From contig JBLDXI010000012.1 in the NCBI GenBank assembly GCA_047495785.1, positions 62,001 to 126,000 of the forward strand: a DNA stretch of 64,000 nucleotides, read 5' to 3'. The stretch's first letter is position 1; each line of letters starts with the position of its first letter. Origin of the DNA: Lepidodermella squamata (taxonomy: Eukaryota > Animalia > Gastrotricha). Position numbers and translations under genes: made by a program. The notes under the pieces were generated by a model that was not told where the DNA came from, searched no databases, and saw only the letters and a list, made by a program, of their open reading frames with translations. Below are positions 1 to 64,000 of this stretch, piece by piece.

Positions 1-279
1 CCAGCGTGTCTACTTAAATGAGGATTTATGCATGGCTCAACAACTTTTTTAGATATAAATCGAGGCTAGGCTATATTGTGACTTGAATGAAACACGACGG
101 GATCAAGTGATTGATAATGTGTCATATAATTGCCATATAGGTCCACTCACTCGCATGATTAAATATCGCGGCAATGGGGTTTCGTCGTGTGCCCGGATGC
201 ATGTTCATTATTACAATATATTGTCCATGCACAAGTGCCTAGGGCTTTGCCGTTATTATTGCCAGCGATGTGATGTCTT

Positions 280-1235
280 TCTTTTTTGGTCGGGAGCACG
301 TATTTTATGAAAACGAAAAGCAGCGGAGTGGCTGTGATGACGCGGAGACGCGCATATTCAGCCGCGCTCGACCACCTCCGCGATGAATACAACCCACTTT
401 TCCGCTGGTTATTGCAAGGTCCGCTCTTCGCACTTCCGGTGTCGTCTTATTAGGATGCGCATACCACGCCATTTCCTGCTATTTCACTAGACTTATCAAT
501 CTCAGTTGATTCTTTGATATAAGAAACTCTGAGTTAAACTTATTTTGGCTCTACCGAGACGAGAACGCCACAAAACGATCTGAGAACCTGCCGAGTAGTT
601 TCGGCAACGTGGTGATAGGGAAAGTTAGCTTTGATATTTGATCGCTATAACAAGTGAGAATTGGGATTTTGCAAAATTTTAGACATCTTGATGAGATTTC
701 GATGTCACTTTAAAGATCAATTAACGACGAGTCGAGCGATATAAAAAATGGGTTGATGCTGGTCATCTGGGTTGCAGAGCAAATGGGCTTCAAAGCTTAG
801 ACGCGAAAAAAGTTAATATATTGGGCTGAAGGTCGAATATCCATCGATGTCCACCAATGGTTGTAATCCGGAATCCAGAATCATCAAATCCGGATAATGA
901 AAAATGCGCGCTTTAGAACCTTATTTTATTGCATCAATTAAAATAATAATCCCCCACTCAATAAATTCTGATGTTATGCACAGTCGAAATTTTTCAGGTT
1001 AATCTGAGGTGAGGAATTTCGTTTTGGATATTCGAAAACTTTGTTGAAACAACCTGGTGTAAGGAATGAAAGCTGATTTTCGGCTGAAACGGTTAGAAGT
1101 GAAATTAGACCTGAAGATCGATAGCCCAGCCTAATTCGGGATCGGAGCACATCGAGAAGCTTCATTTAGCTTGGAAACTGGAGTAAGCCTGGAATAAATA
1201 AAGGACATGTGAGCTTTGACAGCGCCTCATCCAAT
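280..1235 (-). pseudogene. Frameshifted relic of a third Cys-loop channel paralog (M2 and M4 exons)
   Basis: Reverse strand 1235-1110 reads approximately IDE.AVKAHMSF...AYSSFQ...IDLQ|gt. Reverse strand 405-290 reads EKWVVFIAEVVER/LNM/VITATPLLFVFIK in three frames. Both match the M2 and M4 segments of the two intact neighbours. Stops and frameshifts are present, and a dispersed repeat lies between the two pieces. Confidence 0.75.
630..1040 (+). repeat. Degenerate dispersed repeat, copy 1 of 3
   Basis: Shared blocks (GAGTCGA.CGATAT, GTTGC.GAG..AATGGG, TTTATTGCATCAATTAA, AATCTGA.GTGAGGAATT) recur at about 31500-31790 (+) and 53280-53600 (-). Confidence 0.7.
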
Positions 1236-1375
1236 CTAGAATCTGAATCTCATCCCTGAAACACTGATTTTTTACCCGAATTTTCGATGGATAAATACGT
1301 CATTTATTTTCTGATTGGCAAACATAATTTTCGGAATCTGACAAAAAACTAGACTACGAAAAGCAGACGGAAATG

Positions 1376-3233
1376 TTAGTCACGAGTAAGGACTTTATGA
1401 CCTGTCCGCATTGTAAACAAAACTGCCGGCGTGATGCTAATAGCTGCGATGTAGACACACATGTTGAAGCGCTCGACGACCTCGGCAATAAATATCCACT
1501 GGGCCGATACGTACTCTGGGTCGTTCGAATTAGGATGCTCGTCATCTTTGACAGAGGCCGAATCACCATTATTGCTTTCCGAGGCGCTGTCACCCCGCCG
1601 ATTCGCGAACAAATCAGGGCGAATTTGAAAAATTTCTTGCAAAGCGCTGGAGACAGGGATTCGCTCCGTAGTTTTCGTCGTATCAAATTCGACGATAAAA
1701 ACCTTCCCAACAGCTAGGAAAAACTTGAAAATCTTCCCATTCGGCTTTGAAATCTGAAAATTACCGATTTAGCTGGTGGATAAATGTAAATTGGGAAGAA
1801 CTTACGTTGTACTTTACCCGAGCTTTTCGAACCAGATAGAAAATGATTGTTTCCCCTAAAAGGGCTATGACACCAATGTAGCCCATTTGCAGGTCGATGT
1901 ACAGGGTAAGAAGGGGTACATCTTCGCCAGATCGAGGAATGTCAGGCAAAATCATTCCCTGGAAAAAAAGTAAGGTTACGAAAGCCACTTTAAGGTGGAA
2001 CTCACCTGGAAAACCGAGTAAGCCAGCAAACAAGTGAATGAGATATGAACCTTCACCACCTCATCAATCTGAAGAGAATTGCTAATAAAATTGCTCTTGA
2101 AATGTCTAGAAATGTCTTACCGGGAGGAAAAAAGTCGTAATTTCTACAACGCTAATAATAATGCTCGGTAGGATGACATTGGCGTAGAAAAACATTGGTT
2201 GACGTTCGAGCAGCATTTTAAAAATTAGCTGAAAATAAATTTTGAAATTTCATTTTCTCAAATAGATGTTCCGATTACGATGTCGTAAAAAGCATCGCCG
2301 TAGTCATATCGAATATGATAGCTGACATTGGTGACTAACGTCCAGTGGCGATGGTTAGTCCAAATATTGCGTACAACGTCGAATCCATTAGAATAAAGAC
2401 CCAGCGTCATTTGGGTGCTCGGATGGGTCCAGCTTTCCATTCTTATCTCACAAACCTGAATGAACAAATTCAATCATTTCCTTTTAAGCAGGATTTGGCT
2501 AATACCTACCTGTTGATCGAATGGGAAGTCGGAAAGGTCCATTTCGCAAGTTACCGAGATCGAACCCTCAGGAAATGCTGTCACGGACCCGTTCATATGA
2601 ACAACAGCTTTAAGACTTGTTGAAGAAAATAACGAATAGCCGTCGCTCCTGGAAAAATTCTTTGAGAAAATTTCGTGAAAATTGCCTTAAAATTTATACG
2701 GAGAATTGCTGATGATAACATCAGGCATCCATATTTTCTCCAGTGGAATGACAATTTCCTGACTACAGCTATCAGGAAGTGAATCGCTCCACCTTAAGAA
2801 GTCATCGTTCCATATCTATATAAAGATTAGGTACCAGTAACAAAGGCAATTTAGTCTTACAATTGTGAAATATCCGCTCAAAATCAGCGTGTTTTCCCGT
2901 TCAACCTAATAATTAATGTTTTGTGAAAAATGAAGAAATTATGCAAATTAGGCTTACAAAATCCCGAATGTTGTACAATTTAAGGAGGACCAGGACGTCG
3001 ATCGGATTGGTTGGCTTGAGGATAGGACGAACTTCTCTGACATAGCCATGCATGATTTTTTCGTAAATCATCTTATCAGTGATGCCTGAATAATAGAGCA
3101 ACAGCTTATTTGCCAAAATATTTCTGTTCAACCAACTAGAATTGCAGTCCTTTTTGGGGTTGACACTGAATTTTCCGGCGCTGGCTACAACTGATACAAC
3201 TTTCCCCGCAAGTAGCAGAAATAGTAAAAGCAT
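1376..3233 (-). CDS. Cys-loop ligand-gated ion channel subunit (divergent nAChR/5-HT3-like, non-alpha), multi-exon
   Basis: Signal peptide; VRP; IWMPD; Cys-loop CEMDLSDFPFDQQ|VC; M1 PMFFYANVILPS; M2 KVHISFTCLLAYSVFQ; M3; M4 WIFIAEVVER. Short GT-AG introns. No vicinal CC in loop C. Confidence 0.9.
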
Positions 3234-3518
3234 TTCTATGTTAAGAAATGTTTTGGATGGAATACCGGATGAAGCTGAAAATTAGTCCTGGAATAAAATT
3301 AATGCCGATATTTAAATCAATTGAGTGTCGCTGTTTGCTCAAGGCAAACAAATCCCACCTAAATCAGCGGTTCTTAATTTTCTCACCTGGATAGTCAAAC
3401 AAACAGTTATAAGTATGCATAGCTATTTTTATTTTCACCAATACAGGACAAATTTACAACGACTTTCCGATTATAGAATTCATTGATTTCTTCAATCGAT
3501 TTTATAAGGGTGGGCCGT

Positions 3519-5381
3519 TCACAGGGTTTTATCAGGGTCTTTAATATTGGCCATGATAATAGGCGTGATGAAGACTGCCGTTAGATACAGGCACATGTTA
3601 AGACGCTCGACTACTTCAGCCATAAAATTCCACTTCTCCCGATTTATTTCAAGATGGCGATGATGCCGGCCGAGATTCAGAGTCGAATCGATATCGCCAC
3701 CATTACTGGGACTGTCTGCTGCTTCGTTCGTCCGAGATTTCGAGGCACTGGTGATAACTATTTCAGGAGGGGACACTTTTGCACGCCTGGAAGAACTGAT
3801 TACAGCTGCTTCAGGCGCATCGAATTCAACCATCATCAACCGACCGGCCCAAAGCATAATCTTGAAAAACGTTTCATTCGGTATTTTCACCTAGAAATTG
3901 AATATTATTTCGGTAAAATTCGGGTTTTGTGCACTATTACTTGGTGGATTGTTCGAGAGCGTCGGACAAAGGTGAAAACGATGCATTCCATCAGAAGAGC
4001 AATCAATCCAATGTAAGCCATCTAAAAGGCATTATTTCTCCAGTAATCGAATAGATTGAAAATTTCCTCACCTGTAAATTTATGTAGATGATAAGGATCG
4101 GAATGTCTGAACCAGCTTTCGGTAGATCAGGGAGAATCATCGCCTAAAACACGGAAATTTCGGAAAAAAATGAATCTAATGAAATGATTGAAGACCTGAA
4201 ACAGAGAATAAGCCAAAAGGCAGGTGAAGGAGATGTGAATTTTCACGACGTCATGAACCTGAAAGTTAACTAGGTCATGACCTTGGATTTCATTTTCCAG
4301 CCGAAAGGTTACCGGTAGGAAGAAGGTAACCATTTCTACGATGCTGATAACCGCGCTTGGTATGATAACATGGACGTAGAAAAACATTGGATGCCTTTGA
4401 AGCAGCATATTAAAGGACAGCTTTACATGAAAAAATTCGAAAAAATTGATGAATTTTAAATAAAATCATACAATGTCGTAGGTTCCATCGCCGTAGTTTA
4501 AACGGCTGAAACTAGTTGAATATTTCTCGATCGCCCAGTAGTTATTTTCCGTCCAATCGTTGCCTTCGATCATTGCGAAGCCATCTTCGAAAAATGACAG
4601 TGATAACTGATGCGATTTTAAGGTGGAACTCTCCAGCCGAATCGAACAAATCTTGGAAAAAATTCAATATTTTTCGCTTACATTTTTTCAGAATATTTTA
4701 TGAAACCTGTTGATCTACTGGAAAGTTCCTTAGGTCCATCTCACACGTGACCGATATCGCACCCTCGGGGAAGAATGTTACCAAACCAGTTCTGGCAATC
4801 GAAACCTTCAAAGCTTCCTGGTTGAAAATTTCAGCGCCCATGTCTCTGGATTAAATTGAATAAAAAATCTTTTATGGGTGGAAATTTAATTACGGTGAAT
4901 TGCTGATTATCATATCAGGCCTCCAGACTTGAGTCATAGGAACGACAATGATGCGTTGACAGCTGTTCGGCAATTTGTCCTCCCATCGCAGGTGCTTATC
5001 GACCCATCGCTGATATTTAGCCACATGTTAAAATCAAATCCTTAATCCTTACCAGGAAAAAGCCTCACCAATGTGAAGTAACCATGCACTTCTAACAAGC
5101 TGATTCTTTCAATCTTAAGGGAAGAAATTGAAAGCGATGAAAGCTGAACCCTGAATTCTTACGAATGCGCGAATTCCGTAAAGCTTTAAAATGACAGTTG
5201 CGTTTAAATTATCGAACTGATTGTCCATAGGTGGTACATCCTTTTCGTAGTCCCTCATAATAGTTTCGTAGATGTCTTTGTCGCTAATGCTAGTGTTACA
5301 GCTTGAAGTAAAATTGACCGAAAAACATGGCTGAAACGTTAACAGAAAAAGCCAACAAAATTTCCAGGATAATCGAGACAT
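3519..5381 (-). CDS. Cys-loop ligand-gated ion channel subunit, tandem paralog of 1376-3233, multi-exon
   Basis: Signal peptide; VWRPD; Cys-loop CEMDLRNFPVDQQ|IC; M2 KIHISFTCLLAYSLFQ; M4 WNFMAEVVER. Most intron positions are shared with the neighbour. Confidence 0.9.
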
Positions 5382-5609
5382 TTTTCCAATTAAATCGTTG
5401 GTTTGAGAGACGACTTACACCCTGTCAAATTATTCATAAGAGGCTTTCGGTAAATAAACCTTGAGAGGCGCTCTCACTGATAAACTGAAGAGTTTTCAAC
5501 AAGTTGGCATTTTATTAAATCAATATATAAGATTCTCGATATAAAAAAGCAGGACCTTGCCAGGTCTTTCAGATATCACGGGTACGAAATCCAGTACTCC
5601 ATCCAGTTT

Positions 5610-8600
5610 TCACATCTTCCAAGATCTATACTGGTGCTGCGGGACGTGTTTGATGTTACTAAATTGAAAAAGAATATGTGAAAAAATTAAAAAATTGAAA
5701 AAGAAATTTACTCGATAATTCCGTCCATTTTAGCCCGATTTTGGACATATTTGGCAAGACCCCATGCAGCGCCAGCTAAGGCCAAAGCTCCGAGCAAAGA
5801 GCCAACAATTGCTCCAATTTCTGAAAAATAATTCCTGAAAAATCCGCCCTAATTAAAAATCTAAAAATTACGCTCAGGCGAGAGAAGATCTCCCTCAGCA
5901 GCAACAGTCGTAGCTCGATCTGGATCATCGGGCCTAGTCGTCCTCGGCTTCGGAGTAGTTGTGGACGATGTCGAGGTGTACCCGATGATGACTGTCAACG
6001 TACCCGTTGTCGTATAGTACCCATTCGAGCAAAACACCGCGACGTAGTAGTAAGGCTGAGCGTTATAAGAGAACTGGGCGTTAGCTGTTGTAGTAATAAC
6101 CCCGGTTGTCGGACTAATCGCGAAGTTGCCCCGCCCACTGCCGGGCAGTACATCCATGTCGTAGGTCAGCCCACGACCGTCAGGGTCCGTGCATTTCGTG
6201 CTGAACAAACTGCCACCCGTTATTCCGGTTTGAGTCTCCCTAACATTTGTCAAACTCGGTAAGTTCGTTATAATAGGAACGGATGGGTCGTCGATGATGC
6301 TGACGGTCAAGGTGAAGGTAGATTTGATGTTCAATTGATCAACCATAGTGCATATGATCGTGTAAACTGGGGCGGTTTGGTAGTTGAACTTCGGATTGTC
6401 CACATTTTTTATTACTGAAAAAAATTCAAAGAAAATTTAAAAAAAATCAAAATTTCAGTTTTTTTAATTTTTTTTTAAATTTTAACGTGACAGAAAATAG
6501 TTTTAAATTTTTCAAAAATGTTACTAAATAAAACCAAGTTTAAATTAAATTTCAAAATTAAATTTCAAAATTTCAAAAACTTGAAATTTTAATTTTAATT
6601 CAATTTTTTTATTAAATTTGAATTTCTTCAGGCTCTATAATAAAACTTACGTCCTTTCACGACTTGGAATTTGTCGTAGGCGGCTGGTTGGATATCAGTC
6701 AAGGCATAATTGATCACAAGCGAACTATTGTCCTTCGCCCTAAGATCCCATAAAGTTAAGCTGGTTGTCGTATTTTCATGAATCGTAACCGTCGCTGTAG
6801 TTTGATTGACCCAAGGCCCACCCGCTATCGGGATAATATTGATGATAACCTGCCCAGTTATTGTCGGGTCAATTGTATTGTGAGCCGTGAAAACCACAGA
6901 GTAAGACGGCTGCAGACCGTAGGCGAATTGCGGGTTGTTGTAATAGCCGACGGTTTTTGTCGCCGAGTTGTAGTAAATCTTACTACTCCCAGATCCAGGC
7001 GTTATGCCAACGTAATTAATCGTAACAGGGAATGGGACATTATTCGGATCTATCGCTCCAACAGTCATCAAATCCGTCGGTCCGAAGTACACGTCCTCCC
7101 TAACGTTGATGATAGTTGGCAACGAGGTCCATTGCGCGGGCTTGTAGACGCGATCGATTATGACTGTTAGGGTGATGGTCGAGGTTGGGACAGTTTTTTG
7201 ATCGGAGACCTCGACGCATATTTCATATTGCGAATACAAAGTCCAATTAAACATGGGCTTAGTTGTTGCAAAAGACGAGTTGTACTCCAATACTATAATT
7301 ATATCGAAAATCAATGAATTAATTACGAAATATTTCATCAACCCACCATTGTTGGCACTACTCAATCGAAAAGCGCTGTTCTTAATCGGGCGGTAGTCAA
7401 CTATGGTGTAGTAGCATTGATCGCTTTCACGGTCATAACAGGCAAATGTCCAAATGAAACCCTGGCCGGTCGCATCTTCGCGAATGTGAGTCGGAACAGT
7501 CAAACCAGGCGGGGCTGGGCTCGTGAAGACTGGCGCGGTTTGATTCCTGGCTATTTGAACCACCAAGGTATTCGACGAAGTTTGCGACGTTAGAGAGTAA
7601 CCCGCTGGCGGGTAGTCGATTACGCAGAAGACCAAGGTATAAGTCGGCTGGGTGACGTAGTTGAACGTATTCGGGAACGCCAAATTTGTTTTAATTACTA
7701 AAATTTCAAATTTCGTGAGAATTTAATAATTGGAAGGATTTATCAAACTCACTGCCAAGAATAGGATCGACGTAAAATTCATTTGTAGGGCTGTAATACG
7801 ACGAGGCGCAAGTTCCTAATGCCGTATTTTTGAAAAATATTTGCCGGTTGTCATTTTCTCGATCTGCTGTGGATAGCGTCCAGATCGTGATGTAGCCAGT
7901 GATAGCTTCAGAAATCCAAGTCATATTCTTAAGGGGAGAAATTGAAATTTTAAAACAAAAATATAGAAAACCCATCGACGGAACCAACTTATTTGTTGGC
8001 TCAACTAACGCCAGAAAATGAAATGAACTTTCAATTAATTAATAAAAAAATTAGGGCGGGTTAGGAATTCTTTGAAAATTAGGAAAATGTTTAACGATTT
8101 TGAAATAATTAGGGCTTGACACGTGGACACCCTAAATTTAGGGTTCCAGAACTAGGCCATTCCCAAAATATGGGCTTTCGAGGTTTAGAGTTCTCTAGAG
8201 TCAACATATTTCATCCCAATTTTACACATATTATTTTGCACTATTATCCGGAATTTTATGAGTTTTACTTCAGTCTGCAGAGCCGGTATCGATTTCACAA
8301 ATCAGTGATTTTTTCGATATCAGAATTATTGGAAACAAATTAATAGTAAAAGTTTAAAAAAAAATCGCAAAGGCCAAAACCCGAGACAAAGGATGCTCAA
8401 CTTCAGTGCTGAAGCCTCGATATTCAGGCCAAAAACCATTCATAGCTTCTATTAATTTTCTAAATTTGGTTCCGCTGAAATTGAATCTCAATAAAGGCTG
8501 ATGACTCACTGGAAGATTTGTGAAATAGGGTGCCGAATTGACTCGCTGAATGTAGATAATCACAGTGGCACTGACAGTGTGCTCGGGCGTGTAAGCGACC

Positions 8601-11600
8601 ACAGTTTGATAGATTGTAGGACATAGCGTGCTGTTAAACATCGGCAGGCGGCCTCGATTAGGATTCGCCGAAATCGCTAACAAAAATCATTGCTATCATT
8701 CAGGTCACCTTAAATAAATTCTATTTACTCGCTGACGCTGAGGCAGAAGCGACGGTCGATGATTGGGCCGTAATTTCCCACATGGAGTTATTAGCCGCGA
8801 AGCTTTGCTCGGTTAGGACGAACGTTAAGGCAGGCCAGCCGACTTCCTTAGTAGCTGTCACGGCAAAAGTCCACGCAGTTGCAGTTTCCGGGATAATTTG
8901 GTACTGAAAAATCAAAATTTCTTAATTTCCTATAATAAAATCAGCATTCATCTTACAGCTGGTGCGACTAGGATTGGTGGATCCTCGCAGTCCAATATAC
9001 TAACGGTCATGGTAAAAGTCGGCGGTACCATTACTGATAATGGGTCGGCGACTACGACAGTCAGGGTGTAAGTCGGCCGAGTCGTCCAATCGAAGGGCCA
9101 TTGGATGGTTGGCTTCAGCCATTGCCGCATTGAATCGTAACAAATCGCTGAATTCATCTATAAGATCTACCTTAATTCAATCGAAAAATCACTCACCACT
9201 TCCTGTCATGTAAAAAGCGGCATGAGTCGCCGGTGACATTCCGGTGTAAGTGTAAGTGAATAGCTTGTTCCCATTCGGACTCGTTACCCCAGTTATGTTG
9301 TAGACACATTGACTGTCAGACACATTTTCGCGAATGAAAACAGTGGTAGAGACTGGAGATAGGATTGGTTGGTAGATTCTCTGAATAATATTGACTATCA
9401 GCGATGTCTGATAAAAAAAATCAATTAGGTACATCGAATCATCGGACATAATCATACTGAAATTGTGTAGATATCAGGATTTGTCGCGACTTTATTCGTA
9501 AACCATAGGGTTATGTTGTACTGGGGTGTCTTGGCATAGCTCAGAGTAGTCGCGACAACGTTAACGTCCAAAGCAAGGCCTGAACATTGGATGTTACTCG
9601 GCGGGGCGGGATTGCACGTGCCAGCGCCTTGTTGAATGAAGTAAAGAAAACCGGTACCAGGATTGACCGGCGGGCTGATACTAATAACCTTCCAGCTGAT
9701 CGTATTAGTCGCAATGTAATTCGGCACATAGGTTTGCATTCGAAATATTTGCGTCACGCCTGTTGTGCCTTCGATAACAGAAATCGTGGAGGGTAAATTG
9801 ACCCAAATAGGGACATCTGGGGTGTTTCGAATGTTGATGGTATAGGTCGCCGATGAAACAAGCCCGCCGCCGTCTGTTGCTGTGACTACTATTCGGAGAT
9901 TAGGCGAGGCCGCGCCTTGGTTGTACCACCAGATGTAGGAGAAGATATCGAGACACATTGCTTTATTCAGGCCGCAGCGGTTAACGTCGAAGCGAAGCAT
10001 CGAGCCGTTGTTCGTTTGACCGACAAAGCTCCATTGGTCGAAGTAGAAAGCCGATGGTATGACACTAATCCAACCAGTGCTAGTCTGACCTTCAACTTTC
10101 TGGAAAAATCTTGATAAATTTCCTGAAAATAAAAAATTCGAAATTTTTACCATAACGTTGAGGACAAAAGTTTTGAAAGTTGTGTTGAAAATGTCCGGGT
10201 CGAAAACTGAAACGTCGGAAACACCGCCGTAGAAATCAGATGAGCTGCCGTCGTATTGGTAAATGTTGACAGTTTGGCCTGGATTTCGAAAAATTGGCCA
10301 TTCGTCTGATCGAGAATTTAAATCATTTTCTCTCATTGTATTTAATCAACAATGGCTTACTGCAGTCTAGAACATGGAGGGTTAGGTTGACTAACGCCCT
10401 GCTGTTGCAAGAACCGCAGCCAATTGTTCGAATTTGCGTTCGTATCTGGTACGTGAAATTCGTCGCCGATGTCAGTTCGTAATCAAGAACACCGTTAGGG
10501 TTGCTGGCCATCAGCGCGACTTTGAAAATTTCGAATAAAAAATGGATAAATGGATTATGTTCTTCGGAAAACGGAATCAATTTTCGAAATTCTTCAGTAT
10601 TTAGGGTTTTCATAAAATTTTGTAAGGGCTAAGTTTGAGGATCCAGCCTTAGATTTCTCCACATTTTGTCTTTTCGAATTTTACCTCTTAAAAATGAATT
10701 TTTCTTTAATTGGAAAATTAACCAAGCCTAACGCATAACCAATATCTAGATTCAATTGTATTTCGGGGCTACATTACATCAGTTCAGGATCAGTTTACAA
10801 GCCGAAATTTTTTCGGATTATTTTAATCGTCTCGGAAGCCAACATTGAAAATTTGTTTACATACTTGAAAGGGGCCAGGTAGCTAAAATGAAACCTCATT
10901 ATCTATCAAGAAAAGGCAAGATTCAGATTTCAAATCACAAATTTAGCTGGGGCCTCAATTTAAGTGTTTTAAATAATATTTCAATTTAATTTGTAATCTC
11001 GGAAATTTGCTTTCATTAAAGAAATTCTGATAGCATACATTGGCAAACCGTTGGAGTTAGCATCTGGCCATTAGGATAGCCACACCAGCCGTTTTGGCTG
11101 CATTGATCGCAAGTTCCGGTTCCGGTCCAGACGCCGAACCCCAGATTACCGCAGCCGCAGCAGTGCGAACAGCCGAAACAAGGATCGTAGCAACAATTCC
11201 ACCACCACGGGTCCGTCACTCGGCTAAAATAACACGGCTTTCCTCCTTAACATTTCGACTATAGTTCTAAAAGAATTTTACCATGAACAGTTACAAGCGC
11301 CACAAGCACCGCAACCACCTGCGTTATCGCATGAATTGTAAGTCGTGACGTCGAAAACATTAGCCTGGGGTCCAGCTGGGACTACAGTCCTGGAAATAGG
11401 GTTAAAATAATGGACTAAGGCCACCAATGAATTTTTTAGGAAATCAACCTGCATGTGGCTGTGTTGACCCAAATTTGCCACGGGTTCAACATGTAGCCGT
11501 AACCTTTGATTGAAACATTGTAGACAGCGAGGAAAAGCGACGAATTTTGGCATTCGTAAATAAACGACTCGCGTGTTATCGGCTCCTCAAAATTCATCTC

Positions 11601-11882
11601 AGTCCACGTTAGATTCAGGTTAGGCTCTGATATAATCGGGTTGTAAGGAACACGCCCAGCTTCTGGACACCCTGACGGCGGGACGCAGGGCCCGAAAAGC
11701 GTGTCGCCGCCGAAATTATTGCGACACACGCCATTTTTACCTGGCCCGGGCGCCAGGCAGCCAACGCCGCCTCCACTGCCGTTGTTGCCAGCACAACTGC
11801 AACCTTGGCCGGAGATTTCGTGAAGAATCAGCAGATTCGCGAAAAGTAACAGAAAAAACAGGCCGCCATACTTGGGAAACAT
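5610..11882 (-). CDS. Atypical single-pass cadherin-superfamily protein (about 10 cadherin repeats, Cys-rich N-terminus, short tail), multi-exon
   Basis: Signal peptide at 11882. Repeated xRE/LDYE/F.Y...P.Y.L...V.D and V.I.D...P.F cadherin motifs. Thr-rich stalk, then TM IGAIVGSLLGALALAGAAWGLA (about 5820-5755). The spliced tail ends ...QYRSWKM* at 5610. Confidence 0.85.
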
Positions 11883-12088
11883 TTTCTCTAGCTATAAATG
11901 AATGAATGACGATATCGTAGAAAAATTCAGCGTTTCTATAGCTGTCGACGTTGATGCACCCACACAGTAGCAGTAGGCGTGGGTCATTTTTGCACATTTT
12001 ATTCACTAAAATTCAAAGGCTATTCAAAGTTACGTCAATGGTATAGAACTTAGAAAAGCTATTCAAACGCCATTTTATCGTTATTTTT

Positions 12089-12376
12089 CTAGGCCGAGCG
12101 AACTTTGTAAGGACGCCCGTTGATGAATCGAATTCGAGGCGTTTCCGCATCGACATCGCTCCGTTTGTCGTCGGAGAATAGGTCAGAGTTCAACATATAA
12201 GAGTGAACATCGTCATCAGCGTCGACTTCTCGGTTGTAGTTTCGCTTGTAGTCCGTGAACAAATCATCGGCGTTGAGCATGTAGCCGTGAACGTCGTCTT
12301 CGGCATCGACTGGCCGCGGGTCGGCTCGAACTACAACGGCAAACATGATGAGCCCAATAATCATTGCGCTGTTCAT
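12089..12376 (-). CDS. Small secreted peptide precursor with a duplicated DDVHxYMLN...KR unit and C-terminal IRFINGRPYK
   Basis: Intronless ORF, aaaATG start, signal peptide, two KR sites. Confidence 0.85.
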   Translation of the reverse strand: MNSAMIIGLIMFAVVVRADPRPVDAEDDVHGYMLNADDLFTDYKRNYNREVDADDDVHSYMLNSDLFSDDKRSDVDAETPRIRFINGRPYKVRSA

Positions 12377-12860
12377 TTTCTGGTTCAAAAAATTCTGTAT
12401 AATCAGGAAAAATTTGACTGGCTTCTATGTGTCCCTGTCGCGTTTTTAATGTGATAATTAGAAAATTCTCACACGTGAGTAATAACAGTAATTAAAAACG
12501 GCTCGTGATGACCTACAAAAAAATGGCGATGAGGCAGTAAACAGCACGCTTTTTTGTTTGAAAATTGAATCAATAATCCACTTAGGAATACCTTTTAGCA
12601 TCTACCTGGAGTGCATCAGTGCGACGCGCCAAATCGAATTTTACACGCCTCGATGAGTGTTCATACGTTTTTTTGCTTTATTAGCACATTTTCCGTCCCT
12701 GAATCACACTAAATCGTTCCGAATTCTGTCGAAATGGGTTTAATAATTTATCAAATTCTAGCAATATTTCTAAAAATCAATATTGATCTTTATCTAAAAA
12801 ATAATCGTAAGCTTTTAGCTTCGAAACATAACAGAAATGAAATTTGTTAATGTGAAATTG

Positions 12861-13085
12861 TCATTCGATCATCCAGGCCGGGTAGTGCCATTGAAAACTG
12901 CGACGACCACCGTTGTTCACAGAATTAAGCATGAGAGCGACAGGTTCCTCCGCAATTTTGTGATGAGCGGCTGTCTTTCGTTGCTGGGCCATTAATCGGT
13001 TCGCTTGCGTTGGGTTCATGAGACTCATTAACACGACCAGGATTGCGAAAATACTGATAACGGCAACCTTTACGGTAAACGGCAT
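12861..13085 (-). CDS. Small secreted peptide precursor, YPAW subfamily
   Basis: Signal peptide; ALMLNS; GRR; ends WHYPAWMIE. Confidence 0.85.
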   Translation of the reverse strand: MPFTVKVAVISIFAILVVLMSLMNPTQANRLMAQQRKTAAHHKIAEEPVALMLNSVNNGGRRSFQWHYPAWMIE

Positions 13086-14403
13086 TTTTTGCGCTGGATT
13101 TTTGAAAATCGCAAAAACAAGAAGAAAATAGTGTCTCTCTATCTACGTGTTTTCACAGCAAATTGAATCGGCGATAGAGACAGGCGGCGAAGTCCTATGA
13201 GAGGAATAACGGTGGGATAACGGCTTAATCGACCAGAATGCTGAAATTATTATAAAGAATTTGCATTGTAGCTCTATTGATTGATATCGTGGCGATGTGC
13301 GATAATTGTTTGTGCGAGTGCGAAGCCACTAAATCAACCAGTCAGTCGTGTATTATAGAAAAATAAAAATATGGCCATCGGCTAGCCGTTTCCTGTTTAC
13401 CGAGCGTAGGAAGCGCCTGATTATCTCAATATCTTATCGAAATTTGCCATGATGAAAGTTGGATTGAGGCTTCTGATGCCCTTTAGACTGCAAGGGTCTC
13501 TTTTTGACACAGATATATACTATTTGAATTTAGCTTATAATTAGGTTAGACTAAAAATGAATCAAAAGTTCCTTCTTTCGGACCTCGAAAAAATAGGTTT
13601 AGGAATGAATCTAAAAAGCTCCGGCTGAGCTGGGAATGATAAATGATGTTAATGCCCTAGCGAGACCAAATAACTATAGGATGACAAAAATGCAACGAAA
13701 ATATGAAATAAATAAATAATTATTGTTATTAAGAGAGTAACTACGCGCTTCGTGCTTTTGTTAACACCAAACTTGTATGATCACTGGAAATTCAAATAAA
13801 GCCAAACAAGATCTTGAAAGAAAGACGTATTTGCAAAAAAATTGACTAAAAGTGATTAATTTCCAGGGTGACACAGTAAGCTGGAGGTACCAGGGTGTTT
13901 TCAAATTTCTTCCAACCTGATACCTCCAGGTATATGGAATAACTTCGATGTTAGAATCCTCTAGAATGTTGTTATCGGAAAAATCCCTGACTTGTAAAAT
14001 CGATAGTCGGAATCGATATCGGTTCTAAAAGGCCGAAGTATAACTCGGAAGTGACCGCAATGATAGCACAATACAGTGAGATAAGGAGACCCTGGAAGGA
14101 TTGGCGCTGGTAAAAATTCGTAAGGTATAAGGATCGATCGTTTGATTTTCCGATATAGAATAATGCAAGGAATGACCTTCCGATGAATCAGATATTTCAC
14201 CCTGTTGCGTATTTTTTCCGACATGTCAAATCAAAATGCGGCTCAAGAAAAGAAAACATGGGTTCGATGAAACGACATGGTAAAAATTCAGTTCTTTTGA
14301 ACCCTGAAGTCACTTTTTCTCATATTTGAAACTCTTAAAATTTCCATCACGAAGATTTTATTGAAAATAAGCACAAGTGAATTGTAACTCAAAGTATAAG
14401 TTG

Positions 14404-14763
14404 TCAGTATTTTATAGTAGATTGCCAGGGCGTATCCCTGCTTTTGCTTTTGACAATTACAGTTGATTTCTTGGCTGGATTGCCTTTGATGGGCCGATAG
14501 TTCTTCTTCGATGGCTTCAGAATCTTCACCGTATCAGTTTCATCTTCCCAAAGCCATGCTGGGTGCAGACGGAGAAGTTGCCGCTTGAACCACTTGGAAT
14601 ACACGGGATCTGATAGGTATAGATTATGACCGTCGTCCGCTCTCAACGCGACCATTTTCTCCTCTTTAAGCGGCTTTTGCTTCCGCAAACTTTCGACCAG
14701 GGGAAGCGCGATACTCAGCAGTAGTAGCGCGGAAGAGAAAAACATGTTGAAGTCTAGCTTCAT
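14404..14763 (-). CDS. Small secreted protein, SDPxY/PAW subfamily
   Basis: Signal peptide; DDGHNLYLSDPVYSKWFKRQLLRLHPAWL; basic tail. Confidence 0.85.
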   Translation of the reverse strand: MKLDFNMFFSSALLLLSIALPLVESLRKQKPLKEEKMVALRADDGHNLYLSDPVYSKWFKRQLLRLHPAWLWEDETDTVKILKPSKKNYRPIKGNPAKKSTVIVKSKSRDTPWQSTIKY

Positions 14764-15206
14764 TTTCAAAATATTGATGTTCTACTTGTTTAACAAATGT
14801 TGATTCTGCTTTTGCGGTGTTTTCTAAGGTGCCAGTCGCTAGATGCGGTGCTGGGCAAAACGTTGGCGTGTTTTTTGTCGCTACGCTTTGCGTCGGCGTT
14901 TTTACTACACCACCCCTCGACGCAGTTCAAAAAAAACTGATGAAATATTTACGAATGCTAAAATTACCCACCCTGGGATACCTCCGACCTTGACCGCCGT
15001 CTAGTTAAAGCCCACGCTTGAACTATAATGATCAATTTTCGGGTGAAAATTGTCTTGGTTTAGCGGAACCTATTGCGGAATAAAATATCGAATACTTATT
15101 AATCGGTTCTCCCAATATTTAAAAGGTTCAAAATTTTAAATTTCAAATTTTGAAATAATTAAAATTAAAATTTCAAACAAATTATAAACATGAGAATACA
15201 ATTAAT

Positions 15207-15725
15207 CGTGTTCAGACTTTTCAGCAGTGACATTTCAGCAAATGAGGGTCAAATCAGCAGCGACTTTTCATCAGTGACACTTTGTCAGTAAAAAATTCAT
15301 GAAAATCAAATTTTAGTATTAATTTGAACAATCCCTGAAGACAAGTGAGCAGTGACATTTCAGCAGCGACAAATGAGCAAGTGACAGTTCATCAATTTTT
15401 ATTTATTAATCTTGGGCATTGAACTTGCACTTTTTGCGAGCTCAACTTCAATGTAGCGCATAGTTCCCCAGCTTAGTATAGCTAAACTTCTCATGATGAA
15501 ATGTCTCCGCTGAAATGTCACTGCGCAAATGTCATTGAGATAAAAATAATAAATTTGAAAAAACATGTGGAAAATTAACAAAAATCACCGCTGACTTGTC
15601 ACTGATGATTTGTCACTGCGCAAATGTCGCAGCTGAAATGTCACTGCTCATTTTTCACTGATGAAAAGTCGCTGCTCATTTGACCCTCATTTGCTGAAAT
15701 GTCACTGCTGAAAAGTCGTACAACC
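15207..15725. mobile_element. Non-autonomous foldback/MITE element with modular inverted repeats
   Basis: About 65-bp terminal inverted repeats (GACTTTTCAGCAGTGACATTTCAGC...) and internal copies of CAGTGACATTT. Flanks ACAATTAAT/AAAATTAAT fit a 9-bp target-site duplication with one mismatch (Mutator-like). Confidence 0.75.
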
Positions 15726-15968
15726 AAAATTAATAAATAAAAAATATTCAAGTAAATTAATAATAATAATAATAATCGACAGTTTTATCACAAGATTCAC
15801 GGTTTTAAAATTCACAACCTGAACGACAACATAATTTTTCGTACAATGAAAAGGCATTTATTGAATTTAAAGCATCGGGAATTTTATTTTAAAATTAAAC
15901 CGGGAGGCATGGTACTACGAAATAATTGCAGATAAATTAAAAAAACGTTCTAAAATCTAACAATAGAT

Positions 15969-16562
15969 TTATGACCGTAAACTTGGCGGCAGGACATCTC
16001 GGACGGGCGGCTTCCTCGCCATCTTCCTTAATTGCTTAGTTTGATTAGGATCCTGCACCTGATCTTCTTCGTCTAAATCTTCCGCGGAACGGCTGTCCAG
16101 GGATAGATACCAAGGCAGACCTTTATGGTGAACCTTTCGCCGCGGGTTCCTAGCCAGGTAACTTTGGTCCCGAATCATTTGGGCATACGTCTCGTCGTCT
16201 CGGCTCTGAGCATTTCGAACATGATCGCCTTCAGTTTTCCCATATTTCTTCCCAGTTCTGAACTCGATGACGTTTTTCGGCTGTAATAAGTCTTTCTCCT
16301 TCTCCCGAGCAACTTCGACTTTAGCCTTCACCTTGACCACATGCGGCTTCAGCACAACTCGGATAAAATCGTCAGCATTACTCAGGAACCACTCGCGATC
16401 GTGCTTATCGCGAAGCTGCTTCCTCAGGTACCACTTCATGTAATACGGGTCGCTTTGGTCGAAATAAACCGAACTTTCATCACCAGCAACACGGCCGTTA
16501 TGCGCCAGAGCAGTGTAGGGAAGAAGAAGGGCTAGACTAGTAAAAATATGCGAAGCAATCAT
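15969..16562 (-). CDS. Secreted protein (197 aa), SDPxY subfamily
   Basis: Signal peptide; SDPYYMKWYLRKQL; intronless; no Cys. Confidence 0.85.
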   Translation of the reverse strand: MIASHIFTSLALLLPYTALAHNGRVAGDESSVYFDQSDPYYMKWYLRKQLRDKHDREWFLSNADDFIRVVLKPHVVKVKAKVEVAREKEKDLLQPKNVIEFRTGKKYGKTEGDHVRNAQSRDDETYAQMIRDQSYLARNPRRKVHHKGLPWYLSLDSRSAEDLDEEDQVQDPNQTKQLRKMARKPPVRDVLPPSLRS

Positions 16563-16963
16563 CTGATATATTATTTCGCCGTATGCGAAATGACAAAGTG
16601 TTTAGCGTAGTTTTATGCGCCTCAGTGCAATCTAAAATCCAGAGCGCCCACTCTCTTGGAAAATTAAAATTAATGCTTGATGACGCCGAATTGATTTTTT
16701 AACGACTCATTAACTTCATAAACACAAGTTGGAATTGACCTGCTTTATCGATGATGAAAGATGAGATTATCAGGAGCTTCAACTTCTTTCTATTATTAGG
16801 CACGTTTTTCCCTTCAGATAATCAGCTTATCCGTAGTTTTAATTAAGGATGAACACGTGCTTTATTTTATTTTCGCTAAATAGACTTCGGTTAAGCTCCC
16901 TCAATAGGTCTGACGTTTATGTGACACAAAAATGGCTGAACTTTAATATTGCGTTTATCATAA

Positions 16964-17329
16964 CTAATTTCCAACAGACTTGAACACAATTCTTGGTACT
17001 AAGTGGCTTTTCTTTGTCACAGCGTTTATAATTTGCCTAGTGTACAGGTCCAGGTTGATTTTACTTCGTGGAGGTCCGCTTTTCGACTGGACCCTTCTGA
17101 ATGCTTGCTTGTACCATCTCCTATCATTCGGATTCAGCCAATATAGGGAGTGAATGGATCCGCCGACTCTTAACGATCCCATTGTCTGCTTGCTAAGGTC
17201 CATTAGGCGGTACTGAGATACTTTTGGCCGAGGTTCGGGCTCGTCTTGGTAGAGACCAGCGAGGCGATATGCACCGATGATTTCAACGAGATCCAGCAGG
17301 ATGAAACAAATGATGCAAAATAACTTCAT
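16964..17329 (-). CDS. Small secreted protein, distant SDPxY subfamily member
   Basis: Signal peptide; IHSLYWLNPNDRRWYKQAFRR. Confidence 0.8.
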   Translation of the reverse strand: MKLFCIICFILLDLVEIIGAYRLAGLYQDEPEPRPKVSQYRLMDLSKQTMGSLRVGGSIHSLYWLNPNDRRWYKQAFRRVQSKSGPPRSKINLDLYTRQIINAVTKKSHLVPRIVFKSVGN

Positions 17330-18256
17330 GGCTGATATAAATCGCCACAGGTTGAATTCTCTTATTATATATACTAATAAAAGCAGTAAAAAATAGATTT
17401 ACTACGTTATTTCGGATGCACTCTACAAACAAGATGATGACACTACGCGTTATGACTAACTAAATCCGCTACTACGCAAAGAAATGAATCAAACTACCTT
17501 ATAAATTATTCAATCGACTGAACAGAACATTTTCCGACTGAACAGAGAGAGGAAAATGTTCTGTCTGTGTTGTAAAAAAACTTGTTGTCAAATTTGTTCA
17601 AGGTTTCAACTAAGTTGAAGCTGGCTAATTTACGTCACGTTTTCGAAATTCGAGGGTCTTGTTTCGCACTTCTATCTTGCTGAATTTCAGTATTTTGGTC
17701 GGCTCGAAATCGTCGGATTAGCTATATGCTATCACCCCAGACAGAAATGATGTCAGTTTGACAGGACGTCGGGGGAGAAATGAAACATTTGCCGAATTTT
17801 TCAGCAAATCGCGATAAACTTGAAAAGGAACGATTCCTATAACCGTGAACCGGTTATCAGCCAGATTTTGAATATTCAAGTTTCACACCTCTCGGATGCT
17901 TTCATCCACCTTAAAAGACGAGCGCCACACTTTTAGTCGCAATAAAAAATGAAAAAATATCTCAGATTACCCCAACAAAATTGGCTCGCTGTGTGGGCAG
18001 GGTAACTTTGGATACTGTTTCCTCGCAGTTGAATAGATTTGCAACGGCAGAGGACAAAATAAAGGGGTTTATTGCATTAAATGTCCCGTGTGTTTTAAGC
18101 TTTCGAATGCTGTGAGGTCGGTAAGTATTGCGTTCATAATTTATGTTGAAGAAATTACATAAGCAGTGCAATCTGCGATGTTGATTTGGGACCCTTCGTA
18201 TCTCCTTAAAAACATATCAGCTCGGATCAAAATTTGACATGGGCATTCCAATATTA

Positions 18257-19204
18257 CCTCAATTCCGGGCCCATATTAGTTCCGTCCGGCCCCCAAGCGT
18301 TGGTTGCGCAATTGGAGGGTAAAAGTGGACTTAGCGCAAAACGCCAAGTCGAAATTTTAAACAACATGTTGGCCGCGCGCGCTGATGTCAAAGGGCTATT
18401 TTCGAATATCCTAGCGGTTTTTATTCCAAAATGAAGCTTAACTAATTCTCTATCAAATGAATATGGGTTTCTGGCGAGAGAAATTTGAATTAACAGGTTT
18501 TACGAGCACTCCAACTTTTCATTTACGCGTGTGCACGTTCCTGGTCAACGCGCAAAATTTTAGGTGCACGTAAAACTTTTTATTTTAATTTTTTCGAGCG
18601 AGAACCCCATATTCAATCGATAGAGAATTGTCTGAATTATTTTTTGGTATAAAAACCGACGCGATATTTCAAAGTAACCCTTTAGCATCTTTGCGCGCGG
18701 TTTTAAATTTGTTAAAAATAATTCAACTTATGCGCAAAAGCCAAGTCCTGATTTTTAACAAACTTAAAACCGCGCGCAAAGATGCTAAAGGGTTACTTTG
18801 AAATATCGCGTCGGTTTTTATACTAAAAAATAATTCAGACAATTCTCTATCGATTGAATATGGGGTTCTCGCTCGAAAAAATTAAAATATAAAAGTTTTA
18901 CGTGCACCTAAAATTTTGCGCGCGAGTTGAGAGCGCGCGCACTCGCGTCTCAAAAGTTAGGATGTGCGGTAACCGTTTTTTCGTTCATTTTTCACGCGAG
19001 AAATCCATATCTATTCTATAGAGAATTTTCTGAACTTTCTTTTGGTATAAAAACCGCCTAAATAATCAAAACTTGCCCTTTGACTTTACCGCACGCGGCC
19101 TTGAAATTTCTAAAAATTTCGACTTTTGCGCGTTTTGCGCGTTTTGCGCTAAGTCCACTTTTACCCTCCGACTGCACGGAACTAATATGGGCCCGGAATT
19201 GAGC
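18257..19204. mobile_element. Foldback/Mutator-like non-autonomous element with an exact 9-bp target-site duplication
   Basis: TIR CTCAATTCCGGGCCCATATTAGTTCCGT at both ends. CCAATATTA occurs at 18248-18256 and 19205-19213. Central near-perfect inverted arms of about 170 bp (about 18550-18720 / 18750-18922). Confidence 0.85.
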
Positions 19205-19494
19205 CCAATATTATCAATCTCAGCAGGTGTCCGCATGGCGTTCAGGTGCCAAATCGGATAATTTTGGACTGTATAAATTGAAAAAATGTAGAATCACACA
19301 CTGCTATTGCATTGCGATTGAGCGTCCGATATTACCCTCTAATTTTTCAAATGTGAGACATAGCTCTAATAAACTGAAAATTCCCAATCCCATTCCGTAT
19401 GCAATTGAGCGTTTCCAGATTTGCCCGATAATTGTCCAAGTCATAACTGTTTCAGTAAAAAACGAATTGAGTATAGCGATGAAATCTTATTATT

Positions 19495-19830
19495 AAGGCG
19501 TGACGTTTCGGTACGCTCTCGTACCTTATCATCAGACTAGAAACTAGAAGTATAGAAGAAAAACAACAAAATTAAAATCACAACAAAGAAAAAGTAAAAC
19601 AAGAAATAAGAATTAAAATAATTTTAATTTGACGGAGTCCGACTGCACATTGAGGCTGATTTTTAGTTTGGTCTTTTTGATCAGCAGGCTCTCGTGCAAG
19701 AGGGCATCCCACCTGTTATGACCCTTGCGTAGAATCGTGAAACAGTTGTGCAAATTAAAATCATTCCTCAGCTCATGGGTCTTCGCGCGCACATGACGCA
19801 GTTTGAAAAGTTCAGATCTGAGGGTCACCC
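19495..19830 (-). mobile_element. 3' remnant of a Penelope-like retroelement (GIY-YIG C-terminus plus pseudo-LTR)
   Basis: ORF ends FTIL...LLHESLLIKK...LNVQSDSVKLKLF*, typical of PLE GIY-YIG ends, and is followed by a hammerhead-like core. Confidence 0.75.
19499..19540 (-). ncRNA. Hammerhead-ribozyme-like core (weak helix I)
   Basis: Minus strand: CTGATGA-taa-GGTACG(agag)CGTACC-GAAAC-GTC. Helix I is only about 2 bp. Confidence 0.55.
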
Positions 19831-19847
19831 TTAAAAATCAATACATA

Positions 19848-20312
19848 CCGTATTTACTTGAATAAAGGCCGCGGCGATTATTTTCCTAATTTTTCAGTAA
19901 AGGTAAAAAAACGCGGCGATTAATCGAGTGCGGTCTTTATTCGCGTGCGGCCTTTATTTTCCTCTCTTAGCCAAAAAACGATTTTTTCAAATGTAACCTC
20001 AAATGTAACCGACAACTTCGGGCAGTTCAATAGAATCTCTCGCGCTTTATTCTTCATCATGTTGCGGCTGACACGTATTTTGCGCGCGCGCATGCTTCTT
20101 ACCCACTCTACCAACTTGAATATTTGAAAATTGAAAAAAATAATTAAACATTTTCACCTCTCGCGATGATGCTGTGCCGCGCGTGTTAGAGCTGCGCTGA
20201 TTAATCGCGTGCGGCCTTTATTTCGATTGTTTTTTTTAAATAACACAATTTTGCGGCGATTATTCGCATGCGGCCTTTATTCGGAATGCGGCCTTTATTC
20301 AAGTAAATACGG
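19848..20312 (-). mobile_element. Internally deleted pogo/Tigger-like (Tc1-mariner) DNA transposon
   Basis: TIR CCGTATTTACTTGAATAAAGGCCGC with TA on both flanks. Internal fragment EWVRSMRARKIRVSRNMMKNKAREI resembles a CENP-B-type HTH. Confidence 0.8.
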
Positions 20313-20692
20313 TATATCATTGTTGAAGGTTTTCGAAAATCACAGAAAATCATGAACAATTTATCCAAGTTCGCTCCAAGTATCAAAAGGTAGCTCTTGG
20401 TATGACGAATTTACTTTCGTTCGATTTAATTCTCTCCGAATCAGTTTTCACAGTTTATTTCCGAATGCGAAAACTTCTTTCCCAATTCTTAACCAGTTCT
20501 TTCATTATTTAAATTTTGAAAAAAATATTAACGCGTTCCTCTTGAAGAGATCTATCAGATGGCATTTGAATCTTTCTCATGCGACCTTCAATTGCGGAGA
20601 AATCAATCGTTGAAATTTTGAATTTTTCGATTTTTGGACTCCAAGAAATTGATGAATCAGCCGACCATATTGGCGCCCATTGCGTTACACTC

Positions 20693-21124
20693 CTTTTCTC
20701 GTGAGTAGTCAGTCTATACCATAGACATAATTTAAGATAGACTGACTACTCACGAGAAAAGAACGGAACACCATGGCTCGGCTGGGGGTGAGCTTCCTTT
20801 TGAGCCCAAGTTTGACCTTCAACGATTTTTTACTGAATTGTAAAACATTATTGAGGATTCTCGGTAGGAAAATACCATTACTTTTAATTTGGACACCTAA
20901 GCCTCTAGCCACACATGTGATTCACGCGCAAGGTTCACGCCGTAGTCTGGTTCAGATTCATGCGCATGAATCATGTGTTTCTTTGCTAACAAGCGAAAAG
21001 TAATGGTATTTTCCCACCGAGAATCCTCAATAATGTTTTAAAATTCAGTAAAAAATCGTTGAAGGTCAAACTTGGGCTCAAAAGGAAGCTCACCCCCATG
21101 GTCTATACTGATATTATGTATATG
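20693..21124. mobile_element. Composite palindromic MITE-like element(s)
   Basis: Perfect 25-bp hairpin at 20693-20761. CATA.ACATAAT-type inverted ends at 20720 and 21124. Inner inverted arms of about 100 bp at 20784-20885 / 20996-21097. Confidence 0.65.
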
Positions 21125-21270
21125 CTTGTGACTTATTGGTTAAGCTCGTGACTGGTTTTGGAAGAGGTCCTGAGTTCGATTCCCAGCTCGCAACGTAAGT
21201 TTTCTCAAAAGAGAAATTCTCGGCCCCAAGCCTCGGTTCACGTGGACAGCAGGCTAATAAGTATCACATA
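21125..21270 (+). mobile_element. tRNA-derived SINE head (degenerate)
   Basis: A-box-like TGGTTAAG and B-box/T-arm CTGAGTTCGATTCCCAG at tRNA spacing, without a complete cloverleaf. Confidence 0.5.
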
Positions 21271-24194
21271 TAGGGGGTACATATAATATCACTGGATATT
21301 TCTGGCGTAGTAAAACACCACCGCCTCGTTGCATATATACCACTTTTGCCATGACATTCAGCCACGCATGTGTTTTATCACCTGCAAATATTTCTTCAGC
21401 AACATAACACATTAATAATAGTAATGCATAGCTAAAGTAGGCTGATATGCATCAACGCGTATGTGCGCAAAGTGACCTGTAATCACTGAAAGCGGCTGTA
21501 ATAACGATACCGCGCCACAAAGTCATCGACGTTTCGCTTAATCATCATCATATATTTCTTATCTACGTGCACTGAGCTATGCCTTCGGTACCGAGAAGAA
21601 ACTCTTGTTATACAGCACATCGAAAAACTATATAGCGTTTTCTTAAATATATTAGGAAAAAGAACCTCTGATTAGGAATATTAAAGTAAATACCAATAAC
21701 TTTTTATCATACTTTTATCATTTTGTTTATTGTTTTGCAGTGCCTTGGTGTAGAATTCCCCCAAGTCTGATAAAATTCGGCGACTCATTTTTGTAACATG
21801 GAAGCCGCGATAAAAACAAGCAATAAACGCTGCGATGGTGGTTTCACTCGGTTATTGCATCAGCGCAGGACACCGCATATTATGTGTGAGCCTCGAAAAA
21901 CAAAGCTGACATTCATTCAGAATTTTTTCACGCAGTAAAATGCGACCAGGCAATCTTCAAAAATGTTGGACAATCTTTCTCATTTCTCTGTCTTTCTAAC
22001 TAACGCCCAAGAGGGCGAACTCAATAAAAATTTACGTTGAGTAACACGTAACATATTTTTCTGCACCATTTTAGCAACCATCGGTTCCGCTCCTTAGCCA
22101 ACTGCCCCGCCAACAACAGTTCCCACCAATAGGTTAGTGCTGTCCCCTTCCATGGCCGCAGTCCGCCCCGATAGGGCCCGGGCTGTGCTCAGGTACCGGT
22201 CCCTGGCCGATACCTGCGCCGAACCCCAGCTCCGCCCCATGTCATGCAGGTCGTAGCCCCCCAAGTTCTTGGCCTCCCAACCAGTTTTACTTTCGGTACC
22301 CTGGCTGTCGTCGTTCGACCGTCCTTGCGGCTTTGGGCAGAACGAGTCAGATAGCGGCAAGAGTTACCGGTGGCTACTTTGTAGATGAATATCCGAGGCT
22401 ATCGCTTATAGCAGGAACAAAAAGGACCTTCAAAAAGGACAAGGCTTAATTTAATTGATCCTTAATTTTTATCAGAGGCTTTCCTTTCTGGAATCGCCAC
22501 CGCCATGAGTTTTTCATTTTTGTGCCTGACCGTGAAATCTTTTCCCAATTTCTATTACTAGTGTTTATTCCTCAAACAGTTTGCTAATTCAATCACTCGA
22601 CTAACATTATTTTCGCCCTACACAGAAATGGGGGTGAGTACCACATTTTTCACGATAATTGCTGAGTATTGCTGAGGTGATGCGGGTCTAAGATATCCGC
22701 CGCCAGCTTTCTGATTATCATTGCTAAAATTTCCCAATTTCAGAAAACTTCGTCGAAGCGACAAAATTCGAATGGAAAGTCGATCAAGGCGGCACACGTG
22801 AAAGCAAATGATCTGAGGAAGTAAGTTCCTGGTCCTCACCAACCGGAATCGAAATCATATTTTCTTCATGAACATTGCTTATAGGAGGATGCTCGCAAAG
22901 TTGTTAGTTGCGCGTTTACGGCCCGAAACACTCAACGAAGAATTGAAAAAGGGCGACAGTGCAGTTCAGGCCGACGAATTCGAGAATCAGGCGTTTCAGG
23001 CCGCCACGTTCTCGCCACTTCAAAGCATATTACCCGATGCCGGGCAAGATGGCAATCAGCCACTGGAAGCCATAGTGCATGATCCTGATATGGATGTGTG
23101 GATGAAACAAGATGAAGATGACGATGATGGCTCGTCGGTCGATGCTAGTCAAGACGAGGATGACGATGTCATTTATCTAGCCAAATAATCATATCAAATC
23201 AAACAATCAGACATGAGACATAATAACCGGTAACGTGAGACCTGTGATTGAGAAGGGCATCACCTGCGAATTAAGTATTCGGAACGCGTGCCGTTGGTGC
23301 ACACGCGTTGACACCGTGCTGAAATGTACGCTAATAGAATATAATTATAATAATATTTCATTCAATAGTAATTCACTAATAACTCTCACTCGTGTCTCAT
23401 CGTTTACATCCATTATATCTTACTCATAGAACATAGTTGATATTTCTCTATTTACCTCGCCTCGCATTCATAACATGCCTTCATCTCGGTCTCTGAGATC
23501 GTAAATACAGCTCTCATGTAGCTCTCATTTTAATTTTGTAAAATATACTAAAAACATTGCCTGTGAACTAGAAAAATATACTATATCGGTGGTGAGGCGC
23601 CTCGGCCCTTTTTAATTGCTAAACGTAGCGAGACAAATTGCAACAATAAATCAGTGTATCAGTGTATCGGTCACCCGAGTATGCTATTCCGTCATTGCCA
23701 TTTGCTATAATTATCATGTAACAATGTATAATATTGCAGGCCTACGTGAGGGATTGGCGCTCCCGTTGGTCTCCCGCCCGCCAAGGCGAAGATCGGTCCA
23801 GCGGCGGTCCTGGTTGAGGAAGCGAGAGCGGTAGTTCAAGCACGTGGTGTCACTCCAGCAGGGTCTGGCGCAGCCGGCGCGCCAAGCGGTTTGGTGATTC
23901 CGCCTTCGGCCTCGCCGTCCGCTGCCTCACAAGCCAAGCCGAGTTCCAGGTCAAGTTGTACGCTTGTCGGCGCCAGGGAACACCGCACAGCTCAACCAGC
24001 AGCGGAACCGTAACCGTGACCAATTTCGCCGCTAGCGACCCAATCAGGCGTATCAACAACAGCCCTACCAACAATCACACCAGCGACAGCAGCAGCCTCA
24101 GCAGCAATACCATTTTCAACACAACAACCGCCGCAGAATGCACCGCCGCACACGTTTCACAACGCGCCCAATTTGTTTCCAATGAAAGTCGAAA

Positions 24195-24630
24195 TATGAA
24201 TACACGCAAATTTACAACGGGAAGGCACGCAGAAGAACGGATGGATGAGCATGTCGGAGGAGCGGCTAAATTGGATGGCTCACCTATGGGGCGTCATTTT
24301 GCTTTGAAACATCCTGGGACTGTGCAAATCCAACGCAATGGAAACAAAATCAGCTGAGGCCGTGTTCATACAAATCCAGAAATTAACATAATGATGAATC
24401 GCTTAGAAAATGAGAAAAAGCTAGCTATAAGGGGATCAAAGTAAATTCTGATAAGGTAGAGAAATAACCTAACTTGATTGTCTTGATACCTATAGTTGTG
24501 CTTGAATTTTTGGTGAAGACTTCTGGTTGTGTGATGTTCTTTTTGATACTAAATATGTTTTAACCTTTGTTGTTTTGCCCTGATGATGATGCTTTTGCAT
24601 CGAAACGTCGGCGTTTTTATTTAATAAAAT
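24195..24630 (+). mobile_element. Second Penelope-like retroelement 3' remnant
   Basis: Degenerate GIY-YIG end (TGRHAEERMDEH...SPMGRHFALKH...AEAVFI..NPEIN), then a hammerhead and AATAAA. Confidence 0.7.
24576..24613 (+). ncRNA. Minimal type I hammerhead ribozyme (PLE type)
   Basis: tGCC-CTGATGA-t-GATGC(tttt)GCATC-GAAAC-GTC-GGCg: helix I GCC/GGC, 5-bp helix II, palindromic ACGT in place of helix III, GUC triplet. Confidence 0.75.
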
Positions 24631-24870
24631 TTCACCGTGGTGATCCCAAAAATCGGAAAATTTTGCGGTAAATTCCTGAATAATTTTGCCCACCTTTGGT
24701 GAATATATCAGAAATTACGGAGCGAAGATTGATTTTTAACGTTCGTAAAACACGTATTGTCCAAAGATTTGTTACGGTAATTAAGAAGTGAGGACATTTT
24801 TTTATTTGAAGATCACATAATATGCATAAATGGAGCTGTGAGAAAACCGTGTCGATTTTCAACTTTCAAG

Positions 24871-25089
24871 TCATTTTCCGACCAACCATGCAGGATAGCG
24901 TTGACCATATTGCCGCATTCGCGAGTAGTCCCTTTCTGTGTTGACTGGAAAAATGTCCGGGTCGACGGGATTATAATTCGATGACATCGCCTCCTCTTGC
25001 TCTTCCACGGAGAGGCGCGTGGCTACAACACATTCCAAGGCGAAAAGAGCCAGGCTGAGGCAAAGAAATAATCTTGCGTTTGAATGCAT
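24871..25089 (-). CDS. Small secreted peptide precursor, YPAW subfamily, possible amidation (GK end)
   Basis: Signal peptide; acidic spacer; ends QRYPAWLVGK. Confidence 0.85.
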   Translation of the reverse strand: MHSNARLFLCLSLALFALECVVATRLSVEEQEEAMSSNYNPVDPDIFPVNTERDYSRMRQYGQRYPAWLVGK

Positions 25090-25302
25090 TGCTTTTATTA
25101 TAATAACATAAATTTTCGCTTACGAGCTATAAAAGCAAGTACATCAAGTCGTTTTTACAAACAAGAATCAGTCGTTTGACACAATCCCTCAGGATCTGCG
25201 CGAAGTTTTCGTACCGACTTGAAGGATATTAAACATGCCGAATCGAATTCTTAATATCCGGCGGTGCGTAGTTGTAGTCACAGAGCAAATAATTTATATG
25301 AC

Positions 25303-25503
25303 TTAGCCGCGAAATCCTACGAATCGTTGGTAAGGATTTCGAATAGGAATAATGCCTCTCCCACGAAACTTATTAGCGTCGAACGGCCTGCGTAGCTTCA
25401 TCGCCAATCGCTTTGTCCGGATCAAGAATGGCTGAGACTCGCTCGTAAGTACAATAGCAAACGTCATCAGGAATATTCCAGCAAAAATCAGCATGTGATT
25501 CAT
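25303..25503 (-). CDS. Small secreted basic peptide precursor, possible GFR-amide
   Basis: Signal peptide; RTKR site; ends RFVGFRG. Confidence 0.8.
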   Translation of the reverse strand: MNHMLIFAGIFLMTFAIVLTSESQPFLIRTKRLAMKLRRPFDANKFRGRGIIPIRNPYQRFVGFRG

Positions 25504-25714
25504 CGTCGATTTTTATTCGGAAAAATTATTCGCAGTGAAAATTTGAAAATGAAAAAAATCCGTATGGGTCAACAATTTATTTCTTTTTCTGCGCCAATTA
25601 ACATTTGGCCCTTCCTAATTAACGCGAATTAACGCATAAAAACATTCGAAATAAAAAACTAAATAATAAAATCAAAGGCGTGGTAATTTTGTTATTAAAA
25701 TTGATAACGCTTTG

Positions 25715-26017
25715 TTAGTGGACTTGTCCCCTATCGCCGTCCAGCCGACTCGGAAGTGCTTCTTTCGGGTATTTCGCGTGCGTGTGGGGCGGCACGTGGA
25801 CGAAAAGATTGTCCGCATTGACATCTAGCAGCCAGGCCGGATATTTTTTCGCGAGTTTTTTGCGATAACTCCTCGCATAGTCTGGATCGGACATGAAGAG
25901 CGCGTGACTGTCATCGCCCTGGTACTTCGACAGCAGTCTAGTCAGCCCAACGACGTCGGCTAATAGTAAATCAGCGAGTAAAATAAGAGTTATCACCACA
26001 ACTGTTACTTTCGACAT
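25715..26017 (-). CDS. Small secreted protein, SDPxY/YPAW subfamily
   Basis: DDSHALFMSDPDYARSYRKKLAKKYPAWLL aligns with the 14404 gene. Confidence 0.85.
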   Translation of the reverse strand: MSKVTVVVITLILLADLLLADVVGLTRLLSKYQGDDSHALFMSDPDYARSYRKKLAKKYPAWLLDVNADNLFVHVPPHTHAKYPKEALPSRLDGDRGQVH

Positions 26018-26293
26018 TTTTTATTAAATTGAATGTAAACTCGAGGTTACAAATAAGCTTATACCTAGTGGTGATGAGTAATACTTCGATCCTGGGCTGC
26101 GATATTAAATTCTTTATTGGAAACTCTCGCAGTGGTCATATAATATGGCCAATTGACGATGACAGTGCGACACTAACACAGTCATTTTGTTTTTGGTCAT
26201 CCCGTGGGAATCCCGTGGGCGCTTGTCGAAAATAGCACAAAACATGACAACAGTTATTCACTGTTTTCGTTAGATGATAGGTATGTGAATAAA

Positions 26294-26485
26294 TCATAAT
26301 AACATCCATGCCGGTAGCTTCCTCCGATACCCATTGACTCGCCTGTTTGCGTCAAGGTCGGCCAGCATCAAAGGATTCGGTCGATTGCCCAGAGACCCGG
26401 CGGTTATTTCAACATCAGCGTCAGCCTTCGACGTGAAAAGGCACACCAGGCACCAAAAAATCAAAAAAGTTGATAGAAGCTTCAT
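26294..26485 (-). CDS. Small secreted peptide precursor, PAW subfamily
   Basis: Signal peptide; PLMLAD; ends RRKLPAWMLL. Confidence 0.85.
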   Translation of the reverse strand: MKLLSTFLIFWCLVCLFTSKADADVEITAGSLGNRPNPLMLADLDANRRVNGYRRKLPAWMLL

Positions 26486-26756
26486 TTTGTCGAGAAACCG
26501 TATTTTCCGCCCTCGAACTCGAAATATATAGATAAGACGAGTGAACTTTTCGAGATTCGGGATTAAATCGCCTATGCGTGGCTTAATATTTAATCAAGTA
26601 TAGTCAGCTGTCAGCTTTCAGCCGCCGCCAATAGTTAAAACAAACGGCGGAAACGTTATTCTTGTCATTTTTATTGATCCCTACGAGTAAATTAGTCCAT
26701 GATTGATTCCTAATTGGTTATATCACTCTTATCTCGGAATGCTTATATCGGTCGGT

Positions 26757-27092
26757 TCAGTGATGTAGCATTTCAAAGTGTCTAAACATCTCATCCTCCG
26801 CCGGGTCTAGCAGCCATTTGACAAGGGTTGGTTTAACGTAGCGAGGCGCATTTTTTCGCCTGTCAGCCCGAACAGCTAGAGTTGCCCGCTTCGGCCGGCC
26901 GCCGTATTGCTGCAGCAATCGGTCGATAACTTGCTGCATGAATTTAGGGTCCATCATCATTTTGTACTGCATCTCCGAGTTTTCGTTGATCAAACGCACG
27001 ACGGGGGCTCCTCCACTTCGGCGACGTGGTCTACACATCGCTTGGTCCAGCGCCATACAACAAATCAACAGAATGAGACATCGATAACTCAT
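26757..27092 (-). CDS. Small secreted protein
   Basis: Signal peptide; RPRRR; MMMDPKF; KWLLD. Confidence 0.8.
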   Translation of the reverse strand: MSYRCLILLICCMALDQAMCRPRRRSGGAPVVRLINENSEMQYKMMMDPKFMQQVIDRLLQQYGGRPKRATLAVRADRRKNAPRYVKPTLVKWLLDPAEDEMFRHFEMLHH

Positions 27093-27228
27093 TTTTTTCA
27101 AGTCTAAAAAAAGAGGGAAATATATATATAAATTATTTTTATTTTTTGAGGGTTGTTATAATTCAGCTATAAATAACATAGGGTAGGCGAGTATATTAAA
27201 TTTTGAGGATTCCACTCAGCGCTATAAT

Positions 27229-27642
27229 TTAGTTATCGTAATTTTTTTGAATAGGAACAAGCCGGCCACCAAAGCGGAGGAGTTGGCCTCTATTCATCGG
27301 GATGAAACTAGCGACCGGCACGAGATCAACATGCGCTGGCTTCCCGATCGGGCCGCTTCGTAGGGACAGCTTCCTCTGCCGCTGAAGGAGGTCTTGCAAG
27401 TTGTTGTAGTAATCGCCATAGCCGCGTTTGCGACGGTCTTCCGACGAATCAACCCCGTGATCTTCGACAAAATCGTGGATAAAATCTTCGTTGCCGAAGA
27501 ATCGCTTGTTGCCACTTGTCGCTAATGAGTTAAGCATCAGCGACCTGTATAGGTCACTTTCGACATCCCGCCGCGTTCTTGTAGCAGCTGCAACGCTCAT
27601 AACAGCCGCATAAGCGATGAAGAACAGTGCGGAATGGACCAT
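27229..27642 (-). CDS. Prohormone-like precursor with three processing sites
   Basis: Signal peptide; RTRR, KR and RRKR sites; SLMLNS; LLRFGGRLV. Confidence 0.85.
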   Translation of the reverse strand: MVHSALFFIAYAAVMSVAAATRTRRDVESDLYRSLMLNSLATSGNKRFFGNEDFIHDFVEDHGVDSSEDRRKRGYGDYYNNLQDLLQRQRKLSLRSGPIGKPAHVDLVPVASFIPMNRGQLLRFGGRLVPIQKNYDN

Positions 27643-27976
27643 TTTTCTAAAAATTTGAGTATTATGTGTTTATTTTAAGTGTGAGTATTTTTGGTGTAAT
27701 CAGGAAGTTTTATTCAAGCATGAAACCATCCATGCGGAAACGAAATCAATAATAACGTGTTTATCGCTTGTTTTTCTGCGTAACAGGTAAATTACATCAT
27801 TTTTTTGGAATATATTGCGGGGGATTATATCGGAAACTAAATTGTCTCAATGCGCACCAGAAATGGGTTACTGTTTTTGTTTATTTTCATCGATTTGACA
27901 AAGAAGAAAAATATCATAACGTTTAAGCTGGCATTAATGAGAACATCTCAAGGGATGCATTTTATTCGAGACATTA

Positions 27977-28222
27977 TTATAGCCGCACTGATCGTTTGTT
28001 CATATAATAGGAGTCGAAGTGAATCGATTTGTCGGCCAAAAAACCAGGCGGCACTTTTTTGCCACTTATTTCGAAAATGGCGCCGTTATCGCTGCGTAAT
28101 TTGTGCTTGATCGGGTGAGATCGTAGCAGCGGGAAATGGTAATAACTCGCCTCCATACTGCTCGCCCCAACTATAAAGAGTAAAGCTATTGAAATAAAAG
28201 CCACCAGCAAGCAGTTTTTCAT
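27977..28222 (-). CDS. Small secreted peptide precursor
   Basis: The internal ATG (MKNCLLVAF...) gives a clean signal peptide; KR near the end. Confidence 0.75.
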   Translation of the reverse strand: MKNCLLVAFISIALLFIVGASSMEASYYHFPLLRSHPIKHKLRSDNGAIFEISGKKVPPGFLADKSIHFDSYYMNKRSVRL

Positions 28223-28478
28223 TGTGAATGAAACGAAAAAAAATAAAAATATCCGTGTGGAAAAATGGCCCAGTTTATTATTATAGCCTAATACGTCGTG
28301 TTTGACAACATGCTTCATTAGCTTTATACATATCGTGACAATATATGATTTTATTAGGCAAAAATTACGATCGATTCGCAGTGGGCGAGAGAAAAGCTAT
28401 TTTTTCTTCTACCCACTGGTCAGTGAATCACAACAAAATACAGCCGGCGGACATTTTATTAAGTCCTATATCTCACAC

Positions 28479-28772
28479 TTACTGCTTAATGCCTGATAGG
28501 TTGATAACAGGGACCTCGTGAGAGTGCCTGTTCTCATTGTGTCCCGGATCTTCGGCTGAACTGTCGTCATCGGTAGTAGCAACATGGTGGTGAATAGCCT
28601 TAGCAACATGCCGAGAGACATAAGCAGGGTGAACACGGCGTTTGAACATGTTAGGATGGTTGATTTCAAAATGGCCAAAGTCTTCACCCTCGTCCGAGTT
28701 GCTAGCAATAGCAACTACCATCAGGGCAAAAGCGACGGCCGAAAACAGAAAGATAGTTTTATTATTAAACAT
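28479..28772 (-). CDS. Small secreted His/Asp-rich precursor
   Basis: Signal peptide MFNNKT...; KRR; HHHV..DDDSSA resembles the 29625 gene. Confidence 0.85.
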   Translation of the reverse strand: MFNNKTIFLFSAVAFALMVVAIASNSDEGEDFGHFEINHPNMFKRRVHPAYVSRHVAKAIHHHVATTDDDSSAEDPGHNENRHSHEVPVINLSGIKQ

Positions 28773-28932
28773 GTTATTGCAAGATTGAAAATTTGACTGA
28801 ATAAACTTTGGGTTGAAATTCTTCGGAAGATATGCCCTAATAACATCCGACCACGCGAGTTAAGCTCAGACACAGGGGTAATTAGGATATCCTGAGTGCA
28901 GGCATGTAGCCAGCAATAACCTGTTTCCAGGG

Positions 28933-29496
28933 CTAGACATCACGATCAACAGCAACTTCCCGAAGTGACAAATTCTGGATTCTTGCGTTATTTTGCTCAG
29001 TGTCGGAAGTCCGCTGACGTATCGAATTGCTGAGTTGGTCCAACGCGGGGATTATCCATTCCCGGAATGACGTCTTCCCACTTGCCGTCAGCGCGTAAAT
29101 CGAGCAAATGCTTACCTCCAGGCCGCTGATTATCGCAATCGTCAACGGCACCTGCCCGCCGTCTAAATCCTTAGCTGAGAACACCATAAGTAGGACTAAC
29201 GAGTACGTAAATCCGACGAATCCGGTTAGGAAAATCGCGATGCAGTCGATGTAGGTCTTCCTGTCTTGTCCGGTCATGAAATTCGCGAATATTGCGAGGA
29301 GACAAGTCAAAGCCATAGCTATGATCATGAAATAAAAACTGAAAAGCTCGATTTAGTTTGGATATATTTGAAAAAAAGGAATTTCAGACCTTGCAACTTC
29401 CGGGAACATTGTCTGGCGAACACTGAGGCCAAAAATTGCCGTCATAATAGAGCTGACTGGTCCAGCGAGAGCGAGGTAGTTGAAACAGAATCCCAT
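28933..29496 (-). CDS. Two-exon small four-transmembrane protein of unknown family
   Basis: MGFCFNYLAL...EVA| GT-AG intron (about 29389-29339) |SFYFMIIAM...; four hydrophobic segments and a polar tail. Confidence 0.65.
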
Positions 29497-29624
29497 TTTA
29501 CAAAATACTAATAAAAATAAGCGACAATAATGGTGGTTTTTATTTGATAAATCAAGCAAAGCAATGCATTGGGAAGATCGCGGGATTTGATTTGTTTATT
29601 TATTTAGCACTTGGCCAAGTGTGA

Positions 29625-29834
29625 TTAATTATCCCCGCCAGCAGACGAATCATCTTCGTCTCCATTGTGGACGAGGTGGTGAAGGTAGCGCTTCTCGTCG
29701 ACCTTGCCAATTTTAGCCGACTTGTACATCGACGGCTGGGCGCCGTAGTAGAAGTTGTAAGCTTCGGCTACTTCAAGCGTGACGATGAACAGCATCATTA
29801 CGGCTAGGAAGATGACGGTCTTGTTTGCGAACAT
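29625..29834 (-). CDS. Small secreted precursor, YNFY subfamily
   Basis: Signal peptide ending AEA; YNFYYG; KR; HHLVH..DEDDSSA. Confidence 0.85.
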   Translation of the reverse strand: MFANKTVIFLAVMMLFIVTLEVAEAYNFYYGAQPSMYKSAKIGKVDEKRYLHHLVHNGDEDDSSAGGDN

Positions 29835-30092
29835 TTTTATGTCGAAAAAAGATTTATGGCCTCAAAAATAACTAGAATGCGAGCTGAACTCTCGAGTCAT
29901 TACACTCATCCGATTTTGTTTTGGCTCGTCGCAATCTGGTAATTACTTTCTTATGACTTGTGATTCCCTGAAGAGCGAAAAAAACACTGATGGTTCATCT
30001 TGGCTGAATCCAGTGCAAAAATACCAAAAAATCGGTAATTATGGCAAATAGCAAAGCTTTTTATTTCGGTCTAAGGTAAGAATCGCAAATCG

Positions 30093-30279
30093 GGCAGAAC
30101 GTCATAACAGCAAATACCCAAAACAGAAAGAGCGACAAAACAGCTAATTTGTCCACTTGCGACATAACAGCAGAAACACTATTGCATTTAGTAAGTTTTC
30201 GCTGTTTTGTCGCGAAATAAAAAAGTTGCTGTTTTGTCGCATTTGCTTTTCTGCGCAGTTGCTGTTTTGGCGCTGTACC
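30093..30279 (+). mobile_element. MITE (ACAGC/GCTGT modular), copy 1
   Basis: Internal inverted AACAGC/GCTGTT units; a reverse-complement copy lies at 45496-45688. Confidence 0.75.
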
Positions 30280-30360
30280 GGGTTAGAAGGAAGAAGACAC
30301 AAAATTCACAAAAAATGACACCGGTTCAAACAAATTTCTTAAAATTTCCAGAAATGTCTA

Positions 30361-30624
30361 TCAAAATACTTCATTTTCCTGGTCGTCTTCGTGCTGCCCG
30401 TGTAGCATTGTATCATAGCCATTACCTTGATACGCGGCACCATGGTCGGTCGCGTGGGAGGGTAGGAAGCGTTTAGACGGTTGCGCCTTTTGAGCCTTCC
30501 CGCCATTTTTCGAGAATCCTTTCAAGCCACCAGTGTAAAAGTTGTAGCACTCAGCATTCTCGATTGCTACCAGCAAAAACGCGGAAATCGCTAGGAAAAC
30601 GTAAAAGCGGTTGATAGTTGCCAT
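30361..30624 (-). CDS. Small secreted precursor, YNFY subfamily
   Basis: Signal peptide ending AEC; YNFYTG; KRFL; acidic His-containing end. Confidence 0.85.
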   Translation of the reverse strand: MATINRFYVFLAISAFLLVAIENAECYNFYTGGLKGFSKNGGKAQKAQPSKRFLPSHATDHGAAYQGNGYDTMLHGQHEDDQENEVF

Positions 30625-30756
30625 TTAAAAAAAAATGTCTGGTATTTTTCAGTATTTATTTATTCGAAAAAAATTGTATTTTGGCGCATGTCTATGGGGT
30701 CTATAATGTTGATTAGCGCAGCTCGTATAATTTGAAAAAATATGACATATCAGTAT

Positions 30757-31086
30757 CTATTTTTTTCTAATTAGATAGCTGTAGCTGGCCCACTGGCGGT
30801 TCGATCGATTCAGCCGAGAGTTCTTCCAACGCGATCCCGTGTCTTTCTGCTGATTATCTTCGTCGAAATTTTTCGTCTGAAATCTTGCGATGATTTGATT
30901 CACCCGCTGCCTTGGCCGTAGTTCTACAGCCAGAAATTCATTGTCCCCCTTGCTAGAACCGCGGGCCAAAGACGCTTTCGGCAGCCGTTTCATCTCGTAA
31001 TTCGAAAAGGTTTCAGCAGCATTGAACTGGGCCATAGCTATTACATAGCTGCAGAAAAATAAAAGGAGAGCGGCTGAAAGTTTCAT
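30757..31086 (-). CDS. Small secreted precursor
   Basis: Signal peptide; KR; basic C-terminus. Confidence 0.8.
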   Translation of the reverse strand: MKLSAALLLFFCSYVIAMAQFNAAETFSNYEMKRLPKASLARGSSKGDNEFLAVELRPRQRVNQIIARFQTKNFDEDNQQKDTGSRWKNSRLNRSNRQWASYSYLIRKK

Positions 31087-31499
31087 TTTGCCAAAAAAAA
31101 AGTAGATTGATATGTAAAACTCTACTGAATTTACACAAAAAATATGATATCGCTATTTCCTGACACTTCACCCGCAACTCAACAATACATGCATCATAGA
31201 ATACAAAAGGCGATCAATCGTGGGCGCTTTTGGTATTAATAATTCAGGTGTTTTGATATACAGTGATTGCGGAAGCGGCTGCTGCGCGGTGCAATGTTTG
31301 TTCAAGTGCTCAGAAAATTCTTCAATATTTACAATTATTTTTTTTGTATTTTTGTCACACTGAAAACGCATTAGGACAAATGCTACCACGGGAATTCAAG
31401 AAGACAAAATTGATTTTGACCTGACATCATTTAGTGCGGAAATGTTTTGGTCACTTCTTGCATCAAAAATGATTTCCCAAGTGGTGATCAGAAAAAACT

Positions 31500-31790
31500 C
31501 CACTTGACAGTTAACAACTGAAAAGTTGGGTTTGGCGAAATGTTTGACATCGAAATTTTAGGATCGATGAATGATGAGTCGATCGATATCAAAACGGGGA
31601 GGATAGTCATTAGGGTTGCTGAGAAAATGGGTTTCAAAATGGCTAATTTCGAAAAATGCCTGCTTAAATTTTTTTATTGCATCAATTAAGAATTCGTCGC
31701 GCAATAAAATCTGATGTTATTATCTTGTGCGCGATCGAAGTTTTTTTTAGGTAATCTGATGTGAGGAATTCCACGTCTGAATTCCAAAAA
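31500..31790 (+). repeat. Degenerate dispersed repeat, copy 2 of 3
   Basis: Similar to 630-1040 and to the reverse complement of 53280-53600. Confidence 0.7.
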
Positions 31791-31944
31791 TTCGAAATCC
31801 TTAAGGAAAACTGAATTAGATCATCATTCAAAAATCGTCCCTCTTCAAGTGAACACACTTTTTGGCATTGCTAGAAAATTGAGAACATATTTTTCCTTGT
31901 TTTAGCGGGCACTTTATTCATGAAAACAGAATAAGAATTAAGAA

Positions 31945-32421
31945 TCAATCGATCTTCCAGAATTTTCTATTCGGGCGCTGAATCACCCTGTCCATTAAGT
32001 TGACAAGATTATGCGTGTGTTCCGGCGTCTCCTGGGCAGGTCTGTGCATTAGAAACGCATCGCTCATCATCGCAGGCACGGGCTTGCCAACCGTTGAATA
32101 GCGGATTCGAAACGCTGGCGGTTGGGTCGGGGCAGGTATGGCGACAGTTTGATCTGCTGTCACATCGGCTGGTACCTCCAAATTAAACCCAGCCCTGCCT
32201 GTTGGATTTCGCAGGTCGTAGATCTGCGCGAGTTGCCGCTCCCGCATCGATGAGGCGCCCGGGTCGGTAAATTTCGAATGAAATGCCAGCTTTTTCTTAG
32301 CCTGAGCTTTCTTGCTCTGATCAGATGAGTTCATTAACAAGAGCAGGCTCAACGCTACGACACTGATCATCGCCACAGCGGCGAATAACAGCACGAAGGA
32401 GCATTGATTCTTGGCTGGCAT
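31945..32421 (-). CDS. Intronless protein with a long N-terminal hydrophobic segment (signal anchor or long signal peptide)
   Basis: Hydrophobic stretch of about 22 aa followed by a Pro-rich, Cys-free region. Confidence 0.75.
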   Translation of the reverse strand: MPAKNQCSFVLLFAAVAMISVVALSLLLLMNSSDQSKKAQAKKKLAFHSKFTDPGASSMRERQLAQIYDLRNPTGRAGFNLEVPADVTADQTVAIPAPTQPPAFRIRYSTVGKPVPAMMSDAFLMHRPAQETPEHTHNLVNLMDRVIQRPNRKFWKID

Positions 32422-32580
32422 GGTGTGTGAAAAAATTTCAAAATTTCGTATAAAATTAAAAAAAATAAGACGGGCATCAAATTTTTCAGGCGTGAAGTTG
32501 AATCAACTAACCGTCATAATTTTATTATTTTTTATTTTTATCGACAATTTTAGAAACAATTAACAGTGTGGGCGTGATGA

Positions 32581-32868
32581 TTAACGTCCGTAAGATTTCG
32601 AGTACTGACGGCTGACCTTGCTGAGTTGCTGCTCGATCCATTTTGAGGGAACAACGCCTTCATCTTCGTAATCAACGCTGAACGGCCGTCGGGATGGCGA
32701 CTTCAACCGGGCTGGCAACTGGCGATGTCGCTGGAGTTTTTGCTGCCAGGCCATTAATATGTTATTAGGATCTCGACTCGGATAGATCTCTGCCGCTGAA
32801 GCTAGGACTGCTCCGAAGATCAATATCGCAAAAACTATAGACAGCCCAAATTTTTGACAGCTATTCAT
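32581..32868 (-). CDS. Small secreted precursor, possible amidation (GR end)
   Basis: Signal peptide ending ASA; RR; VPSKWI; ends YSKSYGR. Confidence 0.8.
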   Translation of the reverse strand: MNSCQKFGLSIVFAILIFGAVLASAAEIYPSRDPNNILMAWQQKLQRHRQLPARLKSPSRRPFSVDYEDEGVVPSKWIEQQLSKVSRQYSKSYGR

Positions 32869-34414
32869 AGTTGCACAAAACACGATTTGAAGTTTAAATT
32901 TCTAAAACGAGAAAAATCACTGTGAAATTCGACGCGAAGTTAGTTATAAGACAAAGCACGTGAATTTCGAGTGTTGAGATAGGAATCATGTTGCGAGTGA
33001 CATCACGTTCTACATACCCCGCTCTTTGATGAACGATGATTGACATTCCGATCAATTTTGGTAGTTTCCCATAGTCCATAATTATTAGACCCTTATTTAC
33101 TTATTGCGTGAGCGTGAAAATTGCTCACTAGAGACATTCCTAATAATATATGAAACGATTTTTTTGTAAGAAACATTCCTTTGCTATGGATTGAAGCGCA
33201 TTTCGGATGATTTTGTCCCAGTTTAGGTAACAAGATGATGAGGACATTAGAGTAATCTCTAAAATTAAATTCTTTACATAGTTGATGGGAGTAGCGGAGG
33301 TGGATGTGGGGTGCATTTTATATCACAGGGACAATTGATGCTGGTCGAATATGATGAATTATTTACTCGCTACCAAGCGATTAGTGGATGAAAATTTGAA
33401 CATTAATAAAAAGTCGTGTCGAGAACAATTTTTCGCCACCTCAGCGTGACATTTTTTTTACAAACTATCAGGTGTCTCCCAGTTGACGTCATTGCGCGTA
33501 ACCCGATCGGCTAGCACGTCGTTATTACACCAGAGAATGTTTTGAAATATTCGAACCTGGTTTAGCAAATTGACCTCCCCGCGTGTGAAGCGAAGAACAA
33601 GCACTATCCCGTTGAAGTTTCCATAAACAGCATTTCCTATATGTAATCTGTCACATATAGCACTTGTCATGTATAGCAATAAATATATTCAAATTAATGA
33701 ATTGCTCTTTGGGTCATCGCTTGACTATAGCCCCAGGGAGAAGGGAAAAAATTGCGAAAATAAATTATATCAGCGCGTATCACAGGACGAGAGTTTCACT
33801 CGATGCGTGGTGACTTTATTAATTGAAAGTCGATCGGCATTCGGATCTAGAGCTACCTCCGCATGAGAGCAAGCAATAATTCTTGTAAACACCGTCATTC
33901 ATAAATCAGCTTGAGAGTAATAATCGATTTGCGAGTGGAAATTGAGATCAGAACGATTTCCCTCGTTTTTACTCAGCAACGCCTAGATTCGATTATTATG
34001 AGCATTTTTTACTCCAAATATTTATTTTTTAATTTCGTCAATAATCTACGTCAGAATTTTTTGCAAATTCAAACAAATCCACTCCATGATTAATCGGCGT
34101 GATTCGACGGGCGGCTCAATAAGTGCAGCCGCTATAAAAAAACTATCATCAAATGAGAACACGGCGGAAGATTAAAAATTGACAAAAAAAAAATAAAGTC
34201 TTAACTAACGCGAAATTCGAGATATAATTCGTGTTCTTTTCACGCTGCATCTTCCGGATGTTTTTGACACTTTTTAGGAGACTGATCAATGAAAATTTAA
34301 GCCACACCAACTCACGCCAACAGCTATATTAATAAATGATGTCCCGATGTGTGCTTTCGCTTTCTATTTCACTTGGGAAAAATATTTCCGAGTACAAATT
34401 TAGCTATCCGCAAT

Positions 34415-34732
34415 ATGTGGACCTGTTTTTTGATACTTTCTCTCGCAGTCTGTTCGGTTCTAGCTGCTGGGCCGGTGATTATCGAACGACCGGATGACAG
34501 CAAGTCACCTGTTCGAAGCCAAGCGAATTTCGACGATGAAGTGCATGGCTACATGCTGGATCCTAACTACTACAAACATCGCCCATCAAATCACCGATCC
34601 CGCGGCCATAAGGCCAAAAATGTTGGAACGCCATCCGGTAACAAGGCTAATAAGAACCCGCCGCAAAACATCGTTTGGATAAACGGAAAGGCCTTCAAAC
34701 TGCCCAATGGCGTAGAGTTTGGATTGTCCTAA
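34415..34732 (+). CDS. Small secreted precursor, DDEVHGYML/INGK subfamily
   Basis: Signal peptide MWTCFLIL...; DDEVHGYMLDPNYY; IVWINGKAFKL; homologous to the 12089 gene. Confidence 0.85.
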   Translation: MWTCFLILSLAVCSVLAAGPVIIERPDDSKSPVRSQANFDDEVHGYMLDPNYYKHRPSNHRSRGHKAKNVGTPSGNKANKNPPQNIVWINGKAFKLPNGVEFGLS

Positions 34733-35232
34733 CGTAGTCGCCTCTGGGTTTTATATTATAGTCTTTTATCGAGTTTCCTCCGCTAACGTTTCTCATCGTA
34801 AACATTCTGCGTCAGAGGAAATATTGCATCCTCTTCCTGGAATAAAGAAATAAGAGTTCACTTAACACTGTTTTTTTGAACTACTCATATTGCGACAGAT
34901 TTTGCGTGAAGAGAATTTGCGAGTGCGTCATTTTCACATTTTTTTTCTGCAAGGGTCACTCATATTGTATACGATTATCAATGGCACTTCAACGAAAACC
35001 TGGTTTTACGAACTCCCATAATCCTGATGCGCCCACCCACAGGTACTTATGGGCGAACGATCTCATTGAACCCATGAAGGGATTTGAGATTATCGGAGCA
35101 TTAAGGACATAATTTGCATACCTCGAATAAATCCCATTATCCGCCTCAACAAACCTTTGAGTATCTCGTTGATCATTCATTTTTCATTAGCTGATAAATT
35201 TTACGAAATAATATTTCGTTTCTCCCGACGCA

Positions 35233-35463
35233 ATGAAATATGCTCAGTTTTTGACAATGCTAGTTTTGCTAGCCTCTATAGCCGTGGGGCAAAGCTCGGC
35301 CGAAGATGGAGACGTGAGCGTAATCGAGCCTGATTCGGCAGTTGGTTTCAACGTTCTGTGGAAGCGTGGCATTGTTCCGATCCCTCTTCAGAAGTACATG
35401 AAGAAATATGGACGCCGCCGCCAGCAAAATGTACTCACCAAACCAAACCTTCACAATGAATAA
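35233..35463 (+). CDS. Small secreted precursor, predicted GIVPIPLQKYMKKY-amide
   Basis: Signal peptide; acidic spacer; WKR|peptide|GRRR. Confidence 0.85.
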   Translation: MKYAQFLTMLVLLASIAVGQSSAEDGDVSVIEPDSAVGFNVLWKRGIVPIPLQKYMKKYGRRRQQNVLTKPNLHNE

Positions 35464-35655
35464 GGACTAAGCAGATGAAGCATCTCATCGTTTTTTAATT
35501 CACATTGTTAGGAACGTCCCGCAATAAACTAACTTTCGTACTGTATAGCTTCATACTTAAAGTATTCGGTATTCACATTGAAATAATTGATAGTTGAGTT
35601 CAATCATAAGCTTGCTTTTCCTTGAATTCCGCGATTACGGATCGCAGTCATGGAT

Positions 35656-36430
35656 CCCAGTCAAAAGTCCTTGGGCCCATGGTAGGCCTTGGGGCCCACT
35701 ATAGGCCCAAGGCAGGAAGTCAATGGGCCCATGGTAGGCCCACGCTAGTTGCTAGGCCCGTTATAGGCCCAAAATTTGTTAGGCCCATTATTGGCCCAAA
35801 GTTTGTTAGGCCCATGGTAGGCCCAAGTGCCGATGTCTAAATGCCGATTCTTGATCGGGCCCAAAATAGGCCCAATCGAATGCTTAATTAGGCTGATGAA
35901 TTGTGTGCATATGCAAATTAGTTAGCTGGAATACAAGCTGAGCTCTCGCGAGGGGGGTCAAACGTCAAATTCCAGCTGAATTATCAAGATCTGCCAAACG
36001 TTGATGTACTGAATACATCACAAGGTCCTCCTGTATAGTCCCTTATCTCTTTCTCACCATGATTCGTCCCTGTATCCCCTCTCTTCTATGATTGTATCTC
36101 TATTTTACCTGGCGGTAAGTTTAGACCTATGTGACCAAGGTAGCAGGTTTTCTATTCCATCCCATGCTATGTAATGAAGCATATGCGGTGAACCTTTTAA
36201 TGCAATTTGATTAATTAAAAAATATAAAATTAGGACATTACATTTAATTAGGATGCCAATAATGGGCCCAAAATAGGCCCAGAACAGGCCCAAAATCCAA
36301 GCTTGGGCCCAGGAAAACGGACATACTCGGGCCCAACAAGGGCCCAGCCGGGGCTAACATGGGCCCATCTTAGGCCCAAGGGACAAGGCCTACCATGGGC
36401 CTACCATGGGCCCACCGGCTTTTGACTGGG
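35656..36430. mobile_element. Non-autonomous DNA transposon with CCCAG termini and GGGCCC subterminal repeats (EnSpm/CMC-like)
   Basis: TIR CCCAGTCAAAAG / CTTTTGACTGGG and many (T)GGGCCC(A) units at both ends. No clear TSD. Confidence 0.75.
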
Positions 36431-37230
36431 GAAGTCTTAATTATTATTTTATTTCTGCTAGACATGCATTTATTTCTTTTACAGTTTCAGACCCATGTTC
36501 CCAACGTTTTCGCAATTTTTTAGGCTATAGAAGTTATGTTGAGGCGACCAGGGTGAGTGATCGAATGTGTTCCGCGTGCCACAATGCTCACCAGAAAAAA
36601 ATCCCCCCAATCCATCTACCTACCAGGTGGATCCTAGGTAAAATTCTAGGTGACTTTTTTTCTCTTTTGTGAGCCTGAATTCATCTAAATTTTGAAAATC
36701 CGAGAATTAGGATACTCACAGGCCCTTAATTGAGAGGATTTCACAAGCTAAAAACCCGATTTTTTATCAATTAGGGTGATTTTTTTTCTGTTGCTAGAAC
36801 TTGAATCGAAATCTATCGAATCGAATTACCTGCTGGAAAAATTGCACTAAATATTGCACTAATAGGTATTGTGATAGGAGTAAAATTAAGAGTGTCCTTT
36901 CTTTCACATTGAAACAACTTTTTGATTGGCCTATAAAGTTGCAACTAAAATTGACGAGCCTACGTATGCCGTCTGCCGCGCCCCTAAAACATGGTAGCTA
37001 CTGTTTATGTCCATGAAATGAAAGCGCAGCTGCTATTTTTATCAAAAACGCGTATACCAGGCAGCTCCTTTTGGAAGATAAGGTTTTATAACCCTTCCTA
37101 TTTTTGGTTATTACCTTACAGAAATAAAAGGGCTACGATTTAAGATAACGGCAAACTTTGGCCCAACTAGATCCATTTTAATAAACAGTTTTAGTTCAAG
37201 TTTTATTAATAGACCCTAATACATGTAGCT

Positions 37231-39016
37231 ATGGTAAATGGCAAGGTTAATTACAGTCGCGCAGGGACAAGCGATGATGTTGTTGTTAAATCCGCCAACA
37301 GAAGATCAGAATCGAGCGAACCGAAGTGTCACACGTCGCGTCGTATAATCATCATATCATCAACTAATCATAATCAATAATCACAACTACTACGATCATC
37401 ATATCGTTAGCGTCGTTGAATAACTCGGATTTAGGCTTGTTTACATCCGTTTCAAGGTCACGGGTGACAAGTAAAGTGCGGCTTTTTTATCTTGAAAGAG
37501 GACAAAACAAAAGGTGCCTTTTTTACTTGTCACCTATCAAATCGAAATGGATGTAAACAAGCCTAAATCCGAGTTATTCCACGACGCTAACGATATCCGT
37601 CGTTACTGTATTAGCAATTGCCGGCGGTCTTGTCTATTGGCACTTTAGCAGCCAATCCAACGATCATAACGAGTCAAATAAAGCGATCAAAAGGCGGTGC
37701 GTTAATTTTGTTCAAACCTGCGCAATTCCAAGCATTCACTGGTGCATGACCGAGCCAGTGCCCGAGATGGCCTGCAACGTACCGTCGCCAACTTGCGTTT
37801 GCCGACAATGCCTCGATGTCATTGTCGATTTCGCAGTTAGAAACGAACAGCTTGTTATGGCGATGATCGACGCTCTCGAAGCTATGGTCGATAAGATTCA
37901 AAGAACTGGCCTGGACGCTCCATTGAATAGCTTGCCAGGCTTCGAGAAACCTGAGAGCATGAAGAGGGCCTACGCCACTGCTCAGGGCTGCACGAATTAC
38001 AGTTCGCCAACGATGAATATCAGACGCTCGAAACGGGACGCCGATTGCGTTTCGAAATCGCTGAAAAATATAGCCGCGGACGCGATAAATAGCGGCGTGA
38101 CCTGCCTCGTCGCAGGTCTCATAATGCCACCGCCGTTTTCTATCGGAGCCGCTGCAACGTGCTTTGCGTGGGGATTCATCCCAGCTGCAATGAGGTTACA
38201 TCTTTTTGATTTCGCTAAATCGATCCAAGTTCCTCAACGACGCGGCTGAACTCGCAGTAGTGTACTTATCTTTTGTAAGCCACGGGCGATATGGGGGTAC
38301 CGGGTGCCATAAGTGCACCACCTCTACCCCTCTCCTTGGGAAGGGAGGGGGTTCCTTCGGCCATTTAAGTTTGGAACTGAAAGTATGCCAAAACGTACCC
38401 CTACCCCCTACCTCAAGGATGCTACTTCATCCACTGTGAGGCTCACACCCACTGCCCACTCAAACCGACAGTACCTGCTGATCTTTAGTTCTTCCGCGTC
38501 GTTAGCGAGTCGAACTTGAACTTTATTGTAGGACCCTTGGGGTAGACGCAGTGGAATGCGAGCTGTTGAAGGAATGCCCACCACCCGCCACAAACGCCGA
38601 AGAAGCGATGAAGAATTACATTGGCGAAGTCGCAAGTAAGACGCCAATTGCCATGACCGATCTTGTCAAGGAAAGCGCCTTTGTCAGCACATTCGGCCAG
38701 CTGTCGGGGGTTGCTCAGAAAATGTTGAAAACATTCGGCAAAAGTGTCACCGCCATTGTTGAAGCAGCTGATACAGCTGATACAGGCTGTACAGCGAGCG
38801 TGGGACGCCTACGCGATGGGCTGTCCGACAACGACGAGCCCGCCTGGCAGCTACGTCGGCTGCTGTTGCGGGGTGGACAGGCCAAGTGCGTGTTATTGCA
38901 TCGCGGCGGACGGAAGGCGGGATTACCACGGCAAATGGGGATCGCCACTTGGATGCTACGGAGGATGCGCGGAGGAGTGCGGCAACATTGATATGTGCGT
39001 CAATGGACATTGCTGA
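37231..39016 (+). pseudogene. Disrupted two-exon gene for a Cys-rich type II membrane protein with a furin site
   Basis: Removing 37359-37597 restores RRIIIISVVTVLAIAGGLVYW. The ORF then continues through RRSKR to an intron (about 38194-38531). Exon 2 changes frame near 38765-38785 before a Cys-rich end. Confidence 0.65.
37359..37597. mobile_element. Palindromic insertion with an ATC/AAT-rich tail
   Basis: Near-perfect inverted arms of about 50 bp (37401-37453 / 37544-37596), flanked by a duplicated ATATC. Confidence 0.75.
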
Positions 39017-39170
39017 TGAAACGCATGAACATATACCCATCTTCGCTACCTGAATTTTGCCGGCTAGTATCAACCAAATTAAATCTAAATAAAAACCGAA
39101 TAAAACAAAATATGACATATATGTTGTATGTCTTTAGAGGATCTCAGCTGATACGGCATAGGCTTAAGCC

Positions 39171-39433
39171 TACTACGGGTTGCTTTAATGGCCGAACCCT
39201 GAGGTTCAATCGAAGGCTGTGATCTGATGCCATCGATTGGTTTCTGATCGAATTTCGCGCGGCGCTTTCGGATTTACGTTAAGGCCCAAAAAAGCGAATA
39301 TTCAGCATTTGTTAGCTTTAAAGGCAAAACCCATTATTCTAAATGAGCCGCGTGGAATTCGATCGGACACCAGCCTTAGACATCGGACATCGATAGCCTT
39401 AGATTACATCATTCGATTGATATATCCGTAGTG
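39171..39433. mobile_element. Degenerate MITE with CACTA-like ends
   Basis: (T)ACTACGG / CCGTAGTG ends and nested inverted blocks (TCAATCGAA/TTCGATTGA; GATCGAATT..CGCGGC/GCCGCG..AATTCGATC). Confidence 0.5.
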
Positions 39434-39532
39434 ACCCTCCCACCTCGGCCATTATCTCGGTGAAATAATAGCTATGCCCTCAATAAGGTTCCCCAAGTGG
39501 CCTACCGCAAGCTCACGGCTCCATTCAACTTT

Positions 39533-40043
39533 CAGCGTTGGAAACAGGTCCGGTCGACCGGCGCCGTTCCCGGTCCGTTCCAGTTCCAGGTCCAGTACGG
39601 CTCTCAAAAAACGCCACCGGTAGACCGGGAAAAGTTGAATTTTCAACTTAGCAGGCTGGGCGTGGGTAAAATGGAAAAATCCACAGAAAAACTAGATTTT
39701 CCTGTTTTACTCATTATTCTGACTGTAAGCATTGGTGGCATTAGTGCGGCAGCGCAAAGCTTTCCAAACTTATTGGATGGTTGGGCTGGTTCGCGGCTTC
39801 CGAAGTATTATACTGACCTCGATCGAAAGGCCCCGTGAGTCCTAGAAAGCCCCTAACAAGAATTGATCTGATTTTGTAGGTGAATTGAGAAATTTTATGA
39901 TCGTTTGGTATCATGTTTTCGATATTTTAATGCCATCTGAAAAATGCAGTTCTAAAACCGGTAGAACGGGCCGTTCCCGGTTTGACTTCCACCGTTCGTA
40001 TGTCAGGTATCGGTCTGCAAGACCTTGCCTGTTTCCAACACTG
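39533..40043. mobile_element. hAT-like non-autonomous element
   Basis: TIR CAGCGTTGGAAACAGG / CCTGTTTCCAACACTG and subterminal CCGG/CCGTT repeats. An 8-bp TSD is not evident. Confidence 0.6.
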
Positions 40044-40185
40044 CTTTCAGGCGGTCTAAAATCGAAGTGGAAAGAACCAATATCAATAACCGCAAGCGAT
40101 ATTTATTTCGTGACAAGGTGCTGCAGACTTCAAGCTCAAACTAATATAATTGTCAACAAATTAGGTCACGGTTATTTTTTGGCAA

Positions 40186-40446
40186 CTATGCACGCAGTGA
40201 CTGGCGTGGCTTGTAAATCTGTTGGTGCCCAGTCGCTTTGTCGAAATTGACATACTTGACTTGGAATTGACGGTTCATACCAGCTGAAGGATAGACAACA
40301 GCAGGCGCCGATGAGTCTGATGACGTGTCATCGCCTAGAAAATCAGCCAGGGCCGCCGAGCGTTTTTCATCCTCATCGGCCCATCGAGCCGAAATTTGGT
40401 TGACGGCCAGCAAAACACAAGCGAGAACAACCACTGCGGTTCGCAT
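40186..40446 (-). CDS. Small secreted precursor, RWAD subfamily (A1)
   Basis: Signal peptide LLAVNQISA|RWADED; KR; VKYVNFDKA..PRQSL; TATAAAA about 85 bp upstream. Confidence 0.9.
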   Translation of the reverse strand: MRTAVVVLACVLLAVNQISARWADEDEKRSAALADFLGDDTSSDSSAPAVVYPSAGMNRQFQVKYVNFDKATGHQQIYKPRQSLRA

Positions 40447-40908
40447 AGCTAAGCCTTCGAATTGTGGTTTTAAAATTATTATTTGGCAAAAATGTGAATT
40501 TCCGTTGAACAGCTATATGTTTCGAGCTTTTATACCACGGAAAATTATTTCGCTCGAGTTGTGTCGTCGTTTTTTTTAAACACTTGAAATCTGCGGATAT
40601 AGAAACCCACAATCAACAATATCAGCTGGCAGCACCCACGCTAAAACATGAAATTCTACATATATACAAATGGGTTCAATTTCCGGCTTCCTGTTCAGCC
40701 GCCATTAAAAAAATCAGATGACATCGAATAGGATTCAGATTTACTAGTTTTTTTCAACGGACAAGCAAGCCAAATTATTTTAATGACAATTTGCAACCAA
40801 TAGACGGAATTAATTATCTTTGCAACATGGATGATGTATTTTTGAAATAACAAAATAATTGTCTCTAGTCAACATGGGATAAAGGATGCATCATTTTTTT
40901 ACGAAACG

Positions 40909-41106
40909 TCAGCCTCGCAGCTTGTTGTTGACGTAGACTCGTCTTGTGACTCTAGGTGGGATGTGTTGGCTAAGGTAGGCTTGAAGCTCGCCATACCCGC
41001 CACGTTTGTTCCAAACTCGGTCGTAGTAATCTTCGCACGCGCTTTCATTGACGAGTGCCAGGACGACCAAGGCCATGGCAAAAAAGAATATAAATTGCCG
41101 GTTCAT
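40909..41106 (-). CDS. Small secreted precursor, KLR-amide subfamily (B1)
   Basis: Signal peptide; EDYYDRVWNKR|G...NNKLRG. Confidence 0.9.
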   Translation of the reverse strand: MNRQFIFFFAMALVVLALVNESACEDYYDRVWNKRGGYGELQAYLSQHIPPRVTRRVYVNNKLRG

Positions 41107-41912
41107 CTTATAGCTATAAATCTGAGCGTTGAAAGTGCGGACGGCGTAAGTAATGTCGAAACGCTGGATTTTCTTGGTTTTTATAGACAATTTGAGGAGG
41201 GGCGAGAGAGACAGAGGGAGGGGTATGGGGGCTATTTTTATATTATTTTAATATTGATTGCCTGGAAAAAGGGCTAAAATTATCACATTAGGTCAAGCGC
41301 TGACCTAGTTTTATTGGCATATTTTTAATGCATCAATCATAACAATCTTTGCACTTTTTTCTGAGAAAATAAGCCATGTCCCATGTGTCAAACTTTTTAG
41401 CTCGGAGACAATAACCAAGGACCAAAAATGCTTTAATTTGTGCTCAAACAACATTCCGACCCGCCCTTTGTTCTACGGCGTAAGTAACGCTAGCAAAGGA
41501 AATGCTCGGAAAATGGATCAGACGGGAATCACATTGAGTCACACAAAATGAGAGATATTTCATGGCCAAAAAAATGTCATAAGAATAGTAATCAATTATG
41601 TCTCTTGTGAATGGAATTAAAATATCCGAAGAAATTTGATCCAGCCAGGTAAAAACCGAAAATTTACCAAGCCATTTACCATCGGGGTTTTCAGGGTTTC
41701 CTCCGGTAAGTTTTTTATTTCTTCGGTAAAATCTGTGATAACGGATGGAAGATTCTCTCTCAGTGGGAATTTGTTAACCTATGCCAAAGATCCAATCAAC
41801 TCAAAAATGTATTACGATTTATTTCCATCGGAAAGAAAAGAAAATAGTGAGATGACAATATGATCATTCACAAGTCATTCTAGAGTAGCTATCGATCTCC
41901 AACTATGGATTT

Positions 41913-42194
41913 TCAGCGGTCAGCTTTCATCCCGTACAGCGATTGGCGGGGGCCGTAATGCTGATTACGAGCAGCTTTGTCGACATTGACGTGTTTCACC
42001 GGGTAAATTCGGCCTTGAACCTTCGGGACATTGTTAAGGGAAGCCATCATCCGCTTCGATGCCGGGTACATTTCCTCGCTCGAATCGTCTTCTGTGGACG
42101 AATCATGGTCATGGTTGTTTTCATCATCGGCCCAGCGAGCCGAAATAGCATTTACGGCCAGCAAGACTAAGGCCAGAGCAACCAGAGATCGCAT
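41913..42194 (-). CDS. Small secreted precursor, RWAD subfamily (A2)
   Basis: LLAVNAISA|RWADDE; VKHVNVDKA..PRQSL. Confidence 0.9.
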   Translation of the reverse strand: MRSLVALALVLLAVNAISARWADDENNHDHDSSTEDDSSEEMYPASKRMMASLNNVPKVQGRIYPVKHVNVDKAARNQHYGPRQSLYGMKADR

Positions 42195-42548
42195 TTTTCG
42201 GAAAAATTACTTTATTAAGCTAGACTTTTTGAATTGACTATTTCAAGTATGGCTAGGAGATAATTTTTTTCGAAGTCATAGGATGCTGCGTTTTTCAAGA
42301 ATTTATAGCTGGAACCTGACGCGGAAATCATACAAGCGTTAACCATAATCGCATTAGGTCTAAGACTTGCTAAAGCCGTGTCGAATTTCCTGTTCCAAAC
42401 GGTACAAAATTGTGCGCTGAACCGAACTTTGATTAAAGGCTTTATTGATGCAACATGGACGACATAGGTTTTAATCAAAAAAGGAAGCCATTTCACGGCT
42501 ATTTATGGGAAATGTTCTCTCTTCGAGACAATAAAATCTGGATCGTCA

Positions 42549-42737
42549 TTAGCCGCGTAGCTTTTGGTTGACTCGACGAACAGGTTTCGATGATAAGCTA
42601 TCGGTGAAAAACGAGCGAAGATCCGCGAGGCCTCGCTTGTCCCAAATTTCGTTGTAGTCATCTTCGCCCGCAATTTGGTCGATCGTAGCAAAGAAAACGA
42701 ACACTAAAACTACAGCAAAAACGAATTTTCCAGCCAT
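42549..42737 (-). CDS. Small secreted precursor, KLR-amide subfamily (B2)
   Basis: Signal peptide; EDDYNEIWDKR|G...NQKLRG. Confidence 0.9.
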   Translation of the reverse strand: MAGKFVFAVVLVFVFFATIDQIAGEDDYNEIWDKRGLADLRSFFTDSLSSKPVRRVNQKLRG

Positions 42738-42949
42738 TTTATAGACTCAAACTTGGAAAAATGGATAGTCTCTCCCTGCCCTTAAATAAAACTGCCCGCC
42801 CATGGTCATTCGAGTTGATCATTTTTCCATTGATTTTGCTGTCAAAAAATCAAAAGGCTAAAACACATTTTTATTGGTGATTAACATAGGCATGTTATAT
42901 AGTGCTTATTTACGCTAATATATTGCATTGTTTTCATCGAATCTTGTCA

Positions 42950-43189
42950 TTAGCCAGCGCGGTTTTTGTTCTTGCCAAGAAAAATCGAACCTGCACCCAT
43001 CGCACCGCGTTTTCGCCACGCTAGATTGTCGGCCTGGCTGTAATATGGCGGAGCGGCTATCTGCGAGTCGTTGTCATCCTCCAATAGCGCATCCTCCATT
43101 CGATTCTTAAAACTATTCGGACCACATAGTACTACTTGCAACAGAACTGCCGATAACGCAACTGCTACGAAAAATTGTTGATTCTTCAT
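42950..43189 (-). CDS. Small secreted precursor, predicted amidated basic peptide
   Basis: Signal peptide; acidic spacer; WRKR|GAMGAGSIFLGKNKNRA-G. Confidence 0.85.
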   Translation of the reverse strand: MKNQQFFVAVALSAVLLQVVLCGPNSFKNRMEDALLEDDNDSQIAAPPYYSQADNLAWRKRGAMGAGSIFLGKNKNRAG

Positions 43190-43449
43190 TTTGCTGGGGA
43201 AAAAATGAGCGAAAATGTTGGAAAAAATGATGTAAATTCAGCGGCAGGTGCCTGCTTTTAACGCATTAGCGGGGGCAGACGCCACACAGGTTAAGTCTTG
43301 AGGTATGTCTTACGTGTTTATTCCAGACATAATTTCAGTGCCTTGAGCGAGTTAATTGACATCGATTATCAAAGAGATGCGTGGCTCGAAATAAATGGCA
43401 CTCGATAAATAGTAAAAGCTTTTTTGCACTTGTAATAATCAGTATCAGT

Positions 43450-43605
43450 TCAGTAATAATCTTGAGGCATCGGAATTCTGCGCGACTTTAACATTTCGAT
43501 GTAGATCGGGTTCAAATCGCTTTCGTACTCGTAAGTGCCGTAGTAGGCTTCGATTGAAACAGCCACCAATGAAAAAAAGATGATGAACGCAATAGCTTTC
43601 CACAT
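43450..43605 (-). CDS. 51-aa secreted peptide precursor (missing from the ORF track)
   Basis: Manual translation: MWKAIAFIIFFSLVAVSIEA|YYGTYEYESDLNPIYIEMLKSRRIPMPQDYY*; aaATG context. Confidence 0.8.
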   Translation of the reverse strand: MWKAIAFIIFFSLVAVSIEAYYGTYEYESDLNPIYIEMLKSRRIPMPQDYY

Positions 43606-43812
43606 TTAAAAAATTTGAATTTTTTTTAAAAATTCTCCGCGCTTCAAATACAGTTTTTACGCTTCATCAGCATGGAAATTGCGACATAAGTAAAAAATCT
43701 GGACGTTTATTCTCCCGGGTGACCGAGGTCAGAAATCAAATGCTGGTCATTTAATGACATGTGCCAATATTCTCATAATTTTTATTGAATTTTCTGACGA
43801 AAACAATGGCAT

Positions 43813-44115
43813 CTAATGATGACCGGGCAATGCATTGTACGTGTTGTCAGCGCCTATCCGCTCTACTAGATGCAGCACCGAAGTTTTCGCGCTTTTCAGC
43901 CCGTTTCGGTTGCTCGGCTGCTCTTGCTGTTGCAGTTTATTCATGATCAATCTAACCAAACTTGTCCGCTTCAGTTGCAGATTTCGATACGGGCGTCCTA
44001 TTACTTCTGATGACGAGCTCGAATCTAATTGCTTGTTGCTGGCGATTTTGATCGGCAAACTTAGTGCTAAGTTGATCGCCGAAGAGATAAATAGGAAGAT
44101 TAAAACAACTTTCAT
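43813..44115 (-). CDS. Small secreted precursor, GRY.NL/KTS.LHL subfamily
   Basis: Signal peptide; GRPYRNLQ; KTSVLHL. Confidence 0.85.
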   Translation of the reverse strand: MKVVLIFLFISSAINLALSLPIKIASNKQLDSSSSSEVIGRPYRNLQLKRTSLVRLIMNKLQQQEQPSNRNGLKSAKTSVLHLVERIGADNTYNALPGHH

Positions 44116-44421
44116 AGCATATAAAGATGACTGTCTAAAAATGAAATATTATACGTGTTTTAAACAATCTCATCAAGCCCAGAGGGTAAAAGTGTAGTCG
44201 GCCGACGCGCCGTCTGGTGGGCATTTTCAAAGTGAGGAGTGGGTTTTTTTTTTATAGATGCGCAATTCAACTAGAGGGCGGTACAATTTTCAGATTGATG
44301 ATAGCATGAAATATTCAACAGCCGCATTCGTAATGGCCTAATAATGCAGAGACCGTGACTTTATTAGCATGTTATCAACTACTTTCGACCTATAAAACTA
44401 ATAGCTCAATCATGGCTGTTG

Positions 44422-44673
44422 TTAAATCCTAGGGTAAGGATTTTTCATTCCCTGCTTTCGATTTTGCTGCGAAATTAAATCGGCCAGGTGCAAGTTTGAT
44501 GTCTTGGTCTTGTCGTATGTGCCTTGATTTCCCGATGCTCGAGCTGATTTCATAGCGCTCAGGCTGAGTCCACTAACCTGCAGGTTGCCATATCTTCCTT
44601 GGTTGCCGAGTGCGACTTGCAACAGGATTGCGAAGACCAGTCCGAATGCAATAATTGATTTGCCGAATGTCAT
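44422..44673 (-). CDS. Small secreted precursor, GRY.NL/KTS.LHL subfamily
   Basis: QGRYGNLQVS; YDKTKTSNLHLADL. Confidence 0.9.
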   Translation of the reverse strand: MTFGKSIIAFGLVFAILLQVALGNQGRYGNLQVSGLSLSAMKSARASGNQGTYDKTKTSNLHLADLISQQNRKQGMKNPYPRI

Positions 44674-45495
44674 GCTTTTAAAGTTCTAAAAAACTGAAAA
44701 GCAAATAAAAATCGCCCAGTCCACCCTCCATCCGCCATTTTAGTACCCGCCTCGTTTATTAGCTTAGTAAAAATAGTCTCTATTATAGAAGCCTGGGAGG
44801 TTATGTAACCTAATGAGCAACCCATTAGGTCAAACCTGGAGTAATTAACTCGGCAAACAATCAGGTGAACCCGCAATCAAATGGCCAAACATCGCAATGA
44901 GTCGGCACAATTGGGACATCAATGACGTCCGTTCCTTTCCTATCCCAAAATCACATCAGAAGCCTAGAATTCGAACGGTCCAATCAACCAATTAGGAACT
45001 TATTCACTGTGAATGACCCCAGAACACAGTAGGTCATGTGAAATTATTTCGCTTGAGTTCGCTTTGTAGAGAAATTCTTTCGGAAAAAGTCTCTCCGATA
45101 TAAGAGGAGGAACCTTGGTTATTGATTGATGCGTTTTTTTATCAATTATGATTACAAGAATATCACGTACACAACCACGCTCATGATGAAGGATTTGCGG
45201 GTTCGAGCAATCAGGCAAATTATACTTAGGATTTTCAATGATTGAAACTGAAAATACAGCTTTCCAACTCGCTTATCAAACCCTTGTTTCAGCCAACTAT
45301 ATATCTCAGATTATTTCGCTGAATCATAGAATTAATTTTTTTTAATAAGTCGGCTGCCTTTCGAAGGATTTTGATTAGTCCCTGACACTCCAGATCAGGG
45401 CGAAGAAATCGTGTTCTTTCCAGCTTCAACTTTCATCCTCTATGCTTTCATAATTTTGATTTTCCAGAGGTTGAAGAGGGTGACATAGCTTAATT

Positions 45496-45688
45496 GGTAC
45501 GGCGACAAAACAGAAACTTCGCAGAGCAGTGAATGCGACAGAACAGCAAATTCTTTATTTCGCGACAAAACAGCAAAAACTTACTATGCAAAATATGCAT
45601 CGTGTTTCTGCTGTTATGTCGCAAGTTGAGAAATTTGCTGTTTTTTCGCATTTGCTGTTTTGGGTATTTGCTGTTTTGACAGTCTGCC
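45496..45688 (-). mobile_element. MITE (ACAGC/GCTGT modular), copy 2, with 8-bp TSD
   Basis: Reverse complement of 30093-30279; GCTTAATT on both flanks. Confidence 0.8.
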
Positions 45689-45843
45689 GCTTAATTAGCA
45701 CATCATCAAATTTTCCTCGTTAGATTTTTTATTCGCGAAATTAAAGCGAGGCGTTCCCCCGCGTTAAAAATAACAAACAAGACATCGCCTAATTACTTCC
45801 TATAGGAAAGTCGTCCCACTCCTCGTTATCGAGACGCGTTTTG

Positions 45844-46083
45844 CTAGAACGTCATTTTCATCGAAAGCTTCTTATTTTCCAGACCGAGTAAATCAGCTAG
45901 GTGCAGATTTGAAGTTTTGCTCTTGTCGTAGCCGCCGAATGATTTCGAAGGTTTATTCGTCTTGAGGCTGTTGCTCGAGACACGAAGGTTGCCGTATCGT
46001 CCCTGCGTAGCTTGACCGACGTTGAAGAGTTCAGCTATTATAAATAGGATGACCAGAGCAGTGAGGCGTAATAATCTCTTCAT
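45844..46083 (-). CDS. Small secreted precursor, GRY.NL/KTS.LHL subfamily
   Basis: QGRYGNLRVS; YDKSKTSNLHLADL. Confidence 0.9.
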   Translation of the reverse strand: MKRLLRLTALVILFIIAELFNVGQATQGRYGNLRVSSNSLKTNKPSKSFGGYDKSKTSNLHLADLLGLENKKLSMKMTF

Positions 46084-46978
46084 CTAACTCCGAAAAAGCG
46101 AAAATAGGTCAAATAATCTTCAGGAAAAGAAAAATGTAGGTTGGAATAAAACATATAAAAAGACTTTCTGTTAAAAAAAACGAGAATTGTCTGGGAAAGA
46201 AGGTCGCCGACTCGAGGGAAAAATGATTAATCATTGCATAAAACCATTATGTCGATATCGAGCAGCCTGCAGTGCCCGAAATAGCTGTGTGGGCTGAGCC
46301 CTGAAATCATTTTACATTTGCGATGAATTATTAACAGCGTTATTCTAATGAAATGGTTTCCCTAGCTGTGATCTCACGTATCCCAAACATGAATAAACGT
46401 TGTTGTGAAGCTTTGGAAACGACCTCTCTAGTTTCGATTATCCGAGTGAAGATGTTTTTAAAAATTAAGATAATTAAGATTTTAATTAATGGAAATCTTT
46501 TTATAGCCAGGTTTCTATGCTAGACTATCCAGAAATGAGTCGAGTAATGTAACTGAAAGCTGATTACTGAAAAAATTGAAATTATTATTGAATTATAATC
46601 ATAATTATAATATTATCCAGGTTGAAACTTGTAGAACATTTTTTTTTGGGAAAAACATCAATTTTCTAATGGATCTTCCGCATCATTTCGTCCATATGAA
46701 CCTATGGGCTTGATAGGTGAGGTCGTAGATCGTAGATGTGATCGAAATCCTCATCGGCTACTCAAAATCGAACCAAATTCGCAGAAAATGATAGCATGTG
46801 TACAGTTTTCCACGCGTTAATGACCTGATTTGACCTTAAAAATTAGACTACTCAACTTTATTTAAGCTCGATGTTAGCATAGAACAGCACAGCTGAGAGA
46901 CACGACATAGCTAACAAATATTTTTTTCATTTTTGAAAATGAGTGAAATCTCTCAAAGCTAATTTAAAATAATGTCTC

Positions 46979-47230
46979 TTAATTTTTGCCGTTGCGGTGC
47001 TTGAAAATGTCTGATAGGTTCAGCACTGTCCCAGCGTTGGATCCGCCGCGGTTGTTCGATGCCACTTGTTGTTGCTGCTGCTGTTGAGGCTTGTTAGCCA
47101 TGTGACTTCGGCTGTTAGAGATTGCCAATAAATTGCTGAACCCTCGCCCGGCCTCGACAGGCTGCTCAACCACAGCGAGTACCAACAGCGCAAAAATCGC
47201 GAAAATAGCTGAATTTTTTAGATAAGCCAT
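46979..47230 (-). CDS. Small secreted precursor, distant GRY.NL subfamily member with polyQ
   Basis: GRGFSNLL; Q7; VLNLSDI; TATATAA about 85 bp upstream. Confidence 0.85.
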   Translation of the reverse strand: MAYLKNSAIFAIFALLVLAVVEQPVEAGRGFSNLLAISNSRSHMANKPQQQQQQQVASNNRGGSNAGTVLNLSDIFKHRNGKN

Positions 47231-47609
47231 CGTTGCACTTGATTTAAGGATGAGTTGATTTTTTTATCGATAAGTAACTAAAATGCCTCGGGCACTCTCC
47301 GCTCCGGGTGTGTTTATATACGGTGCCGTGTAATTTTCGAGAAAAAATGTTCAAAAAATGCCGCGATCAATAGTGTTGTATTTGCAGACAAGGCGACGTC
47401 GCATGTATTATGTATATTATCAAAATTTTTATTGCAGTAAATATTTGAAGCCCACGCGGCTACAAAACCGATTATTAATGGCATGCGGAAAGTGAGTGCT
47501 CGAGCTCAAGTTCCGAAGTGGTGAGTCGTCGTGTTTTTTTCACTTAAGGCAAGGTCAAGTTTCATATCGCACGTGAACATTCACCTGCTTCCGGAATGCT
47601 TCAAGTTTT

Positions 47610-47879
47610 TCATAGCCTTTGCCAAACGCTCGATATTTTCGGCCTTGAGATGTACTTCCCTCGAAGTTTTCCGTTGTTCCCGACAAAGCTGCTAAGTAGT
47701 TGTTCGTGTTGGCGGCTTTTAACAGAAATTTGACGCCGTTTTCTTACGATGTATGTTGGCTCTTCGAAATCGTAGCCAGCGATTTCATTCTCGATTTCTG
47801 ACGATTCTTCTGCCCTCACGCTGATGGCAACAATCAGAAGAAGGAGGCCCCAAAATGCCATACGTTGAGATATAGACAT
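47610..47879 (-). CDS. Small secreted precursor
   Basis: Signal peptide ending VRA; acidic EIAGYDFEEPTY; RKRR; basic mature part. Confidence 0.85.
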   Translation of the reverse strand: MSISQRMAFWGLLLLIVAISVRAEESSEIENEIAGYDFEEPTYIVRKRRQISVKSRQHEQLLSSFVGNNGKLRGKYISRPKISSVWQRL

Positions 47880-48313
47880 TTTTAGACGGAAAAATTTGTG
47901 GTTTAATGAGCAGCTAATTCTAGAACGGAAAAGTTCGTCGCAAAATCAGAACGCAGAATAATTAAATGATGAGCTAAATAGTGGAGATATTGTACCAGAA
48001 TGATAATCTCCTCATGTACTTAATTTTTTCAAAATTCAATGCGTAAGATTGTAGGCGTTCCATTATACGCTCTCGCTGTTTTTTCCTTACACGCGAAGTA
48101 GTAATAAAAAATAGTCTGAACGCAAATCAATATCAGATTGTTAATTGGTCACATTTTATATATATCGACAGCTAAAAATAAAGAAAATTGTGGCCACGGA
48201 TTAAATGTCTTACGGAAATTGGCGGCAAGTGTCATAAGTAATATAAGGACAAAACTGAAAGAAAAAACTAGTTTTTATTTTTTATTTTAACCTATTTTAA
48301 AATCGCATTGATA

Positions 48314-48589
48314 ATGATGGCTTCATTCAACTGGTATTTATTAGCCTTAACCCTATTGATATCGACTGTTGCCGCGATGGATGACGGTCATTTGCGATTC
48401 AGGCGGTATTACTCAGCGGTCTCAAAGCAAAACGATGCGGCAGATGATGATCCTTTGCTTAACTTTTATAATAAGTGGCGGTCGAAAATGGCGAATAGGC
48501 GCAAAATCCGCCCGGCTGATGGTATCAAGATTTCAAGTTCAGCAGCTCCTAATCAACGAAAAACGGCTAAAAATCCTCCCTCAATTTGA
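48314..48589 (+). CDS. Small secreted precursor, RxRR-YY subfamily
   Basis: Signal peptide; HLRFRR|YYSAVS...NKW. Confidence 0.85.
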   Translation: MMASFNWYLLALTLLISTVAAMDDGHLRFRRYYSAVSKQNDAADDDPLLNFYNKWRSKMANRRKIRPADGIKISSSAAPNQRKTAKNPPSI

Positions 48590-48949
48590 ACTCGCGATCA
48601 CAGACATCTTAAAGATTCATTATCCTAATATCACTCTTAGGTACCAATTGGGAAAATTAAAGAAAAGTTCTTTATCGCCCACAATTTTTGTCGCTTGTTT
48701 TGCATTTAATTTTTTCTCGAAAGGTCGGAGTTTCAAAGCTTAGACGTTTTTGAAGCGCTTAAAGTGCGGGATTTAACGAAAATATTCTTCGGCAATCTGT
48801 CTTTCCGCTAAGCTGATTGATCGGCGAGAAATCAAACCACGCATCGCTCATTACTAATTAAAGTGAAAGAGGTATAATCTCGATCAATTCTGAGAGAAAT
48901 TGCTGACTCGTGGCGTGATTTTACAATTTTTTTATATCATCTGAAAAAA

Positions 48950-49171
48950 ATGTCGAAAAAATCAGCTATTCTAGTTTTGCTCCTCGTCTCTACGCTGGTG
49001 ATTGCTGCTGTTTCTGCAGATGTTGCCGAGACCCATGCCAGATACCGCCGGTATTTCGCAGCAGTTTCCGGCCCAGGCGGAGCGGCTAATGACGGAACGG
49101 AGAGCATAATCACCTTCCTGCGAAACAAGTGGTCGAAAAAGCCGAAAAAAGTCACAGCAAATCAATCCTAA
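48950..49171 (+). CDS. Small secreted precursor, RxRR-YY subfamily
   Basis: HARYRR|YFAAVS...NKW. Confidence 0.9.
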   Translation: MSKKSAILVLLLVSTLVIAAVSADVAETHARYRRYFAAVSGPGGAANDGTESIITFLRNKWSKKPKKVTANQS

Positions 49172-49275
49172 ATCACCTTATATGAGACGTTTTTATTGCG
49201 ATATTTATCTTATTTTATTGCTATATATAATTAAGGTGGCTGAATTTAATGCATAATCTAATCATAATAAATCTG

Positions 49276-49656
49276 CTAAAATTTCCTGGTGAATTTGCGC
49301 AGTTGACTACGGAAAAATTTGGTCTTGAGATTAGGATCAAGCGCCGACTGTTTCGCGGCTATAAAAGTCTGTTGCCGGGTTTGCTGCTGTCCTGGTATCA
49401 TTTGATTTTGTCGGCTATCAGCTTTCAGCTTCAATTGTTGGTACATCAACGCCCTGAAGCGTTGATTTGTAGCTTCATCGCTCGATTGAAGTTGCTTCTT
49501 CAGGGCTGTTCGAACATAATCGGCTAGGCTGGTCCCAACTGGGCGCTGTGAGAGAAGCGACTCGTATTGAGCTGGGTTCCCCGGAGTCTTCGCCTCGACA
49601 ACTTGCAGGGCTAAATAACTAGCGGAGATTAGAAAGCTGCTGATTAGCAGGTGCAT
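49276..49656 (-). CDS. Small secreted Gln/Lys-rich protein
   Basis: Signal peptide ending VEA; TATAAA about 45 bp upstream; basic C-terminus. Confidence 0.8.
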   Translation of the reverse strand: MHLLISSFLISASYLALQVVEAKTPGNPAQYESLLSQRPVGTSLADYVRTALKKQLQSSDEATNQRFRALMYQQLKLKADSRQNQMIPGQQQTRQQTFIAAKQSALDPNLKTKFFRSQLRKFTRKF

Positions 49657-50081
49657 TTCGATCGTTTGATGCTAGTTGGGCTAGAATTCAAGCCATTTAT
49701 ATGGAGATTTCTTTACGTGACTAGGCTCTGCGTGGGGACATCATGAGGCCATCCCTCTGGGACTACCCCTGATCCGAGGCTCATTTTTTTCTCACGGTGG
49801 ATGTCGGAATGGATCGAGGCTAATAAAGTCTACGTCACAGTCTGGGTTCGACTTCAAGACGAGACTCTCACGTGTTGTTTTTTATCTAAGCTCATCTTAA
49901 TCCGACATTTAATACCTGTTGAGATGGGCTCGTAAGAGCTAAGGTTTGATTAAATAGGTCGAAAAGGGGAGGTTGAAAACAAGGTAATTAAAAACAAGTA
50001 GGCGTGGCAGGACTAAGATCTGATTCCCGGTTTTATCAGGGACATCGGTTATTTTTTTGTTTAATTTTAATTTTTTTGAAA

Positions 50082-50369
50082 ATGAAAATGGCTATCGTCT
50101 CGTGTTTCTTGGTGATTGCGGTTTTTCTCTCCGCCGTTTCAGCAAAAATCGACGAGAACGATGAGGTTCACAGTCACATTTTCGATCCCAACTTTGCGAC
50201 GCAGCTTCGACCGCTGCCTAATCGAGCAAGTGCCGTTTTCAGTGGCCTGAGGACGGGGAATATTGGGAAAAATAAGGCGAAGGATGAAAGCATTGTTATG
50301 ACCTTCCAAAACGGCCAGCTGTACGTTTCGAAGAACAACAGACGCCGCCCGAACAAAATCAAGCCTTAG
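50082..50369 (+). CDS. Small secreted precursor, DEVH/FSGLR.GNIG/QNG subfamily
   Basis: IDENDEVHSHIFDPNF; RASAVFSGLRTGNIG; FQNGQLYV. Confidence 0.9.
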   Translation: MKMAIVSCFLVIAVFLSAVSAKIDENDEVHSHIFDPNFATQLRPLPNRASAVFSGLRTGNIGKNKAKDESIVMTFQNGQLYVSKNNRRRPNKIKP

Positions 50370-51299
50370 ACTTACTAATTATTTTGATAAAGCCTGTTTC
50401 AAGTTTCAAAATTTTAGTAGCCTGTGAGAAAATAATTTGTTTTAAAAGCTGAAAATAAATTAAAAACCACTTGGAAATGTGGAGTTCGTTTTCCTTCTAA
50501 ATTTTATGCTGCTCAAATCTCGAAGCCAATAAAATCGCATCCTCAGGGTGAGAAGCACGGGGTGCCTCGAGAGGTCTTGCCAAAACCCAAAAAACACAGG
50601 GGGTCACATAAATTCGGGGCTGAAAATACCCACACCTTGAGGATCTTACTTCATCGATTAGAGCAAAAAATTACTCGACCAGAGACCAGATGGGAAAATG
50701 ATGTGATTCAATGGAGGAAATAGGTTCAGCTTACCTATGGCAAAATCGCGAACACAGGTAGCTTTTTCAACCCAAACAGAACTGGACTTTCATGAAAGTT
50801 CAACCTCAAGTGGCAGGTAATAACCGGAAAAAGGCCAAAATTAATAATTATTAGTCAGATTTCCTGGATTTATGATTCTCTTCATTTTTTCTCCGATGAC
50901 TTTACCGGACGCAGCCGGTTTATAGATTTGTCGACTGGAGCCGCCGATCGCAGCCAGAAGCTATGAACTATATTTTTCGAACGAGTGTATTAGGTTAGGC
51001 GTTATCTTTTCAGGGACAGCCACTTTGTAGCCTGGAGATTAGGTTCATGACAAAAAACTAGTTTGCTATACGTCCCCATGCTCATCATTAGATGCGAACG
51101 ATCAAAGTAATATAGGCCATTGTAAAAACAGGTGGGCGAGTTCGTCTTTGTATTTCCTATTAAATAAAAATCACGTCATAAGCCAAATGCACGATTAATA
51201 TTAGGATTTAAAATCTCGCCGTCCGAGTCTATACCTTTTTTCTTCAGCAGTCCTAATCAAATCCAGCTGATTTTTTTCTCACAATTAAAATCTCGAAAA

Positions 51300-51554
51300 A
51301 TGGCGGCCTTTAGTTTAAAAATCATCCTCGTTCTGTTTTCCGCCGTTACAACGGTGTTTGCTTTCGACCACATCGATGAAAGCGACGATATCAACCTATT
51401 CGAACCGACTTATGCCCAACCAGCTCGGCCCATGTTGAGCCGTGCTGGGGCGATTTTCAGCGGCCTTCGAATGGGCAATATCGGCCGGAAAGCGAATGAC
51501 GACCGGGTCTTGGCGATTCAAAACGGCAAATTAGTACTCGCTAAACTTGTTTGA
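51300..51554 (+). CDS. Small secreted precursor, paralog of 50082
   Basis: IDESDDINLFEPTY; RAGAIFSGLRMGNIG; IQNGKLV. Confidence 0.9.
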   Translation: MAAFSLKIILVLFSAVTTVFAFDHIDESDDINLFEPTYAQPARPMLSRAGAIFSGLRMGNIGRKANDDRVLAIQNGKLVLAKLV

Positions 51555-51931
51555 ATGCCGTAAACTTCATAAGAGGAATATGAAAACTGTGCTTCATCCA
51601 TGATTTTGCTTGAATAAAGAAGACACTTTGGGTAATGGGTAGATGCCAGCAACAGTGAATTGTTAATAATTTAAACGATTCGAGTTGTTTTGAATTCTGT
51701 TGCCTACACTCTCATTTTGAGGCGTTTTCACCGAACTTCCAGAAGCAGCATCTGGATATCATTATTTTATGAGAATTTATTTTCGCAAAGGCAAGCGCAT
51801 GGGCGATCATTACAGTTGAATGATTTCTCCACGTGATTAAATATCAATTCGCACTCGAGTTGTTTTGCATCCTGACTGGTCACGTTCGAGCTTCATCTAC
51901 TCATAAAATAAATTTTAAAGTTTTTTGAGTC

Positions 51932-52120
51932 ATGAAAGGTTGGAAAGTTGCAATCATGCTATTGGTCATTGCCGCGATGGCGATTGTTGGCGAGGCGGCC
52001 TCTTTTGACACCGATTTCGAACGCCATCGCCGTCTTCTATCTGCTCTACCGAGGCGCGGAGAGTCAAGAGGAAAACCGAGTTTATTTGACGTTATTCTAT
52101 CCCGATGGGGAATCGACTAG
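51932..52120 (+). CDS. Small secreted precursor, distant RxRR subfamily member
   Basis: Signal peptide; RHRR|LLSAL...SRW. Confidence 0.85.
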   Translation: MKGWKVAIMLLVIAAMAIVGEAASFDTDFERHRRLLSALPRRGESRGKPSLFDVILSRWGID

Positions 52121-52250
52121 ATGCCTAAATCAACTACGGCCATTGCCTGCTGATTCATGTTTTAAGTTGCAAAGAACAATATTTTAAATGAAATTTTTAG
52201 CGAAAAGCAGGCTCTAATAAAATTGTGTAATTATTAATTTATTCGCATTT

Positions 52251-52535
52251 TCAAACAACAGATCGGCGTCGCATCAGGTGAAGTCGATCAAAGTCATCGT
52301 TAATAAATTTTAGTATCTCAGAATTATCAGCATTCAATGGCAGTAAGTCTTCGGGTGATTCGAGAGAATGAACTGCTGGCCAGAAAAGCGACGACCAAGC
52401 AGCATCGCCTGCTTTGTTGAATGACGTCGATGAGAAAACGCCGCTGGGCTCGAAGCTAGAAATGCCTCTGCCTCGGACCAACACGCTGAAACACGCGATC
52501 ACAGCAACGATTCTGATCATTGAGGGACGAGCCAT
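52251..52535 (-). CDS. Small secreted precursor
   Basis: Signal-peptide-like N-terminus ending VRG; RRR near the end. Confidence 0.7.
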   Translation of the reverse strand: MARPSMIRIVAVIACFSVLVRGRGISSFEPSGVFSSTSFNKAGDAAWSSLFWPAVHSLESPEDLLPLNADNSEILKFINDDFDRLHLMRRRSVV

Positions 52536-53279
52536 CAAACGTCAGTAGCAGGTCAAATTGAACTGAACATAATTGAACGAGAGGCACGCAGCGGAAATGC
52601 GACTATTTTTGGCAGCCTGGCGTGGATTTTAATCGCTGAGTGTAGAATGAAGTATTAATTATTGCGAACTGGGAAAAAATCGAATTTTTTCAACCCAGCA
52701 ATTATGACGCGTCAGAGCTATATCGCAGAAACTGAAATTTTTCTGTGGTTTCTTTCATTGAAATAAAATGTGGAAAATCAATAATATTAATCTACCAGAA
52801 CAGGCAGAGTGAAGTAAACAATCAGCTAATAAACAAATAAACAAAATTGAAGTTTTGATCCTGCAGGTGTGTATGCAGGTGCTGAATCATGTGTTTTCAA
52901 ACCATCAGTTGCCAAGGAGCTAGATACATCGATTCAGCTGTCCGAAATCAGACAGATCTCACGTCTTCCGAGTAATATTGACCCTACGAGATTGTTGTTT
53001 ACTTGAAAAATATGCATTTTATAAGCGCGAAATGCAGAATATATTTCTGTATAATCGATTGTGATGACTGAAGGGTAAATCTGTATTTTTCAGCAAATCG
53101 CGAAACGTGTGTTGACTTGAAATTGGACGATTCCTGGATTCCATTAAGTGTTCTTACTAAGTTGTTCTTGGGTTTTTTGAATTTTCGAATTTCAGACCCC
53201 TGGGAGGCTCCTATCCTCCTTAAAAGACTGAATAGCCCCCAAGTGTGCCAGAAAAGTATAGTTCGATCTAACAAAATGT

Positions 53280-53600
53280 TGAATATATCCAGATTTTTCG
53301 CCTCAAATGACCCTAAAAAACAAGTTGACAGCGCATAGAAAATGATACGGGAATTTATTGCGTGAGGCATTTATTAATTGATGCAATAAATATTCAAATT
53401 ATTCAGGCGTGATTTTATCAAAATTAGCATTTTCCACTGGTAAACTTTAAAGCCCAATTTCTCAGCAACTCCGATGGCTATCAATCTGTTTTTGACACCG
53501 TTCGACTCCTCGTTCATTGATCTTGAAATAAGTGGCCTCAAAAAGTCTCACGATCACAAAACTTTCGCTTAACCCCACTTTTCGCTTGTTAACGGTCAAA
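53280..53600 (-). repeat. Degenerate dispersed repeat, copy 3 of 3
   Basis: Reverse complement matches blocks at 630-1040 and 31500-31790. Confidence 0.7.
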
Positions 53601-53879
53601 TAATGGAAAAATCGGGCTGGGGAGGAAATAATGAAGCAAATTATTGCCGAATTTTCCCATCATCTGTTTCAATTCGATGATAAATAAAACAAATTACCTC
53701 GCTGAATGTAACTCCCAGGAAATTATTAGGTGTATTTTTATTTCATCCTCACGCGCTCGAAATCGGATAGATAGATATCAAGTGTCATCACAGAGTTTCG
53801 AAAATTTAATGACAAAATCTACCTCGAGCATAGACATAAACATAGTCTGGTTCATTATGAAGACCGTAACTTGGCGCCT

Positions 53880-54170
53880 TCATTGATTCCGGTACCTATA
53901 GTTAGTCGTCTTTGACTTGACGGCTGTTTTTTGTTGATTGGAGCGAACTCGCGGGTTCAAGAAGCGCTTATTCATCCCGAACAGCTCACCCGCATCGTCG
54001 TCCAGCGTCATCGCATACTCATTTCCGTTGAAACTCCCGTACATATTCTGCTTCGACAGCTCGTTGCCGTTTTCGAAGCGGTTAAAATTGCCGTTGTAAA
54101 GCTGCGCAAATGCTACATTCACTATCAACACTAACCCGAGAAAAATTGCGAAAAAATTCGAATTCTGCAT
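53880..54170 (-). CDS. Small secreted Asn-rich precursor
   Basis: Signal peptide ending AFA|Q; internal repeat Y.G.F..NGNE; NKRF. Confidence 0.85.
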   Translation of the reverse strand: MQNSNFFAIFLGLVLIVNVAFAQLYNGNFNRFENGNELSKQNMYGSFNGNEYAMTLDDDAGELFGMNKRFLNPRVRSNQQKTAVKSKTTNYRYRNQ

Positions 54171-54508
54171 GTTATTTCTATAATTTTCGGAAAATTTAGA
54201 CAAAAAATCTACTTCGACTTAAAATTGGCAATGAGACGGCGAAGCATAGTAGACAGCCTAACTAGAAATTAACCAATGAAGCATGTAATATCTTTTATGT
54301 ACTAAAATATACGACGAAAAACCAGGAAAATTCAATTGTCATGCTTATTCGGCATGATAAATCGGAAATTAAACAATATTTTTCAGGCTTTAAAATAAAC
54401 TCAAAACACCTCCGCAATAGTCTTGCAATTTTATTGTTCTAATTAAATGATAGGCAATACAATGTACAATGTATTATCTAATTATTATGGTTTTTTTCAT
54501 AACCTGGA

Positions 54509-54763
54509 CTAGAGACGGCGGAATTTATACGGCCGGCCGTAAATCCACCTGATGAAAAATTCCGATCCATCGTATTGCCGACTCGGGTTGATATCGCGAT
54601 TTGAGCCACTTGGAAAATCGTCGCCAATTCCGCCCATTCTTTTCCGCATAAGTTCCCGCTTGCCGACAAGAGCCGGAATAAAAACGTCACCCTGGACGTT
54701 AGCAGCCAGGCAAAAAGCCAGGGCAAAGGACACAATAGCAAATATTGCCAGAATTCTCGCCAT
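54509..54763 (-). CDS. Prohormone-like precursor with GKR and C-terminal IRWIYGRPYKF
   Basis: Signal peptide; VFIPALV-GKR; RKR; C-terminal motif shared with the 12089 gene. Confidence 0.9.
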   Translation of the reverse strand: MARILAIFAIVSFALAFCLAANVQGDVFIPALVGKRELMRKRMGGIGDDFPSGSNRDINPSRQYDGSEFFIRWIYGRPYKFRRL

Positions 54764-55017
54764 GTTTTGAAACAAAAAAATAGTGATATGAGAGTTTAAT
54801 TTTCTAGATTGAATAGCGAAGCCCACGAGCGATGTCTCCTGGGACACCGCGCTCGCAAAAATATGAATCAGGTAATTAAACTCTGATCTCAAATGACGCG
54901 ATTATACTCTACTACGTGCACCGAAATAGCTCGTGATTAATAACAGGTTTAATTGCAAAAAAACTCGAGACACTAATCCATGTTTTTATTCAGTCTTATA
55001 GACAACAGACTCAATTT

Positions 55018-55392
55018 TCAGTGAAATTTCCAGCTTTTGTTCGGTCGTTTGACAAGATTAATGACCAGGCGGGCATTGCTCGGCAGGGAATTTCCAAGTT
55101 TTGATTTTTCACTCGGAACCTGCTTGGGCGGCCGGGTCGATGTTTCAATTTCGTTGTGAGCTCGTTGCTTTTTGAATAAAGTTCCAGTTCTAATTAGAAA
55201 CGGCGAAAATACATCCTTAGCCGTTGGCGCCTCGTTTTCCTTAGTCTTGCGGGTCATGTGTGGGTATTTGAGTTGCAAAGCTCGCCTCAAATTAATATTT
55301 GCAAGCTTATCTTTAGAGTAAGCTGATGTAGAAAACTCGATGAAAGACAAGCAAAATACCAAGATTGATAGGTAAAAATTGATTTGCAGCAT
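55018..55392 (-). CDS. Small secreted basic protein
   Basis: Signal peptide; aaaaATG; RR and KR sites. Confidence 0.8.
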   Translation of the reverse strand: MLQINFYLSILVFCLSFIEFSTSAYSKDKLANINLRRALQLKYPHMTRKTKENEAPTAKDVFSPFLIRTGTLFKKQRAHNEIETSTRPPKQVPSEKSKLGNSLPSNARLVINLVKRPNKSWKFH

Positions 55393-55529
55393 TTTTTTTT
55401 ACCGAATGAACGCTTTTGCCAGTGTGAATGAGTTAATAAACCTTAATACCCCGCATTTTTTCGCAACACGATTTTATTTTTTATTAGCTTCGTTAGTCTA
55501 GGTAAGACAAGACACCGGGCATTTCGCAA

Positions 55530-55970
55530 TCATTGATTCGCCAATCCAAGGCGCCTGTTGAAATAATTCTTAGGGTAGTAGGCAACGAAAGGTCTAGCGA
55601 CGTAGTACGATCCGCTGGGTATTGGCTTTAAATTAACTGCGGCATAGCTCGGAGGCGGCTTTCTTTGCCTTGTTACTGTAGCCGGTTGAGTTATTTCGGT
55701 CGTAGTAGCCGTATCATCCTGATTGGACGTTGAAGCCAGGGTAGTTGTAGTAGTTAATTTAGCCTCAAAAATAGAATTTTGAACTCGGTTGAAAAATGTA
55801 CGAAAAGATTCTCGCTGATAATTATGACTTGTCGGAATGAAGTTCACCATGATTCTTGACCCAGGTTGGTGGGGTTGAATCCGGACCTGCGGTAGCTTCC
55901 AGAGAGGACCATAATTACTTTCGACAAGCGAAAGTTGACAAAAGACAAGCAAAATAGCAACGAAGATCAT
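55530..55970 (-). CDS. Small secreted protein with a Thr-rich segment
   Basis: Signal peptide ending VES; TATAAATA about 45 bp upstream; Tyr/Pro-rich end. Confidence 0.8.
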   Translation of the reverse strand: MIFVAILLVFCQLSLVESNYGPLWKLPQVRIQPHQPGSRIMVNFIPTSHNYQRESFRTFFNRVQNSIFEAKLTTTTTLASTSNQDDTATTTEITQPATVTRQRKPPPSYAAVNLKPIPSGSYYVARPFVAYYPKNYFNRRLGLANQ

Positions 55971-56175
55971 TCTCAAATTCTGGTTGAAATTTTCGGTTAT
56001 TAACGTGGCTTATTTATAGCCACGATTTTTGCGAGGTGTCTGCGCAATAATGACCCGTTTGCGTTTTTTTATTTACACACCTACGAAACCGCTATAGATA
56101 TCGAATTTTATTTAAGACCACTTAAAGCGATATGTTTGCACTAAAATCTGAAGTGACAAGTTGAAACCGCACGTT

Positions 56176-56457
56176 TTAGGCTAATTCTTTGCTCAGGAAC
56201 TTGATGAACTTTGACTTGCTGTTGCTGCGAGGTGAGTAGAATTGGTCTGATTTCATGCTGTGAAAATGACGGTCGGACGGTTTCAGCTGCGCGTTTGATT
56301 TCGAAGATCGCGGGGACCTTGTCTGGCGCGAAATCGAGTTCGCTCTGATCAATGACGACGACGAAGGGCTGTTGACGAAAAAAGAACTGCGAACTGCATA
56401 GCCAATTGCGCAGTTGACTAGAAGGAAAAAGAGAAGAAAGCCACCAACCAGTTGCAT
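56176..56457 (-). CDS. Small secreted Ser/Arg-rich protein
   Basis: Signal peptide ending AIG; RQTR. Confidence 0.8.
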   Translation of the reverse strand: MQLVGGFLLFFLLVNCAIGYAVRSSFFVNSPSSSSLIRANSISRQTRSPRSSKSNAQLKPSDRHFHSMKSDQFYSPRSNSKSKFIKFLSKELA

Positions 56458-57000
56458 ACCTATTTATTACACCGGTTTCCTAAAAAAGGCGCGGAAATAC
56501 ACTGATAATTTAAGACATAAGGTCGGATTGCGTGACTTGGATTAAAAAGATTATAATAATTGCTCGGGGCATTTTTAATTGATCTCACGTGATTAAAACT
56601 AACGGGGGAGTTATAATAAAAAAATTTAAAATTCATTTAGGTGCATTCTTTTAGGGTGGATTTTTAAAAAATGAATTTTTAGCGAGAATAAAGGTAGTTT
56701 TAACAACGTAAACAATTTCCTGCGTCGTAGTTGATTTGATTTGTCTCCCCAAAGTTCATATCGATGGCCACTAATGACCCTAATATTGTGCATTGCGGCT
56801 CTGAATTTAATTTAACATGAGTAAACAAAATGTCTCAGTGGGGGCGCTGTTGATTATCATCGAGATGAAATTTATTCAAAATTACTCAATTCAAGTGTGT
56901 TGACAAGAGACAAAAAAAGAAGCGTGAAACTTGAGTTCGAATTTTTTTTATGCCATTGAGAATCAGCAATCAGCCATCATCTTGTGAATTGTCCACTCTG

Positions 57001-57234
57001 TCAATACTTCGTAGCCCAGTCGCTCCTAGCTTTCGGCTGGATGACATAGCGGTCCAATAAACTGATGTCTTCATCGGCAGGTGGGCTAGGAACACGGCCG
57101 CGAGTTCGCCACTTTGAGAAGCGTTTCTCGAAAACGGACTGAGCCTCCTCCATCGAATCTGCGGCGAATGCAGTGATAACAGAGATGAGGCACATAATAA
57201 GAACAGTCGCAGTTATGAGATTAACAAAGTTCAT
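57001..57234 (-). CDS. Small secreted precursor
   Basis: Signal peptide; acidic spacer; EKR|FSKW. Confidence 0.85.
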   Translation of the reverse strand: MNFVNLITATVLIMCLISVITAFAADSMEEAQSVFEKRFSKWRTRGRVPSPPADEDISLLDRYVIQPKARSDWATKY

Positions 57235-57360
57235 CTTGCAATGTAGATTTTCGGAACAAAAAAAATAACTGTGCGATATAGTGAAATTTCAGATTTTACT
57301 TATATGCCGATGAACTCAGTGGAATGCGTAGCCACGTGTATTTCTACGAAATTTTCGCTA

Positions 57361-57699
57361 TCACTTTTCAATCGACAATTTTGCCAAATTGTTGTTTGGC
57401 TTGAAATATGACGCTAATGCGCTTGCAATAAAAAAATAACGCACATGGTTCGCACTGACATTAACGGACGTTCCTAAAGGTCGTTTTTCATTAGGACGCT
57501 CGAGTGGATCGCCTGGATCGCCGGCCTCTATTGTTTCCTCGGAATATCGACCAAGATATTGCCGATTGTCATACTGATCGTCGGGTATTGCGTGGCTCTT
57601 CACGAAATGCTTCGATTCATGGCGCCTTAATATCGCGTATGAATTGCTAGCTGGTGAGATGATTAAAAAAGGAAAAAGAAATTTCCAAACTATCATCAT
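57361..57699 (-). CDS. Small probably secreted protein (start 57699 or 57735)
   Basis: Weaker signal peptide; RR and KR sites; same orientation and spacing as the array. Confidence 0.6.
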   Translation of the reverse strand: MMIVWKFLFPFLIISPASNSYAILRRHESKHFVKSHAIPDDQYDNRQYLGRYSEETIEAGDPGDPLERPNEKRPLGTSVNVSANHVRYFFIASALASYFKPNNNLAKLSIEK

Positions 57700-57898
57700 G
57701 ATTCGTAAAGTTAAAGTGCAACAAACTTTAGTCATCCTTGCTTAAATAGCGCAATTTGCGGCGATATGAACATGTGCTCGATAATTCGATAATCGGCCGC
57801 AAGACGAATGTAACATTTCAGAGAATTAACTCAATTGTACTAATTCAATTCGGACAATCTCCAATTTATTTCTCCAAGAATCACGGAACAACAATAAT

Positions 57899-58162
57899 TC
57901 AGCTGGGTTTTGGTTTGTTTTGCTTTTTATTCTGCATTTTGCTCAAAATCCAGCGAGATAGATGGCCAATTTCCTCGTTCTCCTTGCTTCGTTGTTCCAA
58001 ATTTTTGAATAGAATCCATCGATGAGACGGGTTGGCCGAGTGCTCGCTCTTGCCTTTAGTAACAGGTGACTCTTGCAGTACAACCAGTCGATTTTTCGCT
58101 GCAGCAACCAGTTCAAGCGAGATGAGTAAACAAGCGGCGAAAACTGCAGAGTATTTCATCAT
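57899..58162 (-). CDS. Small secreted protein, LSRWxL subfamily
   Basis: Signal peptide; HRWIL and GHLSRWILSKM. Confidence 0.85.
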   Translation of the reverse strand: MMKYSAVFAACLLISLELVAAAKNRLVVLQESPVTKGKSEHSANPSHRWILFKNLEQRSKENEEIGHLSRWILSKMQNKKQNKPKPS

Positions 58163-58367
58163 TTTATCCCAAAAATAAAAACAGCGCGAAAAGCTAGAAT
58201 AAAGAGAAAAATCTATATGTATAGACTATGGACACTCCAGATTTTCAATAACTTTTTAATTGCGATTGGAAGGAAATAACCAACTCCCACACCTATTTTT
58301 ATTGCTAATAAAATTATTTGACTTGTATAGAACTGGTTGATTTATTGCTGCGAATCTGAAATGACAA

Positions 58368-58712
58368 TCATGCGGTGAAGAATGAAGGGTGCGAAGCTCT
58401 CAGTTTGCCCCTTCCGCTATCGGTTTTCGGCGAGATGACGACCTTGCTTTTCACTTTGGACAAGATTTTTGTTAGCAGCCAGCGAGATAGCTGCCCAGCA
58501 TCGATGACTTCCATTCCCTGTTCAGCCTTGTTCATAGCTTTGTTCAGCCGACGGACCGTTAGCCAGTAACCTGGGGCAGTTTTCCTTGAATCTCGCAGGC
58601 TGAAGACTGGGCTAGTTTTCGGGCTTGAAATTGGCTCAATTTCGGAATAACTGAATTGTGCAACTAAGAGAATGATCGCAACAGAAATTGAGAAATAACT
58701 TTGAAGCCACAT
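58368..58712 (-). CDS. Small secreted protein, LSRWxL subfamily
   Basis: Signal peptide; GQLSRWLLTKI. Confidence 0.85.
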   Translation of the reverse strand: MWLQSYFSISVAIILLVAQFSYSEIEPISSPKTSPVFSLRDSRKTAPGYWLTVRRLNKAMNKAEQGMEVIDAGQLSRWLLTKILSKVKSKVVISPKTDSGRGKLRASHPSFFTA

Positions 58713-58989
58713 GTTAAGTGTTCAAGTGAAACGTAACGTTAAAATAATGATATATAGTTCAAGAAGCCTCCGCTTTCCCCGCTTCCTTTCTGATTTTGTG
58801 CAGAGTAACAATGCAGGAAGAGAAGGCGAAATGTTCTGGCGAAATGTCCTGGCTGAGAATGCCAACAGGAAGAACTCATCGCACACTTCCCCCTTTCCTC
58901 CTGCTTGTTAATAGGAAGTAGATTGTAATATAACGCAACTTTATTGTCAAACAGAACGAGTGCATGCGGTACATTATTATCATCATTAG

Positions 58990-59391
58990 TTAGCTCTGAG
59001 AAGTTCTTGACAACTTGAAGAACTTGTCATCGGCAATGTAATACTTCGCCACTGGAGTTGTATTGGTTGTGAAAGGTTTCGTCTGGAACGGAACATTCTT
59101 CCGATTTTTGCGGACTTTCGGCTTCCTGGAACTTGCTCCAGACTTGAGGCTGGGCTCGAGCCGCTGACCGATTGATCCTAAGTCATTCAGCTTCCTCTGC
59201 TCTGCTAACCATTTTAGCTTCTCCTTTCGAATTCTCAATTTCGCTCGAAGTTTAGCGTCGTCGATGGTTAGTAGTGAACTATCCTCCTTCGCCGAGGTAT
59301 CATGAGTTATGGCTCGATAACTAATGGCGAACCCGTCGACAAGGCCGACACAGATTGAAGCGACTATTGTAAAAATTAGAACGGTCTGCAT
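58990..59391 (-). CDS. Small secreted basic protein
   Basis: Signal peptide ending VDG; Lys/Arg-rich; YYIADDKFFKL end. Confidence 0.8.
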   Translation of the reverse strand: MQTVLIFTIVASICVGLVDGFAISYRAITHDTSAKEDSSLLTIDDAKLRAKLRIRKEKLKWLAEQRKLNDLGSIGQRLEPSLKSGASSRKPKVRKNRKNVPFQTKPFTTNTTPVAKYYIADDKFFKLSRTSQS

Positions 59392-59633
59392 TTTCGGACA
59401 AAAAGAGAAATTGACCTTGCTATATGAGTAGGAATTGCAAAAGTCATGGCAGTTAGATGACGCGATATGTCACGCCTGAGGGGCTGCGTGGATTTAATGA
59501 TTTAGCGTCAAATTATCGTAGCCGGAAATATTCCACGCTCGAGTTTTTCCATCGATCTCCTCACACGGCCCACAACCTCTTTAAAGTCATCAATGAAAGT
59601 AATACTTTTTTATTTCATGTTTCCATGGGAAAA

Positions 59634-60173
59634 TCACTCATAAGGAAAATGAGAGTTCGAAAGTGGATAATCACCATTGTCCGCGGTGACGAAATTTTGG
59701 TCGTGATTATCGTTATCGAGACCGTAAACTTCCGCCAAAACTGGATCGACGATCTGTTGATATCTCGGGTCCTCGTAACGACCGCTTCGGAACAGGAAAA
59801 AGTTACGGTGCATCAGAGCGTTTTTGCCACTAGTAGCCGCTTTGTAGGCTGTCTGCAGATCGTCGAGAAATTTGATGTAACTTCCATCGCCAGGGGCTGA
59901 TTTGTCGTCGATCGCTTCTTCATCCTCTGTTGTTGTAGTCATGACAGTGTTGATCACGTTTTCTTCAGGCTTATTCATGAGGTGACGGCCTGCCAGGCGG
60001 TTGTAGATGGAGGTTTTGTTGGCGGTAGATAAACCGCTGTTTTCGCCGCTTTCCTCGGGCCCAGCTCGGTAGTACATAGTTAGAAGTACGGCGGCGAAAC
60101 AGACGACTAAAATTAATAACGAAGACGCGATAACACAGGGCACAGCGCCGAAAATCGAACGCTTGGTCATCAT
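59634..60173 (-). CDS. Intronless protein with an N-terminal signal anchor
   Basis: Hydrophobic segment of about 25 aa; acidic Cys-free ectodomain with YEDPRY. Confidence 0.75.
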   Translation of the reverse strand: MMTKRSIFGAVPCVIASSLLILVVCFAAVLLTMYYRAGPEESGENSGLSTANKTSIYNRLAGRHLMNKPEENVINTVMTTTTEDEEAIDDKSAPGDGSYIKFLDDLQTAYKAATSGKNALMHRNFFLFRSGRYEDPRYQQIVDPVLAEVYGLDNDNHDQNFVTADNGDYPLSNSHFPYE

Positions 60174-62698
60174 AATTTTAGCTAGCGAAAAATTTATGCT
60201 GGCACAGCCAACTACGCTTCTAAAATCTCACCGACTATCTTTCGTAATTGATGAATCCGTAGTAAATGCGAAGATGTTTACGCTTTACGCAATCCCGGGG
60301 CCATTTAGTGTCTGCGGGACGTGTCCTTTGAAGATCACGACTGCCTGTCCTCCGTGGATATCTCGAGTTTCGTCGTCATGTGATCGATCGGCGCGCAATC
60401 ACGATCGTAATACGTCTATTTATTGTTGTACTCGAGCTCTTAAAGAGCATAAAAGGAATCAATTATCTCTCTTCTTTTGTAAAATTCGGCTCATGATTCA
60501 TGCGATGACGCCGGCCTGAAATAAAAGCATTACTACGGACCTCGGAAGCTCCTAGGCAATGAAAAACACTTTGAAAGTGTTTTCATCTTCAGATATATTT
60601 GAAAACAGCAAAATAACGGACGAGATGAAAAAATGAGCCTCCGAGGTGATAAACAGACCCTTTTCATTTACAAGTTATTGAATAGCTCGGCAACCGTTAA
60701 AACTTATTTGCAGAATTTTCATCGATTTGGTACAAAAGCGTAAAGATTTGCGGGTAAGTTGAGCCATCTCAAATTTGTGCGGGCTTAACGATTTTTCAAC
60801 TGTTCCTTCCTCAAAGAAATATTCACCGGACTATATTACTTATGTTGCTCAGATATGTACAGCACTTTGATTGAATAACGGGGATTCGAGAGTTGCAGCT
60901 GCAGCTGATCATTTCTACGACAAAACGAACCGGCCTGGCAACCGGATAATCTTGCGCTTGTTACTAGTGATAGACCTTAGTAATTTAATCGGAGCTTCCA
61001 GCACGGAGAAACTTCGCAGTTGAGCGAATTGCGAGAAAACCGCCGTAATTTGAGGTTTTAGAAATCCACTCTGTAAGCTTTAGTGCTGTATGCGGCGTTT
61101 TTCATTGCTTATTGAGGTATATCACAGCGCACCAAACTCTTGTTCCATTCGTTTTCTCGTGGAAATGCTCAGCTCTCAGCTTCACTGAGTTTCGTTTCCA
61201 ATCGCGCATTTCCAATGTGACTCGCTTTTTGCGGGCCTTTGCCCCATTTTAATGTGTAACAAGAAAAGTATACAACATTCATTGGAGCTTTATGGACATT
61301 TTATCCAAAGGACTGACAAGAAGAGGGCGATTTCGCCACGATCGTGGTTAATTGCTCCGTTGGTGTACATGCTTCATTTAATTTTGGCACCATCATCTTT
61401 AGAATGCTCTCGAAAAATGAACAGTGATCGCGAGCAGTGGAGGCACGTGAAATTGCATCGATTAGGATGAGTTTTTGCTGCTGTATTCGTTGCTGTGCGC
61501 TCTTGGGACTGAAACAACACTAGAATGTGTCGAGTGGCCACTTAGGTTCAATACCGCTTGATGGTAGCCAATTAATAAATCGATGTGCTGCATAATTTAC
61601 GCTGATCCTTTTCTGCATTTTCTTCATTCAGCAAGCCGATTGTAAACCGGACAAAAAACGCACCTACAAATACCGTGTCACTCAATGTTGGTTTAAAAGC
61701 TGTCATACGCTGTTTTCATTTTATTTGGGTAGATTAAAAAGGGATTTCCTGTCATACCTTAATACCTTAATTTGACCACCGGAACTCGAAATTCGCATAT
61801 GTGTTCAAATTTCGAGATAACGAATCACAGTTATGTTGGCCTATACTTTTCAACATCGAAAAATACAGTTCACGAACATCGGCTCTCAGTCAACATCCAT
61901 CAGACTGAAAGAAAGACTCGCCTGTACGAATAACATGTTTAAGTTTCAGAAAAATCGATTGCTAAAAATACTTGGGTGAGTTTTTAATTGCTGCTTCCAA
62001 CGTCCGCATTCTGCCGCCCAAGTTCTGTGAATGTCGCCCACTTCCAGGAATTTAATGCAATTCGATGAGCAGAAACCACCGCTTTCTACATCGAATAAAA
62101 ATTTCCATCATCTGCGGGTGTAACCTTTTCTAGACACTAGGAATTTCATCTAAGATTGTTCTCGCATCCCTTCTTGAGGGTGTAACTTTTACCGGTTTGA
62201 CATTGTTCCTTTTTCATCGATCGATAAGGCAATCAATTGTCAAATAGCGCGTGCATGGAAGTGCAATTTCCTTTTAAACTTTCATGGTCAGGTCACTCCT
62301 TAAAACATTACTGGCATAATGTTACTGGTGAATCCCTGGGAAATTATATCAGCACATATTTCATCCTCGCTCTCCATTAAATTCTTGTGAACTGTATTTT
62401 TTCGTTAAAAAATGTTTTTCCAGCTGCTCAGTTAGACTTGGCTGGTGATTTGCTTAGTGATTAATGAATTCACGAGGGCAATCCCTGGCAACCAGAGCGT
62501 CCCGGTAGTCAATATTGGCATTGAAAGCACAGCAAGCCACTGTGACGGCGATTCGGCGTCCGTTTGTTGAAATTATTGACCTTGAACTGTATCATTTCGG
62601 CGATAAGTAGCTGCCTAAACTCCGCGGCAGGCCCAATCGTTAAATTGCGCAATCAATCCATCGTATTGTCTCAGTCAGTTAATTTGCTCATTATTTCG

Positions 62699-64000
62699 AT
62701 GGTATGTAACTTGTTTACCTAAAAATCATACAAAGCTTAGAAGTATTATTTTTCCAGGTTGTTCAAGCAGCTTTAAAAGTCACCATCCAACACTACTTCC
62801 TGGCAGTGACAATCATTTTCAGGGGTCTATTGGCTGGTGAGGTATCTTCAAAACTATCCCCAAGGGATGAATTTTGCAGCAAACTGGCTTCCAATTGTCC
62901 TTGGCTTCAAAGTGACACTGCTATCCCCTCAGATTATCCATTCATTAATGGCTCTTACGATAACACGCCTGTTTCCATCAAATTCAAGCCTGCCTCATTC
63001 CTCGGCATATCAGACCTTCAGCAAACATTCTCTATGCAGGGACAATTTGTGTTAGAATGGCAATTGCCACCTTGCGCTACTTGGAATTCGACAGATGTCG
63101 GCGTACCTGGTCTGGAAGTGGACCATTGCGTGATCAGAAAATCGGATATATGGCTTCCAAGTATTCAGCATTTCAACCAGATAGGGGAGAATGATCCATT
63201 TGCAAGGTAAGATTTCAAACTGACCTTTTCTTATGACGTCAACATGCGCCTTTGCACCTGATCAGTTCCGGCAAATCGGATGAGTATGTGGCTGTGGATA
63301 ATACTGGGATAGTCCACTGGTCAATTCCGAACATGTTCACATCGCAATGCCCCATGTCTTTCGCAAAGTGAGTAATCCATTTATCTTCCTCTGAATTAAA
63401 AACACAATCTATTACATGTTCAAGGTTCCCCTTTGACATTCAAAAATGCGCCATAGAGATCAGTCAGTACAATAAGATGGAGACGTGCGACTTGATACCC
63501 GACCACGATGGTACCATGCGTTACTTCAAAGGTGAACAAGCGTTCAGCGTATTCTCCGAGAGTGACCTGTGGGAACTGGCCAATTTTACTACTGAACGAA
63601 TTTCCCCAGAAAATGAAGACATCATCCGATTCGTGTTCACATTTCAGCGAAAGGCCAACGCTTATACTGCAGTTGTTTTCATACCGATGGCGCTGCTGTC
63701 TTTGCTGCAGTTGAGTATTCTCGGAATGCCAGCAGAAATGCCTGATCGAGCTGCCCTCGCTATGACAGCTTTCTTAGCCTCAGGCGTGCTTCTCAGCTTG
63801 ATAAGTGGTCAGTGCCCAGCAACACCCGAAATTATGCTGATGACAGCCAATCTGACAATTCAAATGACTGTTGGTACATTCATAACAAGCTACACCCTCC
63901 TGGTGTGTCGATTTGCTAACAATCGAAAGTCAAAGTTTTGCGTCAAATCAACTTATTTGGGCTGCTTATCGCTGACATTCGTAGATTTTTGTGATTTGGT
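62699..64000 (+). CDS. Highly divergent Cys-loop ligand-gated ion channel subunit (3' end beyond the window)
   Basis: ATG|intron|VVQAALK...; IWLPSI; Cys-loop CPMSFAK|FPFDIQKC; FTFQRK before M1; M2 PDRAALAMTAFLA; M3; apparently short M3-M4 loop. Confidence 0.85.

Follow-up and report, generated by a model that had tools for sequence, protein, structure and literature searches.

A large array of intronless genes for small, cysteine-free, predicted secreted proteins in the gastrotrich Lepidodermella squamata

A 48-kb stretch of the Lepidodermella squamata genome is densely occupied by single-exon genes for small, predicted secreted proteins. These genes are real, transcribed, unspliced, under constraint and without detectable relatives. 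The window analyzed here is a 64,000-nucleotide stretch of contig JBLDXI010000012.1 (positions 62,001 to 126,000; assembly GCA_047495785.1), and coordinates refer to it unless the contig is named. The window is only a slice of a far larger array than the initial annotation described. Probably, the 48 kb belong to a supercluster of at least 210 kb whose single-exon genes encode a heterogeneous, mixed extracellular repertoire of small, Cys-free secreted proteins.

Gene number and extent

Positions 12000-60200 of the window contain 46 ATG-initiated ORFs of at least 55 aa with a hydrophobic N-terminus (a 12-residue Kyte-Doolittle mean of at least 2.3 in this region). Dinucleotide-preserving shuffles (n = 30) yield 1.4 ± 1.1 such ORFs, making the excess 30-fold. 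With four shorter or weaker-scoring ORFs the listed set is 50, comprising 43 minus-strand and 7 plus-strand genes, close to the roughly 49 genes (42 minus, 7 plus) first reported. The 46-50 ORFs with a signal-peptide-like N-terminus span 12.1-60.2 kb and are 51-197 aa long. On the contig, at least 147 genes of the same kind are found in positions 1-226 kb, 123 of them (84%) on the minus strand. The array starts at ~14 kb on the contig and reaches beyond 226 kb. The longest same-strand run has 43 genes, and the median gap is 470 nt.

Protein composition and gene signals

Signal-peptide calls are purely heuristic, based on hydrophobicity and on a rough -3/-1 rule, which 48 of the 50 window ORFs pass. 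As predictions, and given the excess over shuffles, the N-terminal hydrophobic signals of the initial annotation stand. So does its description of nearly Cys-free mature parts: beyond residue 25, Cys is missing from 43 of the 46 ORFs with a signal, compared to 18 of the 47 others in this stretch (Fisher p = 1e-8), and Cys frequency is 0.25% versus 2.13%. Start codons lie in the A-rich context noted earlier: AAA precedes the ATG, and 73% of genes have A at -3. The AATAAA signals were also recovered; AATAAA or ATTAAA occurs within 150 nt past the stop in 130 of the 147 array genes, versus 25% of random positions. TATA-like boxes proved to be a minority feature: only about one gene in six has TATA[AT]A in the 120 nt upstream.

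Transcription and splicing

For 11 of the 50 window genes there is RNA evidence, in the form of assembled contigs that give neither strand nor expression levels. Within 24800-30799 (6 kb), all 11 ORFs lie under genome-collinear contigs from two cDNA-like runs, and these contigs contain no GT-AG splice joint. The adjacent cadherin-like gene has introns of 42-55 nt. The claim of single-exon genes beside an intron-rich neighbor is upheld in the tested 6 kb, where neither a lack of transcripts nor splicing of the ORFs as exons was found. One 5' end was captured, at 28780, where the loose end of the contig is the reverse complement of the SMART template-switch oligo. No leader intervenes between the oligo and genomic sequence, which begins ~8-15 nt before the ATG. 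Other RNA contigs reach 9-32 nt upstream of their ATG and are collinear with the genome. A poly(A) end is located at 26005, where the X1 contig 26005-26517 has a poly-T loose end. The X1 contig 26684-27381 spans two adjacent genes. Some members are present at high contig depth in whole-animal cDNA.

Relatives, families and selection

The initial annotation recognized no known family, and no relatives were detected in Pfam or large protein libraries. ORF 27229 had 0 matches among 1.84 billion representatives, no homologues of ORF 25715 were found, and no homology to any neuropeptide family was found. A sub-threshold match of ORF 57001 to DUF7299 was judged not meaningful. Within the array, 105 of the 147 genes (~70%) are sequence singletons, and 16 small families were recognized, made up mostly of adjacent genes. 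Paralogues retain short motif cores while their remaining sequence has diverged. The pattern in which the prepro region stays conserved and the mature part is hypervariable is absent, identity being 0.28 in the signal peptide and 0.29, 0.26 and 0.25 in the mature thirds.

Codon differences from a sister strain or species number ~14 synonymous versus 6 non-synonymous, a count of ~20 sites among the differences listed, and the non-synonymous ones are mostly within signal peptides. On this comparison, present-day purifying selection on the genes appears to be visible.

Members of the array in the window

Genes below are on the minus strand unless marked (+). The fam1-type module is composed of a disordered spacer and a C-terminal 12-residue beta-hairpin, [IV]R[FW]IxG[RK]P[YF]x[VL], and occurs in at least 12 genes, 5 of them in the window. 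The 95-aa member at 12089-12376 has a signal peptide, a disordered acidic spacer with two DDVH[GS]YML motifs and the hairpin IRFINGRPYKV, which AlphaFold2 with alignment A3 predicts at residues 81-92 (pLDDT ~88). The others are at 34415-34732 (+; 105 aa; DDEVHGYML and IVWINGKAFKL), 50082-50369 (+; 95 aa), 51300-51554 (+; 84 aa, 44% identity to 50082) and 54509-54763 (84 aa; hairpin motif IRWIYGRPYKF).

The xPAW[LM] motif is common to five window genes. These encode a 74-aa secreted protein with C-terminal HYPAWM (12861-13085), a 119-aa secreted basic protein with an SDPxY helix and HPAWL that matches ORF 25715 at E = 5e-9 (14404-14763), a 72-aa precursor with C-terminal YPAWLVGK, a Gly-Lys amidation-type signal (24871-25089; RNA contigs), a 100-aa secreted protein with an SDPDY helix and YPAWLL (25715-26017; RNA contigs), and a 63-aa precursor with C-terminal LPAWMLL (26294-26485). 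The last has an unspliced transcript from at least 26517 to the poly(A) end at 26005, and its sole coding difference is synonymous. An N-terminal module of SDPYY type is found in the 197-aa secreted protein at 15969-16562. Outside the window, the HWQ family of small proteins is predicted to form a helical hairpin (pLDDT 70-80).

The transcribed stretch also includes a 66-aa basic precursor with C-terminal FVGFRG (25303-25503; low RNA depth), a 111-aa secreted basic protein with 3 of 3 coding differences synonymous (26757-27092), and an 81-aa secreted protein that would reach 113 aa if translation began at the upstream ATG, 28318 (27977-28222; X1 contig 27982-28228). The gene with the top contig depth in this stretch, whose 5' end lies ~8-15 nt before the ATG, encodes a 97-aa acidic, His-rich secreted protein (28479-28772; ~8 synonymous and 2 non-synonymous differences). 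Two secreted paralogues of 69 and 87 aa (29625-29834 and 30361-30624) are likewise covered by RNA.

Membrane proteins, not secreted peptides, account for at least one member and perhaps for three. The 131-aa product of 28933-29328, covered by RNA and without a Pfam match, has two further TM-like segments and is a small multi-pass membrane protein rather than a peptide precursor. A 158-aa protein (31945-32421) has a long N-terminal hydrophobic stretch, either signal peptide or signal anchor, and a 179-aa acidic protein (59634-60173) has a long hydrophobic N-terminal segment that is a probable signal anchor.

Further secreted paralogues are the pairs 40186-40446 (86 aa) and 41913-42194 (93 aa; 44% identity), 48314-48589 (+; 91 aa) and 48950-49171 (+; 73 aa), and 57899-58162 (87 aa; SRW[IL]L motif) and 58368-58712 (114 aa). 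The 83-aa protein at 44422-44673 has QGRYGNL and TSNLHLADL motifs and 51% identity to the 79-aa protein at 45844-46083; a 100-aa protein (43813-44115) is a distant relative in this family.

The remaining secreted proteins include the basic products of 16964-17329 (121 aa, net charge +13), 55018-55392 (124 aa, +15), 58990-59391 (133 aa, +14) and 30757-31086 (109 aa), and the basic proteins at 49276-49656 (126 aa, Gln-rich) and 56176-56457 (93 aa, Ser-rich). Others are an acidic, Tyr-rich 51-aa peptide (43450-43605), an 83-aa protein with a poly-Q stretch (46979-47230), an Asn-rich 96-aa protein (53880-54170), a 146-aa protein with a Thr-rich middle (55530-55970), a 94-aa protein (52251-52535), peptides of 62 aa (51932-52120, +) and 77 aa (57001-57234), and a 124-aa protein with a weaker signal-peptide call (57361-57735).

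Islands described as transposable elements do interrupt the array, and they consist of dispersed, partly palindromic repeats. The island at 17400-24800 has a ~950-bp palindromic element (~18258-19205) with many copies genome-wide. A second (35500-40150) has a ~200-bp palindromic MITE-like element (~37400-37600) and a ~460-bp repeat (39533-40000), each multi-copy.

Prohormone-like members

The initial annotation proposed a common layout of acidic spacer, KR/RxRR and basic peptide. Charge polarity agrees, with 57 genes acidic-then-basic versus 10 reversed. KR|G sites are enriched (18 versus 3.2 ± 1.7 expected), as are C-terminal Gly signals of the form G[KR]0-2 (19 versus 9.4 ± 3.0). Dibasic sites overall, however, are at chance (250 observed, 246 ± 13 in shuffles), and the layout is therefore limited to a subclass of perhaps 15-25% of genes. 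Amphipathic helices show no enrichment. As judged from these sequence features, a classical prohormone reading does not suit most of the genes, nor does a helical-AMP one.

Pre-pro-peptides of this kind are encoded at 35233-35463 (+; 76 aa; acidic spacer, LW-KR|G, 31-aa basic tail), 40909-41106 (65 aa) and its paralogue 42549-42737 (62 aa), both with W-x-KR|G, internal RR and C-terminal KLRG, and 42950-43189 (79 aa; W-R-KR|G, 18-aa tail, C-terminal RAG). A 95-aa precursor ends in SYGR, a Gly-Arg amidation-type signal (32581-32868), and an 89-aa protein has an acidic spacer, RKRR and a basic tail (47610-47879). The 137-aa prohormone-like precursor at 27229-27642 has KR, RRKR and RK sites; it is covered by RNA, its mature-part differences are all synonymous, and its feature neighbors are neuropeptide precursors. 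Language-model (ESM-atlas feature) neighbors of three window ORFs are neuropeptide or prohormone precursors (scores 0.83-0.91; leads only). In the genome, no fewer than 10 loci have a proprotein-convertase P domain, and Cu2_monooxygen gives at least 39 matches.

Discussion

The results support independent, genuine single-exon genes for small, Cys-free secreted proteins. Each gene would be its own transcription unit, beginning with a short 5'UTR and an AAA-ATG start and carrying a separate poly(A) signal. The product would be 50-200 aa, with a cleavable signal peptide followed by a Cys-free, hydrophilic, usually net-basic part, and would enter the ER and be secreted. The lack of Cys is consistent with linear, largely disordered products. 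The array probably grew through local tandem duplication and then deep divergence, which would leave short motif cores and most adjacent genes no longer recognizable as kin. We infer secretion, proteolytic processing, amidation and extracellular action. A first class (~15-25%) would be pre-pro-peptides with an acidic spacer, hydrophobic P3/P4, KR|Gly or RR, a basic tail and often C-terminal Gly(-Lys/Arg), presumably cleaved by proprotein convertases encoded in the genome, with amidation by PHM-type enzymes. Hairpin-module genes, xPAW[LM] genes, helical-hairpin proteins outside the window and singletons would form classes two to five.

There is next to no probability that chance alone produced these open frames, or that they are pseudogenes in decay, in repeat-rich DNA close to the end of a contig. 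Neither annotation nor homologue was retrieved and repeat islands break up the array, but the excess over shuffles, Cys depletion, poly(A) signals and start context, RNA contigs and synonymous bias refute this reading. It is also highly improbable that the same-strand runs are operons resolved by spliced-leader trans-splicing, or that the ORFs are exons of larger genes. The long runs with short gaps and the contig bridging two genes would suit such arrangements; however, almost all genes carry a poly(A) signal of their own and splice joints are absent from the 6 kb, where the leaderless 5' end and contigs collinear to just upstream of the ATG largely refute it.

A possible, though doubtful, explanation is an exocrine or epithelial secretome, its products serving in defence (antimicrobial), in mucus or at the surface, in adhesion or in reproductive glands; the array would then resemble the Hydra clusters of taxon-restricted antimicrobial peptide genes. 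The dense same-strand array of short orphan genes, the charge polarity with net-basic mature parts and the high contig depth of some members agree with it. Against it, amphipathic helices are not in excess, the conserved-prepro/hypervariable-mature pattern is missing, composition is neither repetitive nor adhesive-like, and between-strain selection is purifying, not diversifying. Unlikely is a huge peptidergic repertoire, in which most genes would be neuropeptide or hormone precursors produced by many different neuronal or endocrine cells, with GPCRs or peptide-gated channels as receptors. The textbook KR|G, RR and C-terminal Gly of the subclass, its short conserved ends (KLRG in 40909/42549; YPAWLVGK in 24871), motif cores held between diverging paralogues, purifying selection, the ESM-atlas neighbors and apparently expanded convertase and PHM-type enzyme genes favor it. 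Most precursors, however, contain no peptide that recurs or has clear flanks, the overall number of dibasic sites is what chance would give, neuropeptide-family homology is absent, and some members are predicted small folded or membrane proteins. We also know of no array of more than 100 neuropeptide genes.

The nearest known counterpart of the array is found where lineage-restricted genes for secreted peptides are clustered in tandem, as in the AMP clusters of Hydra. The Hydra AMP families likewise have a signal peptide and bipartite charge distribution and are tandemly clustered and taxon-restricted, and they include an uncharacterized cluster of >30 short genes (PMC10945409). Our best guess for the preferred reading is that the array supplies a mixture of diffusible ligands and of peptides acting in defence or at the surface, rather than a single uniform class.

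Gene content and extent of the array

The small secreted-peptide genes of the window are real, expressed, constrained and orphan, with expression observed for the 11 ORFs of one 6-kb stretch. Between 12.0 and 60.2 kb of the window there are 46 ATG-initiated open reading frames (ORFs) that are 55 aa or longer and have a strongly hydrophobic N-terminus, compared with 1.4 ± 1.1 in 30 dinucleotide-preserving shuffles. Four further ORFs of weaker score or shorter length complete a list of 50 genes, 43 on the minus strand and 7 on the plus strand, in agreement with the ~49 genes (42 minus, 7 plus) of the initial annotation. A crude -3/-1 signal-peptide rule, which is a heuristic and not SignalP, is passed by 48 of the 50. 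Judged from these sequences, the products are almost certainly secreted. Signal-anchor-like N-termini are found in two ORFs, 31945-32421 and 59634-60173. A 131-aa multi-pass membrane protein without a family (28933-29328), which is transcribed, also sits among the secreted-peptide genes. The mature parts had been described as essentially free of Cys, and this is borne out. No Cys occurs after residue 25 in 43 of the 46 ORFs, compared with 18 of 47 other ORFs there (Fisher p = 1e-8), and Cys frequency is 0.25% in the signal-bearing ORFs and 2.13% in the others.

The scan for signal-bearing, Cys-free ORFs was extended over positions 1-226000 of C12, the 1.38-Mb contig that holds the window at 62001-126000. 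It found at least 147 such ORFs of 50-213 aa, 123 of them on the minus strand. Density is ~10 genes per 10 kb from C12 ~14 kb through 226 kb, the median intergenic gap is 470 nt, and the longest same-strand run is 43 genes. The array in the window is therefore one section of a supercluster that spans at least 210 kb. ORFs this short could easily be overlooked by automatic annotation.

Gene signals were followed in this wider array. The A-rich ATG context and the AATAAA signals proposed earlier both hold, with A at -3 in 73% of genes and AATAAA or ATTAAA within 150 nt of the stop in 130 of 147 genes (88%, compared with 25% of random positions). TATA-like boxes are present in about one sixth of genes, and the proposal fails for the majority. 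Upstream of the ATG, the sequence is T-rich from -10 to -30, followed by the A-rich start context, and a k-mer comparison found no common upstream promoter motif.

Genomic setting

The genome comprises 121 Mb in 151 contigs and contains telomeric TTAGGG arrays; GC content is ~41%. An interstitial TTAGGG run lies at C12:237396, shortly past the 226 kb up to which the array was mapped; short interstitial telomeric runs are common genome-wide (752 matches of four units). Nematode SL1 was searched for and not found, and a rotifer spliced-leader sequence had no match. The nematode cuticle-collagen N-domain also had no match, and control genomes were equally without one. Within the window there are no Rfam families and no tRNA genes.

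The genes flanking the array on the minus strand (window 2900-5400 and 5860-10620) are intron-rich, as first described, and very divergent. One is cadherin-like, with introns of 42-55 nt and exons that barely reach Pfam Cadherin (24 bits). The other resembles a pentameric ligand-gated channel, and the single exon checked has no Pfam match. The divergence of the flanking genes suggests a fast-evolving lineage. The transposable-element islands reported between the array genes were also recovered: two gaps in the array consist of dispersed, partly palindromic MITE-like repeats. Palindromic repeats of this kind at 18258-19205, ~37400-37600 and 30000-30400 have matches on both strands at dozens of loci.

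Two copies of an Lcl_C (formerly DUF1566) gene lie inside the supercluster, at C12:136959-138095 and C12:224892-226001. Both are intronless, signal-peptide-bearing and bacterial-type, with two Lcl_C domains each (146 bits). Each copy adjoins a 68-aa peptide gene, and these two peptide genes are ~70% identical. This indicates that a peptide gene and a candidate horizontally acquired Lcl_C gene were copied together by segmental duplication.

Transcription

Three public sequencing runs (X1, X2 and X3) were aligned to window 24800-30799, which holds 11 of the 50 window ORFs. With its even depth of ~90 and long contigs, X2 is DNA-like; the repeat stretch at 30000-30400 stands at ~30-fold DNA depth in this run. 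Both X1 and X3 are small runs of very uneven depth, in which some bins have no coverage. X1 is cDNA, because its loose end at 28780 reads as the reverse complement of a SMART template-switch oligo and another, at 26005, is poly-T. X3 behaves as X1 does and is cDNA-like.

All 11 ORFs are covered by genome-collinear bulk-cDNA contigs of X1, X3 or both, and no GT-AG joint was reported across the stretch, in keeping with the claim that the genes are single-exon. For ORF 28479-28772, the cDNA 5' end lies 8-15 nt upstream of the ATG and carries no leader sequence. A single contig covers ORF 26294-26485: it starts 32 nt ahead of the ATG and extends to a poly(A) site 289 nt beyond the stop. From the collinear contigs, the lack of GT-AG joints and the mapped 5' end and poly(A) site, it follows that the ORFs are short monocistronic single-exon units, at least within 24800-30799.

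In a spliced-leader operon, downstream genes have no 5' end of their own and receive a leader, and intergenic gaps are ~100 nt. This arrangement is very unlikely for the array. Within 24800-30799, the template-switch 5' end lies directly on genomic sequence and loose ends are without a leader; across the array, gaps have a median of 470 nt and a separate poly(A) signal follows 88% of genes.

Two X1 contigs stand apart. Contig 26684-27381 spans the 3' part of ORF 27229-27642 and all of ORF 26757-27092, a bridging that could reflect read-through, overlapping UTRs or an assembly merge. Another contig stops at 28341, beyond which 22 A's follow in plus-strand orientation. The sole obvious poly(A) site nearby is that of gene 28479-28772 on the minus strand (AATAAA at 28355-28350) and should read as poly-T. 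The A's could come from an antisense transcript, an A-rich insertion carried by the other strain or an orientation quirk.

Families, modules and constraint

Grouping of the mature parts with phmmer and iterated HMMs leaves 105 of the 147 genes as singletons. The remainder fall into 16 small families, mostly of neighbouring genes. Pooled paralogues share little identity, and it varies little from one end of the protein to the other: 0.28 for the signal peptide and 0.29, 0.26 and 0.25 for the three thirds of the mature part. The pattern of a conserved prepro region and a hypervariable mature part, known from toxins and frog antimicrobial peptides (AMPs), was rejected on this evenness.

Recurring short modules cross the family boundaries. 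A C-terminal [IV]R[FW]IxG[RK]P[YF]x[VL] motif is found in at least 12 genes, five of them in the window; AlphaFold2 predicts a beta-hairpin (pLDDT ~88) with a disordered spacer ahead of it. The module xPAW[LM] occurs in five window genes and DD[VI]H[GS]Y in six genes. R[FY]HWQ occurs in eight genes, all outside the window, and six of these form one family with a predicted helical hairpin.

The sequences of X1 ('organism A') and X3 diverge from that of the window by a few percent. Among the ORF differences listed, a small sample, at least about 14 codons are synonymous and 6 are non-synonymous, and the non-synonymous differences listed are mostly within or beside signal peptides. Purifying selection on these frames would give such a synonymous bias.

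Precursor layout and predicted processing

The initial annotation described a common layout of acidic spacer, KR or RxRR and basic peptide. Its charge polarity stands: 57 genes are acidic-then-basic and 10 have the reverse order, a comparison with the reverse order and not with shuffles. Processing sites were compared with shuffles of each mature sequence. A Lys-Arg site with Gly directly after it (KRG) is observed 18 times, compared with 3.2 ± 1.7 in shuffles, and the C-terminal amidation signal G[KR]0-2 occurs in 19 genes, compared with 9.4 ± 3.0. The latter is a twofold enrichment, yet it reaches only 13% of the 147 genes. A general enrichment of dibasic sites was rejected, with 250 observed and 246 ± 13 in shuffles, and the flanking of bioactive peptides by mono- or dibasic convertase sites appears to fit a subclass only.

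In ~15 genes, four of them in the window, KRG lies between the acidic and the basic part. The part before the site is acidic in nearly all of them, and P3/P4 are usually hydrophobic or aromatic. The tail is basic with one exception and 18-57 aa long in most, and one gene has four KRG sites. In the pair 40909-41106 and 42549-42737, both on the minus strand, the cleavage region and the RR-flanked KLRG end are conserved and the middle is divergent, which resembles the behaviour of neuropeptide precursors. By estimate from these sequences, classical pre-pro-peptides would make up 15-25% of the genes, and the rest would be small secreted proteins with short conserved modules or without any.

The proprotein-convertase P domain (PF01483) is found at no fewer than 10 loci genome-wide, 8 of them above 70 bits, which is more than expected for a small invertebrate genome. 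The PHM/DBH-type Cu2_monooxygen domain (PF01082) has at least 39 matches in the genome. About 25 of these are in a single tandem array (C13:1.99-2.36 Mb), several with in-frame stops. The highest-scoring match (141 bits), at C12:759231-759629, falls within a 603-aa open frame and shares its contig with the supercluster. This set looks like an unusual expansion of amidation-type enzymes. With the P-domain loci and the PHM/DBH-type matches, the genome is equipped for convertase and amidation processing.

Homology searches

No known family had been recognised in the array, and Pfam searches of all 50 window ORFs agree, with none at or above a family cut-off. DUF7299 on ORF 57001-57234 was judged not meaningful (19.7 bits, cut-off 27). 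A word-indexed library of 5.8 billion proteins gave no hits for ORF 25715-26017 or for two profiles, that of the R[FY]HWQ family and that of fam1, the family with a signal peptide, a disordered acidic spacer and the C-terminal beta-hairpin motif. Exhaustive phmmer with ORF 27229-27642 gave no hits among 1.84 billion representatives, and a look-up of exact products returned no record. These libraries apparently do not contain this genome and its nearest kin, so the negatives say little on the annotation status of the genes. Leave-one-out HMM scores of the fam1 and PAW profiles are only 8-28 bits, and because the profiles are this weak, distant relatives of both would be beyond detection.

Comparison with known systems and possible function

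The working view, formed from the sequences, is that the array probably encodes a mixture of signalling and exocrine or defence products. On the signalling side, hydrophobic N-termini in 46-50 window ORFs and the enriched C-terminal Gly signal favour neuropeptide or prohormone precursors. Like the precursors of FMRFamide-related peptides, allatostatin, tachykinin, PDH and CAPA, array products are small and Cys-free with a signal peptide, and a subclass shares KR/RR sites, a C-terminal Gly and short conserved C-terminal cores. The language-model feature neighbours of three window ORFs are mostly neuropeptide precursors, at sub-threshold scores of 0.83-0.91, and may be taken as leads only. Unlike these precursors, the array shows no homology to a described neuropeptide family (Pfam on the 50 ORFs; large protein libraries) and no overall dibasic enrichment, and it has mostly one putative peptide per precursor. 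Known neuropeptide genes stand apart or form clusters of only a few members; arrays of hundreds are not known. A signalling repertoire is considered somewhat unlikely. In its strongest form, the supercluster would be a single-locus 'peptide code', in which well over 100 distinct signalling ligands arose by tandem duplication and co-expanded with the unusually numerous convertase and PHM-type monooxygenase genes; this is quite unlikely.

An exocrine or defence secretome is a tentative possibility. Amphibian skin precursors of the preprodermaseptin type consist of a signal peptide, an acidic spacer, Lys-Arg and a cationic peptide, in many cases with Gly as its first residue. The ~15 array genes with KRG between their parts match this order, and the excess of acidic-then-basic genes also fits AMP precursors with an anionic propiece and a cationic peptide. 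In frog skin-peptide precursors, however, the prepro region is highly conserved and the mature peptide hypervariable, whereas array conservation is even along the protein. The array tails are also no more amphipathic-helical than chance, with a best 18-residue hydrophobic moment of 0.452 compared with 0.441 in shuffles (p = 0.32).

In Hydra, secreted peptide genes that are taxonomically restricted form tandem clusters, and these are the closest kind described. The clusters include arminin, periculin, hydramacin and uncharacterised genes, and over 30 short orphan genes packed collinearly in one dense cluster are also mentioned (PMC10945409). As in the array, a signal peptide is followed by a bipartite negative/positive charge, paralogues are in tandem, and homologues outside the lineage are lacking. 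The two are unrelated in sequence, and most Hydra AMPs have cysteine patterns, whereas array mature parts have no Cys and are not enriched in amphipathic helices. In size (at least 147 genes) the array exceeds the Hydra clusters several-fold, and its genes are much more varied, 70% being singletons.

The secreted salivary gland protein (SSGP) genes of the Hessian fly offer a genomic analogy. They are described as tandem arrays of very large size, made up of small orphan genes with signal peptides (PMC2955719, PMC2990301). SSGP families are reported to have unusually conserved non-coding parts and diversified coding regions (PMC2955719), a pattern not seen among array paralogues. The array differs from both the Hydra clusters and the SSGP arrays in size, lack of cysteine, heterogeneity and even divergence. 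Beyond these two analogies, the literature search found no paper on this locus or an equivalent.

The locus shows, at large scale, the growth of a repertoire by tandem duplication and divergence until homology is lost, with copies still constrained. If the products are made as predicted, it would yield more than 100 secreted peptides and mini-proteins not seen before, from an animal lineage that has been little sampled. The xPAW[LM] module, the Cys-free 12-residue beta-hairpin and the basic tails released at KRG are directly synthesisable and testable. Should the peptide code prove true, no larger neuropeptide-like gene cluster would be known from any animal, and the supercluster would serve as a natural experiment on the birth of new peptide ligands.

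Follow-up and report, generated by a model that had tools for sequence, protein, structure and literature searches.

A short acidic motif shared by otherwise dissimilar secreted peptides

In the window, i.e. the whole stretch of 64,000 nucleotides analysed, about 48 tiny single-exon genes for secreted peptides lie within 50 kb, and two families of them share a motif of 13-14 residues, [DE]-D-x(1-2)-H-x-φ-φ-φ-(S)-D-P-x-[YF]. Sequence comparison supports the view that this motif is a non-random element, constrained at the protein level, that is common to otherwise dissimilar neighbours. The reading that we favour, with a probability of roughly 55%, is an old, lineage-restricted tandem expansion in which two families have kept a selected amino-terminal module, perhaps as the acidic head of a bipartite precursor.

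The strict motif is present in 4 of the 51 mature proteins, compared with 0.007 expected from composition-matched shuffles. In a six-frame translation it occurs five times versus 0.06 in shuffles. A strict match at 1511-1546 (minus strand), in an ORF that is outside the array and not secreted, was put down to chance. Even the first half alone, D-D-x-x-H-x-φ-φ-φ, is found in five of the 51 proteins where practically none (~0) would be expected, and the exact word VHGYML recurs in two genes. Several of the p-values given here rest on patterns set after the data had been seen; the sole unbiased test is the cross-trained one. A PSSM trained on genes 34415 and 50082 (genes are designated by their first coordinate) recovered 25715 and 12089 at p<5e-5 per sequence, 47610 at 3e-4, 26757 at 1.3e-3 and 14404 at 2.4e-3. 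The reciprocal PSSM, trained on 14404 and 25715, recovered 34415 at p<5e-5, 50082 at 1.7e-3 and 51300 at 2.3e-3. Once about 49 tests are corrected for, the motif by itself suffices to secure 25715, 34415 and 12089; whole-protein paralogy secures 14404, 50082, 51300 and 15969.

All eleven strings quoted in the initial annotation (11/11) are present where it had located them, each in a signal-peptide-bearing ORF. Its wider claim, that the motif links dissimilar members of the array, stands for the seven genes of the two families, is borderline for 47610 and 26757, and fails for 16964 and 43450. It had also proposed that the motif is a constrained element, and this agrees with its non-random occurrence, its codons and its fixed amino-terminal position. 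Identical motif residues are mostly written with different codons (34415 and the second copy in 12089 have seven identical residues but only one identical codon), and in every case the motif lies within the first 29% of the mature chain.

An expressed array of tiny single-exon genes

The window contains 48 ATG ORFs with a signal-peptide-like N-terminus and a length of 60 aa or more, versus 1.15 in random sequence. By a heuristic call on a hydrophobic N-terminal stretch, every member has a signal peptide; statistics on mature proteins are taken over n=51 genes or ORFs, the count of signal-peptide genes being roughly 48. At position -3 relative to the ATG, 31 of 51 genes have an A (background, 20%). 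The products are small (50-200 aa), mostly cysteine-free (no Cys in 45/51 mature parts) and net-cationic, with a mean net charge of +4 for the mature parts.

Run X1 is cDNA, and its coverage was assessed for positions 12000-17400. Of the five ORFs in this segment, four are covered by contigs that contain no splice joints, and the SMART oligo marks cDNA 5' ends at 12418, 13090 and 17351; by these data, four of five neighbouring genes give rise to short unspliced mRNAs. The contigs span 12093-12418 for 12089 (oligo at 12418), 12855-13050 for 12861 (oligo at 13090), 15923-16503 for 15969 and 16891-17351 for 16964 (oligo at 17351); run X1 holds no contig for 14404. A promoter element common to the array was not apparent: only 12 of 51 upstream regions have a TATA-like box, and inspection by eye revealed no shared motif. 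The window is thus an array of tiny secreted-peptide genes, expressed as judged from the cDNA of 12000-17400, in a poorly studied small invertebrate. Gene callers usually miss genes of this kind.

Two families with different downstream modules

Iterative HMMs resolved two separate families, A with four genes and B with three. The best motif copy is DDEVHGYMLDPNY at 34532-34570 in the family A gene 34415 (34415-34732, plus strand, 105 aa), whose protein has the C-terminal module IVWINGKAFKL. The gene 50082 (50082-50369, plus strand, 95 aa) has the motif NDEVHSHIFDPNF at 50157-50195 and is paralogous to 51300 at 6e-17 and to 34415 at 8e-4. In 51300 (51300-51554, plus strand, 84 aa) the motif has decayed to SDDINLFEPTY at 51381-51413, where a gap of two residues removes the His. 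The fourth member, 12089 (12089-12376, minus strand, 95 aa), bears the first motif half only, in two KR-flanked copies, EDDVHGYMLNADDL at 12260-12301 and DDDVHSYMLNSDLF at 12176-12217, upstream of the C-terminal module IRFINGRPYKV. The initial annotation had listed EDDVHGYMLN twice in this protein; there are indeed two copies, but the second reads DDDVHSYMLN. In fact, a whole unit of 26 residues occurs twice, at about 65% identity, and each copy ends in KR. A further gene, 54509-54763 (minus strand), has the C-terminal module of family A only (IRWIYGRPYKF, p=8e-4, with the shared word GRPYK) and lacks the motif.

In two members of family B the motif is followed by a basic helix and a PAWL module. 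This arrangement is seen in 14404 (14404-14763, minus strand, 119 aa), with ADDGHNLYLSDPVY at 14599-14640 and HPAWLW, and in 25715 (25715-26017, minus strand, 100 aa), with GDDSHALFMSDPDY at 25877-25918 and YPAWLL. The third member, 15969 (15969-16562, minus strand, 197 aa), has a decayed copy of which the second motif half alone remains, VYFDQSDPYY at 16440-16469; its long tail may contain another module, likewise decayed. An internal duplication of the B module in this gene is no more than suggested (HMM p=0.04, self-alignment p=0.19). Two haplotypes of 15969 differ by 11 synonymous and 11 non-synonymous codon changes in the tail, with frame and stop kept. Three short genes on the minus strand have the PAW(L/M) module without the motif: 12861-13085, ending in YPAWMIE; 24871-25089, ending in YPAWLVGK, whose word YPAWL is also present in 25715; and 26294-26485, ending in LPAWMLL.

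Extent of common ancestry

Outside the motif, no homology between families A and B was detectable by profile-profile comparison (hhalign E=0.12), and whole-length HMMs of either family gave only a weak signal for the other (p ~0.01). Since no significant similarity between A and B extends beyond the motif, common descent of the two families as whole genes is not shown. The same holds for the array at large, much of which the initial annotation had derived from one ancestor: it resolves into these two families of four and three genes, and shared modules link only about 12-15 of the roughly 48 signal-peptide genes (about a quarter), the other three quarters being other small families or singletons. 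A single origin for much of the array is therefore not shown.

This low degree of linkage also weighs against a scenario in which most of the array has a single ancestor and Tyr modification such as sulfation takes place at the motif. All genes are built alike, with a signal peptide and a short Cys-free chain, and acidic residues lie near the aromatic ones, as this scenario would have it. However, the inner aromatic position is variable (Y/L/L/Y/H) and the terminal one is Y or F; that neither Tyr is invariant argues against a conserved Tyr modification. Moreover, the terminal Tyr is followed by basic residues in most members, with K, R or H there in 34415, 14404 and 25715, where a sulfation site would have few basic neighbours. 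We thus consider this combination of one ancestor and sulfation, the latter likewise suggested in the initial annotation, highly improbable.

Alternatively, recombination or gene conversion could have spread an N-terminal cassette among genes that are otherwise unrelated. The absence of A-B similarity beyond the motif would fit such module shuffling, as would the interleaving of A and B genes along the array and the varied combinations of modules (motif plus NG-hairpin, motif plus PAWL, PAWL alone, NG-hairpin alone). Yet the order of the modules is always collinear, which plain divergence explains equally well, and no DNA-level repeats common to paralogues were found. Because no similarity remains at the DNA level, any exchange would be as old as the duplications. 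On balance, we regard a spread by shuffling between unrelated genes as unlikely.

According to the favoured reading, an old, lineage-restricted tandem expansion would have produced the approximately 48 single-exon genes for small secreted polypeptides. Families A and B would each have retained one N-terminal module of 13-14 residues, inherited by descent or through exchange between neighbouring genes and held by selection at the protein level, while everything downstream diverged or was replaced. If so, the motif illustrates how a short N-terminal element may persist as the rest of such genes turns over.

A predicted helix start within the motif

In the AF2 model of 25715, a helix (residues 24-37) starts at the Pro of SDP, with a local pLDDT of ~68, and the model of 34415 shows the same pattern of turn, D-P break and helix. 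In both families the helices, predicted with low confidence (mean pLDDT 54 and 58, local values ~58-69), begin at or just after the Pro. The model of 34415 also contains a beta-hairpin over the C-terminal module (pLDDT ~73). The module would then consist of an acidic pair with a His, a short hydrophobic turn (φ-φ-φ) and the segment (S)-D-P-x-Y/F, at which the next helix begins in the models, D or S forming the N-cap and Pro taking the first helical position. Indeed, φ-(S)-D-P-x-Y fits a helix N-capping or hydrophobic-staple arrangement, with a hydrophobic residue at N', Ser/Asp at the N-cap, Pro at N1 and an aromatic residue at N3/N4. Such a cap is a generic structural signal and not a mark of a family, and it leaves the acidic-His first half unexplained. 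A cationic amphipathic helix in family B was considered and rejected, as the hydrophobic moment is not above that of shuffles (p 0.18-0.85).

D-P is a very common helix N-terminus, and one may ask whether unrelated helical peptides have acquired such start signals independently, with neither ancestry nor function in common. The placement of the helix start in the AF2 models is consistent with convergence of this kind, and the bare tetrapeptide [DEN]-P-x-[YF] shows no more than a mild enrichment (10 of 51 proteins versus 3 expected, p=0.001). But convergence accounts neither for the first motif half and the word VHGYML in two genes nor for the constant N-terminal position of the motif, and as a general explanation it is very unlikely. 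It probably does explain 16964, 43450 and perhaps 26757. The expressed secreted-peptide gene 16964 (16964-17329, minus strand) has IHSLYWLNP, whose p-values of 0.014-0.024 before correction are not above chance. The 51-aa ORF 43450 (43450-43605, minus strand), with the non-significant YESDLNPIY, was never ranked by either cross-trained PSSM. In 26757 (26757-27092, minus strand, 111 aa), YKMMMDPKF lies upstream of a WLLD..EDEMF tail; its motif reaches p=1.3e-3 with the family-A PSSM and 0.014 otherwise, and the similarity to 25715 (E=0.002) extends over the tail, which is alike in the two proteins, and not over the motif. The other borderline gene, 47610 (47610-47879, minus strand, 89 aa), bears ENEIAGYDFEEPTY, which scores p=3e-4 with the family-A PSSM and is unranked with the family-B PSSM; HMM iteration did not join it to either family. 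Under the favoured tandem-expansion reading, the look-alikes in 16964 and 43450, perhaps also those in 26757 and 47610, would be ordinary helix-start signals or chance.

A possible acidic head or released peptide

The distribution of charge along the chain is bipartite. Of the two halves, the C-terminal one is the more basic in 32 of 51 genes (Wilcoxon p=0.0013), as exemplified by 12089 (-8 and +1) and 51300 (-4 and +4). An acidic N-terminal part ahead of a basic C-terminal one is the layout of an arminin-like cationic AMP precursor with an anionic pro-piece. The module may be a conserved acidic head in a precursor of two parts; it precedes the basic C-terminal part and might serve intramolecular charge pairing and/or recognition in sorting or processing; 12089 might release it as KR-flanked acidic peptides.

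It is also conceivable, albeit doubtful, that the motif-bearing acidic stretch is the released product rather than a pro-segment, so that the genes would encode new acidic signalling peptides (hormone, pheromone or neuropeptide-like). The repeat units of 12089, each ending in KR behind a signal peptide, resemble multi-copy neuropeptide or prohormone precursors, and neighbouring array genes bear KR and a C-terminal Gly, a possible amidation signal. On the other hand, the other six members are single-copy, and 12089 alone has dibasic sites directly after the motif. No dibasic-flanked candidate peptides exist in 34415, 50082 and 51300, and the KR/KK sites of 14404 and 25715 fall inside the predicted helix. 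The peptides of 12089 would be strongly acidic and not amidated, unlike neuropeptides; the motif peptides in general lack an amidation signal, and no known neuropeptide family matches them. Just as tentatively, the acidic-His-hydrophobic-DPxY segment as a whole might be a new dedicated signal of peptide secretion in this lineage, either as a pro-domain tag that a sorting or processing factor recognises or as a released acidic hormone or pheromone, the latter form being suggested by the duplicated KR-flanked units of 12089. If true, the segment would mark out a new, phylum-restricted family of peptides for signalling or defence in a locus of about 48 genes.

Database searches and comparison with known peptide clusters

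Neither protein nor metagenome searches, one of them covering 1.84 billion protein representatives, brought up any relatives; these included PDB searches, two metagenome scans, and word searches with 34415, A3 and A1. None of five proteins whose exact products were looked up has an entry in the public protein collections covered, and Pfam assigned no family, neuropeptide or other, to any of 10 motif genes. In the Atlas, look-alikes score <0.9 and are only unnamed small secreted proteins. An exhaustive profile search with family B gave three matches to long repeat proteins, in which the best single stretch reaches 7-12 bits; since their totals are mere sums over repeats, all three were rejected as artefacts, including a tempting one with the unit YDPKFDKAIRAKYPAWFVD. 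The motif and the two family alignments can be used for a genome-wide search for members and for the choice of peptides.

In other animals, both immunity (Bomanins, Hydra AMPs) and signalling rest on taxon-restricted clusters of tiny secreted-peptide genes. The arminins and periculins of Hydra are genus-restricted, tandemly clustered paralogues with a signal peptide and bipartite charge and without known homologues outside the lineage (PMC10945409). The array is alike in its apparent lineage restriction, tandem clustering, signal peptides and charge distribution; yet no homology was found, the array proteins lack Cys, whereas most Hydra AMPs have been described with a complex cysteine pattern, and the family-B helix is not significantly amphipathic. 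The Bomanins of Drosophila are short secreted peptides from tandemly duplicated genes, 10 of 12 in one cluster at 55C, and the family is defined by a conserved 16-aa motif that occurs alone, with a tail, or twice per protein (PMC4411088). The array resembles this organisation in that tandem genes for short secreted peptides have one small motif in common, set in several architectures. The sequences are unrelated, and Pfam, Cys content (the array proteins being almost all Cys-free, unlike Bomanins) and the searches place the array outside that family. Furthermore, the motif of the Bomanins constitutes the mature peptide, but in the array it forms an N-terminal part of a longer chain.

Two small families share a short N-terminal motif

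The shared motif of acidic residues, His and D-P-x-Y is the mark of two small orphan families, which belong to a larger and heterogeneous array of genes for secreted peptides. All eleven strings that the initial annotation had quoted as motif copies were found in the sequence. A strict pattern ([DE][DE], 0–2 residues, H, 3–5 residues, [DEN]-P-x-[YF]) occurs five times in the six-frame translation, compared with 0.06 times in shuffles, and the motif also withstood a composition-matched control, being present in 4 of 51 mature proteins versus 0.007 in shuffles. Since this pattern was written post hoc, we trained a two-block PSSM on one gene pair and scored the remaining genes, with p-values taken from 20,400 decoys. 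The PSSM derived from 34415 and 50082 (genes are named by their first window coordinate) recovered 25715 and 12089 (p<5e-5 each), 47610 (p=3e-4), 26757 (p=1.3e-3) and 14404 (p=2.4e-3), and the one derived from 14404 and 25715 recovered 34415 (p<5e-5), 50082 (p=1.7e-3) and 51300 (p=2.3e-3). From these results we conclude that the motif is real in 14404, 25715, 34415, 50082 and 12089, the latter having its first half only, twice. The motif is decayed in 51300 and 15969, while 47610 and 26757 are borderline bearers. Two further genes named as bearers found no support: 16964 reached a cross-trained p of only 0.014–0.024, and 43450 was never ranked. A six-frame scan of the window with the pooled PSSM revealed no hidden copies. 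Thus, the motif does link otherwise dissimilar members, but more narrowly than originally claimed, as it connects two families.

These families emerged from BLAST and iterative HMM searches on the mature sequences, which drew in no decoys. Members of family A (34415, 50082, 51300 and 12089) combine the motif with a C-terminal φ-x-φ-x-N-G-(K/R/Q)-x-φ-K module, which is also found in 54509 in the absence of the motif. In family B (14404, 25715 and 15969) the motif is accompanied by a basic helix and by a (Y/H)PAW(L/M) module; this module stands alone in 12861, 24871 and 26294 and is altered in 26757. A profile–profile comparison of the two families over their mature sequences gave no significant match (E=0.12), and the 13–14-residue motif is the only link between them. 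The remaining ~35 genes fall into separate pairs, trios or singletons in BLAST, among them 44422/45844 (3e-18), 40186/41913 (1e-15), 40909/42549 (9e-11), 48314/48950, 29625/30361 and 57899/58368. There are 22 exact shared 5-mers versus 5 expected by chance, most of them from already known pairs. Because the motif alone joins A and B and ~35 genes stand apart, a single ancestor for much of the array, as initially proposed, is not demonstrated. Several array proteins have a C-terminal Gly preceded by basic residues (KLRG, NRAG, GFRG).

The motif is conserved at the protein level

Where motif residues are identical between genes, their codons usually differ (34415 and the second motif copy of 12089 share seven identical residues and one identical codon), and no DNA repeats connecting the paralogues were detected. 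It follows that the duplications are old and that the N-terminal module common to both families has been preserved as protein sequence. The module may have been passed on by plain descent or by exchange between neighbouring genes, which the present data cannot tell apart; that two unrelated genes each acquired it by such exchange seems rather unlikely. The motif never lies beyond the N-terminal 29% of the mature protein (P ~6e-4 under uniform placement, a post hoc figure), and its His is retained in six of the seven core copies. The inner aromatic position is occupied by Y/L/L/Y/H and the terminal one by Y or F; neither is an invariant Tyr, which argues against the conserved Tyr modification, e.g. 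sulfation, that had been suggested.

AF2 models built on the small family alignments are of low confidence (mean pLDDT 54 and 58). The 25715 model is best supported over a helix running from the Pro of S-D-P to just before P-A-W, and ahead of this helix A-L-F-M forms a short helical turn; the equally tentative 34415 model repeats the pattern of turn, D-P break and helix. The C-terminal module of family A is modelled as a β-hairpin (pLDDT ~73), and the amphipathicity of the family-B helix is not significant. Helices typically start with a sequence such as φ-(S)-D-P-x-Y, in which Ser/Asp forms the N-cap, Pro occupies N1 and the aromatic residue can staple back. Such a signal would account for the second motif half and for weak look-alikes in unrelated neighbours (YKMMMDPKF, YESDLNPIY, LNPND). 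Mere convergence on a helix cap, however, cannot explain the D-D-x-x-H-x-φ-φ-φ half, and as an account of the matches it is very improbable.

The charge of the array proteins is bipartite, with a more basic C-terminal than N-terminal half (p=0.0013, 51 curated members). We infer that the conserved module would form the acidic head of small secreted precursors, composed of an acidic/His patch, a hydrophobic turn and a helix start, and that it would pair with the basic C-terminal part and/or be recognised in sorting or processing. Alternatively, the motif peptide itself could be the active product. In 12089 the duplication covers an entire 26-residue unit, with KR at the end of both copies, so that acidic peptides are probably released from this precursor; the likeness to multi-copy prohormones is seen in 12089 only, and for the motif at large a role as the product appears doubtful.

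The array is expressed and intronless

As a side observation, the array (11436–59391) is more striking than the motif, with ~48 single-exon, signal-peptide-bearing, mostly Cys-free and cationic ORFs in ~50 kb, which group into many small families unrelated to one another. Between ~11.4 and 60 kb we counted 48 ORFs that start with ATG, reach 60 aa or more and have a signal-peptide-like N-terminus, versus 1.15 expected in Markov-1 random sequence. Cys is absent from the mature part in 45 of the 51 curated members, whose mean net charge is +4, and an A at −3 within an A-rich pre-ATG context precedes 31 of the 51 genes versus 20% of all ATGs. The GC content of the window is ~41%, and an Rfam search of it gave no match.

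The stretch 12000–17400 is present in two public sequencing runs. Run X1 is cDNA, and its contigs 12093–12418, 12855–13050, 15923–16503 and 16891–17351 match ORFs 12089, 12861, 15969 and 16964, respectively; no contig covers ORF 14404 in this small library. Contigs carry the SMART template-switch oligo joined exactly at 12418, 13090 and 17351; these positions are 5′ ends of minus-strand transcripts and lie 5–42 nt upstream of ATGs. No splice joints occur in the X1 contigs over 12000–17400. For 15969 there are two haplotypes, ~7% apart, in which the listed differences affect 11 codons synonymously and 11 non-synonymously with frame and stop kept, which points to moderate purifying selection. 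Unspliced contigs, tagged 5′ ends and frame-keeping haplotypes together indicate short, monocistronic, intronless genes; the array is thus expressed and intronless, as seen for four ORFs within 12000–17400. Comparison of run X2 with the window shows two in-frame length differences between haplotypes, namely a CAG insertion after 12153, inside gene 12089, and a deletion of 12 nt at 16561, where gene 15969 starts; both keep the reading frames.

Relatives and known systems

Word-indexed searches with 34415 and two further queries (A3 and A1) returned no relatives, nor did Atlas, PDB, Pfam and two metagenome scans, and exact look-ups of five proteins gave no match. An exhaustive hmmsearch with family B against 1.84 billion representatives yielded three hits, all repeat-summation artefacts whose best single stretches scored 7–12 bits. 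As far as these collections reach, families A and B are orphans, but the collections under-represent small ORFs from poorly sampled animals.

In its organisation the array is most like the Drosophila Bomanins, where a 16-aa motif occurs in short, tailed and two-headed forms and 10 of 12 genes lie in one cluster (PMC4411088). It also resembles the Hydra AMP families, which are genus-restricted, clustered and charge-bipartite (PMC10945409). Because no homology was found and the array proteins mostly lack Cys, they belong to neither group. The phenomenon is already known in kind, and families A and B are new.

Other features in and near the array

Left of the array, long ORFs make up a cadherin-type gene (5861–10336, minus strand), with a Pfam Cadherin domain in ORF 5861–6403 (minus strand) and Atlas cadherin look-alikes for ORF 6628–7683, which identifies the DNA as animal. 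The ORFs at 1354–4408 (minus strand) resemble membrane-protein fragments and gave no Pfam match, and a 123-nt direct repeat (73% identical) lies at 2117–2239 and 4309–4431.

Adjoining gene 12089 is a Cys-rich signal-peptide ORF (11436–11882, minus strand; 8 Cys, no Pfam family). It contains GYGYMLNP, which has the exact word GYMLN in common with 12089, and NFEEPIT, comparable to DFEEPTY in 47610. This ORF may be left over from an exchange of modules. (Y/L)MLNS recurs in 12861–13085, 27229–27642 and 12089–12376 (all minus strand) as ALMLNS, SLMLNS and SYMLNS. Gene 27229 has KR after this word at a spacing similar to that in 12089, and the C-terminus of its protein, LLRFGGRLVPI, resembles the family-A module. 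The tail of 15969–16562 (minus strand, residues ~120–165) holds a possible second, decayed family-B module (DDETYAQMIRDQSY ... GLPWYLSLDSRSAEDL; family HMM p=0.04, self-alignment p=0.19). The 6-mer PFLIRT stands just past the signal peptide region in a pair of secreted ORFs that lie 30 kb apart and are dissimilar in other respects (25303–25503 and 55018–55392, both minus strand).

Near-perfect inverted repeats of foldback or MITE type (arms 63–148 nt, 89–98% complementary) lie between genes at 15215–15717, 18572–18898, 20783–21098 and 37401–37596. X2 contig depth in the thousands identifies 13810–14171 and 15077–15800 as high-copy repeats. Within the array, 30093–30279 and 45496–45688 contain inverted matches (~90 nt each, 87–88%) 15 kb apart, which may be copies of a dispersed repeat or what is left of an inverted segmental duplication.
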